Notes: generated from the sequence alone by a model not told the origin. Positions 1-64,000 are shown, counted from the stretch's first letter. The stretch: DNA of 64,000 nucleotides from Chloroflexota bacterium (GCA_026707745.1 JAPOWG010000098.1:4241-68240), one strand, 5' to 3'. Numbers and translations: made by a program.

Positions 1-1536
1 GGCCAGCAGTTTGGCGCGCGCGGTGTCTATGCCCATCGCAGTGGCGACATCCTCGTCTTCGCGAATCGCCATCCATTGCCGCCCGGTACGAGAATTGTTC
101 AAGCGAATCGAAACAAACAAGGTGATAAGACATGCGACCAGGACGATATAATATAATTGCTCGGGATTTTTCAATTCTGTGCCGAGAAAGATCGGCTTGG
201 GAATCGCCTGTACGCCCTGCGCGCCTCCGATCAATGGCTTGAGCCAGTCAGAGATCGCCAGCTTCCCGATGATTTCTCCAAAGCCCAGAGTGGCAATCGC
301 CAAATAGTCGCCACGCATTCGCAGTACAGGAACGGCAAAGATAAAGCCGGCAAACATCGCGGCCAGCAGGGCAATCGGAATGACCATCCAGAATGAAAAG
401 GTACCCTTCATCAGACCCAATGGCCCTATGGAGGTCATGACGGCGAGAATGTACGCTCCTACCGCATAGTTGGTCACGTATCCCAGGTCCAACAAGCCGG
501 CCAGGCCGATCGCGATATTGAGCCCAAGCCCCATCAGGACGAATAAGCCAATGGTGACAGCTACGTCGCTGAGCGTGCGGCCAATGAGCCAGGGCAGCAT
601 TAAGAGAAGCGCCACAAAAAGGACTGTTCCAATCATCCCCGTTGTTTGGCGTTGCTGCCCGCCCAGGTTTTGGAATCCTTGACGCGCTCGATCCCCGAAT
701 GCAGCCCACAAATAGCCGATGACAGTGCTGACGACAAGCAAGCCAAGCGCGGCGTTGCCCCGCAATGTATCGCGCCGGAAGAGCTGGTTGAGCGTATCGC
801 GTTCCAGGTTTTCTTGCAGGACCAGCCGAACCGTCTCGCCGAAAGCGCCGACGAGCAAGGTCACTGACAGACCGTAAAACAGGGCGCGGCGCGGCGTTCT
901 TGGTACGTAGTAGCATAACGATCCAAGGAATCCGGCAGCAACCGACGCCAGACTAAAGATAAAAATGCCCCTCATGAGGTCCTTGCGATGATCAAAGGTT
1001 ACGACCTCCACCCAGTCTCGATTGATGTTGACCAAGACCGAGCGCAGTTCGCCTTTGACCTCGAAGATAAGCGCCAGCGAAAACGTCACAATGCCCAAAA
1101 GCACGGCGACCAAGAGCCAACTGCCGATCACCGTTAAGGTCTCCACATTTTGTCGATACAGTCGCCAGGCAATTGCTGTCGCGAGCACAAATGGAGCCAG
1201 GCGCAGAGCCCAATCCAGCAGAAAACGAAACTCATCGGAATTGAAGAGCAGCATTATTGTAGTGGGCAGCGCCGTTAGCAATCCGATAATGATCCCGCCG
1301 CCTAGCACGACGATCGGCGCTTCGCCTGTCATTCCAAGCCGGTTGGCGGCAGTATAGCCAAATATGAATGGCGTAATCAGCAGCACCAATTGTCCCAGGG
1401 TGATGAAATCCCTGACGATTTCGCGTTCATGAAAGGCAGCTATCATGCCGACGGCGCCGGTGAACAGAATCAAGGCGCCCGAAAGCAAGCCCAGGGTGAT
1501 TATGGTTTGCCTTGTCTGCGACCCGCTGAGATCCAT
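1..1536 (-). CDS. livM: branched-chain amino acid ABC transporter permease, LivM-like. The 3' end runs off the window, and the N-terminal membrane extension is unusually long.
   Basis: Absent from the ORF track because there is no stop codon in the window. My own minus-strand translation from the ATG at 1536 reads MDLSGSQTRQTIITLGLLSG... and stays open to position 1. The distal part reads ...LGLNIAIGLAGLLDLGYVTNYAVGAYILAV...LRMRGDYLAIATLGFGEIIGK...NSRTGRQWMAIREDE, typical of LivM. It starts 12 nt after the livH stop. Confidence 0.8.
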   Translation of the reverse strand, partial: MDLSGSQTRQTIITLGLLSGALILFTGAVGMIAAFHEREIVRDFITLGQLVLLITPFIFGYTAANRLGMTGEAPIVVLGGGIIIGLLTALPTTIMLLFNSDEFRFLLDWALRLAPFVLATAIAWRLYRQNVETLTVIGSWLLVAVLLGIVTFSLALIFEVKGELRSVLVNINRDWVEVVTFDHRKDLMRGIFIFSLASVAAGFLGSLCYYVPRTPRRALFYGLSVTLLVGAFGETVRLVLQENLERDTLNQLFRRDTLRGNAALGLLVVSTVIGYLWAAFGDRARQGFQNLGGQQRQTTGMIGTVLFVALLLMLPWLIGRTLSDVAVTIGLFVLMGLGLNIAIGLAGLLDLGYVTNYAVGAYILAVMTSIGPLGLMKGTFSFWMVIPIALLAAMFAGFIFAVPVLRMRGDYLAIATLGFGEIIGKLAISDWLKPLIGGAQGVQAIPKPIFLGTELKNPEQLYYIVLVACLITLFVSIRLNNSRTGRQWMAIREDEDVATAMGIDTARAKLLA

Positions 1537-1548
1537 GCTCGCTACCCC

Positions 1549-2643
1549 CTACGCTTTCTTCTCGGACAGACGCTCGCCGAGAATGCCCTGCGGGCGGAAG
1601 ATCAAAACCAGCACGAGCATGGTGAAGGCAATCACATCCTTAAGTTGATTTGCGCCTGGAATGCCAAGCCCGGCCAGGACCAGATTGGGGCCGATCGCTT
1701 CGATCACGCCAAGGAACAAGCCGCCAAGCATGGCGCCCGGGATATTGCCGATGCCGCCCAGGACAGCCGCGGTAAAGGCTTTGATTCCGGGTATGAAACC
1801 CATGAAGAAATTGACGCCTTGAGGCCGGAACATGCCGTTGATGACGCCGGCCGAGCCGGCCAGGAAACCGCCGACGCCGAAGGTAAACAGAATCACCCAA
1901 TCAATGTCGATACCCATGAGGCGGGCAACTTCTTTGTTTTCCGAGACCGCGCGCATTGCCTTGCCGATACGCGACCGTTCCACCAGCCAATATAAAGCGA
2001 ACATCAACACGAGCGCCGAAATGAAAACAAAGATCTGTACTTTTGGGATGTTGATGGAACCAACTTGAAACACCCCTTGCAGTATTTTGACCTGTGGATA
2101 GGCCTTGAAGCCCGAACCGTAGAGACCACGAAAAGTGTATTGCAAAAAGAAGGAGGCTCCGATCGCAGTGATGAGCGGCACCAGACGCGGGCTGCCGCGC
2201 AGTGGGCGGTAGGCGATGCGCTCCAGCAAGATCGCCACAGTCATCGACACCAAGCCCGCGAACAAGATCATCAGCAATATCGCGAGCACGGGCGACTGAT
2301 TGAGAAAGCCGGTGCGATTGAGGGCCTCGGCGAGGAATACGGTAGAAAAGGCCCCGGCCATAAACACTTCGCCATGCGCGAAGTTGATCATCAGGAGGAT
2401 GCCGTAGACTAGCGTATAGCCCAGCGCTATCAGCGCATAGATGCTGCCTTGAGAAAGGCCCGCAATGAAGAGGTTCACCCATTGAGCGAATGAGATACGA
2501 CCTTCGGACAGCGTGTTCCAGGAGCCGACAACGATCGCAAGCACGATAAGAATGCGCAAGACATCAATGGTGAAGTCGACCCAGGAGAATTCACCAGTTT
2601 TCCATTTGAACATTTGCAACATCGCTTTCTTAAATCGGCCCAA
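1549..2643 (-). CDS. livH: branched-chain amino acid ABC transporter permease LivH-like
   Basis: 364 aa polytopic membrane protein. Motifs such as GLSQGSIYALIALGYTLVYGILLMINFAHGEVFMAGAF are characteristic of LivH-family permeases. It lies directly upstream of livM. Confidence 0.9.
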   Translation of the reverse strand: MGRFKKAMLQMFKWKTGEFSWVDFTIDVLRILIVLAIVVGSWNTLSEGRISFAQWVNLFIAGLSQGSIYALIALGYTLVYGILLMINFAHGEVFMAGAFSTVFLAEALNRTGFLNQSPVLAILLMILFAGLVSMTVAILLERIAYRPLRGSPRLVPLITAIGASFFLQYTFRGLYGSGFKAYPQVKILQGVFQVGSINIPKVQIFVFISALVLMFALYWLVERSRIGKAMRAVSENKEVARLMGIDIDWVILFTFGVGGFLAGSAGVINGMFRPQGVNFFMGFIPGIKAFTAAVLGGIGNIPGAMLGGLFLGVIEAIGPNLVLAGLGIPGANQLKDVIAFTMLVLVLIFRPQGILGERLSEKKA

Positions 2644-2775
2644 CGGAACAGGCTAACAAAGGAAACCTCTGCCAGTCGCGCAATTACGACCTGTTGACCC
2701 GGGACGGGAACAACAGCAAACTGCGGATACAGCCAGTTTACATCATGATGTATCAATTAGCTCGCAAGTTCGAAA

Positions 2776-4038
2776 TCACTCTGACGCGTTTTCCGAAAAA
2801 CTCCAGAACACCGGCGGCGGCCAATTGTCGTCGTAAACCTCCGCCTCGGTGATCTCGAACATCGCCAGCGCGGTGCCCGGTGCGCAGTCCCCCGCGAATG
2901 GAGATTCCTCCTGACAGGTTAGGCTGCCGGTCAAGCCCGGGTAGTTTTCCGTGGCGGCGATGGCATCGCGAATGGCTTGCCTGCCAATGAGAAGGCTGCC
3001 GTCGTCGGAGACCACAGCGACAGTCTCGACCGCATTGAGAAGCAGATTTGTAGCATCGTAGGCGTGGGCATGATAGCCGCTTGGCGGGCTGCTGCCGAAT
3101 TCTTCTTCCCAGCGGACGAGCAACTGCTCGTAGGCGTCCCCGGTCACCAAGGGTCCGGAAACGAAGATTCCGATAGCCGCTTCGCCGGTGTTTTCGGGGA
3201 ATCCCGCGACAAAGCTCGCGCCGCCGCCAATGATGACGGTATCTTCCAACCCGGCGATGTGCTGCATCTGAGCCGCGAAGAAATTGACTTCCGGCTCAAA
3301 CAGGGGCACATAGGCGATATCCGGCTGGTAAACGGCGATTTCCGTCAAGATCGACGCCATATCGGTATCGCCTTTGTTGACAGCGCCCTCGAAGACAACT
3401 TGGCCGCCCAGATCGGCAAAGGTATCGGCGACAACGCGGGCCAGCCCTTCGGTATAGGGATCACCGTCGTGCACGGTTGCCAACTTGCTGGATCCAAGGA
3501 TATGTATCGCGAATTCGGCATTGCGCATGCCCTCGACCAAGCCATTGTGGCTGGTGCGGAAGTAGCCGGGCAGGTGAGAGCCGCCGCTTGCGACATCTTC
3601 GTTGGTCAGGCTGGGAGACGTATTTGAGGGGGCAATCATCACCATGCCGGCGTCGCTGATGATGGGCATGGCGCCTTGCGCCGCGCTTGAGCAGTTCGTG
3701 CCGATAGCGCCGATCATGGTTGGATCCGCAGACAGACGCTGAGCGGCAGCTTGCCCGCCTTCCGCCGAGCAAAGACTGTCTTCTAGCACCAACTCGATCT
3801 CGCGTCCCAGCAACTCGCCATCACGGTCCATGATTGCGAGTTCGACCCCGCCGAGCGAATCATCGCCCAAGTACGTGACCGCGCCCGACTGAACCAGCAT
3901 GGCGCCGATAACGATGGGTTCGTCCTCGGCGACGATGACACAGCCCAAATTGTCCGTACAGGCATCTTGAGCCGCAACCGGATTCAATAAAACGCTGACC
4001 AAGCTGAGCAAAAGAAAGGACGCAATCGTTTTTTTCAT
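2776..4038 (-). CDS. ABC transporter substrate-binding protein, Leu/Ile/Val-binding (type 1 periplasmic binding fold) family
   Basis: Signal-peptide-like N-terminus MKKTIASFLLLSLVSVLLNPVAAQ. The body matches LivK-like proteins (IVIGAMLVQSGAV...GGVELAI...CSSAAQGAMPIISDAGMVMIAPSNTSP). It is adjacent to livHM. Confidence 0.88.
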   Translation of the reverse strand: MKKTIASFLLLSLVSVLLNPVAAQDACTDNLGCVIVAEDEPIVIGAMLVQSGAVTYLGDDSLGGVELAIMDRDGELLGREIELVLEDSLCSAEGGQAAAQRLSADPTMIGAIGTNCSSAAQGAMPIISDAGMVMIAPSNTSPSLTNEDVASGGSHLPGYFRTSHNGLVEGMRNAEFAIHILGSSKLATVHDGDPYTEGLARVVADTFADLGGQVVFEGAVNKGDTDMASILTEIAVYQPDIAYVPLFEPEVNFFAAQMQHIAGLEDTVIIGGGASFVAGFPENTGEAAIGIFVSGPLVTGDAYEQLLVRWEEEFGSSPPSGYHAHAYDATNLLLNAVETVAVVSDDGSLLIGRQAIRDAIAATENYPGLTGSLTCQEESPFAGDCAPGTALAMFEITEAEVYDDNWPPPVFWSFSENASE

Positions 4039-4164
4039 TATTGTTATTCACCTCATTTGAACTGTCGCGATCCCCCTGGTCAATCTGGGAATCGCAAACA
4101 GATACAAGAACCAAGGTATGACGGAAGGGTGACTCGCGCCATTGCAACCGCATACGCGCATCCG

Positions 4165-4200
4165 CCAAAAACAAGCCAGAGAGATGCTGCCCTCTGGCTT
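4165..4200 (-). terminator. rho-independent terminator candidate between the two binding-protein paralogs
   Basis: Plus-strand AAGCCAGAG (4173-4181) and CTCTGGCTT (4192-4200) form a 9-bp stem. On the minus strand the hairpin is followed by GTTTTTGG (plus-strand AAAAA at about 4167-4171). It lies 45 nt downstream of the stop at 4245. Confidence 0.55.
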
Positions 4201-4244
4201 GTTCTTCTAACGAACGCAATCTTTCAGGGTTTGGCGGAGCCTCG

Positions 4245-5510
4245 CTATCCTCCGGATGCCATTGAAGGCGTCCAGACGATCGGCGGTGGCCAGTTGCCTT
4301 CAGCGACTTCGGCCTCAGTGATTGAAAAGACAGCCAAGGCATCACCAGTGGCGCAGTCGCCGGCGTATGGCGACGATGCCTGGCAAGTGAGCGAGCCGGT
4401 CAAACCATCGTAAGCCTCGACCGAGGAAAGCGCGTCGCGCAGCGCCTGCCGGCCAATGACGAGCGTGCCGTCGTCCATCTCTTCGGCGACAGCTTCGACC
4501 GCGTCCATCAACAGATTGGCGCCATCATAAGCATGGGCGTGGAATCCGCTGGGGGGGCCGGCCTCATCAATTTCTTCTTTCCAGGTCGCGATGAAGGCAT
4601 CATAGGCGTCGCCGGAGACATGCGGTCCGGTCATGTAGATGCCAACGGCAGCATCGCCTGTGTTCTGGGCGAAGGTCGCGGAGAAGCTGCCGTCCGCGGT
4701 CATCATCAGGGCTTCTTCCAGGCCCGGCGTGTTCACCAGTTGCGATGCGATAAACTCCGACTCCGGAACAAATACCGGGAAGTAGACGATATCGGGACCG
4801 CTGGCGGCGATCTCGGTCAAGATGGCTGACATGTCGGTATCGCCCTTGCTAACAGCGCCCTGGAAGACCACTTCGCCGTTCAATCCGGCAAAGGTGTTGG
4901 CCATGACCACTGCCAGGCCTTCGGTATAAGGATCGCCGTCATGGATGGTGGCGAGCGAACCGGTTTTCAGCACCTCTACGGCGAAGCGCGCGCCCAAGGC
5001 ACCCTGGAACAGATCATTGTGCGCCGTGCGGAAGTAACCCGGCAAGTAAGTGCCGCCGGCATCGCGGTCGTCGTTGGTCAGGCTTGGCGAGGTGTTGGAG
5101 GGCGAAATCATGAGCATGCCGGCTTCGCTGATAATAGGCAGCGCGCCTTGCGCGGCGCCCGAGCATGTTGTTCCGATGATGCCAACGATGGATTCGTCGG
5201 CGGCCATGCGCTGGGCTGCGGCTTGACCACCCTCAGCCGAGCACAGACTGTCTTCAACAACGAACTCAATATCACGGCCGAGCAGCATACCATCACGGCC
5301 GAGAATCGCCAATTCGACGCCACCCCGCGAGTCTTCACCATAAAAGGAAGTTGCGCCGGAAACCGAAAGCATGGCGCCGATAACGATTGGATCATCTGGT
5401 CCTACCTCGACGCAGCCGAGTGCGTCCATGCAGTGCGCGTCCGCGAGCGCGGGAGCACCGAATGTGAGGAGGAGACCAAATAATGTGAATACGAGAAACA
5501 AGCGTTTCAT
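4245..5510 (-). CDS. ABC transporter substrate-binding protein, Leu/Ile/Val-binding family (paralog of 2776..4038)
   Basis: The ORF track gives 4245..5549. I prefer the internal ATG at 5510 (MKRLFLVFTLFGLLL signal peptide), which is preceded by AGGAGA 9 nt upstream. Long blocks are shared with the downstream paralog (EDSLCSAEGGQAAAQR, PSNTSPSLTN, LTGSLTCQ...AGDCA...ITEAEV...NWPPP). Confidence 0.88.
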   Translation of the reverse strand: MKRLFLVFTLFGLLLTFGAPALADAHCMDALGCVEVGPDDPIVIGAMLSVSGATSFYGEDSRGGVELAILGRDGMLLGRDIEFVVEDSLCSAEGGQAAAQRMAADESIVGIIGTTCSGAAQGALPIISEAGMLMISPSNTSPSLTNDDRDAGGTYLPGYFRTAHNDLFQGALGARFAVEVLKTGSLATIHDGDPYTEGLAVVMANTFAGLNGEVVFQGAVSKGDTDMSAILTEIAASGPDIVYFPVFVPESEFIASQLVNTPGLEEALMMTADGSFSATFAQNTGDAAVGIYMTGPHVSGDAYDAFIATWKEEIDEAGPPSGFHAHAYDGANLLMDAVEAVAEEMDDGTLVIGRQALRDALSSVEAYDGLTGSLTCQASSPYAGDCATGDALAVFSITEAEVAEGNWPPPIVWTPSMASGG

Positions 5511-5656
5511 GTCGTGGAATCTCCTATACAAATGGACATTATCGCGCAAGAGACACGCTATGTTTCATTATACTCAAGGATTACAGCGTTGTATATTCGC
5601 TTTTACAAATTGGGCGCATTTCAGATTATTGGCGATTGACCACCGAGGGGCGCGCG

Positions 5657-5731
5657 GGTCGCGCAGGTCGCGCAGGTCGCGTAGGTCGCGTAGACACTGA
5701 CCGCCGACACTGACCGCCGACACTGACCGTC
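5657..5731. repeat. short tandem arrays: 4 x 9-mer GGTCGCG(C/T)A followed by about 3 x 13-mer GACACTGACCGCC
   Basis: Read directly: ggtcgcgca ggtcgcgca ggtcgcgta ggtcgcgta, then gacactgaccgcc gacactgaccgcc gacactgaccgtc. The same core words (GGTCGCG, TAGACACTGAC, GTCAGGCG) recur at about 9877-9923, 10040-10250, 24046-24064 and 50170-50325. Confidence 0.9.
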
Positions 5732-5866
5732 AGGCGTCCCTACATTTTGCCAGATTTATGTGATATTCGACGTATATTGATATTGGCGCGATTGCCCTGG
5801 TTCATCGCCCCGAAATATTGAAATGCAGCCAGTGTTACAGGCCAATTCGCTGACGTTGAGCGCCTG

Positions 5867-7108
5867 ATGTACAATGGCTGCCACAGCAATCTGGCAAGAG
5901 CAAGTGAAGTCAAATTCAGGGTGGGAAGAGTCGTGAAGCTGTTGGTGGTAGTTTCGTCGCTGGATCTTGCGCAGCCATATAGCGCCACACCCGCTTGGTG
6001 GCAGTTGCTAAAGGGCTTGTACGAACTAGGCGTAGACATCATCGCCACGCCGTACCAGGGCATGCCGGTGGAAAGTTTGTGGTGGCGATGCGAAGACAAT
6101 CCCGCCCGTTGGCAAGGCGAGGCATTTCGTTCTATGCGTGGCTTCGTCCGGCGCTGGAGGCGAGCGAATCCGGGCGAAGCGGTCGGCGAATCCCTGTCGG
6201 ATAGAGCGGTACGTGGCGCAGCGCGCGCATTCATTGCGCCGGTTTGGCGTCGACATCTGGAAGGGATTCTTAAGCGCAATCCCGATATTGATGCCTTGCT
6301 GTTTTTAACGGTACCGCTCAATCACCTGGTGGGCGTACCCCGATATCTCTCGCAGAAGTATGACCTGCCGGTGTTTTACTTTGATGGCGATGTTCCGGCC
6401 AGCTTGCCAAATATGCAGGGATTCGCCTCCGGCTTCCGCATCTACCAGGGGGCGGATGTGAAGGAATATACCGCGTTCATAAGCAACAGCACCGGGGGAG
6501 AGGCGCTCTTGAGGCAACTCGGCGTCGAACGGGTGCATACGGTGTGGTATGGCGCTGATCCCGAAGTCTTCAGCCGGGCGCCAGTTGCAGCGCAAGACAT
6601 TGATGTGCTCTTTTATGGGCACGGTCGCGAATATCGCTCGGAATGGATCGACCAGATGATAAGCGCGCCGTCCCGTCAGCTGACCGACGCACGGTTTGCT
6701 GTGCGCGGGAACAACCTGGGCGATATCGGCGACTGTGAAGCATTGCCATATCTAAGTTTTAGCAAGCTACGGGAATACGTATGCCGCAGCAAGCTCAATC
6801 TTTGCATCACGCGGGACGCGCACGCGAACGTAGCTTGTTCGTCTTCATCGCGCCCGTTTGAGTTGGCTGCGATGAGCGCATGCGTCGTCGCCAACCCCTA
6901 CCTGGGCCTGGAGACCTGGTTCGAGCCGGAGAAAGAGATTATCATTGTCAGTTCCGGCGAAGAGGCGATCGAACGCTATCGATTCTTGCTCGGCCATGAC
7001 AGCGCGCGGGAGTCTATCGGCCGGGCCGCGCGCGAGCGAGTCCTGAAGCAGCACACCTTTCGTCATCGCGCGCGTGAATTGCTTGCGATTGTGCGCCAAT
7101 ACATGTGA
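5867..7108 (+). CDS. CgeB-family / group-1-like glycosyltransferase (uncharacterised)
   Basis: The C-terminal half (LPYLSFSKLREYVCRSKLNLCITR...RPFELAAMSACVVANPY...EIIIVSSGEEAIERYRFLLGHDSARESIGRAARERVLKQHTFRHRA) resembles the CgeB/DUF3880-type glycosyltransferase C-terminus. The true start may be the GTG near 5933 (VKLLVVVSSLD). Confidence 0.55.
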   Translation: MYNGCHSNLARASEVKFRVGRVVKLLVVVSSLDLAQPYSATPAWWQLLKGLYELGVDIIATPYQGMPVESLWWRCEDNPARWQGEAFRSMRGFVRRWRRANPGEAVGESLSDRAVRGAARAFIAPVWRRHLEGILKRNPDIDALLFLTVPLNHLVGVPRYLSQKYDLPVFYFDGDVPASLPNMQGFASGFRIYQGADVKEYTAFISNSTGGEALLRQLGVERVHTVWYGADPEVFSRAPVAAQDIDVLFYGHGREYRSEWIDQMISAPSRQLTDARFAVRGNNLGDIGDCEALPYLSFSKLREYVCRSKLNLCITRDAHANVACSSSSRPFELAAMSACVVANPYLGLETWFEPEKEIIIVSSGEEAIERYRFLLGHDSARESIGRAARERVLKQHTFRHRARELLAIVRQYM

Positions 7109-7145
7109 GTCAGTAGACTTCATCATCCAAATGGGAGAATCAACG

Positions 7146-7988
7146 ATGTCCATAGATATTGGCAAGGCAAGCAGTTTTGTCCATCAGCATGGCACCTTAT
7201 TTGAACGCGCCTTGTTCGACTATCTATTTGCCGGGGGCAGCGGCGAACGAGTACAGGCCATCATCATGTGTTACAAGAATCCCGACGGCGGCTTTGGTCA
7301 CGGCTTCGAGCATGACATCAAAGCGCCGCATTCGCATCCATTAGCGTTGGAGTATCTACTCAGTGTAATGAAACATACGGGCATCGAGCCTGGCGCTATC
7401 CTGGACGGCGTTTCCGACTGGGTCGAGAGCCAGATGGACGAGGCTGGGAATCTGCGCAATCCGCCCGAGACGCGGCACTATCCGCTTGCGCCCTGGTGGC
7501 AGGAAGAGGGCGGCCAAACAATGCCGGATAGTATTGTCGCAAACTTGATACACTTCGATCGCGCCGAAGCTTCCCTGGTAAGGAAGACCGAACGCTGGGT
7601 CGCGGACAGGCATACGCTCGAGAGCATCCGAACTAATGAATGGCTGTTCATGGCGTACCATGCGGTCGATTTCTTTTTCGCAATTGATGAATATCCCGAC
7701 TTGGAGCGGTATCGCGCGGCTACGATCGAAAACGTGCTCGCATGCGCCAAGGCGGCGCCGGCAAGCCAGTACGATTCCTTGTTCGCCTTCGCGCCGACGC
7801 CGGATTCGGCAATCGCGAAAGCGTTGCCCGCCGATTTGCTGGTAAAATACCTTGATGTACTTGAAGGGGCCCAGACGGACGACGGTTGTTGGGTTGATCA
7901 ACATAACTTGCGGCAATGGTGGCCGATGACGACTATCAATGTCTTGCTAGCCTTGGAACGGTATGGTCGGTGGTCAGCGAATCGGTAG
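7146..7988 (+). CDS. hypothetical protein with prenyltransferase / terpene-cyclase-like (alpha-alpha toroid) repeat motifs
   Basis: The ORF track gives 7074..7988. The ATG at 7146 has GGAGA 7 nt upstream. Motifs YKNPDGGFGHGFEHD and QTDDGCWVDQ resemble the xxDGGW/F repeats of this fold. The assignment is tentative. Confidence 0.5.
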   Translation: MSIDIGKASSFVHQHGTLFERALFDYLFAGGSGERVQAIIMCYKNPDGGFGHGFEHDIKAPHSHPLALEYLLSVMKHTGIEPGAILDGVSDWVESQMDEAGNLRNPPETRHYPLAPWWQEEGGQTMPDSIVANLIHFDRAEASLVRKTERWVADRHTLESIRTNEWLFMAYHAVDFFFAIDEYPDLERYRAATIENVLACAKAAPASQYDSLFAFAPTPDSAIAKALPADLLVKYLDVLEGAQTDDGCWVDQHNLRQWWPMTTINVLLALERYGRWSANR

Positions 7989-8033
7989 GAATGAACCGTT
8001 GGCGGCGGACGCCGCGCTATATTCCTAGCTTAT

Positions 8034-8873
8034 TTGAGAGAGGTCGCTTCTGTGGCTATTGATTTCATCATTGAATACGATTGCGTTCCCAAAGTCCACT
8101 TAACTCCTGAAGGAATTCTGGAGCGTATCAAGGAGAAGGAACGCGCCCAAACCGTCATCCAATGGTTTCGAGAAGCCGGCGACGAGCGCCCTCCATCCGA
8201 AATGGGCTTTGAGTTTAGCCGCAGTTCGTTGGACGAACAATCAAGTAGACAACTGATCGTAGTCCAAGATTTACTGGATCACGCCGCCGCTCTGGATGCG
8301 CATGCCCATCATTGCTCTGCTTGTCCCGCGAATCGAAGCGGCTCTCCTTTTGGCTGCATGGGATTTATCCAGTATCCCATTAGCGCGCAAGCAGAAGCCT
8401 GGTTACTGGATCGACTGCCCGTACCTGACGAGCCGCTGGTTTGGCTGCTGTTGAAACAGGGCATACAACGGCTCGGCTACGACGGCTCATTTGTACGGGC
8501 ATTGCGGGAACTCGACAACCAGAACGAAGGTAGCGAGCGGACTTATTTTCTGTCGCCGGAAGCTCCGCAGAGGCGTTTGGGCGAACTTCGTGTTACGGGC
8601 GATCAGGCGCTTGAGATGATTTTTGGCGTTGGAGATCGCATCATACCAAATCATGCGGGCATACTCTTGTTGTTCTTTGACGCGATTGAACGCGACCTGG
8701 AAGCCTCGGAAATCCAGGGGATTTCGTCATTTGACCAGACTATACGCGAAGGATTCAAGTTTGAAATGGAAGCGGTCTCTACGGGACACGAAGGCATTCG
8801 CGAGATCATCTCGTTTTTTCATGCTTTGTATTTGGCTTGGAAACTGGACGTCTCGCTGTATGTGGATGCTTGA
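8034..8873 (+). CDS. hypothetical cytoplasmic protein with HHCSACP...GC motif
   Basis: 279-aa ORF with coding-like composition and no family I recognise. An alternative GTG start at 8052 is preceded by GAGAGG. It ends 15 nt before the next gene. Confidence 0.55.
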   Translation: MREVASVAIDFIIEYDCVPKVHLTPEGILERIKEKERAQTVIQWFREAGDERPPSEMGFEFSRSSLDEQSSRQLIVVQDLLDHAAALDAHAHHCSACPANRSGSPFGCMGFIQYPISAQAEAWLLDRLPVPDEPLVWLLLKQGIQRLGYDGSFVRALRELDNQNEGSERTYFLSPEAPQRRLGELRVTGDQALEMIFGVGDRIIPNHAGILLLFFDAIERDLEASEIQGISSFDQTIREGFKFEMEAVSTGHEGIREIISFFHALYLAWKLDVSLYVDA

Positions 8874-8888
8874 GCCGCTACCGAAGGC

Positions 8889-9494
8889 GTGATGAAGGAT
8901 TCGAAAACTGATATGCCGCAAAGAACTATTGCCTGGATCGATACCGTTCCTGAAGAGCGAGCCAACGGGGAATTGAAGCGCGCATATCGTCGCAGCGCCG
9001 ATCCGGTTTCCGGAAAGGTCGATCACATCATGCAGATTCACAGCTTGAATCCGGCTTCGTTAGTTGATCATCTGCACCTGTACAAGACCTTGATGTACGG
9101 CGATTCGCCCTTGAGTCGCATCCAGCGTGAAATGATCGGCGTGGTCGTGTCCGCCATCAACCGCTGCGAATACTGACTGCTGCACCATGCGAGGAATCTC
9201 CGTCAGTTGACTGGGGATAGAGATTGGACGGCGCAGATTGAGTCTGACTATCGCGGAGCGGATTTGACCCCGGCTGACCGACAGATGCTGGATTACGCGG
9301 CCAAGTTGACGCTCGCGCCCTGGCAAATGACCGAGAAGGATGTCATCGCATTAAGAGAGCTTGGTTTCAGCGATAGGGCGGTTCTGGATATCGCGCAAGT
9401 TGCCGCATATTACGCTTATGTCAATCGAATAGCCGACGGCTTGGGCGTGTCGCTGGAAGCGTATTGGGCGGATGGAAAAGAAGACTACGATTAA
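8889..9494 (+). CDS. AhpD/carboxymuconolactone-decarboxylase-family 'peroxidase-related enzyme' with an in-frame TGA (9174..9176) at the second Cys of the CxxC motif; candidate selenoprotein (C-E-Y-U)
   Basis: ORF-track fragments 8889..9176 and 9207..9494 are in the same frame, separated only by one TGA. The read-through gives ...VVVSAINRCEY[TGA]LLHHARNLRQL..., which fits the family signature S-x-x-N-x-C-x-Y-C-x-x-x-H. The combined length of about 201 aa is normal for this family. The C-terminal half (ADRQMLDYAAKLTLAPWQMTEKDVIALRELGFSDRAVLDIAQVAAYYAYVNRIADGLGV) is also typical. Confidence 0.7.
9198..9216 (+). promoter_or_regulatory. candidate bacterial SECIS-like hairpin downstream of the TGA at 9174
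   Basis: CUCC-GUC[AGUU]GAC-(U)-GGGG. This is a 7-bp stem (one G.U pair), a bulged U at 9212, and an apical loop AGUU containing GU. The stem starts 21 nt after the TGA. An alternative outer pairing is AAUCUC (9195-9200) with GAGAUU (9220-9225). Confidence 0.4.
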
Positions 9495-9500
9495 AAGCGC

Positions 9501-9629
9501 CTATCCCCGCGTGGCGAGCGCCAGCAGAACAAGAATCAACACGATGGTTACAATCGCAAAGACAGCATAAAACTGGGCAAAGCGCTTGCGAGCGTCCGAT
9601 CCTTCCTTGAAAATATCGCTCAGCTTCAT
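9501..9629 (-). CDS. possible small single-pass membrane protein (42 aa)
   Basis: MKLSDIFKEGSDARKRFAQFYAVFAIVTIVLILVLLALATRG has a charged head plus one hydrophobic helix. The RBS is weak, and it is taken from the longer track ORF 9501..9698. Speculative. Confidence 0.25.
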   Translation of the reverse strand: MKLSDIFKEGSDARKRFAQFYAVFAIVTIVLILVLLALATRG

Positions 9630-9720
9630 GATGACCATCCGGCATTTGCTGCAACCATTCCTCAGAATCAGCATAAATCCATTTTTTGCTGTTTGCAAAC
9701 GAAGGAAGTGTATTGAAGTC

Positions 9721-9767
9721 GGTTGAAAATCGTTTTAACCACCGAGGGGCGAGCCGACGGCTCGCCC
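9721..9767. other. two adjacent perfect hairpins in noncoding DNA
   Basis: GGTTGAAA-ATCG-TTTTAACC (9721-9740, 8 bp including one G.U pair) and GGGCGAGCC-GAC-GGCTCGCCC (9747-9767, 9 bp). The linker ACCACCGAGGGGCG also occurs at about 5639-5652, next to the tandem array. Confidence 0.6.
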
Positions 9768-9876
9768 AAAACAGCTTTTCGATAGTTTTGGTATTTTCTT
9801 TCATAGTGCAGTCATTCGCATTACTTTCTTGCAAGTACTGAGGGTACAGAGAAAAACCAACAGAGAAATATATTTT

Positions 9877-9923
9877 GCGGGCGTTTCAGCGGGTCGCGTA
9901 TACACTGACTGTCAAACGCCCGC
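9877..9923. repeat. hairpin-embedded fragment of the GGTCGCG/ACACTGAC repeat family
   Basis: GCGGGCGTTT (9877-9886) pairs with AAACGCCCGC (9914-9923). The loop reads cagcGGGTCGCGTATACACTGACTGTC, matching the family core. Confidence 0.6.
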
Positions 9924-10039
9924 ATACAAAAGGCCAAAGAGCGGGCAGCACGTCGTGCCTCCCCCGACAATGCGGAGCTTTTTTTGCGTGACTTACTTGG
10001 ATTTACTGAGAAAAGCAAGGCTGTACATTTCATCTTCAG

Positions 10040-10250
10040 TGATACAGATTACCCATTTCGGTTGAAATAAAGAACAACAGCCAGCCGACAGCCGGTAGGG
10101 GTGATCTATCAGATCGCCCGACGATAAGAAACTGAATGTGTATCGGGTGACTGGCGGTCCGTGTTAACAGTCGGTGTTTACGCGACCTAAGCGACCCACG
10201 CGACCAACTGTTGCGCGTAGACACCGCAGGCCAGTCGTCCGACCGGATCA
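10040..10250 (-). repeat. long copy of the GGTCGCG/ACACTGAC intergenic repeat family, inverted relative to the copy at about 50170-50325
   Basis: The reverse complement reads ...gtgtctacgcgcaacagttggtcgcgtgggtcgcttaggtcgcgtaaacaccgactg...cagtttcttatcgtcgggcgatct...cccctaccggctgtcggctggctgttgttctttatttcaacc. This aligns by eye with 50170-50325 (gtgtctatgcgcagcggttagtcgcc...cagtttttactcgtcgggcgatct...cccctgccggctgtcaggcggttgtttttctttatttcaacc). Confidence 0.75.
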
Positions 10251-10396
10251 CTGGTATTTTGGGTTAAGGATCTCATGTCGAAGTCTGGCAAAAGTAATTC
10301 AACCGAAAAGGATACACTGACAACGACGGTTGATATTTGTCCAAGGGCAGGGGTAGGGGTTACAATGGCTGCCAAAAGGAATTGGCCCCATACAAT

Positions 10397-11842
10397 ATGA
10401 CCCCAATACCTCGAGGTTACAGCGGATTTCTGCTGGTAGTGAAGAAGGACTGCAATACCTGCCAGTTGATTGAGACCGCCATCGCTGAATTACAGCGATC
10501 GGGCGCGCTGCGTGTGACTTCGCAGGACGATCCGCAGTTCCCGGCGGGAGTCCGTGATGTGAAAGACGATCGCGAACTTGAACAGTCCTATCACTTGAAC
10601 ATCGAAACGGTTCCCACGCTGATCGCATGCCAAGATGGCGTGGAACAGGAACGCCTTGTCGGCTGGTCGCGGGAGGACTGGCGGCGCCTGACTGGTATTC
10701 CCTCGCTGGGCACGGATCTTCCCCAATTCAGTCCAGGTTGTGGTTCCAGGACAGTTGAGCCTGGCATGCTGGATAAGCTGGCTTACAGGTTTGGCGACAC
10801 GGTTCTGCAAGCGCGTCGCATTGATGTAGCCGAGATGGAAGACGTCCATGAACTCATGTACGAGCGCGGCTGGTCCGACGGCTTGCCCCTGGTGCCGCCA
10901 AGCGAAGATCGCGTAATGCGTATGTTGGGCGGGACAAGCCGCGCGCCGGACGAGATAGTGGGAGTGATCCCGCCGGATCAGGCGCTGTGCACTGTGGAGA
11001 AAGTGACCATCAACGCGGTGATGGCGGGCTGCAAACCCGAATATCTTCCGGTTGTCTTGGCTGCGGTGGAAGCAGCTTGCCTCGACGAATTCTGTATGCA
11101 CGGGCTGCTGGCGACGACCTATTTCTCGGGGCCCATCGTCATCGTCAACGGACCGATCATCAACGAGATCGGGCTGAACTGGAGCACTAATGCGCTGGGG
11201 CAGGGAAACCGAGCCAATTCAACTATTGGGCGCGCCTTGCAACTGGTGATCCGAAATGTCGGCGGAGGCAAACCCGGGGGCGTCGATCGCGCGGCGCTAG
11301 GGCAGCCGGGTAAAGTCGGTTTCTGCTTTCCTGAGCGCGAACACGACTCATATTGGGAATCGCTGGCGGTCGAAAGGGGCTTTGCCCCGGAACAATCGAC
11401 GGTGACATTGTTCGCCGGCGACGGCGTCCACGGCATCGCCGATCAAAAGTCTCGCGAGCCAAAGTCCCTGACGCGCAGCCTTGCCATGACCCTGCGAACG
11501 GTCAAGCACGGCAAACTCTTTGGGGACGCCAGCGCGATGCTGATTGTCACGCCGGAGCATATGCGCGTCTTTCGAGAAGCCGGTTGGAGCAAAGCGCGTT
11601 TCCGCGAAGAGCTTGACAAATGTCTGAACTTCGACGGCTCGGAATTGATTCGCGGCGCCTCCCATATCGCCGAGGGCATGCCGGAGTCGTCTGCGGGACG
11701 CCGACTGACAAAGTTCGGGCCCGATGGTCTGTTAATTGTCCACACCGGCGGTTCCGCCGGCATGTGGTCCGCGGTGATTGGCGGCTGGGCCGCAACCGGA
11801 GCAAAAGGCAGTACACCGGTAACAGTGGCGATCAAGTCTTGA
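10397..11842 (+). CDS. thioredoxin-fold (C-N-T-C) domain fused to a ~380-aa uncharacterised domain
   Basis: The N-terminus FLLVVKKDCNTCQL...NIETVPTLIACQDG...VGW has a Trx-like CxxC plus a cis-Pro TVPT motif. The remainder (ERGWSDGLPLVPPSEDRV...INAVMAGCKPEYLPVVLAAVEA...) I cannot assign. The track ORF starts at TTG 10337; ATG 10397 is preferred but uncertain. Confidence 0.7.
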   Translation: MTPIPRGYSGFLLVVKKDCNTCQLIETAIAELQRSGALRVTSQDDPQFPAGVRDVKDDRELEQSYHLNIETVPTLIACQDGVEQERLVGWSREDWRRLTGIPSLGTDLPQFSPGCGSRTVEPGMLDKLAYRFGDTVLQARRIDVAEMEDVHELMYERGWSDGLPLVPPSEDRVMRMLGGTSRAPDEIVGVIPPDQALCTVEKVTINAVMAGCKPEYLPVVLAAVEAACLDEFCMHGLLATTYFSGPIVIVNGPIINEIGLNWSTNALGQGNRANSTIGRALQLVIRNVGGGKPGGVDRAALGQPGKVGFCFPEREHDSYWESLAVERGFAPEQSTVTLFAGDGVHGIADQKSREPKSLTRSLAMTLRTVKHGKLFGDASAMLIVTPEHMRVFREAGWSKARFREELDKCLNFDGSELIRGASHIAEGMPESSAGRRLTKFGPDGLLIVHTGGSAGMWSAVIGGWAATGAKGSTPVTVAIKS

Positions 11843-11870
11843 TGTTGTCTTTAAGTGAAAGGAGCGCAAA

Positions 11871-12386
11871 ATGTCCACCATTCTGGACCCAACAGGAGAA
11901 TTGCAGCCGGCGCGACGAGAGCGATTGCCGCGCCTGCCGGAGTTGGCAGGCAAAACTGTGGGGCTGCTGGATATCTCGAAGCCGCGGGGTGATGTCTTTC
12001 TCGATCGCCTGGAGCAACATCTAGGCGCGGGCGGCATCGCGGTTCGGCGTTACCAAAAGCCGACGTTCACGCGAATAGCGCCCGCCGATCTCAAATTTCA
12101 AATCGCGCGCGACTGCGACGTGGTGATCGAAGCGCTCGCTGATTGAGGATCCTGTACGTCGTGCAGTGTGCATGACATCAGTGATCTGGAATCGCGCGGG
12201 GTACCGGGCGTGTTCATCGCCTCGACCGAGTTTGTTGAAGCGGCGGAAGCGCAAGGGGTCGCCCTCGGCTTCGCGCCGGCGGCGCACTTTGTAGCGCATC
12301 CGATCCAAGATCGAAACGACGACGAGATTCGACTTCTGGCGGATACGGCCTATGAGGAGATTCTAGCGCAGATCGTAGAGAATTGA
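11871..12386 (+). CDS. 'UGSC'-motif protein with an in-frame TGA (12144..12146); candidate selenoprotein (U-G-S-C-T-S-C)
   Basis: Track fragments 11871..12146 and 12168..12386 share one frame across a single TGA. The read-through gives ...DCDVVIEALAD[TGA]GSCTSCSVHDISDLESRGVPGVFIASTEF..., about 171 aa. The [U/C]GSC motif is the one that, as I recall, names the RefSeq product class 'UGSC family (seleno)protein'. Confidence 0.72.
12158..12176 (+). promoter_or_regulatory. candidate bacterial SECIS hairpin downstream of the TGA at 12144
   Basis: GUCGUGC(A)-GUG-(U)GCAUGAC forms a 7-8 bp stem (one G.U pair) with an apical loop containing GU. Exactly 11 nt (12147-12157) separate the TGA from the stem base, which is the spacing known for the E. 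coli fdhF minimal SECIS. Confidence 0.5.
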
Positions 12387-12396
12387 GGGATGTGAA

Positions 12397-13638
12397 TCAC
12401 TGGTACCGGCTGATGACAACAGCGGTATTGTGTCCGCCGAAGCCAAAAGAGTTGCTCAATACGTGGTCGATGGGATGTGATTTGCCGACGTTGGGCGTAT
12501 AGTCGAGATCACAGTCCGGATCGGGCGTTTCGAGATTGATAGTCGGCGGGATGAAATTGTCTTCTATCGACTTGACGGCGAAGATCGCCTCAGTGGCCGC
12601 GGTAGCGCCCAGGATATGGCCTGTCATTGATTTGGTCGAGCTAATGGGAATGTTGTAGGCACCTTCGCCCAGCGCCAGCTTGATGGCCAGGGTTTCGCTC
12701 TTGTCGTTGAGTTGGGTGCCGGTGCCGTGCGCGTTGATATAGTCTATTCCCTCCGGTTCGAGCCGCGCTTCGCGCAGGGCGCGGCGCATAGCTTCCGCTG
12801 CGTCGACGCCGTCGGGATTAGGCGCCGTCACATGAAAGGCGTCCGAGGTGTGACCATAGCCGGTCAACTCGGCGTAGATATGCACACCGCGGTCCAGCGC
12901 GTGATCAAGGTCTTCCAGGATCAGCAAGGCGGCGCCTTCGGCCGCGACGAATCCGTCGCGATTGGCGTCGAAAGGACGCGCCGCTTTGTCGGGAACGTCC
13001 TCGGTATTTGTCAAGACTTTCATATTGTTAAAGCCGCTGATGACCATGGGCATGATGCAGGCTTCACTGCCGCCGGCCACCATCATTTTGGCGCGACCCA
13101 TGCGGATCAGGTCGGCAGCGTCACCCAAGGAATTGTTACTTGTGGCGCAAGCCGCCGTGATATTGTAATTGGGACCTTTCAGCCCGAAGTGCATGGACAC
13201 GCGCGAGCTGATGCCGTCGTGCAGCAAGGCGGGCACGATGACGGGGCTTACGCCGCGGTGGCCTTTGGCTTCGAAGCCCTGCAGCGCCTGCACAACGGTG
13301 ACGATGCCCCCGATGCCAGATCCGACGACGACGCCGACATCGTACATATTGTCGTCGTCGATCGTGATCTCGGCGTCGTTCAGGGCTTCTTCCGCAGCGA
13401 CCAGCGCCAGCATCTGCGCGCGGTCCATGCGGCGCACTTCGCGCCTGCCGAATTTAGCGATCAGATCCAGGTCCTTGACTTCGCCCGCCACACGGTTTTC
13501 AACCAAAGCCGTGTCGAACAAGGTGATCCAGTCGATGCCGGAGTTGCCAGCGCGAATATTCGCCCAGGCGTCGTCGACAGTGTTGCCGCAGGGGCAGACA
13601 AGACCCATTCCAGTGATGACCACACGTTTTTCAGCCAT
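12397..13638 (-). CDS. fabF: beta-ketoacyl-ACP synthase II
   Basis: 413 aa. Contains VVITGMGLVCPCGN..., an active-site context ...ACATS..., and a C-terminal HGTGT...SNSFGFGGHN, all classic KAS II features. Confidence 0.95.
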   Translation of the reverse strand: MAEKRVVITGMGLVCPCGNTVDDAWANIRAGNSGIDWITLFDTALVENRVAGEVKDLDLIAKFGRREVRRMDRAQMLALVAAEEALNDAEITIDDDNMYDVGVVVGSGIGGIVTVVQALQGFEAKGHRGVSPVIVPALLHDGISSRVSMHFGLKGPNYNITAACATSNNSLGDAADLIRMGRAKMMVAGGSEACIMPMVISGFNNMKVLTNTEDVPDKAARPFDANRDGFVAAEGAALLILEDLDHALDRGVHIYAELTGYGHTSDAFHVTAPNPDGVDAAEAMRRALREARLEPEGIDYINAHGTGTQLNDKSETLAIKLALGEGAYNIPISSTKSMTGHILGATAATEAIFAVKSIEDNFIPPTINLETPDPDCDLDYTPNVGKSHPIDHVLSNSFGFGGHNTAVVISRYQ

Positions 13639-13794
13639 GGCCGGGCTTTCTTTTCCGCAAGCTACCTAAGCCGACAGAGATCGTTCTGAGTCCCGATTAT
13701 ACTACCGATAGCACGTACTGCCAGAGAGCGTTGTTTGATTTGCTGTCTCAAACGATTGGGAGGCAAGGGTTGAAGCGTCCTTTACGGGAGGCGG

Positions 13795-14043
13795 CTAGCC
13801 TTGCAGTTCATCGAGCAGAGCCTGCTTGGCGTCTGGGGGGAGTTGATTGTATGGGAGATCCATCAGCGCGCCTTGCAAAGCCCAGAGCATGTTTCGGCTG
13901 ACCGGGAAGCGGGCGCGCAATCGTCTGTAGACCTCTGCCGCGCCCAGCTCTTCAATCTGTGATACAGAATCGATTCCGATGGCGAGCAGCCAGTTGGCCG
14001 AGGTTTCGCCGATATTCTTCAGCTTGAGCAGGTCCTCGCGCAT
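13795..14043 (-). CDS. TfoX/Sxy C-terminal-domain protein
   Basis: 82 aa. LLKLKNIGETSANWLLAIGIDSVSQIEELGAAEVYRRL...LWALQGAL matches the helix-hairpin-helix-like TfoX_C domain pattern. Confidence 0.65.
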   Translation of the reverse strand: MREDLLKLKNIGETSANWLLAIGIDSVSQIEELGAAEVYRRLRARFPVSRNMLWALQGALMDLPYNQLPPDAKQALLDELQG

Positions 14044-14061
14044 GCGTCATTTCTCGCGGGT

Positions 14062-15360
14062 TTAGGCGTTCGCTAAGCTATCGGGCTCGGGTCCAGCGAC
14101 GGCGATCACCATATTCTTCGGATCAAGATAGCCTTGGGCTGCCTTCAGCACATCGTCTTTGCTGATCTGATAGATCATGTCCTTGTATTCCGCCAGATAA
14201 TTGAGCCCCAGGTTGTAGCTTTCCATGGCATGGATATGCGAGGAGATCCCTTCGTTGCTTTCCAGCCGCAGCGGCAGGCGGCCGGTGAAGTAACTTTGAT
14301 TGTCCGCCAGATCCCGGTCCGAAACAGGTTCGCTCACCAGACGCTCAATCTCGGAAAGGATGCTGTCGATGGCCTTTTCGACATTGTCGGGATTGACGCC
14401 GGCGCTGACGATCCAGGGATCGGGACCGTGCCCACCTCCCACATGGCTATAGGCATAATATGCCAGACCCTGTTCTTCTCGAACGCTCTTGCCAATGCGC
14501 CCCATCATGCCGAATTCGCCCAAAACGCTGTTGGCGATTTGAGCGGCCAGGTAGTCCGTCGCTCCGCGGGCGGGCCCCAGGGCGCCCATACTGATATCGC
14601 ATTGCGTCTTCCCGGGTACGAAGACGGTCTGCCGTTCCGTCCCGCTCGGCACGTCCGGGAAACCGGCGCGGGCGACCTCCGATTGCTCGGGATTGCGCCA
14701 GTCGCCCAGGGTCTCGCGGACCATTCGAAGGGCGTCTTCCGTATCGACATCCCCGACAAGCACCAGGATCATGCCGTCGGGACCAACATGACTCGCATGG
14801 AAATCGGACAGATCCGCTTTGGTGATGTTCCCGATTGTACGCTCGTCGCCGTAGGTTCCGTAATGATAGGGATGAGAAGCCGGGTAAAGCGCTTGTCGCA
14901 TGGCTTTGCCGGCGCGGTAGCGCGTGTCGAAGCTGCTGTATTGGAGCCAGGTTAGTCGTTCGCCGCGCAGGCGTTCAAAATGCTCCGATGGAAAAGTGGG
15001 ATAGCGCAGGGCCTCGTTCGCCGTTTCCAAAAGGGGGCGCAGGTCTTCCGCCAAAGCTTTGCCGAATAGACCCAGCTTGTGTATATGCCCGCGCATGCTC
15101 AATTCGGCGCCGATACTCTCCAGGGAGGCGTGAATCTCGTCGAAGTCGCGCTGCTGCGTGCCGGTCAGCAGAGCGCTTGATACCAACGAAGCCAAGCCGC
15201 TACGCTCCGGCGTTTCGTAGATGCTGCCGGCGTGAATGGAGGCGGTGATGTTGACAGACTCGACGGCTCTATTCTCGTACACGAGCAGAACCAGGCCGTT
15301 GTCAAACTCGACGCGATTGATATTGCTTTCGTTGGGTATGCTCGCTGCGTAAGACGACAT
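14062..15360 (-). CDS. M16-family (pitrilysin/insulinase-like) peptidase, probable non-catalytic partner
   Basis: 432 aa with M16 fold blocks but no HxxEH near the N-terminus. It follows the HxxEH-containing paralog after a 2-nt gap. Confidence 0.8.
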   Translation of the reverse strand: MSSYAASIPNESNINRVEFDNGLVLLVYENRAVESVNITASIHAGSIYETPERSGLASLVSSALLTGTQQRDFDEIHASLESIGAELSMRGHIHKLGLFGKALAEDLRPLLETANEALRYPTFPSEHFERLRGERLTWLQYSSFDTRYRAGKAMRQALYPASHPYHYGTYGDERTIGNITKADLSDFHASHVGPDGMILVLVGDVDTEDALRMVRETLGDWRNPEQSEVARAGFPDVPSGTERQTVFVPGKTQCDISMGALGPARGATDYLAAQIANSVLGEFGMMGRIGKSVREEQGLAYYAYSHVGGGHGPDPWIVSAGVNPDNVEKAIDSILSEIERLVSEPVSDRDLADNQSYFTGRLPLRLESNEGISSHIHAMESYNLGLNYLAEYKDMIYQISKDDVLKAAQGYLDPKNMVIAVAGPEPDSLANA

Positions 15361-15362
15361 GG

Positions 15363-16634
15363 TTAGGCCCTCTCCGCCTCGGGATCGGTCGGCTGCAATA
15401 TGCCTACAATACGTCCTTTCGGAACCAGGTAGCGGTTGGCGACCTCCAGGACGTCATCCGCTGAAACGCGGGTTAAGCGATCCAGGTAGCCGTCGAACCA
15501 ATCTTCTTTGTCCAATACGAAGGATTGCGCCAGCCAATAAGCTTGCTCGGTGACGCTTTCGGTGCTGTAAGCGAAGGCCGCTTTGGCCTGTTTGCGCGCT
15601 TTGCTCAATTCTTCCCCGCTTATGCCATGCTCTTGCAATCGGGCGATTTCCCCCAGCAGGACTTCTTCCGCCTCTTCGGGGCTGCGTTCGTCCCTCAAGG
15701 TCACAATGATGCTGTAGAGATAGGGATCAATGGTCGGGACGATCATGGCGCCGACGCCGGCGGCGATCTCGGTTTTCACCAGCGCTTGATACAAGCGGCT
15801 GGTCTTGTTGTCCGAAGCGCCGCCCGATCCGCTCAGGACATTGTCGAGCACTTTGAGCTTGACCCAGTCTTGGTGGGCCGCGTCCGGAATGCGGTGGCAG
15901 ATCTCGTAGAAGGCGGTCTGGCCGGGGCGCTCGACCCATACCCGCCGTTCTCCCTGCTGGGAGGGTTCAGCCCGGACAAAAAGTTGCGGCGCCTCGCGGG
16001 ATTCGATTGAGCCGTAGAAGCTTTCGATCTTCGAGAGCATTGCAGCGCTGTCGAAGGCGCCGACGGCCACGGCCACGGCGTTGGCGGGACAATAGTGACG
16101 GCGATAATGGTCATAGAGATCGTCGCGCGTCATGCTACGCAGGTCGGTTTCGTCGCCGATGATTTCGTGATGATAACCATGGACGCGGAAGGCGGCGCCG
16201 CGCACTTCTTCAGCCAGCCAGAAAGTGGGCTGGTTTTCCAGGCCTTGCCGCTCGGAGATGATGACCGTGCGTTCCGACTCGGTCTCCTCGGGATCAAAGA
16301 TGGCGTTGGCCATGCGGTCGGCTTCCGCCTCCATAGCGATGTCGATCTTGTCGGCGGGCAAGGTCTCGAAGTACATGGTGTAATCCATGAAGGTGAAGGC
16401 GTTCCACTGGCCGCCGGCGCGGTCGATTTCGCGGTCGAGGGCGCCGGCCGGGAAGCGCTCGGTGCCTTTGAACATCATGTGCTCCACCCAGTGTGAGATG
16501 CCGGTTTTGCCGGTGGGTTCGTTGCGGCTGCCGACTTTGTAGCCGATCCACCAGCTGATGATGGGGGCGCTGTGGACTTCTTTGAGGATGACGGTTAAGC
16601 CGTTGGGGAGGGTGTGGCGGGTGGTTTGGGGCAT
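15363..16634 (-). CDS. M16-family zinc peptidase (catalytic subunit)
   Basis: GISHWVEHMMFKGT contains the inverted zinc motif HxxEH. Length and layout are typical for the family. Confidence 0.88.
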   Translation of the reverse strand: MPQTTRHTLPNGLTVILKEVHSAPIISWWIGYKVGSRNEPTGKTGISHWVEHMMFKGTERFPAGALDREIDRAGGQWNAFTFMDYTMYFETLPADKIDIAMEAEADRMANAIFDPEETESERTVIISERQGLENQPTFWLAEEVRGAAFRVHGYHHEIIGDETDLRSMTRDDLYDHYRRHYCPANAVAVAVGAFDSAAMLSKIESFYGSIESREAPQLFVRAEPSQQGERRVWVERPGQTAFYEICHRIPDAAHQDWVKLKVLDNVLSGSGGASDNKTSRLYQALVKTEIAAGVGAMIVPTIDPYLYSIIVTLRDERSPEEAEEVLLGEIARLQEHGISGEELSKARKQAKAAFAYSTESVTEQAYWLAQSFVLDKEDWFDGYLDRLTRVSADDVLEVANRYLVPKGRIVGILQPTDPEAERA

Positions 16635-16712
16635 AGGTCAATCCAAATCGAGTTCGTTAATTTAAGAAATATCCTGAAAACCAAGGAATTGGCGGATTAT
16701 AGCACATGGCTT

Positions 16713-17696
16713 TCACTTACGCAGTTTGCTTTCGGTGATCTTTGCCCCCTCATCCTGAGCGGCTACCCAATCCCCGACAGCCGCGACAGCGCGGTGCATG
16801 CCATAGGTCGGGCGGGCATGGCCCAGGCTCGTCATCTTCACGATATATTCCTCCGGCTTGTCGCGCGGGGAGAGCGAAATCATCGTGTGCTGGTCAATCG
16901 TGGGTTCCTGGATTACGACCTCAAACACGGCCGTGTCGCGGCGGGGGTCGGCATAGGCGCGCAGCAGGGCGATGTGAATATCGCCGTGTCGGCTCCGGTT
17001 CGTTTCAAAGCGCTGAACGAGGGTCTCGGCATCAAGCGGTGAATACAAGAATAGGTGCGGCATTTCCAACTCCTTGATGATCCCACGATGGGCTAGCGGC
17101 GTCGCGTTGCGCTTGTAAAGGAAAAAGTAGGCGCGACGGCCCTCGCGAGTGGCTTTGGCTTCGTATTTGCTGTGGAAGCGCCCGGGCAAGTCGCGCGCCC
17201 AGGGCGTCTCCAGGGCACTGCTGAGCCCGACGCAGTCCGACAAGATCTCATGCGTCAGTTCGGCGTAGGCGAGGATGTCAGTCGCGAGCAGCAGCGTGCC
17301 GCCCGATGCAAGACGGCTGATGAGCAGGTCGACGGTCTCGCGCTTGATGAGTCGGCGGCGGCTGTGTTTCTTTTTGAACCAGGGATCGGGAAAGTTGATA
17401 TGAAACTCGCTGACGGACTCGGGCGGCAGCAGGTGCGCCAGAGCCGTTTCCGCCGTCGAATGAATGGGACGGACGTTCCGCAGCCCAAGCTGGCTGATCT
17501 TGCGCTCGGCTTTGTCCATAGCCTGGCTGGAGATCTCCAGACCGATGACATTGGCGTCGGGGCGCGTCCGCGCCAGGTTTACCAGATAATCGCCATTGCC
17601 GAAGCCGATTTCTACCAGGAGCAGATCCCGCTCAGGAAACAAGCTGGTGAAATCCAGGGGCCAACTAACGTTCAGATAGTTTAGTTTTCGGGGCAT
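16713..17696 (-). CDS. trmB: tRNA (guanine46-N7)-methyltransferase with a ~110-aa C-terminal extension
   Basis: LLVEIGFGNGDYLV (SAM-binding site) and INFPDPWFKKKHSRRRL are TrmB signatures. At 327 aa it is longer than the usual ~210-240 aa. Confidence 0.85.
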   Translation of the reverse strand: MPRKLNYLNVSWPLDFTSLFPERDLLLVEIGFGNGDYLVNLARTRPDANVIGLEISSQAMDKAERKISQLGLRNVRPIHSTAETALAHLLPPESVSEFHINFPDPWFKKKHSRRRLIKRETVDLLISRLASGGTLLLATDILAYAELTHEILSDCVGLSSALETPWARDLPGRFHSKYEAKATREGRRAYFFLYKRNATPLAHRGIIKELEMPHLFLYSPLDAETLVQRFETNRSRHGDIHIALLRAYADPRRDTAVFEVVIQEPTIDQHTMISLSPRDKPEEYIVKMTSLGHARPTYGMHRAVAAVGDWVAAQDEGAKITESKLRK

Positions 17697-17787
17697 CTAT
17701 CTATCATTTGGGGGCGGGAACTGGACTCGGTGAATCCAAGTTAGTCATGCATAAATGTGATCTGTCCACCACAACCTCTCCCCCCGG

Positions 17788-17820
17788 CGCCCTCTCCATT
17801 GCAATGGAGAGGGGGAGCGC
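17788..17820. other. GC-rich perfect palindrome / hairpin in the trmB-MFS intergenic region
   Basis: CCCTCTCCATTG|CAATGGAGAGGG (17790-17813) has 12-nt arms, flanked by GCGC...GCGC. No U-tract follows on either strand. Confidence 0.5.
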
Positions 17821-17926
17821 TAATAACGGGATTTGGATTAGATCCAGAAGTCTCGCTACAAATGCGGTTGTTTCTCATTATTTTCTTGGTACTACTTCTA
17901 GCTTTCAAGAAACAGAACAGGATGTC

Positions 17927-19171
17927 TCAGGACGGCGCGACGACGGGATGCTTTCGTTTCAAAGTTTCCGGAACAAAAAACAGAAAAATGCTGGCGGCCG
18001 CCAGCCCGGAACCGGCGATGACCCAGACCGCTGAGCTCAACACAAGGATATCGGCGATGGCGCCGACGACGAGCGGCGCGCCGGTATGCCCCAGGTCGCC
18101 GATCAAGCGCCAGAGTCCGAGGAACTCTCCGCGCGACTGTATTGGCGAAAGGTCGGAGCCGAGGGTCATCATGGATCCCGCGCCCAGACCATTGCCGACG
18201 CCGATCATGAGGGCTGCGAAGAGCAAGCCGCCAAAGGTCGAGGTCAGCGGAATCAGCGCCATACCAAGGGCCTGAATAGCGAAGCAGGGTACGATGGCGA
18301 ACTTGCGTCCGAAGCGATCCATCAACCAACCCGCCACGACAAACAAGCTGAAATCGACAGCGACTGACAGGCTGACGATCAGCCCGATCTGGTCAACGGC
18401 GAGACCCAGCATTTCGGCAGCGAACAAGGGGATGATCACCGTCCGGCCGGCGCGAATCATCTGCGCGAAAACTTGAGCCGTGCCCGCCGACGCCAGCACG
18501 CGATAGTTGCTCTGTAGCACGGTCAAAACGGGCAACTGGTGACCGTGCGAGTCGCTGGCAGCGTCCGAATCTTCCGCGCGATTCCGTGTATAAAGCGCGA
18601 CGCAAAGCACGCCGACCGCGGTTACCGCGCCACAAAAGAGGAAGCCGAAACGCAAGCCCAGCAGAATGGCGACGATGCCGCCGACCGCGGGACCCAGAAA
18701 GCCGCCCAGGCGATGCGTTCCGCCATACATGGAGATAGCCTTGCCGCGCTGTTCCAGTTTGACGTTGTCAGTGATGTAAACGTGCGCCGATACGGTATAC
18801 ATCGCGCGACCGAAACCGGCGACTAGGCGCAGCAAGAAGACTACCCAAACTGATTGCGAGATGAAGAGCAGGGTGACGGAAACCATCGTCAGCGCCATGC
18901 CCATCATCATCACCTGTTTGTTGCCAAATCGCCGTTGCAGCATGCCGGTGGGCACGTCAGCGACCAGCGTTCCCAGACCTTCTCCGGCCAGTATCAGCCC
19001 GATCAAGCCATAACCGATTTCAAAACTGGTGGCATAGAGTGGCAATATGGGCACGAGCAGCCCGTTGCCCAGGGTGATCATCAGCGCCGGCAGGTAGAAA
19101 GGCAGGACCAGGGTCCAGAGTCCGGATAGGCGCTTTGGGCGCTGTTTGAGTTTGCCAGTCGGTGTAGGCAT
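17927..19171 (-). CDS. MFS transporter
   Basis: 414 aa with about 12 predicted hydrophobic segments and an MFS-like loop motif (GMLQRRFGNKQVMM). Confidence 0.85.
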   Translation of the reverse strand: MPTPTGKLKQRPKRLSGLWTLVLPFYLPALMITLGNGLLVPILPLYATSFEIGYGLIGLILAGEGLGTLVADVPTGMLQRRFGNKQVMMMGMALTMVSVTLLFISQSVWVVFLLRLVAGFGRAMYTVSAHVYITDNVKLEQRGKAISMYGGTHRLGGFLGPAVGGIVAILLGLRFGFLFCGAVTAVGVLCVALYTRNRAEDSDAASDSHGHQLPVLTVLQSNYRVLASAGTAQVFAQMIRAGRTVIIPLFAAEMLGLAVDQIGLIVSLSVAVDFSLFVVAGWLMDRFGRKFAIVPCFAIQALGMALIPLTSTFGGLLFAALMIGVGNGLGAGSMMTLGSDLSPIQSRGEFLGLWRLIGDLGHTGAPLVVGAIADILVLSSAVWVIAGSGLAAASIFLFFVPETLKRKHPVVAPS

Positions 19172-19209
19172 TGAGATAGTTTAGCGCGTACGTGCCGAAT
19201 GTGAAGTGT

Positions 19210-20406
19210 TCAGTGGCCGCTATGCTCGCGTATGACGCGGGCAAGAATTTCGATCGCGCGGAGGATGGTGGATTCGTCCGACATGGTGAAGTTGAGGCGC
19301 ATGGTGCCCAGTCCCGCCTGCTGATCGATGAAAAAGTACTTGCCCGGGACAAATGCCACTTTTTGATCGACCGCTTTCCAATAGATCTCCTCGGCATCAA
19401 GTCCGTCGGGACCGTCGATCCAGATGAACATGCCGCCCTCCGGTTTCGTCCAGCGATAGCCCTCCGGCATGAACTGGTCCATGGCGGCGAGCATGGCTTC
19501 CTGGCGCGGTCGGTAGAGGTCGATGATTTTTGGCAATTGCCGGTCCAGGTAGCCGCCGCGGATGTACTCGGTAGCCAAGGCCTGAGCATAGGTATTGGTA
19601 TGCAGATCCGCTCCCTGTTTGGCGATGCGCATCCAGTGATGGATCGCCTTGGGCGCAATGCAAAAGCCGAGGCGTAGCCCGGGCGCAAAGACTTTGGAGA
19701 CCGTGCTGACATAGACAGTATTTTCTGGGGCGAAGGTGAAAAATGGCGCGATAGGCTGGCCGCGGTAACGCAGATCGCTGTAGGGATCGTCTTCGATGAC
19801 AAGCGCCTCGAATCGCTTGACGATCTCCGCCACTTCTCGACGCCTGCTCGCGCTGAGTGTGCGACCGGTGGGGTTTTGAAATGTAGAAACAAGATAAATG
19901 AATTTCACCGAGCGCTTTTCCAGGAGTTTGACAAGTGATTCGGGGATGATGCCCTCGTCATCGGTGTCTATATTTACGTATTTCGGTTCGTAGGCGTTGA
20001 AGGCGGTGATCGCGCCCAGGTAACTGGGGGATTCCAGCGCGACGACGTCGCCAGGGCTGATCAGTACTTTGGCAAGAGTGTCCAGGACGCTTTGCGAGCC
20101 GTTGAAGACCAAAATGTCTGCGGCACTGGCCTCCACTTGTTTGCCTGATAGATAGTCCACCAGCGCTTCTCGAAAGGGCGTGAAGCCTTCCGTCAGATCG
20201 TATTGCAGCGCGGCCGCGCCGTAGCGATCGAGCACGGTTTCGTTGATCCGGTACAGGTCTTCTAGGGGGAAACTTTGCGGAGCGGGTATTCCCCCGGCCA
20301 AGGAAATCATGCCGGGTTGGGAAACGACCGCGAGGATCTCGCGGATGGCGTTGCTCTGCATACTCAAGGTGCGTTGGCTAAGCAATCTTTGGAAATCGTT
20401 TGACAT
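19210..20406 (-). CDS. PLP-dependent aminotransferase, class I/II fold (2-aminoadipate/aromatic aminotransferase-like)
   Basis: SNAIREILAVVSQPGMISLAGGIPAPQSFP and STVSKVFAPGLRLGF (PLP lysine context). The track ORF extends to 20511, but the ATG at 20406 (MSNDFQRLL) gives a normal length. Confidence 0.85.
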   Translation of the reverse strand: MSNDFQRLLSQRTLSMQSNAIREILAVVSQPGMISLAGGIPAPQSFPLEDLYRINETVLDRYGAAALQYDLTEGFTPFREALVDYLSGKQVEASAADILVFNGSQSVLDTLAKVLISPGDVVALESPSYLGAITAFNAYEPKYVNIDTDDEGIIPESLVKLLEKRSVKFIYLVSTFQNPTGRTLSASRRREVAEIVKRFEALVIEDDPYSDLRYRGQPIAPFFTFAPENTVYVSTVSKVFAPGLRLGFCIAPKAIHHWMRIAKQGADLHTNTYAQALATEYIRGGYLDRQLPKIIDLYRPRQEAMLAAMDQFMPEGYRWTKPEGGMFIWIDGPDGLDAEEIYWKAVDQKVAFVPGKYFFIDQQAGLGTMRLNFTMSDESTILRAIEILARVIREHSGH

Positions 20407-20479
20407 GGGGCTTTGAACCTTAGACAAAAAACCGACGCAAGAGCGGTCGGCTCGTCTGACAATTGATATGGAGCGTAAT

Positions 20480-21649
20480 TCAACCCAGGTAATCGCGCAG
20501 GTTATGCGCAAGCTGCGGATGACGAAGGCGGCGCAGCGCTTCCTTTTCCAGTTGACGGATGCGTTCGCGGCTCAAACCGAATTTGTTGGCGATCTCTTCC
20601 AGGGTATGTGGTTCTCCACCGCCAAGCCCGAATCGCAAGCGCAGAATATGACTTTGGCGCGGCGTCAATTCTGCCAGCACTTCGTCTATGGTTTCTTCGA
20701 GCAGGTTTTGCGTGGCGGAATCCACTGGGCTTATGGTTTCCTGGTCTTCGATAAAGTCGCCAAATTCGCTGTCGCCGTCGTCGCCAACTGGCCGTTCCAG
20801 GGCGATGGCGTGCTGGCTAGCATCCAGCATAGCACGAACTGCTTCGGCCGCAACTTCCATCGCGACCGCGATTTCTTCGGCGGTTGGACGCCGGCCCAGG
20901 GTCTGTTCCAGGTCTTGAGCGGCCCGGTACATTTGGCGGATGCGTTCGGTCATATGCAGAGGAATACGGATCGTGCGCGTTTTTTGCGCCAGGGCGCGGG
21001 TGATGGCCTGACGGATCCACCAAGTGGCGTAAGTGCTAAATCGATTGCCACGGGAGTAGTCGTATTTGTCAACCGCCCGCATCAAGCCAACATTGCCTTC
21101 CTGGATCAGATCGGGGAAGGGTAGGCCTTGGCCCATATAACGTTTGGCGATGCTCACTACCAGACGTGTATTGGCGCGTCCCAAGTGTTCACGGGCGCAT
21201 TGCCCGTCGAAAACAAGTCGACGCAAATGACGGCGCCAACGGTCAGTCTTTTCCAGGACATCGGGCTGTTCAAGCCTGTGGCGCGCCTTTAGCCCACGCT
21301 CAATGCGTTTCGCCAGGTCGATTTCGTCGGCAGCGGTGAGCAGCGGTTCTTGCGCCATCTGACGAAAATAAAGTCCGACGGGGTCGTCGGACGATATTGC
21401 GCTGATATCCGCTACTGCCGAATCTCGGGGGGAGTCGCGGTTTTCGTAGTCCTGCTCGATAAGCTCTATGATGTGTTTCGACCGGGGAGCGTCGCTGTCT
21501 CGTCTAAGTTCTATTCCAAGCTCGTTCAACTCGAACAAGATATTTCGCAAAGCGACGCGGTCGTCTCCATCATCATCAAGCGCTTCAACAATCTGTTCAT
21601 AAGTCAAATAACCGCGTTTGTCCGCCAACTCGACCAGTACTTGTATCAC
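20480..21649 (-). CDS. sigA: RNA polymerase sigma-70 family factor, primary-like (RpoD/SigA)
   Basis: Region 2 reads DLIQEGNVGLMRAVDKYDYSRGNRFSTYATWWIRQAITRA. Region 4 reads TLEEIANKFGLSRERIRQLEKEALRRLR. GTG start at 21649. Confidence 0.9.
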   Translation of the reverse strand: MIQVLVELADKRGYLTYEQIVEALDDDGDDRVALRNILFELNELGIELRRDSDAPRSKHIIELIEQDYENRDSPRDSAVADISAISSDDPVGLYFRQMAQEPLLTAADEIDLAKRIERGLKARHRLEQPDVLEKTDRWRRHLRRLVFDGQCAREHLGRANTRLVVSIAKRYMGQGLPFPDLIQEGNVGLMRAVDKYDYSRGNRFSTYATWWIRQAITRALAQKTRTIRIPLHMTERIRQMYRAAQDLEQTLGRRPTAEEIAVAMEVAAEAVRAMLDASQHAIALERPVGDDGDSEFGDFIEDQETISPVDSATQNLLEETIDEVLAELTPRQSHILRLRFGLGGGEPHTLEEIANKFGLSRERIRQLEKEALRRLRHPQLAHNLRDYLG

Positions 21650-21809
21650 GATGAAACCTCTACCTGTGTATAGGTGAATAAGCTTAGTATGTCTATTTGA
21701 CTGTAAATGTGCGGATGGATCTAAATCCTATTTTGTAGGAAGTGTCAATGGAATGTCAATTGACAGTTTCTAACAAAAAAACATACCCGCCGGCTGTCGG
21801 ATTTTGACA

Positions 21810-21896
21810 GCCGCTCGGCGGCAGCGAATTTGGGCTACCGCGCTCACACAAAAGAATAAACCTGCTCGGCTACCGCAAAATCGCGGTCTATTAGAA
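21810..21896 (+). repeat. intergenic repeat family 1, subtype A copy
   Basis: GCCGCTCGGCGGCAGCGAATTTGGGCTACCGCGCTCACACAAAAGAATAAACCTGCTCGGCTACCGCAAAATCGCGGTCTATTAG. It is near-identical to the copies at 56154 and 58931. Confidence 0.85.
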
Positions 21897-22008
21897 ACGA
21901 AGGTCAAGCGCGCGAAGACAGGGCATATCACTGGCTGATTTGTCCTTGATTAGAATTCCATTAAACCCAACGACTTAATCGTTTGATAGGGGCGGAAACG
22001 AGATTGGG

Positions 22009-23253
22009 CTAGCGAGAAAGCACCCTGTTGACGATGCCAAACCAGAATGGCGCGCCTTGCGCCGCGGCAATGACGGTAGCAGCAATACCCAATAGTTTGC
22101 CAAGCAATAGCAAGGGCCAACCGTCTGGATTGTTTTCGGGCAAGTAATTCCACAAATTGTTAGGGTTGCCGCGCGCCGGATGATCGGAGGAATAGATGCT
22201 GAGATCTTCCGCGAACCAACCGATGGGCAGGCGCAGATTCTGGATATCTTGCAGCCTGTTGGCCAGTTCCGCCCCCGTCCCGATGACATCTTCGGCATCG
22301 CTATCGGTTTGTGCCTGGTTTGCAGTAAAGCCTTGGCCCCCTTCTACCGCGTCATTGACCTCGGTTTGCAATTGTCCGCTTTGTACCGAGAAATTCACTT
22401 CGCTGCTGATTTGCTCGCGTCTGATTGGATCTTCCCACAGGGTGCGGGCGATATGCAAGGTGTCAATATTGACTGACAGCGCGATAAGCAGCGCTACGAC
22501 GACGGACAAGGTCTTCATTTTTGCCGCGTAACTGGAGCTGGCGCGCGCCATCGCGCTATTGAACCAGTTTTCCAGGTTGGCACGGACCTCATCCACGGAC
22601 TGCGCGCTGGCCATGACCGCCGACAGCGCGCTTCTGAAATAGGGATTGTCATTCTGGAGCACGCCTGCCATCACAGAGGCGTCATTTGTGGGTTGTAGAC
22701 CCAGTTGACCAATTTGATCGTCGATCTGATTCAAGACATCGGCAAGCGCGCTGCGGACCTGCCTATGTTGAACAAATCGCAGCGATTGCCGCAACTCCGT
22801 CGTGCCTTGGCCCGTGCTCATGACGCGGTTGACCATGAGGCGCAGCCCGCGCCGTTCGGGACCGGCTGGCATTCCGTCAATGATATTGAGCAAGTCGCCG
22901 AACATTTGCTGGTCGGATTCAACTTTCACCGTCTTCAATACGACATCTACAAAGGTCGCCGGTTCAATCCAGTCGACCGTGCCTATCGGACCGCTGGCTA
23001 TTTTCTGCGCTTCCATCTCGGTGATACGCTGGTTCGGCATCACCGGATCCGCCTTGACAAGCTGGATGAGCGGATGGGTATACACTTTGGCGCGCATCAC
23101 CGGGTCCTGTATGATCCCATCCAGGGTATTGCGGAGATTTCGCGATCGTAATCGCGTAGCCCTCGACAACAGAGAGTTAGTCTCCGTTACCAGAATGCTC
23201 AGCAAGATATACACGAAGATCATGCCGACGATGACTTCAACAATTGCAGCCAA
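22009..23253 (-). CDS. hypothetical membrane protein (terminal TM helices, large soluble middle)
   Basis: 414 aa. N-terminus MAAIVEVIVGMIFVYILLSILV and C-terminus LLLLGKLLGIAATVIAAAQGAPFWF are hydrophobic. No family recognised. Confidence 0.6.
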   Translation of the reverse strand: MAAIVEVIVGMIFVYILLSILVTETNSLLSRATRLRSRNLRNTLDGIIQDPVMRAKVYTHPLIQLVKADPVMPNQRITEMEAQKIASGPIGTVDWIEPATFVDVVLKTVKVESDQQMFGDLLNIIDGMPAGPERRGLRLMVNRVMSTGQGTTELRQSLRFVQHRQVRSALADVLNQIDDQIGQLGLQPTNDASVMAGVLQNDNPYFRSALSAVMASAQSVDEVRANLENWFNSAMARASSSYAAKMKTLSVVVALLIALSVNIDTLHIARTLWEDPIRREQISSEVNFSVQSGQLQTEVNDAVEGGQGFTANQAQTDSDAEDVIGTGAELANRLQDIQNLRLPIGWFAEDLSIYSSDHPARGNPNNLWNYLPENNPDGWPLLLLGKLLGIAATVIAAAQGAPFWFGIVNRVLSR

Positions 23254-23340
23254 GCGCGATCCCTTTCGCTGCCGCAGGGTAAGTTTTAGAACATATGTCA
23301 GATTGGAATTTAGTATAGCGCAAGCCTAATTCACCGCAAG

Positions 23341-23964
23341 CTAGAGGTTGATGCTTGCGACAGTGGGGGTGCGCGTGGGAACGGGCGCGATCACGTATTT
23401 CGTGCTTGTCGCCTGTTGTAATGCGGGCATGGCGGTTGATGTGTCGCTCGGGGTAAAGCTCGCGGTTGGCGTAAGGGACGGGGTCGCTGTAGGGGTACGA
23501 GTTGGCGTGTCGGTTGGATAGAGCGCGCGTATGATGTCTTCGTGCATATAGACCGGTTCGAGGCGGCGCGTCAAGGTATTTTTGTCTAGGACATACCATT
23601 CGGAATTGGGCTGCTTGGCGATCACGCAGACGGTCTCGCCTTCTTTGATTGCCTCCACAATTCGACTGTCTGTGGATGGGGACGCGCGAACGATGGCGCT
23701 ACGTACGATGACGACGAATTCCTGGCAGGGTGGTACCGGCGTATAAGTGGGTAAGGGGGTCGGCGCAAGGTACTGAAGTTCCACGATTCTGACGGCGGTA
23801 GCGGTAGTCCGTTCAATGGCCTGTCGTGTTGACTCGACAACGGTAAGGCCGCTGGACATAAAACTACGCAGGCCAATCCACAAGTAATAGAGCCCAAAAA
23901 CGATGGCAATGCCAAGCAAAATCACAAACCAGGATGGCGGTCCTGCGCGTCGGCCGTAAGCCAC
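23341..23964 (-). CDS. membrane-anchored SH3b-like domain protein with a Pro/Thr-rich tail
   Basis: N-terminal TM WFVILLGIAIVFGLYYLWIGL. An SH3_3-like segment VIVRSAIVRASPSTDSRIVEAIKEGETVCVIAKQPNSEWYVL. Tail PTDTPTRTPTATPSLTPTASFTP. Confidence 0.6.
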   Translation of the reverse strand: MAYGRRAGPPSWFVILLGIAIVFGLYYLWIGLRSFMSSGLTVVESTRQAIERTTATAVRIVELQYLAPTPLPTYTPVPPCQEFVVIVRSAIVRASPSTDSRIVEAIKEGETVCVIAKQPNSEWYVLDKNTLTRRLEPVYMHEDIIRALYPTDTPTRTPTATPSLTPTASFTPSDTSTAMPALQQATSTKYVIAPVPTRTPTVASINL

Positions 23965-24191
23965 GATATCCTCTGAAACAATTTGATCTTACGTTAGTCG
24001 ATAAATTGCGCGGCGCAAGCGAGCGTTGAGAAGTCGTCGGATTACGGGCGGTCAGGCGTCCGCCAGCTAGTCAAAAATCGGGTATTGGAGGCGAGGGAGG
24101 GCCAAGCAGCCGCACTGCGGGAACCTGGACAAGTCCCTTCTCATATCGCTTGCATCGTGCATAATAACGGTTTGATTTCGAGGAAGCGCGC

Positions 24192-25094
24192 ATGTGTATA
24201 GGTCGTAGTCTGCGGACTGTCTGTGTCATTGTCGCCCTGCCCCTATTCATATTCTCAACGCAAGGTCAGCAGAGGCAGACGTTGACGATTTATGCAGCTA
24301 CGTCTTTGACCGATGCCTTTGAAGAATTGGCGGCAGTATTCCTTGAGAATCATCCCGAGACGGATATCGTTTTCAACTTCGCCAGTTCATCAAAACTAGC
24401 TGCTCAGTTGCTGGCGGGGGCGCCGGCGGACATCTTTGCCAGCGCCAACAGTTCGCAAATGGATCTGGTCGTTGCGGACGGGCGAATCAGTGAAGGCGCT
24501 GTACAGTCCTTCGCCACGAATCGGCTGGTGCTGATTGCGCCCGCTGACAACCCGGCGGAAATTTCCGGCATTGAAGATCTCGGCAGCAAGACGCTATTGC
24601 TTGTGTTGGCGGTGACCGGCACGCCCATTCGAGACTACACAAACGCCATGTTCGCTTCGCATAACGATGAATACGGAGACGACTTTGCCAAACGAGCGCT
24701 GGGGAATCTCGTTTCCGAAGAAAGCAATGTTCGGCAAGTCGTGGCGCGCATTGCCCTGGGCGAAGCGGATGCGGGCATCGTCTACCAGACGGACGTGACG
24801 GACGAAGTTCGCGACGATGTGATCAGGTTTCCCATTGAAGACCGCCACAATCAGATAGCGTCTTATCCAGTTGCGGCCCTGGACGACACTGCTATACCGG
24901 AGCTTTCCGAAGCGTTTATTGTTTTTCTGAGATCTGATGATGGTCAATCGATTCTGGGCGCTTTCGGATTCTGTTCGCCGTCAAGAGAGGCGGACGAGAC
25001 CACAACCGAGCCCACGGCGGAAACGGGACAAGACAAGCCCATAGTAGTCGAAACGGAAGTAGCGCCTTGTGAAGGTCTGGAAGCTGAAAGCTGA
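24192..25094 (+). CDS. modA: molybdate ABC transporter substrate-binding protein
   Basis: LTIYAATSLTDAFEELAAVF...DIFASAN...GEADAGIVYQTDV is the ModA pattern. GAGGAA sits 5 nt upstream of the ATG. Confidence 0.85.
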   Translation: MCIGRSLRTVCVIVALPLFIFSTQGQQRQTLTIYAATSLTDAFEELAAVFLENHPETDIVFNFASSSKLAAQLLAGAPADIFASANSSQMDLVVADGRISEGAVQSFATNRLVLIAPADNPAEISGIEDLGSKTLLLVLAVTGTPIRDYTNAMFASHNDEYGDDFAKRALGNLVSEESNVRQVVARIALGEADAGIVYQTDVTDEVRDDVIRFPIEDRHNQIASYPVAALDDTAIPELSEAFIVFLRSDDGQSILGAFGFCSPSREADETTTEPTAETGQDKPIVVETEVAPCEGLEAES

Positions 25095-25872
25095 CAAGCT
25101 GCTGCTCGTTGCAGTCAGCGCGTTTGCGTTCCTTTTATTGGCTATCCCGATATTCGTGCTTGTCGTCAGCGGCCTAGGCTCGCGCGCATGGGAGGGATTG
25201 CCGGAATCGTCCTCAATACTGACGGCGACCCTGCTGAGCTTTGCCTCGACGCTGGCCGTCGTTTGTCTGGCGGCGCTATTGGGAACACCGCTGGCATATG
25301 TGCTATCTCGCTTTGAATTCAGAGGCAAACGCATAGTAAGCCTGTTCATCGAATTGCCAATTGTTATGCCGCCCGCGGTGGCAGGATTGGCGCTTCTCAT
25401 AACCTTCGGTCGACGCGGATTTATCGGCGCCTGGCTTGCCGATGCCGGCATCGTCATTCCGTTTACGATACTGGCGGTGATCATCGCGCAGTTTTTCATT
25501 TCCGCGCCTTTTTATATTCGCTCGGCACAGGTCGGTTTTTCCAGCGTTTCGGCTGAGGTGGAAGATGCCGCCCGCGTGGATGGCGCATATGGCTGGCAGA
25601 TGTTCTGGTACATAACCTTGCCGATTGCATGGAGGGCATTAGCGTCAGGAATGATACTGTGCTGGGCGCGCGCCGTGGGGGAATTCGGCGCTACCATTCT
25701 CTTTGCCGGCAATTTACAGGGCCGGACGCAGACGATGCCTCTGCTGGTCTATAGCGTTTTTGAGCGCGACATCAGCGCGGCGATTTGGACCGGACTCATC
25801 CTGATTGTACTGGCGCTGGTCGCCCTGTTTGTGTCGCAATGGTTCGCGGCCACGCAAGACCGGCTCGACTAG
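25069..25872 (+). CDS. modB: molybdate ABC transporter permease
   Basis: The EAA-loop region VEDAARVDGAYGWQMFWYITLPIAWRAL and overall similarity match ModB/CysTW-type permeases. It overlaps modA by 26 nt. Confidence 0.85.
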   Translation: MKVWKLKADKLLLVAVSAFAFLLLAIPIFVLVVSGLGSRAWEGLPESSSILTATLLSFASTLAVVCLAALLGTPLAYVLSRFEFRGKRIVSLFIELPIVMPPAVAGLALLITFGRRGFIGAWLADAGIVIPFTILAVIIAQFFISAPFYIRSAQVGFSSVSAEVEDAARVDGAYGWQMFWYITLPIAWRALASGMILCWARAVGEFGATILFAGNLQGRTQTMPLLVYSVFERDISAAIWTGLILIVLALVALFVSQWFAATQDRLD

Positions 25873-25965
25873 CGCAGGTAAAGTTGGCGAGTAGGACATG
25901 CTATTCCCGCGTTTCTGCCCGCAGTTGGGCTTGACCTGAAAGACATGTTCAATCATAGTTAGCGC

Positions 25966-26298
25966 ATGAGCATTGATCTCGTGAACTTCGCCAAAGCGCT
26001 TAGTGACGACACGCGCCAGGAGATTTGCCTCCAGTTGTGCTGCGTATGGCTTAGTGTCAGCGATTTGGTGGATGTGCTTGGCGGCAAGGTAAAACAGCCG
26101 ACGGTGAGCCATCACCTAAAATGCCTGGAAGAAGCAGGATTGGTGCATATACGGCAAAAGGGCCGGCAACGATTCTACACGTTGAATCAAGAGCAATTGA
26201 CCGTGTGCTGCGGGTCTTTGATCAGCAGATTCGCGCCGGATTTCGCGGTACAGCATGATTTTGCCCAGCAACCGCCAGCCGCAAGACACGATACCTGA
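25966..26298 (+). CDS. arsR: ArsR/SmtB-family metalloregulator
   Basis: LSDDTRQEICLQLCC...VSDLVDVLGGKVKQPTVSHHLKCLEEAGLV is a winged helix with the ArsR signature and a CC metal site. Confidence 0.85.
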   Translation: MSIDLVNFAKALSDDTRQEICLQLCCVWLSVSDLVDVLGGKVKQPTVSHHLKCLEEAGLVHIRQKGRQRFYTLNQEQLTVCCGSLISRFAPDFAVQHDFAQQPPAARHDT

Positions 26299-26317
26299 TC
26301 GCGGGCGACTGAATTAG

Positions 26318-26749
26318 ATGAGTCTCTCGACGCAAAAACTCAAGGTTCTGATTCTGTGCACGGCGAATTCAGCGCGTTCACAGATGGCGGAAGGCTTGCT
26401 GCGAGAATTGGCAACGGACCGTGCGGATGTTTACAGCGCCGGCGCGAAGCCATCACGTGTCAATCCCTACGCCATTGCGGCGATGCGGGAGCGCGGAATT
26501 GATATTTCCGGCCAATCTTCGGATCACCTCAGCAAGTACCTGGCAAGGGAATTCGATTACGTCATCACCGTATGCGATAAGGCGGCCGAGACCTGTCCGG
26601 TCTTCCCGGGAGGGGCTGCCCGCATCCACTGGAGTTTCCCGGATCCGGCCGCAGTCAGCGGGGAAGACGACGACGTGCTGCGCTCGTTCATCAAGGTACG
26701 TGATGGCTTGGAACGTCGGCTCGGGGAATGGTTTTCATCGCTAGGCTAG
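26318..26749 (+). CDS. arsC: arsenate reductase, LMW-PTPase (thioredoxin-coupled) type
   Basis: VLILCTANSARSQMAEG P-loop (CX5R). A downstream Cys pair context (VCDKAAETCP) is also present. Confidence 0.85.
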   Translation: MSLSTQKLKVLILCTANSARSQMAEGLLRELATDRADVYSAGAKPSRVNPYAIAAMRERGIDISGQSSDHLSKYLAREFDYVITVCDKAAETCPVFPGGAARIHWSFPDPAAVSGEDDDVLRSFIKVRDGLERRLGEWFSSLG

Positions 26750-28014
26750 CGTGTATCAGTGGGCTCACGAGGGCTATCCAGGCTATTTTCTACAGGGCGG
26801 GTGGCTTCAGAGATCGCCGCGTTCGGCGATGGGAGGTTTGGCGCGGCGTTCAACCCTTTCAGCCGCCGTTCGGCGCTGATAGCGCTGCGCCTGGCGGCGC
26901 CAAATTCCGGATTCAATTGCAGCGCGTAGCGGAAGTCCGAGAGAGCTTCGTTCCACAAGCGCAATTGCTGCCTGGCCAAGCCCCGATTGTAAAAAGCCTC
27001 GTAGCGGTTGGCTTCAAGGTGGATCGATTGCTCGAAATCCGCGAGAGCTGAGCGGTAATCCTGGAGACGATAGCTGGCGCCGCCTCTCAGGTTATAGAGT
27101 TCGGCGCTATTTGGGAGCAGTTGGATCGCCTTGGTGCATTCGTCGCGCATGGCAACCCACTGGCCGAGTTGGGCATGGACCAGAGCAAGCAAGCGATAGC
27201 ATTTGAATTGATCCGGCTCGAGCCGCAGCGAGGTCTCAAGATCGCTGACGGCTTTTTCCGGTTCGCTGCGGTGAAAATAGCGCGCCGCCCCGCGGTTGTA
27301 GTAGGCAAGCGCGGAATCGGGACTCAAGCGAATGATGGATGTATAGGTCTCGATGGCCTGGGAAAAGATGCGCTCTGACATTTGCAGCTCGCCGAGCTGG
27401 AATAGCGTCGCGATGTCCGCGTCGAGCTCTTCGGTATCGTGGTCAAGCGCGAGCGAATCGAGGCGCTGCATCACGGACCAAAGCGTACCGGGAAAGGGCG
27501 TGCGACTGGTCAATTCGGCGATGCCAAGCGCGCTCGACAAACCCACGATCTCTTCCAGCTTTGGCGGCATACGACCGGCTAGCACTTGCTCTTCCAAAAC
27601 GAGCGGTTTGCCTCGGACATCAATCACGACTCTTACGAAGCAAGTCTCATCTTCTTTGCCTTGGGGCGGAATACGCTGAACGCCGGTCTTGAATCGAAAT
27701 GGCGGCTCCAGCAGAATGTCGTAGCCATGTCCCGTAATCGACAGCGCCTTATCGTCCATTCGCAATCGGACAATACGTTGCCTCTTGCTCAGTCTCCAGG
27801 CGCCCCAAACCAGCAACGTGAGAACGAGAACAGGTACCAACAGCAGCGCTTGCTGTTTAGCAATAGCCACGATGAGCGCGGCGATGCAGATAGCGAGAAT
27901 TGGCTTCAATGGCATTCCGCGCCGATTGATATCCCTTGTGAGCAGGAAGCCGCCTTCAATAGTGGCAGACGGTGGGCTGGGATCGCTTTGCATGACGTGA
28001 CACTTTGTTTGCAT
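26746..28014 (-). CDS. membrane-anchored TPR-repeat protein
   Basis: TM helices ILAICIAALIVAIAKQQALLLVPVLVLTLLVWGAW are followed by several TPR-like units (AYYNRGAARYF..., LYNLRGGASYRLQDYRSALADFEQSI..., AFYNRGLARQQL...). It overlaps the arsC stop by 4 nt, in convergent orientation. Confidence 0.7.
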   Translation of the reverse strand: MQTKCHVMQSDPSPPSATIEGGFLLTRDINRRGMPLKPILAICIAALIVAIAKQQALLLVPVLVLTLLVWGAWRLSKRQRIVRLRMDDKALSITGHGYDILLEPPFRFKTGVQRIPPQGKEDETCFVRVVIDVRGKPLVLEEQVLAGRMPPKLEEIVGLSSALGIAELTSRTPFPGTLWSVMQRLDSLALDHDTEELDADIATLFQLGELQMSERIFSQAIETYTSIIRLSPDSALAYYNRGAARYFHRSEPEKAVSDLETSLRLEPDQFKCYRLLALVHAQLGQWVAMRDECTKAIQLLPNSAELYNLRGGASYRLQDYRSALADFEQSIHLEANRYEAFYNRGLARQQLRLWNEALSDFRYALQLNPEFGAARRSAISAERRLKGLNAAPNLPSPNAAISEATRPVENSLDSPREPTDTR

Positions 28015-28017
28015 TCA

Positions 28018-28100
28018 CCTGCTATTGTACGCCGACGGATCTTGCGGACAATTCGAACAGCGCTGTAGCCCGAATTCGCCGGTTACGCGCCGAGCGGCTG
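28018..28100 (-). repeat. intergenic repeat family 1, the single inverted copy
   Basis: The reverse complement reads CAGCCGCTCGGCGCGTAACCGGCGAATTCGGGCTACAGCGCT.... This matches the 5' half of the other copies (compare 36766 and 21810). Confidence 0.7.
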
Positions 28101-28107
28101 TTTGAAC

Positions 28108-29409
28108 CTAGTTGACGAGCCCCTTTTCCGCGGCGCTGATCTTGATCACCAGCGGATTGGGCCATTTTTGATTATTGTAAAGCCGCTGTGTCCGGCAATA
28201 GGAAATCTCGAGGACGCGATCATGTTGTGTCCAGCGCGCCGACGGGTTAACCTCCGGGCGGTATTCGAGCACCCGCCCGGACTGCCCTAATACTTCGATA
28301 TCCGTCTGTTCTGTGGCGCGCACACTCCTCAGGTATATCGTCCGCCATTCACCCAGATCCAGCGCGGGTCCCCTATCAAATGCGTAAACGATCCCTTCAG
28401 CTTCATTCCAAGTGTAAAATACAGGGTCTTCGCGAGTGATATGCCAGGGACGAACTTTCCGAATGGACTCGCCGTTCACGAAATTCCAGAGGCCGATTTC
28501 ACGAACGCGATTATCCATGTGGCGCGGTAGCAATCCGTCCGCATCGGGACCGCCCACCGCCAATAATAGCGCCCCGCCGCGGGAACGAATGTCGATCAGC
28601 AGTTCGATCAGTTCTCGGCCGGTCTTCAGGCGGTCGTTGCCCGCCTTGTATTGCCATTGTGTGCCTATCGTGTAGTGCGCTTCAAAGGGACCGCGAAGGT
28701 CTTCGCGGCGTTCTTGCTCTGGCGTGACAATGCCGCCTCTGGTGATCATAAGGTCCGGGCGCAGGCGCCAACTGTATTCTACAAGGGAGCGTGTCGCATC
28801 GCGGTATCCGTCAAAACAGAGTATATCCGGCTCGTACCTTTCCAGCAGTTCGCGGATCTGCGCCTTATCGTATGCAAGAAGCTCGGGATTATGCTCGGGA
28901 TTGGCGTAATCCAGGGCGCGCGCCGGAATTTTGCCACGCCCCCATTGGAACCAGGCGTCGTCGGGAGAAAAGTACATGCCAACCGCCAGGTCATTTTCTC
29001 GAAGCGCCGTCACATATTCGCCGACGATATCCCTGCCGAAGGGCGTATTCATGACATTGAAGTCGGTCGTGGCCGTGTTCCACATGCAGAAACCATTGTG
29101 ATTCTTGGCCGCAATTGTCACATAGTCGAAACCGCAGAGCTTCGCCAGCCTGGCGTACCAACGCGCGTCGAAGTCTCTCGGATCAAAAAACGCGGGCAGC
29201 TGCGTGAAATAGTGTCTCAAGTAGTCGCGGGAGGCGCCGATGGTCGAATGGGCGTTGACCATGCCGAAGACCGCGTCAACGGTCCAATACAGGTACATGC
29301 CTATCGCCATATCCTGATACCAGGCAAGGCGCTCGGGGCGATTGGTCAACTTGGTGTAAACGCCTTGAGAAGCGCGATCTTGTTCTCTGTCCAAAGATTG
29401 GCTCATCAC
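28108..29409 (-). CDS. alpha-L-fucosidase (GH29)
   Basis: MAIGMYLYWT..., YVTIAAKNHNGFCMWNTATTDFNVMNTPFGRDIVGEY and MYFSPDDAW are GH29-like blocks. No signal peptide. Confidence 0.8.
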   Translation of the reverse strand: MMSQSLDREQDRASQGVYTKLTNRPERLAWYQDMAIGMYLYWTVDAVFGMVNAHSTIGASRDYLRHYFTQLPAFFDPRDFDARWYARLAKLCGFDYVTIAAKNHNGFCMWNTATTDFNVMNTPFGRDIVGEYVTALRENDLAVGMYFSPDDAWFQWGRGKIPARALDYANPEHNPELLAYDKAQIRELLERYEPDILCFDGYRDATRSLVEYSWRLRPDLMITRGGIVTPEQERREDLRGPFEAHYTIGTQWQYKAGNDRLKTGRELIELLIDIRSRGGALLLAVGGPDADGLLPRHMDNRVREIGLWNFVNGESIRKVRPWHITREDPVFYTWNEAEGIVYAFDRGPALDLGEWRTIYLRSVRATEQTDIEVLGQSGRVLEYRPEVNPSARWTQHDRVLEISYCRTQRLYNNQKWPNPLVIKISAAEKGLVN

Positions 29410-29483
29410 TGCGCTCGCTTTGGGATCAGTTGGGCGGGGCTTTTGATATTGTAACCAAGCTGACCGCGGGAATACGAATGTTG

Positions 29484-29611
29484 TCCGATGTTGGCGCAGG
29501 GCAATCGCTTCGAATCAAAATTCCGCCGAGCGGTTACATTGGCGTGATTTTAGGGGACGAATGGCGAAAATTGATTTTGAAGTGATTACTCTGTATCCGA
29601 CGTTGGCGCAG
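29484..29611. promoter_or_regulatory. pair of 16-nt direct repeats in the divergent fucosidase/GH2 control region (candidate operator sites)
   Basis: TCCGATGTTGGCGCAG (29484-29499) and TCCGACGTTGGCGCAG (29596-29611) match at 15 of 16 positions and lie 112 nt apart. They sit inside the 287-nt divergent intergenic region. Confidence 0.35.
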
Positions 29612-29696
29612 TGTGCGTTGGGAGTCGTTATAAGGTATCTTATCCAGAGACAATGCTCGAAATCTCGATTGGTAGATATCAATTTAGGAGCAGAAA

Positions 29697-32273
29697 ATGA
29701 ATCATGACTCTAGAAACTCGGATTCCGACCAGACAGAGCGCCTTGCACTTAAGTCATTAGATGAGATTGAGCGCGAGGAATTTGCGCCTCGGTACACGCC
29801 CTGGGATGATGAAGCGGAATTGGTAGCCTTGGACGATTCGCCTGTTGCCCATCCGCAAGGGATAGAAGTTCTGTCACTTGACGGCCCCTGGCAGTTGGCG
29901 GAAGGCGGCAAACTTGCTGATCGGCTCGGCGGACAGTGGAGCGATGCAATCCCGGCAAATGTTCCCGGCAGCGTGCATACGGCATTGGTTGAGGCTGGCA
30001 TCATTCCCGATCCAACATTTGGGCTTAACCAGGCAATTGCGCGCCAGGAGAGCTTCAAGACCTGGTGGATGCGCTGTGAATTCCAACGCCCGGCTAACCT
30101 CAGAGGTGATGCGCTCATGTTTGAGGGCGTCGCTAACCGCTGCACAGTCTGGCTCAACGGAAAGATGCTGGGGGGCCACGAGGGCATGTTCGGCGGTCCC
30201 GACTTTGATATCGCCGGACTCCTGGGGGAGGACAATACGCTGGTCGTTCGGCTCGAACCCATACCGTTCGAATCGTGGAATCCCAGCGGCACCAACCCGG
30301 ACAACAACGGGAGTTGGATGGGTACGGTGGTATTCAACAACGTCTACGGATGGCACTATTCGAATTTGCCCTCGCTGGGCATTTGGCGGTCGGTGTCGAT
30401 ACGGGACAAGCCGCCAGTGCGACTGGAGCATCCATTTGCCAAAACGGTAGATGCTCAAGCCGGGATTGTTGAGCTCGCGCTTCAGTTTATCGGTAAGTCC
30501 GACCGATGGTCGGGAACGCTTTCCGGCAGCGTCGAACCGGAAGACTTCGCTGGGACGCAATACAGTTTCGTAATCCCGGTCGAGTCTGACACGGGCGAGT
30601 TAAAGAAGTCTTTGCGATTCGGGGTACCCGATCCCAAATTATGGTGGCCGGTTGACATGGGAGATCAAAATCTCTATCGGGTCACCTTGTCATTTTTGCC
30701 TGACGGTGGTGGAGAGGCGGACGTTCATTCCTTCACGCTTGGATTGCGTACGATTGCGATGGCGCCCCTGCCACCGGGACCGCAGCCGGATCTGTACAAT
30801 TGGACCTTCCTCATCAACGGCGAGCCAATGTTCATCAAGGGCAGCAATTGGTGCACGCTTGATCCGCTGATGGATTTTCGCCGGGAACGTTATGAGCGAT
30901 TCATCAAGCTGGCGGCCATGCAGCACATACAGATGCTGCGCCCCTGGGGAAGCGGCATGCCGGAAACCGACGATTTCTACGATCTTTGCGACCGCTACGG
31001 CATCTTGGTGATGCAAGAGTGGCCAACGGCCTGGAACAGCCACGTAACGCAGCCATACGGCATGCTGGAAGAGACCGTGCAACGCAATACCCTGCGCATG
31101 CGCAATCATCCCTCGCTGGCGATGTACGGCGCCGGCAACGAATCGGGTCAGCCTTTCGGACCGGCAATCGACATGATGGGCCGCTTAAGCATTGAACTGG
31201 ATGATACGCGACCCTATCACCGCGCAGAGCCCTGGGGTGGAAGCCTGCACAATTACAACTGTTATTGGCAACGCCAGCACCTTGATCACAACCTGAATAT
31301 GACTTCGATCTTTTTCGGCGAATTCGGCTTGGCCTGCAGCCCGGTCTATGAATCCGTGCAACGCTACCTGCCGGAAGACGAGGTGAACCTGTGGCCGCCG
31401 CGCGAGGACGGCGCTTTTGCCTACCATACGGCCGTCTTCAACAAGTACGAAGGCGTTTCTCGTTTGATGCAATATGCAAACTATTTTGTGCCGGAAGATT
31501 GTACAGCAGAAGACTACACCGTCGGTTCTCAATTGTCGCAGGCGGTGGGCATTCGGCATACGCTGGAGCGCGCGCGTTGCCGCTGGCCAGAGAGCACGGG
31601 CGCCCTCTATTACAAGTTGACGGACAATTATCCGGCGGCGTCATGGGCCTGCGTTGACTGGTATGGCGCGCCAAAAATCGGCCACTACTTTTTCCAGGAC
31701 GCCTTTGCCCCTCTGCATGCCTGTGTGCTGTTCAACAGCCTGAACAACATGGGAACACCTTTGGACTTGCCGGTCTATCTCTTGGATGACGCGTCCGAAC
31801 TGGCAAATGCTTCGTGGCAAGTGCTTGTCCGAGCCTATAACGGGGGATTGCAGTTGATTAAGAGCGCGGGCTTTGAGGGTCGGGGCCCCGTGACAAGTCC
31901 GCATGCGCTCGGCGATTTCAGCTTGAGTTACGAGCAGACGGATACAGTCCCGCTATTTGTGGTAGCGGAAGTGTGGAAAGACAAGACGCTCGCGGATCGC
32001 ACCTTCTATTTCGTCAATTACGAGGCGGTAAAGGGCAGCCTGTTTAACCTGCCGCAGAGCGCCTTGCGTCTGGAGGTTGATGGGAGCAAGGCCATCGTCT
32101 CCAACACGAGCTCGCTGCCCGCGGTGGCCGTCCATGTCTCGCGGCCCGGGCATCTCGATATCTTTGAAGTATCCGACAATTACTTTTGGCTGGATGCCGG
32201 CGAAAGCGCAACGCTTGAGGTCAATAGCGCTAATGGGCTGACAGTTGGAGCGTGGAATGCAAGCGCGCGATAG
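29697..32273 (+). CDS. glycoside hydrolase family 2 protein (beta-mannosidase / exo-beta-glucosaminidase-like)
   Basis: 858 aa. VPGSVHTAL...IPDP, WLNG..LG.H.GMF, acid/base context GAGNESG, and nucleophile context FFGEFGL. No signal peptide. AGGAG lies 8 nt upstream of the ATG. Confidence 0.82.
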   Translation: MNHDSRNSDSDQTERLALKSLDEIEREEFAPRYTPWDDEAELVALDDSPVAHPQGIEVLSLDGPWQLAEGGKLADRLGGQWSDAIPANVPGSVHTALVEAGIIPDPTFGLNQAIARQESFKTWWMRCEFQRPANLRGDALMFEGVANRCTVWLNGKMLGGHEGMFGGPDFDIAGLLGEDNTLVVRLEPIPFESWNPSGTNPDNNGSWMGTVVFNNVYGWHYSNLPSLGIWRSVSIRDKPPVRLEHPFAKTVDAQAGIVELALQFIGKSDRWSGTLSGSVEPEDFAGTQYSFVIPVESDTGELKKSLRFGVPDPKLWWPVDMGDQNLYRVTLSFLPDGGGEADVHSFTLGLRTIAMAPLPPGPQPDLYNWTFLINGEPMFIKGSNWCTLDPLMDFRRERYERFIKLAAMQHIQMLRPWGSGMPETDDFYDLCDRYGILVMQEWPTAWNSHVTQPYGMLEETVQRNTLRMRNHPSLAMYGAGNESGQPFGPAIDMMGRLSIELDDTRPYHRAEPWGGSLHNYNCYWQRQHLDHNLNMTSIFFGEFGLACSPVYESVQRYLPEDEVNLWPPREDGAFAYHTAVFNKYEGVSRLMQYANYFVPEDCTAEDYTVGSQLSQAVGIRHTLERARCRWPESTGALYYKLTDNYPAASWACVDWYGAPKIGHYFFQDAFAPLHACVLFNSLNNMGTPLDLPVYLLDDASELANASWQVLVRAYNGGLQLIKSAGFEGRGPVTSPHALGDFSLSYEQTDTVPLFVVAEVWKDKTLADRTFYFVNYEAVKGSLFNLPQSALRLEVDGSKAIVSNTSSLPAVAVHVSRPGHLDIFEVSDNYFWLDAGESATLEVNSANGLTVGAWNASAR

Positions 32274-32347
32274 CCGGGCTAATCCGGAACGCTTAGCAAT
32301 TCAGCAGGAAATTGGCACCGCGCGACACAGGCGTCATTGACCGGAAA

Positions 32348-32382
32348 AAGAGGAGGGCTGGGGATTCCCCAGCCCTCCTCTT
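32348..32382. terminator. strong bidirectional terminator hairpin between the convergent GH2 and binding-protein genes
   Basis: GAGGAGGGCTGGGG-ATT-CCCCAGCCCTCCTC (about 14 bp perfect). It is flanked by AAAAA on the left, which gives a U-tract for the minus-strand transcript, and by TT on the right. Confidence 0.75.
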
Positions 32383-32410
32383 GACTGTCTTGGTTACCGC
32401 GCGCCCTTAG

Positions 32411-34288
32411 TTAGCAGTCAGGCATCATGTAGATCAACTTGTGGCTCGACCAGGATCCGTGATGGAAAGGACCATCGGGCACGTTCCCGATGCAATTTGA
32501 CCACATGTGGACGATACCCGGACTCTCTACATGGGTGAAGAAAGGCACGTTGTCGTAGAGCCAGGCGTCGCGGGCGGCGGAGGCGGCGATGAAGCCCTCG
32601 CTGCCGGGCGGGTGGCTCACCAGATCTTCGTGGATGGCGTATAGTTCCATGATCCAATCCGGCGGTTCCTCGCCCGTTTCGTTATCCGCATACCATTGTC
32701 CCCATAGCGGGCCCCAATTGTAGTTCGGTATGTAATCCGGGAAGGTGTGCGCGGCGAAGAGCGGCGCCGTATTCCAATTGATCCCCGCTTGCATCTCGTT
32801 TGAGGCGCGGCGTTCGCCGAGCAAGGCGCTATCGATATTGCGGAAGTCGGCGTTGATGCCGACATCGTCCAGGTAATCCACGAAGAAGGGAGCGGGGTCG
32901 GAATAATCGCCCCCGCCGGCGCCAACTTCGATCATGATCGAGAAGGGCTGGCCGCTCGGCGACAGGCGATAGCCATCGGCATCGCGTTCGGTCATGCCCA
33001 TCTCATCAAGCAGCGCGTTAGCGGCGTCGACATCGTAGTCGCTGGGCGCGATTGTCGGCAGACTGGCTTGGCCAAAGTAGATGGCATTGATCAGGTCTTC
33101 ACTGTCAATCGCCAGCATCACCGCATTGCGGAAGCGTTTGTCCCAAGTGACTTCGCGCCATGTCGGGTCATCAAAGGTGAGATTGATGTGGAACATGCGC
33201 GAGTCTTTATTGGGATAGACGTGGGTGATGTAGTTGCCGTTCTCCTCGTTTTCGATGAAAAGCGGCAAGTTCGCCAGACTAGTTGTCCAGAAGTAGTGGA
33301 CGTCGCCGGCGAACATCATCAATTCGGCGGTTTCCATGATCCCCCATTGATTGATGACGGCGCGGCGTCCATCGAGATAGGGCAGTTGATTGCCATCGGC
33401 ATCGACGGCGAAGTAATAGGGATTGCGCTGGGTCACCACTTCTTCTTCCGGACCTTCGACGCGGACCCAGGGGCCCAATTGCGGGAAGCCGATGGCCGCC
33501 AGGCTGTTCTCCGACCAGCCGCTGACATCCTTCTGGTTGAAGTGTTCAAACCAGCCGGCCAGGCCGCCTTCTTCGACCGCAGCGGCGATTTCATCGGCAT
33601 CGCCAAATTCGGTATGGTATTGAGCCAGGAAGTGTTTGGGCTTGATGATGTCGAGGTAGCCAGTACCCAGGCTCACCAAACTGGCGGCAAAACCAGGATA
33701 GGGTCCGTCGAATACGAACTTGAAGGTGGTATCGTCCACGATCTCGAGCGTTGCCGGCGCGCCGGTGGGCACGTTGCCGCTGCGCAAATAGGTTGGTACC
33801 GAGGGGCGCAATTCCTCATTGCTGATCACGTCTTCGTAGGCGAAGCGCACGTCCTCAGTTGTGACGGGCGCGCCATCGGACCATTTGTGCCCGGCGCGCA
33901 GCTTGAAGGTGTATTCGCTGGCATCGTCGCTGATGGTGAATTCTTCAATGACATTTGGCGCCAGCGTGTTGTCATCACGGTTCTGCGTATTGAAGAGCGT
34001 TTCTTTCATGACCACGTTGTTTTGCCAGGTCATGAGGAGCTCGCCACCGTAGACGCCGATTTCCGGCACGACGAATGACTCGGGCAGCAGGACGCCACTA
34101 GACAGAACCAGCGGGTTATCCGGCAAACGGTCGCAGACGCCGGGCAAGTCGCCGGCGGCGACCATCTCCGCCAGCATAGGCGCTTCGTTGTACATACAGT
34201 CCTGCGCAGCGCCGGAGAGCGCGCCTGGCCCGACGACCATTGCGCAGGCAATCAAAAGTAGTATCAATTTACGGAAAGAGATTGACAT
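32411..34288 (-). CDS. ABC transporter substrate-binding protein, family 5 (Opp/Dpp-type; probably oligosaccharide-binding here)
   Basis: The ATG at 34288 (MSISFRKLILLLIACAMVVGPGALSGAAQ) is preceded by AAGGAGAAG. About 625 aa with family-5 SBP features. The track ORF extends to 34351. Confidence 0.85.
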   Translation of the reverse strand: MSISFRKLILLLIACAMVVGPGALSGAAQDCMYNEAPMLAEMVAAGDLPGVCDRLPDNPLVLSSGVLLPESFVVPEIGVYGGELLMTWQNNVVMKETLFNTQNRDDNTLAPNVIEEFTISDDASEYTFKLRAGHKWSDGAPVTTEDVRFAYEDVISNEELRPSVPTYLRSGNVPTGAPATLEIVDDTTFKFVFDGPYPGFAASLVSLGTGYLDIIKPKHFLAQYHTEFGDADEIAAAVEEGGLAGWFEHFNQKDVSGWSENSLAAIGFPQLGPWVRVEGPEEEVVTQRNPYYFAVDADGNQLPYLDGRRAVINQWGIMETAELMMFAGDVHYFWTTSLANLPLFIENEENGNYITHVYPNKDSRMFHINLTFDDPTWREVTWDKRFRNAVMLAIDSEDLINAIYFGQASLPTIAPSDYDVDAANALLDEMGMTERDADGYRLSPSGQPFSIMIEVGAGGGDYSDPAPFFVDYLDDVGINADFRNIDSALLGERRASNEMQAGINWNTAPLFAAHTFPDYIPNYNWGPLWGQWYADNETGEEPPDWIMELYAIHEDLVSHPPGSEGFIAASAARDAWLYDNVPFFTHVESPGIVHMWSNCIGNVPDGPFHHGSWSSHKLIYMMPDC

Positions 34289-34435
34289 TTTCTTCTCCTT
34301 TAACGGAAATTCTGCACACTCAAAAAAAAGGATGCTACAGTCAGCCCACAAATGTGCCTTTGCAGGTCATGTGTGCTATTATCCTTAATGAGACGCTGCA
34401 AGTCAAATTGTTTAACAGCTTGGTGGTTCAGTTTA

Positions 34436-34534
34436 GCCGCTCGGCGGCGGGGAAAAGGTCACGGGAATGTCTCGCTCACGCAAAATCGTAAGCCGTTTCG
34501 TCGCATGAGCGACGCGGTTTGCGTAAAGAGGAGC
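34436..34534 (+). repeat. intergenic repeat family 1, subtype B copy
   Basis: GCCGCTCGGCGGCGGGGAAAAGGTCACGGGAATGTCTCGCTCACGCAAAATCGTAAGCCGTTTCGTCGCATGAGCGACGCGGTTTGCGTAAAGAGGAGC. Confidence 0.85.
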
Positions 34535-34564
34535 GCAAGGCGAGCCATCAGCCGGGAGAAATAA

Positions 34565-35569
34565 ATGCTTTACATAATTGTGCGCCGGATTTTTATTCTT
34601 ATTCCTATGCTGGTCCTGCTGTCGATGATCTCTTTCATCATTATCCAGCTCCCCCCCGGCGACTATCTGAGCAGCTATGTTTTGAGACTGGAAAGTCAAG
34701 GTCTGATCGTTGACGAAGCCGAGATTGCACGCCTCGAACAGCGTTACGGCTTGGGCCAGCCGCTGACCACACAGTATTTCCGCTGGATGCGCAACTTCAT
34801 CGTCAATGGCGATCTGGGAAGGTCCTTTGGATCCTACGGCAGCAGCTACGACAACAAGCCGGTTTCCGACATCATTATGGAGCGGCTGCCGGCGACGATG
34901 ATCATTTCGATCGTTTCGACGATCGTCGTCTGGGCGATCGCTATCCCCATCGGCATTTATTCGGCCACGCATCAGTATTCACTCATGGATTATCTGTCGA
35001 TCTTCATCGGCTTTATCGGCTTGGCTATCCCCAATTTTCTCTTCGCAATCATCATCATGTGGATCGTCTTCGCGCAGACCGGCCATGCCGTCACTGGCTT
35101 GTTTTCACTGGAATACCGCCACGCGCCCTGGTCGATCGCCAAGATCATTGACATGTTGAAGAATGTCTGGGTGCCGGTGCTGGTGCTGGCCACGGCGGGA
35201 ACGGCGGGCTTGATCCGCGTGATGCGCGCCAATTTGCTGGACGAACTGAACAAGCAATATGTGGTCACGGCGCGGGCGAAGGGCTTGAGCGAAAGGCGGC
35301 TGCTGTGGAAATATCCGGTGCGCATCGCCTTCAATCCCATCTTCAGCACGATTGGCTGGCTGCTGCCGGCGATGGTCGGCGGGGAAGCCCTGGTGTCCAT
35401 TATTCTCAACTTGCAGACCATCGGACCCGTGCTGCTGACAGCTGTCTTGCGACAGGATATGTATCTGGCGGGCAGCATCATTATGATCCTCAGCGCCTTG
35501 ACGCTGATCGGAACGCTGATTTCCGATATTGCGTTAGTCTGGCTTGATCCGCGGATTCGTTATGACTGA
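34565..35569 (+). CDS. ABC transporter permease (OppB/DppB-like)
   Basis: MLYIIVRRIFILIPMLVLLSMISFIIIQLPPGDY... and the EAA-like region YVVTARAKGLSERRLLWKYPVRIAFNP. Confidence 0.9.
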   Translation: MLYIIVRRIFILIPMLVLLSMISFIIIQLPPGDYLSSYVLRLESQGLIVDEAEIARLEQRYGLGQPLTTQYFRWMRNFIVNGDLGRSFGSYGSSYDNKPVSDIIMERLPATMIISIVSTIVVWAIAIPIGIYSATHQYSLMDYLSIFIGFIGLAIPNFLFAIIIMWIVFAQTGHAVTGLFSLEYRHAPWSIAKIIDMLKNVWVPVLVLATAGTAGLIRVMRANLLDELNKQYVVTARAKGLSERRLLWKYPVRIAFNPIFSTIGWLLPAMVGGEALVSIILNLQTIGPVLLTAVLRQDMYLAGSIIMILSALTLIGTLISDIALVWLDPRIRYD

Positions 35570-35612
35570 GGCCTTGTGAGCCGATTGTCAAAGAAGAGTA
35601 TTGAGTTAAGGA

Positions 35613-36755
35613 ATGGAAGTACCAGAAAAGAGCAGTGCGCTTTCGCCAGAACGCTTATCCCGCGAAAAGAGGGACGACTCCATCGAGTATATGTCGCGCG
35701 GGAAGCTGATCTGGCGTCGTTTCTGGCGGCATCGGCTGGCTCGGCTGGGCCTGCCGGTACTATTTGCGCTGTACATGATGGCGATATTCTCTGATTTCAT
35801 CGCGCCTTACCGGCCCTATACGCGCCTGAAGGGTTTCAAGGACGCGCCGCCGAGCGTCATCCACTTTGGGGTAGGAGAAAACAGGTTTCAGCCCTATGTC
35901 TACGCGCGCAAACGCAGCTTCCATCCCAAGACATTTCGCGAGATATACACCGAAGAGGAAGACAAGAAGTACCCCATTCACTTTTTCGTTCGCGGCGAAA
36001 CCTACGAGATACTGGGCTTGTTCAAGCTTGATCTACATCTCTTCGGCGTCGACGAGGGCGCCAATATCACGCTCTTCGGCACGGATTCGGTGAGTCGTGA
36101 TTTGTTCTCGCGCACGGTCATCGGGGCACTCGTTTCGCTTTTTGTGGGCTTGGGCGGCGTCGCCATCAGCTTCATATTCGGCTGTCTCATCGGCGGCATC
36201 TCCGGCTATGTAGGCGGCATCCTTGACGAAGTCATTCAGCGCATCATCGACTTGCTTATCGCCATCCCGACCTTGCCGCTTTGGATGGTGCTCTCGGCTG
36301 CGATCCCACGAGAGTGGCCGGTCGCGCATACGTATTTTGCCATCACGATCGTGTTGTCGATTGTGGGCTGGACGGGCTTGGCCCGCGTCGTGCGCGGCAA
36401 GCTGCTTTCGCTGCGAGATCTGGATTTCGTTGTCGCGTCCAGGCTGGCGGGCGGCTCCGACCTGTATATTATAACGCGCCATTTGCTGCCGAATTTCGCC
36501 AGTCACCTGATTGTGACTTTGACGCTGGCGATTCCCGGCATGATTCTTGGCGAAACGGCGCTGAGCTTCATTGGGATCGGCATGCAGGAGCCGGGTGTCA
36601 GCTGGGGTGTGCTGCTACAAGATACGATGAATTTCGGGGCGCTGGTACATCAGCCCTGGAAGCTCATTCCCGGCGTCTTCATCATTGTAACGATCCTGAT
36701 GTTCAACTTTGTGGGCGATGGCCTGCGCGACGCGGCCGATCCTTACTCGCTTTGA
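35613..36755 (+). CDS. ABC transporter permease (OppC/DppC-like)
   Basis: LFGTDSVSRDLFSRTVIGALVSL... and DFVVASRLAGGSDLYIITRHLLPN are OppC-type blocks. The start codon is uncertain. Confidence 0.88.
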   Translation: MEVPEKSSALSPERLSREKRDDSIEYMSRGKLIWRRFWRHRLARLGLPVLFALYMMAIFSDFIAPYRPYTRLKGFKDAPPSVIHFGVGENRFQPYVYARKRSFHPKTFREIYTEEEDKKYPIHFFVRGETYEILGLFKLDLHLFGVDEGANITLFGTDSVSRDLFSRTVIGALVSLFVGLGGVAISFIFGCLIGGISGYVGGILDEVIQRIIDLLIAIPTLPLWMVLSAAIPREWPVAHTYFAITIVLSIVGWTGLARVVRGKLLSLRDLDFVVASRLAGGSDLYIITRHLLPNFASHLIVTLTLAIPGMILGETALSFIGIGMQEPGVSWGVLLQDTMNFGALVHQPWKLIPGVFIIVTILMFNFVGDGLRDAADPYSL

Positions 36756-36765
36756 AACTGATGCA

Positions 36766-36869
36766 GCCGCTCGGCGCGTAACCGGCGAAAAGGTCACAGG
36801 AATGTCGCACTCACGCAAAATTGTAAGCCTTCTCGTCGCATGAGCGACGCGGTTTACATAAACAGGAGC
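36766..36869 (+). repeat. intergenic repeat family 1, subtype B copy; its 3' end supplies the AGGAG in front of the GH2 start codon
   Basis: GCCGCTCGGCGCGTAACCGGCGAAAAGGTCACAGGAATGTCGCACTCACGCAAAATTGTAAGCCTTCTCGTCGCATGAGCGACGCGGTTTACATAAACAGGAGC, followed by acgcaATG (36875). Confidence 0.85.
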
Positions 36870-36874
36870 ACGCA

Positions 36875-39421
36875 ATGGGTGAATTGAAAAGCCTGGACCA
36901 GGTTGACCGCGAATTATTCGGACCCGCTCCGTCTCCAGTCAGTGGTCAAGCCGATATGGTTGAGCTTTCACCCGGCAACTTCGGGGATTCAAACGGTCCT
37001 TTGCGCCTGTCTCTCGATGGCGAGTGGCTGATGGCGGAAGGCGGGAGGGAGGAGCAGCGACTTTCTGGGCTTTGGAAAGATGCCATCCCCGCCCTTGTGC
37101 CCGGCAGTGTGCATACCGCCTTGCTCGCGGCGGGCAGGATACCGGATCCCTATGTCGGCAGGAATGACGAGATCGCCAAGAAAGAGAGCTTCAAGACCTG
37201 GTGGCTCATGCGCCGCTTCGAGCGGCCCGCGGAAGTCGCAAATGCGCGGCTTGTCTTTGGCGGGATCTGCGATTCATGCTCGGTTTGGTTGAATGGCGAG
37301 AAGCTGGGCGATCACAAAGGGATGTTTGCCGGGCTGAACTTTGATGTTTCCTCCTGTCTTGCTGAGGGCGAAAACACGATCGTCGTTCGGCTTGATCCGG
37401 TGCCGGTTCGCATCAGCAGCGGCGAACCCAATGACTTTTTCCTCGGGATGAATGTTGGTTGGCTGGATACAGCTATCATCAACAACATCTATGGCTGGCA
37501 CTACATCGATTTGCCCACGCTGGGGATTTGGCGTCCCGTAAGTCTGCGAGAGCAGCCCGAAGTAGCCATAGAAGATCCCTTTGTCGCGACGATGGATGCC
37601 GGCGCCGGGGTCGTCCGGCTTCACACATCGCTGAAAAGCGGCGGCGCCAGCTTATCGGGTAGTCTACGGGGTACGATTGAACCGGAAAACTTCGAGGGAA
37701 ATGCCTACCAATTCAATTACCAGGTGGAAGCGACCGGAAGCAGGCAATCCGTTCTGCTCGAGATGAGGATCCCGGAAGCCAGACAGTGGTGGCCTGTCGA
37801 TTATGGCCAGCCCAATCTATACCGTATGAGGCTGACGTTTGTCTCGGGGGGCAAGGCGCTTGACTGCAGGGACTTCACTTTCGGTATCCGCACCGTTGAA
37901 ATGGCGCCTCTTCCCGATGGGCCCGACCCGGAATTGTACAATTGGACATTCGTCGTCAACGGAAAGCCGATTTTCGTCAAAGGCGCAAATTGGTGCACGT
38001 TGGATGCCTTGCTGCGGTTTGACCGCGAGCGGTACGAGCGTTTCTTGCATTTGGCGCGCGATTCGCACATGCAGTTGCTGCGGGCTTGGGGCAGCGGGAT
38101 GCCGGAAACGGACGAATTTTATGATGTGGCGGACCGCTGCGGCATAATGATTTTGCAAGAGTGGCCCACCGCCTGGAACAGCCACCGCATTCAGCCCTAC
38201 GACATCCTGGAAGAAACGGTGCGCCACAATACCATTCGCCTGCGCAATCATCCTTCGCTGGTGATGTGGGGCGGGGGCAACGAATCAGGCGAGCCCTTTG
38301 GCGAGGCGATCGACATGATGGGCCGAGTAAGTTACGAACTCGACGGCAGCCGCGCTTTCCACCGTGGCGAACCTTGGGGCGGCAGCATTCACAGCTACCA
38401 CGTTTTTTGGCAGCGTCAGCCGCTCTCTTACAATTTCACGCTTTCCGCGCCTTTCATCGGCGAATTCGGCTTGGCATCGGCGCCCAACTACGAGAGCGTC
38501 GAACGCTATTTGCCCGCCGACGAACTGGACGTTTGGCCACCGGCGAGCGACAGCGGGTTTACCCATCATATGCCGGTCTTCAATCTTAAAGCCGAGCAGG
38601 CGATTATGTCGCAGTACGTGGCTGATTTCGTATCGAACGATTCGCTGAAGAACTTCATCCTCGGCATGCAAATGGCGCAAGCAACCGGCATGCGGCATAC
38701 GCTCGAGCTGGCGCGAACGCGCTGGCCGGAAGCGACCGGCGTCTGCTATTACAAGCTGACCGATAACAATCCCGCCGCCTCTTGGGCGACGGTAGACTGG
38801 TACGGCGTTCCCAAGATTGCGTATCACATCTTGCGCCAGGCCTACCGTCCGCTGCATACCTGCGTTTTGTTCAACAGATTGTCATTCGTCGGGGTGCCCG
38901 CGACCTTCCCGGTTTACCTGTTGGACGACAGAGGCGCTCTTGGCTCGACGGACTGGGAAGTACGGGTCCGCGCCTTCGGCAGTGATTTGCATTTGCTGGA
39001 ACAACAGACATACGCAGGTTTTGCTTCGGGCGAACCTGTCCGTCGCCTGGGCGACTTTAGCCTGGACGCGGACCAAACCTGGAATCGCCCTTTGTTTATC
39101 GTTGCAGAGATCCTTACGGCTGAGGGGCTGCGCGATCGTGTCTTTTATTGGCTGAATTATGCGTCCATTCAAGGATGCCTGTTTGACTCGCCGCGGACTC
39201 AGCTTAGCCTTGGACGAGACGATCACGGTCATTTGACAATCAGCAATGCGGGAGGCAAGCCCGCGGTCGGCGTCCACTTTGTCTGTCCCGAATGCTCTGA
39301 CGAATTCAGTTGTGAAGACAGCTACTTCTGGCTTGATCCCGGGGAAGAGCGAAAAATCTTGACGAGCCACCGGGCTGGCGTACGGGTCGCTGCCTGGAAT
39401 GCGGATGAAACGGGACAGTAA
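36875..39421 (+). CDS. glycoside hydrolase family 2 protein, paralog of 29697..32273
   Basis: 848 aa and collinear with the first GH2. By eye, clearly more than half of the positions are identical in the blocks I compared (for example VPGSVHTALL, ESFKTWW, GIWRPVS, LYNWTF..NG.P.F.KG.NWCTLD, WGSGMPETDEFYD, GGGNESG, FIGEFGL). Confidence 0.82.
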   Translation: MGELKSLDQVDRELFGPAPSPVSGQADMVELSPGNFGDSNGPLRLSLDGEWLMAEGGREEQRLSGLWKDAIPALVPGSVHTALLAAGRIPDPYVGRNDEIAKKESFKTWWLMRRFERPAEVANARLVFGGICDSCSVWLNGEKLGDHKGMFAGLNFDVSSCLAEGENTIVVRLDPVPVRISSGEPNDFFLGMNVGWLDTAIINNIYGWHYIDLPTLGIWRPVSLREQPEVAIEDPFVATMDAGAGVVRLHTSLKSGGASLSGSLRGTIEPENFEGNAYQFNYQVEATGSRQSVLLEMRIPEARQWWPVDYGQPNLYRMRLTFVSGGKALDCRDFTFGIRTVEMAPLPDGPDPELYNWTFVVNGKPIFVKGANWCTLDALLRFDRERYERFLHLARDSHMQLLRAWGSGMPETDEFYDVADRCGIMILQEWPTAWNSHRIQPYDILEETVRHNTIRLRNHPSLVMWGGGNESGEPFGEAIDMMGRVSYELDGSRAFHRGEPWGGSIHSYHVFWQRQPLSYNFTLSAPFIGEFGLASAPNYESVERYLPADELDVWPPASDSGFTHHMPVFNLKAEQAIMSQYVADFVSNDSLKNFILGMQMAQATGMRHTLELARTRWPEATGVCYYKLTDNNPAASWATVDWYGVPKIAYHILRQAYRPLHTCVLFNRLSFVGVPATFPVYLLDDRGALGSTDWEVRVRAFGSDLHLLEQQTYAGFASGEPVRRLGDFSLDADQTWNRPLFIVAEILTAEGLRDRVFYWLNYASIQGCLFDSPRTQLSLGRDDHGHLTISNAGGKPAVGVHFVCPECSDEFSCEDSYFWLDPGEERKILTSHRAGVRVAAWNADETGQ

Positions 39422-40458
39422 TGGGCGACTCAACTGGCGCGCGGAAGCAGGCGCAATCGATCATTGATGTGGATAACTTGAGTGTGCACTTTCATGTTGA
39501 CGAAGGCACGCTTAAGGCGGTTGATCGCGTAAGCTTCTCAATCGCCGAGCGGCAGATGTTCGGCCTTATCGGGGAAAGCGGCTGTGGCAAGACCGTGACA
39601 GCGCAGTCATTGATGCGCCTGGTTCCAACGCCGGGAGAGATTGTCGGCGGCAGCATCAATTTTTTCGGCGAGTTGGGCGGTGAAACAGATCTGGTGCAAC
39701 TCGACAAATCAGGTTCGGAGATACGCGCAATTCGCGGCAACGAGATCGCGATGGTCTTCCAAGAGCCGATGTCCAGCTTGTCGCCAATCCACAGTATCGG
39801 CAATCAACTAATGGAAGCGGTGAGGCTGCATGTCACGCGTAACAAGCGGGAAGCCTATGAGATCGCATTGGAAATGCTCGATCTGGTCGGGATCCCCAAT
39901 CCTATTCAACGCATGGGGGAATACCCGCACCATTTTTCAGGTGGCATGCGCCAGCGAGTCATGATCGCCATGGCGCTTTCCTGCCGGCCGCGGCTGTTAA
40001 TCGCTGACGAACCAACGACCGCGCTAGACGTTACAGTGCAAGCGCAGATCCTCGATTTGATCGCGCAATCACAGGCGCAATTCAATATGGCTGTGCTTTA
40101 CATTACGCACGATTTGGGGATCATCGCGGAGATATGCGACAAAGTGGCGGTGATGTATTTGGGACAGATCGTCGAACATGGTTCGGTGCGAGACATCTTT
40201 CACAACCCTCTGCATCCCTATACACGCCGTTTGTTGGCGTCGACACCGCGCATTGGGCAGCGGACGTCTCGCTTGCAGACGATTGAAGGGACTGTGCCGA
40301 CGCCAATTGATTTACCCATTGCCTGCGGCTTTTGCGCGCGCTGTCCGGATCGCATAGACGGATCTTGTGATGTTGCCATGCCGGCGCTGGTGGAAATTGA
40401 AGACAATCACTTCGCGCGCTGTTTTCTGCATGACGAGCGACAGGAAGCCATGCTATGA
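39421..40458 (+). CDS. ABC transporter ATP-binding protein (OppD/DppD-like)
   Basis: Walker A GESGCGKT, signature FSGGMRQRV, Walker [13 protein letters not shown], and a C-terminal Cys-rich Opp-type tail. The start overlaps the GH2 stop (TAATG). Confidence 0.9.
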
Positions 40459-41483
40459 GCGCTCAGCCCATCTTAAAGGTGGAGGGACTGAAGAAATACT
40501 TCCCGGTAGAAAAGGGCTTCCTCCGACGTGTTGTCGGTCAAGTAAAGGCGGTCGACGATGTTAATTTGGAGATCGCTGCCGGCGAGACCCTTGGACTGGT
40601 AGGCGAGTCCGGCTCCGGGAAGACGACGGTTGGCCGCTGCATCTTGCGCGCGCTCAAACCGACGCAAGGTTCCATTCAATTTCAGATCGCTGAGAATCGG
40701 ATCGTCGACATGGCGCAGTTGAGCGACAGAGAATTGCGCGCCGTCCGACCACAGGCCAATATGATCTTCCAGGATCCTTTCTATTCGTTGGATCCACGCT
40801 GGACTATTCTGGATATTGTAGGTGAACCGCTTAAACTGGCAAATTTGGCAAAGGGCAAAGAACTCGAAGATCGTGTGGCGTATTTGATGGAGGTTGTCGG
40901 CCTCGAGGCCAAGCACCTAAGGCGCTATCCGCACGCATTCAGTGGCGGGCAGCGTCAGCGCATCGGTGTGGCCAGGGCGCTTGCGACCAATCCCCGCCTT
41001 ATTGTTGCGGACGAGCCGGTTTCTGCGCTTGACGTGTCGACACAGGCGCAGATACTCAATTTACTGCAGGATTTACAGCGAGAATTTGCTCTGTCCTATC
41101 TGTTTATCGCTCATGACCTGAGTGTTGTCGAACACATATCAGACAGAGTGGCGGTGATGTACGTGGGCAAGATAGTCGAGGTTGCCAAACGCGATCAACT
41201 GTTTTTCTTCCCGAAACATCCCTATACCGAAGCGTTGCTGTCCGCTGTGCCGACCCCCGATCCTGATGTCGAGAAGGAACGCATCATTCTGCCTGGCGAA
41301 ATCGCCAATCCGGCTGACCCGCCCTCAGGCTGCTATTTCCATCCGCGCTGCCGCTATGTAAAGGCCATCTGCCGCGACGAAGAACCGCCCTTGCGTGAGG
41401 TGTCCCCGGGACAATGGACGTCTTGTCATTTCGCGGAGGAACTCAGCTTGGCTGGCGCTCCACAACAGCCGCACGGCGCGTAA
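40455..41483 (+). CDS. ABC transporter ATP-binding protein (OppF/DppF-like)
   Basis: Walker [10 protein letters not shown], signature FSGGQRQRI, Walker [13 protein letters not shown]. It overlaps the previous gene by 4 nt. Confidence 0.9.
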
Positions 41484-41562
41484 CCGGCGAAAAGGACATC
41501 CGCACTCACAGAAAATAATGAACCTTCCGCCCGCCTGGACAAGTCGGTTTACGGTATAGAAG
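41468..41562 (+). repeat. intergenic repeat family 1, degenerate subtype B copy overlapping the last codons and stop of the oppF-like gene
   Basis: GCCGCACGGCGCGTAACCGGCGAAAAGGACATCCGCACTCACAGAAAATAATGAACC...GTCGGTTTACGG. The TAA stop (41481-41483) lies inside the GCGCGTAACCGGCG block. Confidence 0.65.
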
Positions 41563-41632
41563 AACTAAGCACAGCGCGCGCCGAGACGACACCGCTTTTG
41601 GAAGTTCGTTGGTCCCTGGGACTGGAGTGGTG

Positions 41633-41674
41633 GCCGAAAACAAGACGAGGGTGGCGAAGATTCGAGCCACCCTC
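41633..41674 (-). terminator. rho-independent terminator of icd
   Basis: GAGGGTGGC (41647-41655) pairs with GCCACCCTC (41666-41674). On the minus strand the hairpin is followed by CGUCUUGUUUUCGG. It begins 13 nt after the icd stop. Confidence 0.6.
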
Positions 41675-41687
41675 AGCACTAGTCAGA

Positions 41688-42944
41688 TTAGACGATATCC
41701 ATATTCTCGATGATGCGCGTCGCGAATTCGCTCGTGGCAACCTTGGTGGCATTCTCCATTTGGCGGGCGAAATCATAAGTGACATAACGCTGGTCGATCG
41801 TCTTTTCATAGGCTTTGGTTATCAACGCAGCCGCCTCAAACCAGTTCAGATGTTCCAACATCATTACGCCACTGAAGAGCAGCGAACCCGGATTGACCAT
41901 ATCTTTGTTGGTGTATTTCGGCGCGGTGCCGTGGGTGGCCTCGAACAGGGCGATCTCGTCGCCGATATTGGCGCCGGGAGCGATGCCGACGCCACCGACC
42001 TCGGCCGCCAGCGCGTCACTAAGGTAGTCTCCGTTGAGATTGGTCGTGGCGATGACATCGTGCTCGCGGGGGCGCAAGAGCATCTTCTGGAACATGATAT
42101 CGGCAATGGTGTCCTGGATCAAAATTTTGCCGTCGGGCACCTGCCCATTGTGTTTGTCGGCGACTTCGTCCCAGGAGATTGTTTCTTGCGGGAATTCCTC
42201 GCGCGCTAGCTCGTAGCCCCACTTTTGAAATGCGCCTTCCGTGAACTTCTGGATATTGCCTTTGTGAACCAGTGTTACGCTGCTGCGGCGGCGCTCGATG
42301 GCGTATTGAATAGCAGCGCGAATCAAGCGTTTGCTGCCGAAGGGACTGATCGGCTTAATGCCTAGACCCGCATTGGGGAAAAAGTTTGTGGCGCCCAATT
42401 CGTTCTTGAGAAAATCCGCTAACTTCTTGTTCTCCTCAGAGCCGGATTCGTATTCGATACCCGCGTAGGTATCTTCGGTATTCTCGCGAAAGATGACCAC
42501 ATCGACGTCTTCCGGATGTCTTAATGGACTGGGTACGCCATTGAACCAACGTACCGGGCGCACGCAACTATATAGGTCCAATACCTGGCGCAAGGTGACG
42601 TTTAGACTACGAAAACCACCTCCGACCGGCGTCGTTAAAGGACCCTTGATGCCGATCTTGTATTCGCGAAAAGCATCGAAGGTCTCTTCTGGCATGTAAT
42701 TCCCGCCGTAGACGCCGGCCGCTTTCTCGCCGGCATACACTTCCATCCAGGAGACTGCTTTGCTGCCACTGTATGCTTTGTTAACTGCAGCGTCCCAGAT
42801 GCGTTTGCTGGCGGTCATGATGTCGTAACCGATGCCGTCACCTTCAATGAACAGCAGAATCGGGTTGTCCGGAACATTCATTCTGCCATTGGAGAATGTG
42901 ATCTTGTCGCCGGTGGCTGGCGCAGATATTCGCTCGTAAGCCAT
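41688..42944 (-). CDS. icd: NADP-dependent isocitrate dehydrogenase
   Basis: 418 aa. [10 protein letters not shown]-type motif ([13 protein letters not shown]), [30 protein letters not shown] and [11 protein letters not shown]. Confidence 0.95.
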
Positions 42945-43342
42945 CTTTCAATGGTCTCCTTTTCGTTTTGGCTCGATCAGTCTAATCGCGCGATTATATC
43001 ACAGAATGAGAGCGCTTGAATCGGTCTGTTGGGTCCAAGTGCGCCAATGCCACTTTGCCAGGGCCGTCGGCAACATTTCGCTATCACTTTAGTGCGCGCG
43101 CTCGGACGGATCATTGTGTGTAGAGCAGCTTTTGCAGAAGGTCGCGATAACGGGCTTCAGCTAGAAAACCAAATCAGTGGTAAAACAGATGGATACTATC
43201 CACCAATGGATTGAAAGTGTTGCAAGTAGGTGTCATTGTCAATCAGACCTGAGATACCTTGACGAAATCGCCCTTTGTTTATTCACGCCGCAAGAGCATA
43301 ATCTTGCATAGAATTCACTCGCTTGATCCGAGGCCAAGATAG

Positions 43343-44278
43343 ATGCATATCGTCTTGCTTTGTGCGACAAATCGCGGATTTCGCTTTGCCGAAACACTGT
43401 TTGATATTGGGCAAGGTCATCGCTTCACTGTCTTCAGTTTCCAAGAGACGCCTTGGGAACCACGGTATTTCGCCGAGATCAAGCGGCTGGTGCTTGAACG
43501 CGGTCATGAGTTCAATGAAGCGCGAAACGTTGCGCAATCAAAGTGGGGCAGCTTTTGGGCAAATGATGCGGTCGACTTGGTTTTCATCGTAAGCTGGCGA
43601 TACATGGTGCCGGCATGCGTTTTGCAGCGGGCCCGTCTAGGCGCATATGTGTTTCACGACTCGCTTTTGCCCAAATACCGCGGCTTTGCGCCCACCCTTT
43701 GGGCAATTAGAAACGGCGAAAAGGAATTAGGCGTTACGCTTTTCCAAGCTGCGGAAGACTTTGACGCGGGCGACATAGTTGATCAGCGCCCGGTTGCGAT
43801 TGGCGCCTGCGATTCTGTCGCCGACGTGATGAAGCGCGTAACGGGCACCTACCTAGATATCGTTAGAGACAATTTTTCCAGCCTTCTTAGCGGAAACTTT
43901 GCGACAAGGCCGCAAAACCACGAAGAGGCCACATATACATGTAAATGGACGCCAGAGGACGGTCTGATTGATTGGAACGATACCTCACAGGCAGTCTTCG
44001 ACCTGATCCGCGCGACTAGCAGGCCATATCCCGGCGCATTCACATATCTGAACAATCGAAAACTTACGGTTTGGTCGGCTGAACTGCCGGCTTCGCCGCG
44101 TCAGTATGTCTCCTCAGCGCCGGGTCGTGTGGTTGAGATAAGGCACGATGTTGGAAGTCTGGTATTGACGGGTGAAGGGTGCATTCTGCTAAAGGCAGTC
44201 CAGTTTGAGGGTAAGCCGGTCATGAACGCATCCGAGGCGCTCAATTCGCTTTCGCAGACGCTCGGCAAAAGGTATTAA
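43343..44278 (+). CDS. formyltransferase (Fmt/ArnA-N-terminal-like), probably a sugar N-formyltransferase
   Basis: The SWRYMVP...VFHDSLLPKYRGFAPTLWAIRNGEKELGVTLFQAAEDFDAGDIV pattern (HxSLLPxxRG, D) defines the formyl-transfer domain. A C-terminal Fmt-like OB domain is present. Confidence 0.8.
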   Translation: MHIVLLCATNRGFRFAETLFDIGQGHRFTVFSFQETPWEPRYFAEIKRLVLERGHEFNEARNVAQSKWGSFWANDAVDLVFIVSWRYMVPACVLQRARLGAYVFHDSLLPKYRGFAPTLWAIRNGEKELGVTLFQAAEDFDAGDIVDQRPVAIGACDSVADVMKRVTGTYLDIVRDNFSSLLSGNFATRPQNHEEATYTCKWTPEDGLIDWNDTSQAVFDLIRATSRPYPGAFTYLNNRKLTVWSAELPASPRQYVSSAPGRVVEIRHDVGSLVLTGEGCILLKAVQFEGKPVMNASEALNSLSQTLGKRY

Positions 44279-45222
44279 TGATGCCTTCTGTATCTGTGGT
44301 GATTCCAGTCTTTCTCAGCGAAAAGAGCATTGCTTTGGTTGTTCGGCAGTTAGCCGAGGCGCTTCCACAGATCACTAATTGCTATGAAGTTATATTGGTT
44401 GAAGACAATGGAGATGATGGAAGTTGGCTGGAAATAGAGTCTTTGGCGGGAGAATTCGAATGGGTGCGCGGTTTTAGGCTGATGCGGAATTACGGGCAAC
44501 ACAGCGCGCTGCTGTGTGGCATCCGCGCGGCGAATTTCGAGACTATTGTGACGATGGACGACGACCTGCAGCATCCGGTTGACAAAGTCCCGAGCTTAAT
44601 TGAGTTACTGAGCGAAGGCTACGACGTCGTATACGGGACGCCGCAACGACAGCGGCACAGTCTATTGCGTAATCTGGCTTCTATTCTAACCAAGTGGGTT
44701 TTGCAAGGAGCGATGGGCGCGGAGACCGCGCGAAGCATTAGCGCTTTCCGCGCATTCCGTACCGGCTTGCGCGAGTCGTTTGCCAACTACGACGGTCCCT
44801 TGGTCAATATCGACGTCTTGTTGACTTGGGGAACAACGCGTTTCACAGCTATTCCAACGCCTCATGCTCCAAGAACATTAGGCAAATCGAACTACTCGTT
44901 TGGCAAACTTTTCACGCATACGTTCAACTTGGTGACCGGCTTCAGCACCCTTCCCTTGCGTTTTGCCAGCGCGATAGGCTTGCTCTTGACCCTATTTGGA
45001 CTCATAATCCTCACATATATATTGCTGAGTCAGATTCTGACTTTCCAGTTTGAGGTGCCCGGCTTCACGTTTGTAGTCTCGCTGATTTCGGTTTTTGCCG
45101 GGGCGCAGATGTTTACCTTGGGTATCATCGGTGAATACCTGGCGCGAATGCACTTGCGCATCATGGACAAACCGGCGTACATAGTTCGACAGTCAACGGA
45201 AGACAAGGAGTCCCTTCAATAG
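44278..45222 (+). CDS. family-2 glycosyltransferase, ArnC / polyprenyl-phosphate sugar transferase-like
   Basis: VSVVIPVF..E....V...L, EVILVEDNGDDGS, NYGQHSALLCGI, MDDDLQHP, plus two C-terminal TM helices. The start overlaps the previous stop (TAATG). Confidence 0.85.
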   Translation: MMPSVSVVIPVFLSEKSIALVVRQLAEALPQITNCYEVILVEDNGDDGSWLEIESLAGEFEWVRGFRLMRNYGQHSALLCGIRAANFETIVTMDDDLQHPVDKVPSLIELLSEGYDVVYGTPQRQRHSLLRNLASILTKWVLQGAMGAETARSISAFRAFRTGLRESFANYDGPLVNIDVLLTWGTTRFTAIPTPHAPRTLGKSNYSFGKLFTHTFNLVTGFSTLPLRFASAIGLLLTLFGLIILTYILLSQILTFQFEVPGFTFVVSLISVFAGAQMFTLGIIGEYLARMHLRIMDKPAYIVRQSTEDKESLQ

Positions 45223-45974
45223 TGGAAAACCAACTTGTCAGATTCTTACCTTGGGATACAAATCACTTCGGACATCGCATCGGTCGCGCCAACATCCGCC
45301 GCCTGGACGAAGCGTCCTGGCAACTGCTGCGGGATGCCTGCAAGCAGATGGAAATAGATTGTCTGTACTTTCTTGCCGATGCCGGAGACTTGTCGTCAAT
45401 AAATGAATTGCAGCGCCACGGCTTCATCTTCGTTGATGTTCGCGTCACTATAGAACGAACAGTCCCGGACGCGGAGACTCCGCCATCTCGGCGCTCTATT
45501 GGGGACGCAATCCTTCGACCGTCCCGTGTTGACGATGTAGAGACCTTGGCGGCGATCGCTCGCGACAGCTTTACGGTGACCCGGTTTTTCGCCGATCCCT
45601 TTCTGGACAATGAAAAAGTCTCTGCTATGTACCAGATCTGGATTACCAAGAGTGTTACCACGGACTTTGCTGATCGGGTGATAGTGGCGGAAGTCAATCG
45701 AGAAAGCGTCGGTTTCGTAACTTGTCACCTGGACAGACATTTGCATGAGGGGAAGATAGCTCTGGCCGCTCTGGCGGCGTCAGCGCGGGGAAAGGGCTAT
45801 TCGGGGGCGATGATACAGCATGCTTTAGAGTGGTTTCGAGACCAAGGAATGGAGCGCGTAAATGTTCCAACCCAGGGCAGCAATATCTCAGCGCAACGGA
45901 TGTATCAGCGTCGCGGCTTCGTGACTCGGTCGACAGAGTTGTGGTTCCACAAATGGTTCCGGACTATGCCGTGA
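45222..45974 (+). CDS. GNAT N-acetyltransferase, WecD (dTDP-fucosamine acetyltransferase)-like
   Basis: The N-terminus LPWDTNHFGHRIGR... resembles WecD. The C-terminal GNAT core reads ...RGKGYSGAMIQHALEWFRDQGMERV...NISAQRMYQRRGF. The GTG start overlaps the previous TAG. Confidence 0.7.
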   Translation: MENQLVRFLPWDTNHFGHRIGRANIRRLDEASWQLLRDACKQMEIDCLYFLADAGDLSSINELQRHGFIFVDVRVTIERTVPDAETPPSRRSIGDAILRPSRVDDVETLAAIARDSFTVTRFFADPFLDNEKVSAMYQIWITKSVTTDFADRVIVAEVNRESVGFVTCHLDRHLHEGKIALAALAASARGKGYSGAMIQHALEWFRDQGMERVNVPTQGSNISAQRMYQRRGFVTRSTELWFHKWFRTMP

Positions 45975-46071
45975 GCGCTCGGCGGCAGCGAAAAGGTCAC
46001 AGGAATGTCCCGCTAACGCAAAATTGTAAGCCGTCTCGTCGCTTGAACGACGCGGTTTACATAAACAGAGC
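45975..46071 (+). repeat. intergenic repeat family 1, subtype B copy, starting immediately after the stop codon at 45972-45974
   Basis: GCGCTCGGCGGCAGCGAAAAGGTCACAGGAATGTCCCGCTAACGCAAAATTGTAAGCCGTCTCGTCGCTTGAACGACGCGGTTTACATAAACAGAGC. Confidence 0.85.
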
Positions 46072-46108
46072 ACTCAGTCGTTTGGGAAACTGAAGAATTG
46101 GCAGATCT

Positions 46109-47254
46109 ATGTCAGATTACCGCATCCCCTTCAATAAGCCGACTCATCTTGGTCACGAATCGGAATACATTGCGGAGAGTCTCTCTTTGTCGCATATATC
46201 GGGCGACGGGGCATATTCGCAAAAATGTCATTCCTATCTTGAGCAACACCTCGGGGTGGCGCGCGCCTTGTTAACAACATCGTGTACGCACGCGCTGGAA
46301 ATGTCCGCTTTCTTGTTGGACATTGAGCCGGGCGATGAAGTCATAGTGCCGTCTTTCACGTTCGTTTCCAGCATCAACGCGTTTGTGCTGCGGGGCGCGG
46401 TGCCGGTCTTTGCCGATATTCGGCCGGATACGCTGAATATCGATGAAACACAGCTCTCGAGCTTGATATCCGCCCGTACACGCGCCATCGTTCTTGTGCA
46501 CTATGCCGGTGTTGCCTGCGAAATGGACGAGATCATGGCGATAGCGCGCAAAAATGGCATAGCTGTCGTCGAGGATAACGCTCACGCATTGTTCGCGCGC
46601 TACAAAGGACGGTATCTAGGCACCTTTGGCGAGTTGGCCACGCAGAGTTTCCACGAGACCAAGAACTTCACATGCGGAGAGGGTGGGGCTCTGCTTATCA
46701 ACGATCATGAGATGATCGACAGAGCCGAGATAATCCGCGAGAAAGGCACCAATCGCAGCCGGTTTTTCCGTGGACAGATAGACAAATACACTTGGGTTGA
46801 CGTCGGCTCGAGCTACTTGCCCTCGGACTTGCTAGCCGCTCATCTATGGGCGCAGTTGGAACTGGCCGAACAAGTGCAGGCGCGGCGAAGGGATATATGG
46901 GAGTACTATCAGTTGCATCTGGAGGAATGGGCGGCTACGCACGGTGTCGGGCTGCCGACGATTCCCCCTCACGTCGAACAAGCCTACCACATGTATTACC
47001 TGATATTGCCGTCGTTAGAGTGTCGAACGGCGCTGATAAACCACCTCAAGAGCCGGAGCATTCTCAGCGTGTTCCATTATCTTCCGCTCCATTTGTCGGA
47101 CATGGGCAAACAGTTTGAGGGTAAAGAGGGCGACTGTCCAGTGACCGAAGATATCGCCGACAGATTGCTTCGATTGCCCTTCTACCATTCGCTGACGCGT
47201 GACGAACAAGATGAAGTTCTCGCGGGGCTGTTCGCCTTTGAAGAATGGGAATAG
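46109..47254 (+). CDS. wecE: dTDP-4-amino-4,6-dideoxyhexose aminotransferase (WecE/DegT/DnrJ/EryC1 family)
   Basis: IPFNKPTHLGHESEYIAE..., SCTHALEMSAFLLDIEPGDEVIVPSFTFVSS, and the PLP-lysine context SFHETKNFTCGEGG, which is very WecE-like. Confidence 0.88.
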   Translation: MSDYRIPFNKPTHLGHESEYIAESLSLSHISGDGAYSQKCHSYLEQHLGVARALLTTSCTHALEMSAFLLDIEPGDEVIVPSFTFVSSINAFVLRGAVPVFADIRPDTLNIDETQLSSLISARTRAIVLVHYAGVACEMDEIMAIARKNGIAVVEDNAHALFARYKGRYLGTFGELATQSFHETKNFTCGEGGALLINDHEMIDRAEIIREKGTNRSRFFRGQIDKYTWVDVGSSYLPSDLLAAHLWAQLELAEQVQARRRDIWEYYQLHLEEWAATHGVGLPTIPPHVEQAYHMYYLILPSLECRTALINHLKSRSILSVFHYLPLHLSDMGKQFEGKEGDCPVTEDIADRLLRLPFYHSLTRDEQDEVLAGLFAFEEWE

Positions 47255-47555
47255 CAGTTTCATTTGCTTGCCGCGGCCATGCGCAATGGAGTCGGTTCAC
47301 GAAGTAATCGCAAATTTGCCTCTTCATCCCCGCGTTGTAGAAGTCGGCAATGTGTGGAATAATACTTTGGCGTTTGCGCAAGCGTCCCAGTCCAGGACCT
47401 GATCATGCCTAGTCGAGAGGCATGTGCATGTAGAATCTATAGCTAGCATGGCTATCGGAGGCAAGCATCGAGAGAAACATCCGCATAAGCAGGTAATTCA
47501 GCCTAACCCGCAACGGTAATCGTTGTCGGGCGTTTGTATTTGGAGAGAACCCCAC

Positions 47556-49214
47556 ATGGCTACAGAACCAATCTTCAAAATCACTCCCATTGGAGGTTTG
47601 GGAGAAATCGGCAAGAATATGACCTTGTTCGAAATGGACGGGGACGGATTCCTGATCGATTGCGGTATTATGTTCCCGGCGAACGATATGCATGGCGTCG
47701 ACTATATCATCCCTGATTTTCGCTGGCTTGAAGAGCGCGATGACATCGTATTGCACGGCTGCTGCTTCACACACGGGCACGAAGATCATATCGGCGCCGT
47801 CCAGCATTTGGTGCAGTCTTTTCCCGATTTGCCCCTTTTTGCCACGCCCTTGACCAGGGGATTGCTGCAAGTCAAACTCAAAAACGCGCGTTTGCTAAAG
47901 GAAACCGATCTGCGCTCGTTTGACGCGGGCGACGATCTACGTATCGGGCCTTTCAAATTGCATAGCTTTCACGTTTGCCACAGCATACCTGATTGTGTCG
48001 GCTTCGGCATCGAGACACCGCTCGGTATGGTCGTACATACGGGAGACTACAAATTTGACAACACGCCGGTTCATGGCCGGAAGACGGATTACGCCCGTCT
48101 TGCCAGCTTCGCTCGCAAAGGTGTAACGCTATTGTTAGCGGATAGCACCAACGCCGACAAATCCGGATGGACAGAGTCGGAAGCGGTGATTGGGATGGCC
48201 CTCGACCGGGTATTCCGCAATGCCACAGGAAGAATCATGGTTGCGACCTTCGCTTCGTTGATCTCGCGCGTGCAGCAGGTCGTCAATGCCGCGCGAATTC
48301 ATAAAAGGAAAGTCTGCATAACCGGGTATACCATGTCGGAATACGCCAAGATCGCCCGCAAGCTCGGTTATCTCGACGCTGACGGCGATATTCTGGTTGA
48401 CATCGGCCGGGCGCAAACTTTGCCGCCGCATAAAGTCGTTTTCATGGTCACCGGCTCGCAAGGCGAACCGTCTGCCGTCCTTGGCAAACTGGCGGCCGGG
48501 CGTCATCGCCAACTGGATATTCGCGAGGGCGATACGATTATCCTGTCGTCTCATCCGATTCCAGGCAATGAAGAAATGGTGTATCGCACCATCAATCGAC
48601 TGATCGAGCGCGGCGCCGACGTCATCTATGACGCGATCGAAGCGGTACACGTATCGGGTCACGCCTGCCAGGAGGAGATGCTTCTGATGTTGAATCTGAC
48701 GCAGCCGAAGTACTTGGTCCCCGTACATGGCGAGATCCGCCACTTGCATCTTCACGCGAAATTGGCTCGCGAGAACGGTATCGCCCCGGACAACGTGATT
48801 ACCATCGAAAATGGTACCACGATTGAGTTGTCCAAAAGCGGAGTCGCAATCGGTGAGCGGATGCCGGGCGGATATGTGTTCGTCGACGGAAGCGGAGTGG
48901 GCGATGTGGGCCCCGCCGTCATTCGTGACCGGGAGATACTGGCACGCGATGGCTTCATGCTGGTAAGCATCAATATCGACCAAGCCACAGGAAAACTCAT
49001 TGACGAGCCGAGGATCATTTCACGCGGCTTCGTATATCTCAAAGATGCCGAGGACTTTTTGGAGCAAATTCGCGAGAATGTGGCGGAAGTTGTCAACGGC
49101 AGTCACAATGTCAACGGGAATCGAAGGCATCTGGTCGAAGATAGTCTGGGAAAGCTGATCTACAGCGAAACTAAGCGCCGCCCCATGATTTTCAGCATTG
49201 TGAACGAGATCTAG
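47556..49214 (+). CDS. rnj: ribonuclease J (beta-CASP metallo-beta-lactamase)
   Basis: ITPIGGLGEIGKNMT..., motif HGHEDHIGA, beta-CASP blocks, and VHVSGHA. The ATG at 47556 follows GGAGAG. The track ORF starts 33 nt earlier. Confidence 0.9.
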   Translation: MATEPIFKITPIGGLGEIGKNMTLFEMDGDGFLIDCGIMFPANDMHGVDYIIPDFRWLEERDDIVLHGCCFTHGHEDHIGAVQHLVQSFPDLPLFATPLTRGLLQVKLKNARLLKETDLRSFDAGDDLRIGPFKLHSFHVCHSIPDCVGFGIETPLGMVVHTGDYKFDNTPVHGRKTDYARLASFARKGVTLLLADSTNADKSGWTESEAVIGMALDRVFRNATGRIMVATFASLISRVQQVVNAARIHKRKVCITGYTMSEYAKIARKLGYLDADGDILVDIGRAQTLPPHKVVFMVTGSQGEPSAVLGKLAAGRHRQLDIREGDTIILSSHPIPGNEEMVYRTINRLIERGADVIYDAIEAVHVSGHACQEEMLLMLNLTQPKYLVPVHGEIRHLHLHAKLARENGIAPDNVITIENGTTIELSKSGVAIGERMPGGYVFVDGSGVGDVGPAVIRDREILARDGFMLVSINIDQATGKLIDEPRIISRGFVYLKDAEDFLEQIRENVAEVVNGSHNVNGNRRHLVEDSLGKLIYSETKRRPMIFSIVNEI

Positions 49215-49389
49215 GACATCCCTCAGTCTCTTATTTGACAAATCCTCTTGCTCATACAAGGAGAAGGCTTGTTGTTTTGTGTGAGCGCGGCAGATCGACA
49301 AACTGACGCGCTGAAGGATCCCGATGCAACCAACCAACCTGAGCGCCGTATTCGACGAGTAGCAGACAGATTCTGGAGAGCGCTCACCT

Positions 49390-50079
49390 ATGCCACAGCC
49401 GGTAATAAGAGCTAGCAACATCACGCGAAATCTTAAATTGGGCAGCCACCTCGTCCATGCGCTGCGCGGGGTCAATTTGGAGATACTCCCTAAAGAAATG
49501 GTGGGTATCATTGGGCCATCGGGAAGTGGCAAGAGCACGCTTCTGGGAATCATCGGCGGCTTGGACAGCCCGACTGACGGCAAGATCGAAATAGATGGCG
49601 TCGACATCACGCGGATGAGCGAGAATCAACTGACGGACATTCGAAACCGCAAGATCGGCTTTATCTTTCAGTTCTTCAACCTGATCCCCACTTTGACCGC
49701 GCTGGAGAACGTCGCGTTGCCAATTGAATTCGCCCAGGTACCCCGGCACAAACCCAATCGCCGCGCAATGGAGTTGCTCGAAATGCTTGGCCTGGGTGAC
49801 CGGTATCATCATCGGCCGAACGAGCTCAGCGGTGGCCAGCAGCAGCGAGTGGCCATAGCCAGAGCCCTGGCAAACGCCCCGCCGATATTGCTGGCGGACG
49901 AACCTACGGGCAATCTGGATACAGTTTCCGGGGACACCGTGATGGAAGCCTTAAACACGATACGCGATGAGAAGGGGACCACGGTGGTTCTGGTCACGCA
50001 TGATCGCTCCCTGGCGTCACAGATGGATCGCGTGTTGACGCTTGTCGACGGTGTCATAGTGGACGATGCGCCCGGGTAG
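49390..50079 (+). CDS. ABC transporter ATP-binding protein, MacB/LolD/FtsE-like, with no cognate permease adjacent
   Basis: GPSGSGKSTLL, LSGGQQQRVAIARAL, LLADEPTGNLD, and VTHD. The flanking genes are rnj and a phosphoribosyltransferase. Confidence 0.85.
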   Translation: MPQPVIRASNITRNLKLGSHLVHALRGVNLEILPKEMVGIIGPSGSGKSTLLGIIGGLDSPTDGKIEIDGVDITRMSENQLTDIRNRKIGFIFQFFNLIPTLTALENVALPIEFAQVPRHKPNRRAMELLEMLGLGDRYHHRPNELSGGQQQRVAIARALANAPPILLADEPTGNLDTVSGDTVMEALNTIRDEKGTTVVLVTHDRSLASQMDRVLTLVDGVIVDDAPG

Positions 50080-50169
50080 AGTATCCTTTTCGGTTGAAAT
50101 ACTCTTAGCAGGTCCTCGATATGAGATCCTAAACCCAAAATACAAACGTTCTGGTAGAGGCGACTGCGT

Positions 50170-50325
50170 TGCTGTGTCTATGCGCAGCGGTTAGTCGCCC
50201 GCTACTCATCCAGTTTTTACTCGTCGGGCGATCTATCGGGTCGTGTAGACACTGACCTTCGATCGCCCCTGCCGGCTGTCAGGCGGTTGTTTTTCTTTAT
50301 TTCAACCAACTTCGATACACTACCC
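50170..50325 (+). repeat. long copy of the GGTCGCG/ACACTGAC intergenic repeat family
   Basis: See the feature at 10040..10250. It contains GGGTCGTGTAGACACTGACC and CCGGCTGTCAGGCGG cores. Confidence 0.75.
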
Positions 50326-50409
50326 TGTCAGATCGGCGGTTTTCCATGATTACCGCCGCAAGATATAATCTATGGTAGCGAAGTAGGTTCGCCAGCAAAA
50401 GGAATCGCC

Positions 50410-50961
50410 ATGTCCTCAGAAGTCCATCGTGTAGAAGTTGCCGGTATCAAGCGCGATCTGCGTTTGATGGAAATCAAACCCGGTGTCAGGATTGCCATCC
50501 TAAATATATTGGGTGATACCGAATTCGTGAATGCGGTGAGCAAGGCGCTCGCTGAACGGCTGGCGGACAAGCCCATTGACTATCTGGTCACGGCCGAGGC
50601 AAAGTCCATTCCGCTTGCTCACGCGCTCAGCACCGAGATGAATCTGCCCTATGTCGTCTTGCGCAAGACACATAAACCTTATATGGGCGATGCCTTGCAA
50701 AGCGAAACCTTGAGCATCACGACCGGTAAGCCTCAAACGCTATATCTGGATGAAAAAGACCGCAAACTGGTTTCTGGCAAGCGAATCGCCTTGTTGGATG
50801 ATGTGATTTCGACGGGCAGTACGCTGCAGGGCATGCGCCTTATCATAAACAAAGCCGGCGCCGAAATCGTGGCCGAAGCGGCTATCTTCACTGAAGGCGA
50901 TCGCGCGCAGTGGTACGACATTGTCGCTCTTGGCCACTTGCCGGTCTGGGTTGATGATTAG
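50410..50961 (+). CDS. purine/adenine phosphoribosyltransferase-family protein
   Basis: PRPP-binding motif RIALLDDVISTGSTL, with an Apt-like overall layout. Confidence 0.78.
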   Translation: MSSEVHRVEVAGIKRDLRLMEIKPGVRIAILNILGDTEFVNAVSKALAERLADKPIDYLVTAEAKSIPLAHALSTEMNLPYVVLRKTHKPYMGDALQSETLSITTGKPQTLYLDEKDRKLVSGKRIALLDDVISTGSTLQGMRLIINKAGAEIVAEAAIFTEGDRAQWYDIVALGHLPVWVDD

Positions 50962-51030
50962 GCCTAACGTTTTTCCAACAGACTGGATACAATAGCGGCA
51001 GAGATCGCTATATTACGCGGAAGAGTTGCA

Positions 51031-51615
51031 GTGTCATCGCTGTCCTCGTCGAAATTGACCATCGTCCTTTACTTGGTTGTCATCATCTTCATGGCTTTTG
51101 GTGGGACTATGTTGTACTTGTCCCGGCCCGAGCCGACAACAATTACGATTAATCCACCGCTCCCAACAGGGACCAATGCTCCTACCGCGACTCCGGGACC
51201 GATTCTCGTGTACGTGACCGGGGCTGTCAAACTGCCGGAATCTACTCATGAACTGCCTTTTGGCAGCCGAGTCCAAGACGCGATCGCGGCTGCCGGCGGC
51301 TTCGCGGAATCGGCGAACAAGACATTGGTAAATCTAGCCGGTATCTTGCGCGATGGCGATCAAATCCATGTGCCCTCGGTCGATGAACATGGCTTGACCT
51401 TGCCAACACCATCGGGCGGCGAATTACTGCGCATCAACACGGCGAGCGAAAACGAGTTGCTAGCGTTGCCGGGTGTCGGACCGGCGCTGGCACGACGGAT
51501 CGTAGCGTATCGCGACGAGATAGGCCGTATTGATAGTTTTGCCGAATTGGACAAGATCTCGGGCATCGGTGAAGCCACCATCGCCAAATGGCAGGATTTG
51601 ATCGCATTTGACTAG
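51031..51615 (+). CDS. comEA: ComEA-family DNA-binding/uptake protein
   Basis: N-terminal TM, an SLBB-like middle (VYVTGAVKLPESTHELPFGSRVQDAIAAAGG), and a C-terminal tandem helix-hairpin-helix (INTASENELLALPGVGPALARRIVAYR...LDKISGIGEATIAK). GTG start. Confidence 0.8.
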   Translation: MSSLSSSKLTIVLYLVVIIFMAFGGTMLYLSRPEPTTITINPPLPTGTNAPTATPGPILVYVTGAVKLPESTHELPFGSRVQDAIAAAGGFAESANKTLVNLAGILRDGDQIHVPSVDEHGLTLPTPSGGELLRINTASENELLALPGVGPALARRIVAYRDEIGRIDSFAELDKISGIGEATIAKWQDLIAFD

Positions 51616-52697
51616 CGGATGCGCGCACCCGTCGTAGCTTCGAAAAAAAGCGCGCGGGACCAGTCCAAGCGACAATAGACAGTCTCGCCGGGGGAAAAAG
51701 ATTGGTCGAGCGGCACCTGAATCTGCCAACGGCGCTTGCGTAACCAGACCTCGAGCAAGTTGAACTTTTCGGCATAATAGGGTGTGACACGGTCAACAGT
51801 CGCGGGTATACCGGTCGCTTTTTCACAGATGAGAATATGATCCGGTCGGATGCCGACGATGACTTCGCAGCCGTTTGGGCGGTGCTGCGGCAGTCGCGCT
51901 CGTCCCATGTAGCTGCCATCCCATTCGCCTTCGCTGACGACTCCCCAAAACTTATTAATCGTCGGCGTGCCCAGGAACTCCGCCACAAACAAACTGTTCG
52001 GATTCTCTTGCAAGCGTTCGTAAGGACCTGCTTGAATAATCCGTCCGGCATCCATGACAACGATACGGTCAGCGACGCTCATCGCTTCTACTTGATCGTG
52101 CGTGACATATACAAGCGTGACGTTAAACTCTTGTATCAGGCGCTTTAGCTCGACCCGGGCTTGCCCACGAAACTTGGCGTCCAGGTTCGCGAAGGGCTCG
52201 TCGAAGAGCAGCAATTCCAGATCGCGCGCAAATGCGCGGGCGATAGACACCCGCTGCTTCTCGCCACCGGAAAGATTCCTGGGGAATCTGCCCATCAAAC
52301 TCTCGATATCGACCCCGGTTATTTTAGAAACAGTTTCGACGTGAGCTGGCACTTCATCTTCGCGATCGCGCAATCGCAAGAAAAAACCCACAGTCCTGCG
52401 GCTTTCCCAGTGCGGGATCAACACATAGTTCTGGAATACCATACCGATTCCGCGCTCTTCAATGGGAATCGCGTCAAGCGGCACATCGTTGTAGTAGATT
52501 TCGCCCGAGTCGGGGTGGTCCAAGCCGGCAATTAGGCGTAGCAGGGTCGTCTTGCCGCAGCCTGACGGACCCAGCAGGACTACAGCTTCACCGTTCTCCA
52601 CGCGCAGATTGAAGTCCTTAATGGCCAGGACGGGCGTCAGTTTGCGGCTCTTGTCGTAAAAGGTCTTGCTCACGTTCTTGAGCGTGATCGTTCTCAT
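51612..52697 (-). CDS. sugar-type ABC transporter ATP-binding protein (MalK/UgpC/MsiK-like), orphan
   Basis: GPSGCGKTTLLR, LSGGEKQRVSIARA, LLFDEPFANLD, and a C-terminal TOBE-like region. The ATG at 52697 (MRTITLKNV) is preferred over the track start at 52790. Confidence 0.88.
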   Translation of the reverse strand: MRTITLKNVSKTFYDKSRKLTPVLAIKDFNLRVENGEAVVLLGPSGCGKTTLLRLIAGLDHPDSGEIYYNDVPLDAIPIEERGIGMVFQNYVLIPHWESRRTVGFFLRLRDREDEVPAHVETVSKITGVDIESLMGRFPRNLSGGEKQRVSIARAFARDLELLLFDEPFANLDAKFRGQARVELKRLIQEFNVTLVYVTHDQVEAMSVADRIVVMDAGRIIQAGPYERLQENPNSLFVAEFLGTPTINKFWGVVSEGEWDGSYMGRARLPQHRPNGCEVIVGIRPDHILICEKATGIPATVDRVTPYYAEKFNLLEVWLRKRRWQIQVPLDQSFSPGETVYCRLDWSRALFFEATTGARIR

Positions 52698-52869
52698 TCG
52701 TTCTTGCCTGGCCTCAGACTCTCCTGAATAGCATAACACAAGCGACTCGACAGGCCGAAGCAGCCGGGAATCGTGAAAGCCGAACATCATAGCTTACCTG
52801 GGCTTGCTTGCTGTATAATGAACTTCGTGTCACGCGCACGCGTGGATGTTGAGATAATGGAGCTGGACT

Positions 52870-53832
52870 TTGAAGCAAACGATTCAACCGGATCTGATAC
52901 CGGTGACCACTGCCGAGGAATGGCAGCCTGATCCCAAGAGCCCGCGGCGCCGTCCGCCTTGGATACGCGTCCGAGCGCCGAGCGGCGAGACCTATGAGCA
53001 GGTGCGCGCGCTGATGCGGGGCAAGACCTTGCACACAGTCTGTGAAGAAGCGCAGTGCCCGAATCTCGGCGAGTGCTGGGGCCGCGGCACGGCGACATTC
53101 TTGATGATGGGAGACACCTGCACGCGCAGTTGCGGGTTCTGCGACATTAAGACGGGATTGCCGCAACCGCTGGATTGGGGCGAGCCTAATCGTGTGGCGG
53201 AAAGCGTGCGCGCGATGGGACTTCAGCATGTGGTGATCACCAGCGTTAACCGCGATGACCGTCCAGATGGCGGCGCGCCTTTGTTCGCCATGGTCATCCG
53301 TAGAATCCGGCAATTGCAACCGGGCTGCTCGATTGAGGTTTTGATTCCTGACTTCAAGGGCAGTGAAGTGGCCTTGAAAATCGTCATGGACGCGCAACCG
53401 GAAATACTCAACCACAACGTTGAAACTGTACCCCGCTTATTCAAAAAAGTGCAGCCGCAAGACAAATACGAGTGGGCGCTTGCCACCTTGAAAAACGCCA
53501 AGGCAATGGACCCGCTTGTGTTAACAAAAAGCGGAATCATGCTTGGTCTGGGCGAGTCCTTGGCCGAAGTGCGAGAGACGATGCAAGATTTGGCGAATAT
53601 TGGGGTGGATATCTTGACCGTCGGGCAATACCTGCAGCCGAGCAAGCAACATCTTCCTATCGAGCGTTATTATACGCCTCTGGAATTCGACCAGTTGCGG
53701 GACGCCGGGCTGGAAATGGGCTTCAAATGGGTCGAAAGCGGTCCCTTGGTACGTAGCAGTTACCGGGCGGAGCGGCAAGTGCGAGAGCTGTCACGCCTGG
53801 ATCATTTCCGGCTACGTGAATCCAGCGGCTAA
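52870..53832 (+). CDS. lipA: lipoyl synthase
   Basis: [13 protein letters not shown] and the radical-SAM motif [13 protein letters not shown] start as given by the track. Confidence 0.93.
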
Positions 53833-53833
53833 T

Positions 53834-53877
53834 GGGCTGGGTTCGCAGGTCCTGATTATTTGACCTGCGCATAGCCC
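53834..53877 (+). terminator. hairpin after lipA (possible terminator; no clear U-tract)
   Basis: CGCAGGTC (53844-53851) pairs with GACCTGCG (53862-53869). The stem is extended by GGGCT (53834-53838) pairing with AGCCC (53873-53877). Confidence 0.35.
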
Positions 53878-53943
53878 GGCATTGCGGTCCTTAGCTACAG
53901 CAGTTATAGTTTTACTACGCAAAGTAAGGTATGAGGTGTTGCC

Positions 53944-54534
53944 ATGAGCGCGTTTTTCGCGGGCCGCCGCGGCCAGCCGGATGCCGAATCGCAAGAAGCA
54001 GTGACTGTATTGCCTGTGGGTCAGCCAGTCGGCTTCGACACAGTCATCGGATCAAATAGTGAGACCGAAGGCAGTTTTACCAGTTCGGGCAATGTACGCA
54101 TGGACGGCAAATTCACCGGTACGCTCGAGATTGAAGGCAACATTTTGGTTGGAGAATCGGCCGATATCCGAGCCGATATCAACGCGCGCAATATCTCCAT
54201 CGCCGGCACTGTCCGCGGAAACGTGGCGGGGAACAAGGTGCAACTGTTGCGTACCGGGCGCATATGGGGGGACATCAGCGCATCGGCGCTGACCACGGAA
54301 GAAGGGGCCTTTATCGACGGCAAGATCACGATGATGGGTCACTCAGCGACGCAGCCGCCGACTGATGAGGACCTGATTGATCAGGAAGACTTGGTCAGAG
54401 TGCTGGACGATTCCAGCGCGAACCTGGACGATGACGGCAATGAATTGATTGAAGAAGCGGAAATCATCTCGAGCGATGATGAAACCGCTGTCATTGATAG
54501 AGTTGACGAGACAAACGACGAAACCAAAGACTAG
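53944..54534 (+). CDS. bactofilin-family cytoskeletal protein with an acidic C-terminal tail
   Basis: The beta-helical repeat pattern G.F.G.L.IEGNILVGESADIRADINARNISIAGTVRGNV.GNKVQLLRTGRIWGDI...L..EEGAFIDG is typical of bactofilins. Confidence 0.8.
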   Translation: MSAFFAGRRGQPDAESQEAVTVLPVGQPVGFDTVIGSNSETEGSFTSSGNVRMDGKFTGTLEIEGNILVGESADIRADINARNISIAGTVRGNVAGNKVQLLRTGRIWGDISASALTTEEGAFIDGKITMMGHSATQPPTDEDLIDQEDLVRVLDDSSANLDDDGNELIEEAEIISSDDETAVIDRVDETNDETKD

Positions 54535-54618
54535 CTGGGGATTTGTTAAACGAGTCTTCGCTTGTTAAATCCATGCGGAGCGACCCGCCGGCCCTTGCAT
54601 GGCGCCGTAACCGTAAGA

Positions 54619-55389
54619 TCAGATAGCGCTTGAAGTCATCCCTCCATCCACAACAAAGACGCCGCCCGAGGTGAAATCCGAAGCTGGGGACGCCAGGTAG
54701 AGCGCAAGTCCGGAAATATCGGACGGTTGCCCGATCCGTCCCGCCGGTGTTTGCGCGATCACCCCGCGCAGCAGATCGTCATTGTCCCAAATCGCGCGCG
54801 CGAACTTCGTCTTGATCAGCCCGGGCGCCAAAGCGTTCACTTGTATATTGTCGGCACCCAGTTCAACGGCCAGGGTCTTCGTCAGGCTGATTATGCCCGC
54901 CTTTGTGATGCTGTATATGCCTTGATATCGTCCCGGATTTATGCCGACAATAGAGGCAATATTGATGATTTTCCCGCCACCACCCGCTCGCATGTGCCGA
55001 ACAGCAGCCCCCGTTAGCCATACATTGCCCATGAGATTGACCTCTATCGTCTTGCGCCAATAGCTGTCGTCCGCCTCGAGAATGCTGCCGAAATGAGGAT
55101 TGGTCGCTGCGTTGTTCACCAGGATATCGAGCTTGCCGAAGCGCTTGATCGTTTCACTGACCAGGGCGTTCAGGGCTGCTTTGTCGCCATTATGCGCTGC
55201 GATGGCGGCAGCGATACCACCCGTCGTACGAATCGATTCCGCCGCCTCATCAAGCGCCTCCTGCTTGCGACTGGCAAGCACAACTTTTGCGCCGGCATCG
55301 GCAAAGGTCTCCGCAATGGAGCGGCCGATTCCACGGGACGCGCCCGTCACGACCGCAACCTTGCCGGTGAGATCAAACTGTTCGCTCAT
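54619..55389 (-). CDS. SDR-family oxidoreductase (FabG-like)
   Basis: TGASRGIG cofactor motif, NNAA, and the catalytic YSITKAG (YxxxK). Confidence 0.9.
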   Translation of the reverse strand: MSEQFDLTGKVAVVTGASRGIGRSIAETFADAGAKVVLASRKQEALDEAAESIRTTGGIAAAIAAHNGDKAALNALVSETIKRFGKLDILVNNAATNPHFGSILEADDSYWRKTIEVNLMGNVWLTGAAVRHMRAGGGGKIINIASIVGINPGRYQGIYSITKAGIISLTKTLAVELGADNIQVNALAPGLIKTKFARAIWDNDDLLRGVIAQTPAGRIGQPSDISGLALYLASPASDFTSGGVFVVDGGMTSSAI

Positions 55390-55453
55390 GTCTTGAGCCT
55401 CCGATTTCGCCGTCCTGCCGAGACATGTCTCAGCACAGCTCGGTCTGCGCCCA

Positions 55454-56131
55454 TCAACGCAGGTGGCGCGGGATGGCGCCTAGGACATGTAAGCCGAGCT
55501 TTTGCAGGTCGTCTTTATGGTGAATCCGCAAATCAAGGTATTCGGCCAAATATGCCAGCACGAGACCGATAAACAAACCTAGCCCCAAACGCAGGATTGG
55601 CGCTACACGGTTCGTCAAGGGCGGCGGCGCCGGAGTGATTACGGGCTGGTCGAGAATGGTGACTTGCGCGGGCTGGCCACCGAGTTGCGGGAAGTATGTC
55701 TGGTTGCGACTGCCCAAGACAGCCATGGCGGCCTCGGCAATCCTTTGCAGCGATTCGGCGGAACTATGGCCGAGGTAAATGACGCCAATGCTGCGCGCGT
55801 TGTCGGCAGCGATGCCCAAGCGCGCCATATCGATTGCAGGGTCGGCGAGCCATTCGGCGATTTCATCCCGAAAGCTGCCGCTGCGCACCCAATCGCTAAA
55901 GGCATTGACCGTCAATTCAGACGCCAGCCAGACATCCTGATAGTCGCCGTCACGTTGAGGCAGGATCAGTTCCTGCGCCGCGCTATACCTTATCTGCGCG
56001 CTGAAGCCCGCGGCGCTAGTAGCGGGCTCCCCGATCAAACCGACGATCACAAGCGCCCCGCTGAGCGCTACCGGCGCAGCAACCAGCCACCAACGGCGAA
56101 AAAGCACACGTGCCAGAATTGTCAGTTCCAT
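55454..56131 (-). CDS. Wzz / chain-length-determinant-like membrane protein
   Basis: N-terminus LFRRWWLVAAPVALSGALVIVGLI, a periplasm-type middle, and a C-terminal TM LGLGLFIGLVLAYLAEYLD. It is in a polysaccharide gene context. Confidence 0.6.
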   Translation of the reverse strand: MELTILARVLFRRWWLVAAPVALSGALVIVGLIGEPATSAAGFSAQIRYSAAQELILPQRDGDYQDVWLASELTVNAFSDWVRSGSFRDEIAEWLADPAIDMARLGIAADNARSIGVIYLGHSSAESLQRIAEAAMAVLGSRNQTYFPQLGGQPAQVTILDQPVITPAPPPLTNRVAPILRLGLGLFIGLVLAYLAEYLDLRIHHKDDLQKLGLHVLGAIPRHLR

Positions 56132-56153
56132 GCGATTTCCCTCCCATCTTCAA

Positions 56154-56238
56154 GCCGCTCGGCGGCAGCGAATTTGGGCTATCGTACTCACACAATATAA
56201 CAAACCTGCTCGGCTACCGCAGATCGCAGTTTATTAAA
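56154..56238 (+). repeat. intergenic repeat family 1, subtype A copy
   Basis: GCCGCTCGGCGGCAGCGAATTTGGGCTATCGTACTCACACAATATAACAAACCTGCTCGGCTACCGCAGATCGCAGTTTATTAAAG. Its end overlaps the stop of the GT4 gene (56234-56236). Confidence 0.85.
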
Positions 56239-57367
56239 GAATAGGATCTTGCCAGGTGAAATCCTTGCCATTCTGATGCGCATGCCAGGCTTGCTCAACA
56301 AATGCAGTGATTTTCCGGGAAAAGACGCCCGTATCAAATTTGAGCGCATGCCGACGAATCTTCGCCGGGTCGTAAGCGCCGGCGTCAAATCGCGCCATGA
56401 CGGACTTCAGGCTGTGTACGTTCATGCTATCGAAAACTTCGCCGGTGAGGCCGGGCAAGACCGTATCGAGCGCGCCGCCGCCTTTGAAGGCGATGACGGG
56501 GCGCCCGGCGGATTGCGCTTGCACAGTGGTGATTCCAAAATCTTCCAGACCGGGGAACAGAAACGCTCGGCAGCGGGACATCAGCCGGGGCAGATCCTTG
56601 TCGGGCACGTATCCTAGAAACTCGACGTTGTCGCTAGCCAAGGACTTGAGCCGTTCCAGATCGCGCCCGCGACCGGCGATCTTCAAGGGTAGGCCCAATT
56701 CGCTCGCTGCCTGTATCGCGAGATCAATGCGCTTGTAGGGTATCAAGCGAGACACTACCAAAAAGTAATCTTCGATTTCCTTTTCAAGGGCGGGTTGAAA
56801 GCGCGAGGTATCCACCGGCGGGAAGATGATGCTCGATTCGCGGTCATAAAAGGTCTTGATACGCCGCTTTATCGCGCTGCTGATGGCAATGAAATGCGAA
56901 ACGCGTTGCGCAGCTGCATAGTCCCAGCGACGCATCAGCTTGACGAGTGGCCGAATCAGTATCTCTGTTGGCTTGCCCAATCCCTCGCCTGCAAGGTAGT
57001 TGTCGAGTTGCCAGACGTAGCGCGTGGGGGCGAGGCAATAGCAGATATGCACGGTGGAGGCATCGAACTGCAGGCCGTGACAGAAGCCGCTTTTGTTGCT
57101 CAGCACCACATCAAATTCCTTTAAATGCAGCCCGTTCCAGGCTAAAGGATACAAGGGCAAATAAGGTTGATGTCGACGATGAATAATGGGCAGATTATCG
57201 ATCCATAGCGCACGGATATCCCATTGTCGATAGCGTTCCGGCATTTGATCTGGCGCGAAGATACTGGTGAAAATTGGGCTTTGGGGATATTTGTGGACCA
57301 AAACCTCGAGTACGTCTTCCGCGCCGCCGATTTGATTCAACCAGTCGTGAACAAGCGCAATCTTCAA
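56234..57367 (-). CDS. family-4 (GT-B, group 1) glycosyltransferase
   Basis: MKIALVHDWL...GGAE N-terminus. The C-terminal half contains the E..G....EA...G.PVIA-type motif (EDFGITTVQAQSAGRPVIAF). Confidence 0.85.
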   Translation of the reverse strand: MKIALVHDWLNQIGGAEDVLEVLVHKYPQSPIFTSIFAPDQMPERYRQWDIRALWIDNLPIIHRRHQPYLPLYPLAWNGLHLKEFDVVLSNKSGFCHGLQFDASTVHICYCLAPTRYVWQLDNYLAGEGLGKPTEILIRPLVKLMRRWDYAAAQRVSHFIAISSAIKRRIKTFYDRESSIIFPPVDTSRFQPALEKEIEDYFLVVSRLIPYKRIDLAIQAASELGLPLKIAGRGRDLERLKSLASDNVEFLGYVPDKDLPRLMSRCRAFLFPGLEDFGITTVQAQSAGRPVIAFKGGGALDTVLPGLTGEVFDSMNVHSLKSVMARFDAGAYDPAKIRRHALKFDTGVFSRKITAFVEQAWHAHQNGKDFTWQDPIL

Positions 57368-57447
57368 GCCGAACTCCAGTTAATCTGCGCCAGATAATAC
57401 CATAGGTTTGGGACGTGGGTCATCAATAGAAGTTGACTCTATGCAGT

Positions 57448-58113
57448 TCAGGCACTCAACAGATTGCGCACAGGCTTGAAGGTGGCGCGGTGGTATTCGC
57501 AGGGGCCATGACGGTCCAGGGCATTGAGGTGCGCTCTCGTGCCATATCCTTTGTTTTGCGCGAAACCGTATTCCGGATAGCGATCTTCCAGCTCGTTCAT
57601 GTATTTGTCGCGCCAGACCTTGGCGATGATACTGGCGCAAGCGATGCTCAGCGAGAGTTTGTCGCCTTTGACTATGCTGCATACCGGGTAATCTTGTTGT
57701 TCCGGCCAGGGCAAATAGTCGAGAAACAAACAGTCCGGCGTGACGGGACGCCGTTCAAGCGCATTACAAAGCGCGCGCCGCATGGCGAGCTTGGTGGCGC
57801 TTATGATGCCGGAGACGTCAATCTCTTGCGCGCTGCTATGACCGATACCCCAGGTAATGGCGATTTCCTTGATAATGGCGTCCGCCACCAGGCGCTGCAT
57901 GGCATTCATCTCTTTGCTGTCGCGGGCTCCTTTCAGGACTTTGGAGAGGTCGTCTCGATGCAGGGGCAGGGCCACGGCCCCTGCCGCTACTGGACCGGCC
58001 AGTGGACCTCGGCCAGCTTCGTCCATGCCCATGATGACTCGGCATCCAGCCGCAAAATACTCGTTCTCGAATCGCAGGCTGGCAGTCTTGGGCGTCCTAG
58101 TCTCTCTTTTCAT
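57448..58113 (-). CDS. rnhB: ribonuclease HII
   Basis: GMDEAGRGPLAGPV, ...DSK..., and ASIIAKVWRD...YGFAQNKGYGT..H. The ATG at 58113 (MKRETR) is preferred; the track ORF runs to 58290 across the upstream gene. Confidence 0.9.
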   Translation of the reverse strand: MKRETRTPKTASLRFENEYFAAGCRVIMGMDEAGRGPLAGPVAAGAVALPLHRDDLSKVLKGARDSKEMNAMQRLVADAIIKEIAITWGIGHSSAQEIDVSGIISATKLAMRRALCNALERRPVTPDCLFLDYLPWPEQQDYPVCSIVKGDKLSLSIACASIIAKVWRDKYMNELEDRYPEYGFAQNKGYGTRAHLNALDRHGPCEYHRATFKPVRNLLSA

Positions 58114-58843
58114 AGTCTCCACGACGCCAGTTCTGCCGTATTTCCCAGATTTCGCGCAGCATGTTGATTGAGTCATCCCATAGCCGCATGGTCGAATAGG
58201 GATCGTAGTACCAGGTGATCGGCACCTCTTTGATCTTGTATCCGCGGCGTTTGGCAATATAGAGCAGCTCGACGTCAAAGCCGATGCCATTCATTTTCTG
58301 AACGCCGAAAAGATCAATGGCCGCGGAACGGCTAAACATCTTGAATCCGCATTGCGTATCCTCAAAATCGTCAAGCGCGGCCAGCTTGATAATCCAGTTG
58401 TTTATTCTGCCGATCATGTGTCGATATTCAGGTTCATCCACGCGCTGCGCGCCCGGCGCCTCCCGGCTGGCGATTATCAAGTCGAATCCGTCGCTTGCCG
58501 GTGGCAGGAAGCCGGCGATATCCTCGATGCGCATAGACAGATCAGCGTCGCAAATAAAGCGCCATTCGCCGTTTGCCGCTAGCATCCCCTGTTTGACGGC
58601 CAGGCCTTTGCCTCGCATATTATCAGGCGACTGTATAACACAGATATGGCTGGAGGCGTCCGCAAATTCCTTGGCTACTTCAAAAGTACGGTCTTTACTC
58701 CCATTTTCAACGATGATGACCTCGAAGGCGTAGTCCTGCTGCCGCAAGTACGCATTGATCTGTGCCAGACTGGCGGGCAAGCGAGTCTCTTCGTTATGCG
58801 CCGGTATCACTATGCTTAGGAACGGCGAAGCTTGCTGGCTCAA
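58097..58843 (-). CDS. family-2 glycosyltransferase (polyprenyl/dolichyl-phosphate hexosyltransferase-like)
   Basis: LSIVIPAHNEE, EVIIVENGSKDRT, and DADLS motifs. TTG start per the track. Its 3' end overlaps the rnhB start by 17 nt. Confidence 0.82.
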   Translation of the reverse strand: MSQQASPFLSIVIPAHNEETRLPASLAQINAYLRQQDYAFEVIIVENGSKDRTFEVAKEFADASSHICVIQSPDNMRGKGLAVKQGMLAANGEWRFICDADLSMRIEDIAGFLPPASDGFDLIIASREAPGAQRVDEPEYRHMIGRINNWIIKLAALDDFEDTQCGFKMFSRSAAIDLFGVQKMNGIGFDVELLYIAKRRGYKIKEVPITWYYDPYSTMRLWDDSINMLREIWEIRQNWRRGDYEKRD

Positions 58844-58930
58844 AAAAACAGACTCCTGAATGCAGCTATGATGGTGTCCAAAAAGGCTCTGACTTATGAT
58901 ACGTCTATTTCAAGAAATGTACATGGAACA

Positions 58931-59018
58931 GCCGCTCGGCGGCGGCGAATTTGGGCTATCGCGCTCACACAAAATAATAGACTTGCTCGGCTATCGCAAA
59001 TCGTGGTTTATCAAATAA
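58931..59018 (+). repeat. intergenic repeat family 1, subtype A copy
   Basis: GCCGCTCGGCGGCGGCGAATTTGGGCTATCGCGCTCACACAAAATAATAGACTTGCTCGGCTATCGCAAATCGTGGTTTATCAAATAAG. Confidence 0.85.
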
Positions 59019-59053
59019 GAGTGCCAGGACGCACGCGCCAGGCTCTCGACCCT

Positions 59054-60007
59054 TCACTTTGGCGGGCTCAGAATGCTGTCAATGTATGTGTCGGGTACCA
59101 CCTTGCTCCTCTGAATCTGTCTTCGTTTGCGCATGGCGCTGCCGACTGTAAGCAAACCGCGAACCGTGCCGCGAAGCCTTGCCCGTGCTTCGGCGCCGCG
59201 CCAGGCTCGCAAGGCTTGCCAGGCCAGGGAGGCTTGCCGCTTGAGGATTCGGGGGGCATACTTGCGAATCAAAGCGCCGGGCATGTTTTTGACCAGGACC
59301 CAAATGCTGTTGCGCCCGTCGTAGTAGCTTGCGGTTACGCCGCCGCCACTGGCGGAGAGGTGATGATAGACTACGGCGGAAGGTACATACAGCGCTTTGT
59401 AGCCGGACAGTTGCGCGCGCCAGGCTAAATCTATGTCTTCCAGCAAGAAAAAGAAATCGTCGTCTAGCAGGCCAATATCGTCAAGCATTGACTTTCGATA
59501 GGCCGCGGCGCCGCCGCAGGCGCCGAAGACATATTCGGCGCGATCATACTGACCGGCGTCCCTTTCCCATGCGCCGCGGTTGCCAGCGCTTCCATCAGTT
59601 CCGAAGGTGTCGCCCGCGGTGTGAAAATGATCGCGTTTGTCAAAAAGCAGCATTTTGCTGGCTACCATTCCTATTTCCTGATCGCTGCAAAATCCCTCGA
59701 CAATTTCCTCTACCCAGTTGACATCCACTTCCGTGTCATTGTTGAGCAAAGCGATGATATTACCGCTGGCAGCTTGCATGCCGATATTGCAAGCGCCGGT
59801 GAATCCACGATTCTCTGGCAAAGTGATCAACTGGACCTGTGGAAAGCTTTCGCGTATGAGGGCCTGCGAGCCATCATCGGATGCGTTGTCCACCACAATA
59901 ATCTCAATGTCACTATACGTTTGCTGTTGCAGGGAATTGAGGCAGGCGGCAAGGAAGCGGCGTCCATTCCAATTGGGAATCACCACTGAAAGCCTGCCTT
60001 GACTCAT
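59054..60007 (-). CDS. family-2 glycosyltransferase (rhamnosyltransferase-like)
   Basis: LSVVIPNWNG, IIVVDNASDDGS, NRGFTGACN, NNDTEV, and EDIDLAWR motifs. Confidence 0.85.
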   Translation of the reverse strand: MSQGRLSVVIPNWNGRRFLAACLNSLQQQTYSDIEIIVVDNASDDGSQALIRESFPQVQLITLPENRGFTGACNIGMQAASGNIIALLNNDTEVDVNWVEEIVEGFCSDQEIGMVASKMLLFDKRDHFHTAGDTFGTDGSAGNRGAWERDAGQYDRAEYVFGACGGAAAYRKSMLDDIGLLDDDFFFLLEDIDLAWRAQLSGYKALYVPSAVVYHHLSASGGGVTASYYDGRNSIWVLVKNMPGALIRKYAPRILKRQASLAWQALRAWRGAEARARLRGTVRGLLTVGSAMRKRRQIQRSKVVPDTYIDSILSPPK

Positions 60008-60879
60008 AAACAGAAGCCCTCGGCCTTTAGAAAGGCGTCAACGCCTTCCTGCCATGGCCGCAGGTTTATCGCCAGGCTACTCGCTTCTATGTTCTCCAAT
60101 GCTGTGTACTCAGGCGGCAGCGACGGGCGCTGCCACTGCTGCCGGGTGATGCGCTCAATGGGACTGTCGCAGAAACCCGCGCTATCCAAAATATAGCGAG
60201 CGAACTGCCAGCGCGAAACGGCTCCTTGATTTACCAGATGATACGTGCCGAATCGCTCGGTCTCGATCAAGCGGGCAATCGCCTCGGCCAGGTCGTTAGT
60301 ATAGGTCGGGTTGGCAATTTCATTGGTGACGACCCGCAGCGGCTCGCCCGCCTTTGCGGCAGCCAGGATGGCTTGAATGAAATTGCCTCCGCCATGCGCG
60401 AACAACCAGGCAGTGCGCACAATGTAGTGGCGCGGGTTGATTTGCAGCAAGGCGCGCTCTCCGTACCATTTGCTATAGCCGTATGCGTTCTGTGGATTCG
60501 GTGAATCGTACTCGCGATAGGGATGCTTGCGCATGCCGTCGAAGACTTCGTTTGTGCTCACGTACAGCATGGGGATGTCAGCAATTGCGCAGCAAGCGGC
60601 CAGATTGTGAGTGCCCACACCGTTAATGCGGAGCGCCCGCGCGGGATCAAGCGCGCAGCCATTAACATCGGTCCAGGCCGCAGTATGCAATACGATGGTC
60701 GGGGCTAAAGCGTTGACAAGGCTGCAACAGGCGTCATAGTCCTCGATATCCAGGAAATGCTCGACATCGCCAATGACATCTGCGCCGACGGCCTCGTGTT
60801 TCCCGTGCAATTGCTTGATTAACCGCGACCCAAGTTTACCCGCCGCGCCGCTGATTAAAATTCTCATCTGATTCGGCAC
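60004..60879 (-). CDS. rmlD: dTDP-4-dehydrorhamnose reductase
   Basis: ILISGAAGKLG Rossmann motif, STNEVFDG, and YGYSKWYGE (YxxxK), with typical length. It overlaps the downstream GT2 by 4 nt. Confidence 0.88.
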   Translation of the reverse strand: MPNQMRILISGAAGKLGSRLIKQLHGKHEAVGADVIGDVEHFLDIEDYDACCSLVNALAPTIVLHTAAWTDVNGCALDPARALRINGVGTHNLAACCAIADIPMLYVSTNEVFDGMRKHPYREYDSPNPQNAYGYSKWYGERALLQINPRHYIVRTAWLFAHGGGNFIQAILAAAKAGEPLRVVTNEIANPTYTNDLAEAIARLIETERFGTYHLVNQGAVSRWQFARYILDSAGFCDSPIERITRQQWQRPSLPPEYTALENIEASSLAINLRPWQEGVDAFLKAEGFCL

Positions 60880-60906
60880 TATCCATGCTCAGGATTCATT
60901 CTAACC

Positions 60907-61686
60907 TCAGCGGAAACTTGCGACTAGCCGATTATCGCTCAGGTCAAATCCTGCGAAACTGAAGACCCCGCCGCTGGACTCCACCTGCAACTGTTTTACG
61001 ATTTGCGCGATCGAAGCCTCAATATGTCGGATGCGGTTGCCAAGCGCATTGGCGGGCAGCTCATATCGCAGGCCTCCGAGCGAAACACTGTCGATCTCCA
61101 GAACGTCGCCTTTATCTACCGCCACATGAATTTCGATTGCTTGCCAGACGTTGATCAAATCAAGAAAGGCCTCGCCCGAGATCGTGATGAGTCCGTCGGC
61201 GGCGCTGATTTTCGCTCGTCTTATTGGGCTTCCATGGTCCTCACAGAACCCGGTAAATTGCAGGCAGAGCTTTAGCATGTCCGTATCTCGGAACACGATT
61301 TGAAGAACGCGGGCTCCCAAGGCATCATCCCCGACAGTGACCTCAAGATCTGTGCCCGGGAGCAGATCAAACCGACCGAAATCCCTCGTGATGAATGTGA
61401 CAGGCGAACCTTTGGCCGCGTTAGCCAAAGTAGCGATCGCCTGCTCGGTGACTGGCGCATCTGTTTGGCGAATAGGTTCAAAACCAGTGACTCGCAACAG
61501 GATAGTTGGTAATGCCGGGCTTAGCAGGACGATGGCGACCAAGACGAGACTGACTAGTCCCGCCGCAATCAAGACTATTCCGCAGGTTCGGGAACCGTAT
61601 CTCTTGTTGGAACGTTTTTGGATTTGCAATGATGTACCCGCGCGATAGACGCTAGGGAAGCTTAGCAGCGGCGAGGCGCTCGGCAT
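60907..61686 (-). CDS. hypothetical membrane-anchored protein
   Basis: One TM (CGIVLIAAGLVSLVLVAIVLL) and a soluble C-terminal domain of unknown family. The annotated start overlaps the rmlB 3' end by 35 nt, so the true start may be internal. Confidence 0.5.
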   Translation of the reverse strand: MPSASPLLSFPSVYRAGTSLQIQKRSNKRYGSRTCGIVLIAAGLVSLVLVAIVLLSPALPTILLRVTGFEPIRQTDAPVTEQAIATLANAAKGSPVTFITRDFGRFDLLPGTDLEVTVGDDALGARVLQIVFRDTDMLKLCLQFTGFCEDHGSPIRRAKISAADGLITISGEAFLDLINVWQAIEIHVAVDKGDVLEIDSVSLGGLRYELPANALGNRIRHIEASIAQIVKQLQVESSGGVFSFAGFDLSDNRLVASFR

Positions 61687-62680
61687 ATTGCCGCTTGTAA
61701 TAGTCGAGATAGGCGCCAGTTTTGATCTTTCGCCACCACCATTCGTTTTCCAGGTACCAGCGCACCGTCGCTTCTATACCGGTCTCAAAGTCGTACTGCC
61801 GGGTCCAGCCTAATTGGCGGGCCTTACCCGCGCTCATCGCATAGCGACGATCGTGTCCTTCACGGTCCGGCACGTGTTTGATCAGTGACTGCGGTTTACC
61901 CAGCAACTCCAGAATGCGCTTGGTGACATCAATGTTGAATCGCTGGTTCTCACCTGCGAGATTATAGACCTCGCCCGATTTGCCATGATGTAGAAGGTAG
62001 TCGACGCCAAAAGCGTGGTCGTCGACGTAGAGCCAGTCACGTATCTGCTTCCCATCGCCATAGAGGGGCAAAGGCTTGTCGTCAATCGCTTCTGTCGTGA
62101 AAAACGGGATCAGTTTTTCGGGGTACTGATAGGGACCATAGGTATTGCTGCCGCGCGTGACAACAGTGTCCATTCCGTAAGTCACATTATAGGCGCGGAC
62201 CATCAGTTCGCCCCCGGCTTTGCTGGCCGCATAGGGGCTATTGGGCAGAAATCGATCGTCTTCCGAGGACTGACCCAGATCAATATCACCGTATACTTCA
62301 TCTGTTGAGACATGACAGAAGCGACCGATCCCGTGTTTGCGCCCCTCGTCCAGGAGAATATAAGCGCCGACCACATCAGTGTGAACAAAGGCGTCGGGGT
62401 CCAGAATACTGCGATCTACGTGGCTCTCGGCGGCGAAGTTTACGATCGTATCGATGTTGTAGGCGTTCAGTACTGACTTAATCCTTTCTCGATCGGCAAT
62501 GTCACCACGTTCGAAGTGGTAGTTTTCTTCGTCGCTGACGGAAAGCAGATTGTCTAAATTGCCGGCATAGGTCAGTTTGTCGTAGCAAATGACACGATAG
62601 TCAGGATAGGCTTCGACCATGTGGCGGACGAAGGCGCTGCCGATGAACCCGGCGCCACCTGTGACCAGGATATTCTTCAT
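61652..62680 (-). CDS. rmlB: dTDP-glucose 4,6-dehydratase
   Basis: ILVTGGAGFIGS, VSTDEVYG, and YAASKAGGE (YxxxK), with typical length and C-terminus. Confidence 0.95.
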   Translation of the reverse strand: MKNILVTGGAGFIGSAFVRHMVEAYPDYRVICYDKLTYAGNLDNLLSVSDEENYHFERGDIADRERIKSVLNAYNIDTIVNFAAESHVDRSILDPDAFVHTDVVGAYILLDEGRKHGIGRFCHVSTDEVYGDIDLGQSSEDDRFLPNSPYAASKAGGELMVRAYNVTYGMDTVVTRGSNTYGPYQYPEKLIPFFTTEAIDDKPLPLYGDGKQIRDWLYVDDHAFGVDYLLHHGKSGEVYNLAGENQRFNIDVTKRILELLGKPQSLIKHVPDREGHDRRYAMSAGKARQLGWTRQYDFETGIEATVRWYLENEWWWRKIKTGAYLDYYKRQYAERLAAAKLP

Positions 62681-63501
62681 TTTTGAGCCGCCTTTTCTCC
62701 AAGCACGAATTCTTCCAAGGCAACCGCAACGCCGTCTTCATCATTGCTCGGAACGATGACATCCGCTACATCCTTTAGCATCTGGGTCGCGTTGCCCATG
62801 GCAACGCCGATGCCGACGGCTTGCAGCATCTCGGTGTCGTTTTCTCCATCGCCGACAGCCAAGGCCCTGGAGGGGTCAATGCCGAGTTCTTCCAGCAATG
62901 TTCTGACTGCCTGTCCCTTGGATGTATTCGGGGGCAGCACTTCAATCATGCCATCTACATTGGCGCGCGTCACATGTACGGCGCCATCGAGCCGCGCGTC
63001 AATCGCCCGTCGGAGCGTCGTGACCCCGTTTTCCTCGCCGTAGAGAACAACCTTGTTGATATCAAAGGTATCCAGGAGTTCGGGCCAATCGGCAATTGTT
63101 TCCACATGCGGCTCGCCATATTCGGTCAATTTGGCCGCGAAGTCATCGACGCGAAGGGCGAAACAGCGGTTGCCACTATAAGCCAGCGCGCCGAATCCGA
63201 ATTCTTCTCCCAGCGAAATGACACGCGAGACTGATTCCTTGGCCATGACGATCCGTGTACGAACGCTTCCATCAGCATTGTAGGTAATGAGTCCCTGCAT
63301 ATAGATGCCCGGCGAGTTTATACCAAGCGAGTCGATCAAGTCTTCGGCCGACTGACGCGTCTTGCCAGTTGCCAATACCACTTCCACTCCCTGTCGCTGT
63401 GCGGATTCAATGGCGGATCGATTGCGAACGCTCAGCGCATGTCGGCTGTTTAGCAGGGTGCCGTCCAGGTCGAGTGCGACAAGCTTTATCTCGTTGTTCA
63501 T
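62677..63501 (-). CDS. Cof-type HAD-IIB family hydrolase (sugar phosphatase-like)
   Basis: The ATG at 63501 (MNNEIKLVALDLDGTLL) is preceded by GAGGA. The C-terminus reads GDGENDTEM...GVAMGNA. The track ORF extends to 63609 over a repeat element. Confidence 0.85.
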   Translation of the reverse strand: MNNEIKLVALDLDGTLLNSRHALSVRNRSAIESAQRQGVEVVLATGKTRQSAEDLIDSLGINSPGIYMQGLITYNADGSVRTRIVMAKESVSRVISLGEEFGFGALAYSGNRCFALRVDDFAAKLTEYGEPHVETIADWPELLDTFDINKVVLYGEENGVTTLRRAIDARLDGAVHVTRANVDGMIEVLPPNTSKGQAVRTLLEELGIDPSRALAVGDGENDTEMLQAVGIGVAMGNATQMLKDVADVIVPSNDEDGVAVALEEFVLGEKAAQK

Positions 63502-63534
63502 AGAGGATTCCTCTGTCCGTTTCTGAATGTGCCG

Positions 63535-63630
63535 GCCGCTCGGCGCGTAGCCGGCGACAAGGTTTGCCTCGCTCACACAACATAATGAACTTTCTTGTTG
63601 CTTGAGCAACGCGGACTATAAAAAAGAGGG
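63535..63630 (+). repeat. intergenic repeat family 1, divergent subtype B-like copy
   Basis: GCCGCTCGGCGCGTAGCCGGCGACAAGGTTTGCCTCGCTCACACAACATAATGAACTTTCTTGTTGCTTGAGCAACGCGGACTATAAAAAAGAGGG. It ends at the stop codon of the gene at 63631. Confidence 0.8.
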
Positions 63631-64000
63631 CTAGACCCAAAGCGTGCCGTGATCGCCCAGGTTCATTTTGATGCCGCTCGGCTTGCCGTCGCTTCGTTTG
63701 ACGGCGGCATTGCGTCCGATGAGACTGTCGCGCAGCGTTTGATCAATGTCGATGACGCGGCTGTTTTCCAGGATAATGCTACGTTCGATCTGGCAGTTTC
63801 GTATTTCACAGTGGTGGTATATGCTGGTGAAGGGACCGATGAAGCTGTTTTCAATGACCGTGCCTTTGCCCAGGATAGTCGGACCTCGCACGATACTGTT
63901 AACGATTCTAGCTCCGTCTTGTACGGTCACGCGCGAGTCTACGCTCGAGTCACTGTCAATCTCGGCGGACGCGGCAATAGTCGGACAAATCTCTTCCAGG
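63631..64000 (-). CDS. rmlA: C-terminal left-handed beta-helix part of a long-form glucose-1-phosphate thymidylyl/nucleotidyl-transferase (RmlA-like); the 5' end lies outside the window
   Basis: Hexapeptide-repeat sequence ...IVNSIVRGPTILGKGTVIENSFIGPFTSIYHHCEIRNCQIERSIILENSRVI... The frame stays open upstream of the track start (63930) to the window edge (...LEEICPTIAASAEIDSDSSVDSR-VTVQDG). Context with rmlB and rmlD supports the call. Confidence 0.7.
   Translation of the reverse strand, partial: LEEICPTIAASAEIDSDSSVDSRVTVQDGARIVNSIVRGPTILGKGTVIENSFIGPFTSIYHHCEIRNCQIERSIILENSRVIDIDQTLRDSLIGRNAAVKRSDGKPSGIKMNLGDHGTLWV

Follow-up and report, generated by a model that had tools for sequence, protein, structure and literature searches.

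A high-copy intergenic repeat of a Chloroflexota genus is probably a miniature derivative of an IS110-family insertion sequence

The window (the whole 64-kb stretch of DNA that was analysed, from the Chloroflexota draft genome G000) carries between and at the edges of its genes an intergenic repeat of about 90 bases. The family is real: all nine copies listed in a preliminary description of the window were found, eight of them full-length and on the plus strand, and the common blocks (GCCGCTCGGCG, CGCTCAC(A/G)CAAAA and CG(C/T)GGTTT) and two subtypes (A and B) were confirmed. The copy described as inverted, at about 28100, is present but is not a whole copy. In total the window holds eight full-length plus-strand copies and two minus-strand fragments, as follows.

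21809-21899, plus strand: subtype A copy between two minus-strand genes; begins at the flanking AG, 3' end mutated to CG
28059-28106, minus strand: 5' fragment only, corresponding to the 'inverted' copy at about 28100
34435-34530, plus strand: subtype B copy with a bipartite 3' hairpin; GAGCG comes after it, and the next gene starts at 34565
36765-36865, plus strand: subtype B copy with a long 5' module, preceding the ATG of a GH2 gene at 36875
41467-41559, plus strand: diverged copy overlapping the stop codon of ORF 40455..41483, the gene upstream of it
45974-46068, plus strand: subtype B copy whose left AG is formed by the A of a TGA stop (45972-45974) and the next G
49224-49294, minus strand: 3' half fragment, absent from the preliminary list
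56153-56242, plus strand: subtype A copy; precise empty site TCAAG^AGGATC in five relatives (^ marks the junction)
58930-59019, plus strand: subtype A copy; empty in relatives, GGAAT-AG^AGCGCC
63534-63626, plus strand: copy with inner stem GTTGC/GCAAC and left core mutated to GG; empty site in G012 and G041

The copies impinge on neighbouring genes in several ways. The AGGAG ahead of the GH2 start is as claimed, being made up of the terminal AG of the 36765-36865 copy and the flanking GAG, 6 nt upstream of the ATG at 36875. The 56153-56242 copy sits in the 3' end of a minus-strand gene (56234..57367), the last 11 codons of which are replaced. Element ends do coincide with stop codons, as had been pointed out, but this is a by-product of the insertion site and the tail: insertion occurs after AG (TAG, or the A of TGA and then G), and the A/T-rich tail carries stops that close any frame entering it.

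A genome-wide scan, as the preliminary description had proposed, was run with nhmmer and showed that the family is multi-copy. It is restricted to one genus of Chloroflexota (Anaerolineae) MAGs. The 4.9-Mb draft of G000 contains 334-341 matches, far above the chance expectation, of which 286 are near full length (~290 near-full copies), and several species carry ~100-290 copies per genome. Across 68 genomes of the genus, counts of the 12-mer AGCCGCTCGGCG range from background (~5-10) up to 268. Copies outside subtype A have a median identity of 80% to the consensus. Much of the intergenic repeat content of the genomes concerned is explained by these miniature copies. The host Chloroflexota are sponge-associated, going by MAG names only.

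Precise empty sites exist in relatives for two window loci (in five genomes) and for at least 12 other loci, and the repeat is therefore a mobile element. All 12 resolved empty sites read N-A-G^R, with a single AG when empty and the form AG-(CCGC...)-AG when occupied; the 2-nt core is the sole sequence repeated around the insert. Copies are found singly or as head-to-tail tandems, which have one AG in common at their junction. The repeat has no terminal inverted repeats, its ends (CCGCTCGG... and ...TTAAAAAAG) not being inverted repeats of one another. A classical DDE-type MITE was rejected on these grounds: there are no terminal inverted repeats and no fixed-length target-site duplication, only a 2-nt core. 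The presence of AG (CT) once on each side, against one in the empty site, is the core-dinucleotide signature of IS110 recombination. The copies are decaying, lineage-specific insertions, absent from orthologous sites in relatives. The 'plain decaying MITE' that the preliminary description had set against its own reading is thus borne out as far as a decaying miniature element goes, but the pairing and the orientation of the copies are not random.

It is true that no transposase lies nearby within the window, but contig C81 of the same genome carries an IS110-family element with the same ends. This 1.59-kb insertion sequence is present in one copy in G000 and in ~21 copies in the relative G001. 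It encodes DEDD_Tnp_IS110 and Transposase_20 domains in a recombinase ORF of 407 aa (L208:817-2040, minus strand; PF01548 at 70.4 bits and PF02371 at 33.9 bits), for which phmmer found no match among solved structures, and has non-coding ends of 282 nt (left) and 85 nt (right) without terminal inverted repeats. Repeats with subtype A-like ends align with the ends of the IS at CCGCTCG, GCTCACACAAAAT, A(G/A)CC and GG(C/T)T(C/T)(G/A)TTAAAAAAG. The ends of the G001 copies are identical in kind to those in G000, and the central block of the repeat was found by nhmmer beside the IS in both genomes. Read in the orientation of the recombinase, which is the reverse of the plus orientation used in the preliminary description, a copy still has ~14 nt from the left end of the IS (CT^TTTTTTAAYRARCC) and, from the right end, ~60 nt (...GGYTYRTTATTTTGTGTGAGC...GAGCGG^CT).

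We consider it probable, at roughly 75%, that the repeat arose by internal deletion from an IS110-family insertion sequence, as a MITE-like, non-autonomous derivative. A small hairpin would replace the 1.2-kb recombinase gene together with the left non-coding end (280 nt), which is the candidate region for the bridge RNA, and the recombinase of the IS, with its bridge RNA, would act in trans to mobilise the copies. In the IS110 family a DEDD recombinase is guided by a bridge RNA and acts at a core dinucleotide; the elements have covarying subterminal repeats and no terminal inverted ones, and a donor of ~22 bp around the core suffices if the bridge RNA is provided in trans (PMC11208160). Subtype B ends in ...GTAAACAG instead of ...TTAAAAAAG and so would need a different donor guide; a parent IS matching its right end was not found. 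No recombinase homologue was found in G041 (a complete chromosome), G053 or G081 despite their many miniature copies, and G012 and G061 contain fragments only, while G001 has ~21 IS copies yet few miniature ones. Since the parent is missing or fragmentary in several high-copy genomes, many of the miniature copies are probably relics.

Some properties of the ends are shared with relics of single-stranded DNA transposons of the IS200/IS605 (PATE) or REP/RAYT type, which are moved by a Y1 HUH transposase and insert 3' of a short motif on the lagging-strand template. The repeat has subterminal hairpins and no terminal inverted repeats, inserts 3' of AG, itself ends in AG and forms head-to-tail tandems, with its top strand on the G-rich strand like IS200-family elements (PMC3971601). 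However, there is no Y1 transposase in G000 or the other high-copy genomes, where the matches to PF01797 are a conserved response-regulator fusion without the HUH motif and catalytic Tyr; genuine matches occur only in G023, a genome without copies, and TnpB was not found. The fixed left-flank motif is also too short (2 nt, AG, versus the 4-5 nt guide-paired motif expected), the left hairpin begins at the junction instead of ~20 nt inside, and REP-style inverted pairs are lacking. An origin of this type is quite unlikely, and is largely refuted by ends that match an IS110-family element instead. It is scarcely credible that the hairpins spread or persist through recognition by a host protein, whether a site-specific ssDNA nuclease (Ssn/NTS type) or some other. 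The inner stem of subtype B opens with CGTC, as in CGTC-tagged repeats, and the family is likewise polar and of high copy number (PMC11893778), but the sole GIY-YIG (PF01541) match in G000, G012 and G053 is a UvrC-sized ORF of ~640 aa (499 aa in G053, where it is cut). No small Ssn-like gene was found in these three genomes, nor any partner-like gene among the genes flanked by copies.

The hairpin changes in the repeat do preserve pairing, as the preliminary description had suspected. In a statistical test of compensatory substitutions, 84.6% of hairpin cells were paired (79.2 +/- 0.7 in shuffles) and 44 cells had changed on both sides, against 20.3 +/- 3.3 in shuffles, none of 500 of which reached 44, and 10-19 in slid controls. 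Such double changes affect five of the nine outer-stem pairs and four of the six inner-stem pairs. At the position of the outer stem (alignment columns 46-54 with 74-82) the parent IS carries AACGAGCC...GGCTCGTT; judged by this correspondence, the 8-9-bp outer stem is the subterminal inverted repeat of an IS110-family element, which would explain why it covaries.

Real covariation in the stems would also suit a structured plus-strand RNA under selection, such as a small RNA, a leader or a processing signal. In most copies the outer stem has a fixed G.T wobble, and of all copies whose ends were resolved, ~19% lie 3-16 nt ahead of a start codon and contribute to its Shine-Dalgarno sequence. The hint of plus-strand RNA function originally drawn from G.U pairs nevertheless did not hold up. 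Mismatches of the G.U (G.T) and A.C types are about equally frequent overall, and neither strand folds clearly better, the bottom strand being as good or better. Rfam 15 gave no match in the window at gathering scores (at E<=5 only isrK, 12.7 bits). Furthermore, 75 of the 182 copies between same-strand genes are antisense to both neighbours, the covarying outer stem is accounted for as the IS subterminal repeat, and the copies are those of a decaying, lineage-specific insertion (non-A median identity 80%) that is absent at orthologous sites. We regard selection for an RNA as very unlikely.

The proposed derivation from an IS110-family element can be followed further in the target sites. A second genomic repeat, R2 (ATTCACCAC-AG^AGGCRCAG), is the target of the IS: 19 of 19 G001 copies lie within R2, all in the context ...CTGYGYCT-CT-(IS)-CT-GTGGTGAA. 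Upstream of the recombinase gene, the left non-coding end of the G001 IS contains GCGCCT^ACCACAG, which matches both target flanks, and the same segment in the lone G000 IS reads GCGTCC^AAAAAAG, with flanks ...GCGTCCT-CT-(IS)-CT-TTTTT.... Segment and flanks have therefore changed together between G001 (19 copies) and G000. A segment matching both flanks is as expected of a bridge-RNA target loop, for which it is a candidate; for the donor guide the candidate is CAAAAAAAG. The MFE folds of the two IS left ends (G000 and G001) disagree, and Rfam models gave no match.

Miniature copies also occur in R2 (45 of 276; about 16-22%), oriented relative to it as the IS is. Most, however, are at a degenerate target, A-N-AG^R-G-G, including Shine-Dalgarno sequences, where the duplicated AG would rebuild the ribosome-binding site. 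Compared with random intergenic AG sites, the non-R2 sites are more similar to the R2 target (left side, p = 2e-9; right side, 1e-6), yet have only the core and 2-4 neighbouring bases in common, which is much looser than published bridge-RNA specificity. We put forward only tentatively, as a doubtful proposition, that the ~230 non-R2 copies record natural relaxed integration by a bridge recombinase, at a CT core plus 2-4 adjacent bases and polar to strand composition. This relaxed mode could be the top-strand-only, replication-completed pathway lately proposed for IS110 elements. If it is real, miniature donors could spread genome-wide, into ribosome-binding sites among others, while the full IS is confined to one programmed target.

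The shared orientation of eight of nine copies holds in the window, and orientation is independent of the strand of the flanking genes. Genome-wide the bias is weaker: when checked against GC skew, as had been suggested, orientation follows the local skew by 186:100 in G000 (65% overall; 80% for subtype A). Orientation would be set by the asymmetric target, and it tracks the skew partly because the G-rich strand has more of the purine-rich target and of R2. A direct dependence on replication, through selection or the mechanism of insertion and going beyond the strand distribution of targets, is possible, though we lean against it. The bias of 72-82% at resolved junctions (80% for subtype A) exceeds the 55-57% expected from AG[AG]G availability, stays when flanking genes are on the other strand (18:2 for subtype A) and survives correction for coding-strand composition (coefficient 0.75 +/- 0.15), and mostly top-strand integration has been reported for an IS110 element in a preprint. 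On the other hand, the complete G041 chromosome has a patchy skew and its copies are not sorted by orientation into two replichores, the cognate target R2 is itself biased 62:25, and the trend of orientation with copy quality is not significant. That a link to replication adds to the bias is speculative.

On this reading the repeat adds one more case to a known class of selfish DNA and is not a new RNA gene, which is a warning for annotation against naming such intergenic repeats small RNAs. Bridge recombinases are under development as enzymes for programmable genome editing; how they behave in nature has been little studied. The genus offers a natural data set in which an IS that obeys its guide (19/19, one target) is found beside hundreds of same-ended miniature donors at degenerate sites, many of them datable by empty sites in sister species. 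From it one can learn what degree of target pairing the enzyme requires in vivo, by what route a family lacking inverted repeats gives rise to MITEs, and in what way these elements remodel 5' leaders and the ends of genes in the host Chloroflexota.

Among known systems, classical MITEs (Correia, ERIC, RUP) are likewise short, high-copy, intergenic, non-autonomous and modular in their subtypes, and affect neighbouring genes, but their terminal inverted repeats, and the target-site duplications that DDE transposases leave, have no counterpart here. PATEs and other IS200/IS605 miniatures and the REP/REPIN-RAYT systems are also small, hairpin-ended, strand-polar intergenic repeats without terminal inverted repeats; the present repeat differs in having no Y1 transposase or RAYT, no REPIN inverted pairs, and IS110-homologous ends. 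The parent resembles IS110 elements (IS621 and relatives; Durrant et al. 2024, PMC11208160) in its DEDD_Tnp_IS110 and Transposase_20 domains, its long left and short right non-coding ends, a CT core on both sides without terminal inverted repeats, a covarying subterminal inverted repeat, a genomic repeat as target and a left-end segment matching both flanks. The subterminal repeat (8-9 bp) is of IS1111-group length, while the lengths of the ends follow the IS110 group. The feature in the window departs from these elements as a ~90-nt gene-less derivative with hundreds of copies, at sites far more degenerate than those of the IS. An IS110-associated MITE has already been described in MITEPpu9, which belongs with ISPpu9 of Pseudomonas putida and is similarly non-autonomous, bounded by IS110-type left and right ends and presumed to be mobilised in trans (PMC12288879). 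MITEPpu9 carries an sRNA gene, ssr9, and has eight copies targeting REP/BIME sequences (PMC12288879), whereas the repeat described here has no recognisable gene, reaches ~100-290 copies per genome and occupies many non-cognate sites, ribosome-binding sites included.

On re-reading the window, we found copies of the repeat at the positions given in the preliminary description, with sequences matching those described. A repeat search recovered the two subtypes as families D3, D4 and D5, together with an inverted fragment at ~49250 (I6, I7 and I11) that had not been listed. The copies in the window are:

Window, + strand: full repeat copies (n = 8; profile search)
28059-28106 and 49224-49294, − strand: repeat fragments (n = 2)

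Scanning the window's own genome (G000; 4.89 Mb in 118 contigs, with the window at C22:4241-68240) with a profile built on the eight full window copies returned 334 matches, and a second profile round returned 341, of which 286 are near full length. Measured from CCGC through the last AG, the repeat core has a median of 88 nt. Subtype A copies have a median identity of 91% to their subfamily consensus, compared with 80% for the remaining copies. Beyond the 3' end of the window, the next copies (C22:82480-82700 and 88845-89330) are arranged as head-to-tail tandems, with four of the five on the − strand. An unrelated dispersed repeat also has long inverted copies within the window (5666-5718 / 10153-10205; 10060-10318 versus 50064-50335).

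The repeat is mobile DNA. The copies at 56153 and 58930 are both missing in five relatives, where the flanks abut precisely (81-91% identity), and when the relatives G012 and G041 were searched with the joined flanking sequences of another 32 G000 copies, about 12 more sites proved to be cleanly empty, with some filled in one relative only. All of the resolved empty sites read ...N-A-G^R..., all of the resolved filled sites read ...AG-[CCGCTCGG......(A/C)A]-AG-R..., and the resolved junctions reveal no terminal inverted repeats in the repeat. A single AG is common to the units of head-to-tail tandems, and some copies are nested within other copies. Two insertions lie within Shine-Dalgarno sequences (AG^GAGCG...ATG and AG^GGGAGCC ATG), where the site is restored by the duplicated AG, and an ORF starts 3-16 nt downstream of 30 of the 158 copies with resolved ends, including the copy at 36765-36865 ahead of the GH2 gene. 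The copy at 56153-56242 sits inside the 3' end of a minus-strand gene (56234..57367); the G000 ORF stops at a TAA within the element, and its orthologues in five relatives are 11 codons longer and overlap the start region of the next gene.

An exact-pattern scan detected the repeat only in MAGs of the Chloroflexota / Anaerolineae / 'Phototrophicaceae', and the isolate names alone suggest that these hosts come from sponge metagenomes. By BLAST, the repeat is present in 14 of 24 sampled genomes of the same genus and in none of the 16 sampled from other genera. Counts of the 12-mer AGCCGCTCGGCG over 68 genomes of the genus range from a background of ~5-10 up to 268 (G000, 213; G053, 268; G081, 152; G061, 139; G068, which is the same genome as G041, 116; G012, 110).

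The initial model, prompted by the geometry of the repeat, was single-strand transposition as in IS200/IS605 or RAYT systems, for which an orientation bias is documented (PMC3971601; PMC10055086). This model was dropped because the 61 genomes of the genus that were searched lack a Y1 transposase, save for one copy-free genome (G023), because TnpB was not found, and because the ends proved to be those of an IS110-family element (see below). The sole PF01797 match in G000 lies at the C-terminus of a conserved ~640-aa response-regulator fusion; FVY stands there in place of the HUH motif and Phe in place of the catalytic Tyr, and the same applies across the genus apart from G023. This fusion, which consists of a receiver, a long low-complexity linker and the Y1-like C-terminus, adjoins polA (G000 C81:~18700-20545; L001:1-1845) and is shared by many genomes of the genus regardless of repeat copy number; its Y1-like domain could be a domesticated hairpin-DNA-binding domain. 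Serine recombinases of the IS607 type were found in none of five genomes (the control was positive in 12 of 14 genomes), and G000 and G012 lack a reverse transcriptase. ORFs of ~985-995 aa with a reverse-transcriptase domain are present in two relatives (G041:C1:3008174-3008593 and G022:C2:909326-909721; L160 and L161). A search for Y2/IS91 enzymes gave no matches, but its control matched nowhere either. No small GIY-YIG (Ssn) nuclease, an idea taken from PMC11893778, was found in G000, G012 or G053, where the only GIY-YIG match is UvrC-sized. Paralogue clustering of our own ORF calls yielded no multi-copy partner protein in G000, and the genes bracketed by copies in this genome are only ordinary housekeeping genes. 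A 5' half and a 3' half lying 530 nt apart on C98 were also considered as a gene-bearing element and rejected, as other repeats and no gene lie between them.

Searching with PF01548 identified one gene in G000 (contig C81), about 21 in the relative G001 and smaller numbers in some other genomes. The gene belongs to a 1.59-kb insertion sequence (IS) whose 407-aa ORF contains both IS110-family domains; a phmmer search returned no PDB homologue for the recombinase. Read in the + orientation of the repeat, the G000 IS starts ...AAAAAAG/CCGCTCGCACGTTTAGAACTTGGCTCACACAAAATAACGAGCC... and ends ...GGCTCGTTAAAAAAG/AGG, and the G001 copies have the same ends. Four blocks coincide between the IS and the repeat, namely the first 7 nt, GCTCACACAAAAT, the A(G/A)CC arm and the terminal GG.T..TTAAAAAAG, and the IS arms AACGAGCC and GGCTCGTT, which are 1.5 kb apart, are equivalent to the outer stem of the repeat. 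The recombinase is encoded opposite to the + orientation, so the flanking dinucleotide is CT in the orientation of the IS. Subtype B ends ...GTAAACAG, and no parent was found for it. The recombinase is missing in G041, G053 and G081 and present only as fragments in G012 and G061, and many of the miniature copies are therefore probably relics.

The 19 IS copies fetched from G001 have lengths of 1558-1591 bp, and all share the context ...CTG(C/T)G(C/T)CT-CT-[IS]-CT-GTGGTGAA..., which is the reverse complement of a second genomic repeat, R2 (ATTCACCAC-AG^AGGCRCAG). R2 is the cognate target of the IS110-family element. Copies of R2 (..GGGATTCACCACAGAGGCACAGAAGTAGTTGCAGGTAAGTCATGCAA.. plus CACAGAG-rich variants) are found genome-wide, for example at G000 C19:3000, C86:29563 and C107:16383, with no full copies in the window. 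The left end of the G001 IS holds GCGCCT/ACCACAG, which is the left target in the sense direction followed by the reverse complement of the core plus right target. The equivalent segment of the G000 IS reads GCGTCC/AAAAAAG and its flanks read ...GCGTCCT-CT-[IS]-CT-TTTTTAGTAAACC; these flanks differ because the insertion point of this IS was the end of a miniature copy already residing in R2. As judged from the sequences, left-end segment and flanks are related as a bridge-RNA target loop and its target would be, which makes the segment a candidate for such a loop, and a conserved CAAAAAAAG further along the left end could pair with the donor CT+TTTTTT. Predicted folds of the IS left ends are inconsistent. 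R2 hosts 45 of the 276 miniature copies, which are oriented relative to it as the IS is. The other miniature sites favour A at -4 (68%), A at -2 (94%) and G at -1 (99%) before the insertion point, and a purine at +1 (79%), G at +2 (49%) and G at +3 (50%) after it. This non-R2 consensus is nearer to the R2 target than are random intergenic AG sites (p = 2e-9 left, 1e-6 right), and this likeness makes the miniature copies' targets look like off-target forms of the cognate one, far looser than published specificities.

The 3' domain of the repeat forms a bipartite hairpin, in which an internal loop separates an 8-9-bp outer stem from a 5-6-bp inner one. The covariation suggested for this hairpin was borne out statistically in 37 gap-free copies: 84.6% of cells are paired versus 79.2 ± 0.7% in 500 shuffles, and 44 cells are changed on both sides versus 20.3 ± 3.3, a value reached by 0/500 shuffles (slid controls, 10-19). 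Double changes occur in five outer-stem and four inner-stem pairs. The 5' hairpin (GCCGC-TCG-GCGGC) is uninformative because it is invariant, and a competing 7-bp pairing (GCGGCAG/CTGCCGC) displays no double changes. Decay of the copies was too advanced for RNAalifold to recover a structure from the full set. We found no evidence of the plus-strand RNA function at which the preliminary description had hinted, since mismatches of the G.T and A.C types are about balanced (one fixed wobble aside), the bottom strand equals or betters the top strand in MFE folding, and no Rfam family matches the repeat.

Orientation is independent of gene strand, as first noticed in the window, with 107 sense and 75 antisense copies between same-strand genes in G000 (our own, crude calls: 3926 genes, 86% coding). 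It follows GC skew, taken as the sign over the surrounding ±20 kb, with a ratio of 186:100 in agreement (Fisher p = 7e-7), rising to 84:27 where absolute skew exceeds 0.03. For subtype A the ratio is 56:14, and 18:2 even with flanking genes on the other strand. In logistic modelling, orientation was predicted mainly by skew after correction for coding-strand composition (0.75 ± 0.15), with no significant contribution from the strand of the flanking genes (0.13 ± 0.14). All eight full window copies are on the + strand because the window's skew is positive over most of its length; it goes negative at the 3' end. R2 is also skew-polar (62:25). On the complete G041 chromosome, 14 of 20 sampled copies agree with local skew and there is no sorting into two replichores, a test that is not clean because the skew of this genome is patchy. 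Across 40 sampled 20-kb regions of this chromosome (G041:C1, 4.55 Mb; L162-L201) the sign flips every 100-300 kb, a pattern that points to frequent inversions or to skew that replication alone does not drive. Of the purine-rich AG[AG]G targets, 55-57% lie on the G-rich strand, so that target availability accounts for the bias in part but not in full. A preprint describes predominantly top-strand integration by an IS110 element and, speculatively, this behaviour might be linked to the strand polarity of the repeat.

The IS shares with published IS110 biology (PMC11208160) a long left non-coding end (282 nt here) and a short right one (85 nt), the lack of terminal inverted repeats, a core on both sides and covarying subterminal repeats. 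An IS110-associated MITE, MITEPpu9, has been described before (PMC12288879), and we consider it likely (probability about 0.75) that the repeat is a very high-copy miniature element derived from the IS110 family, of a kind that is known but barely documented.
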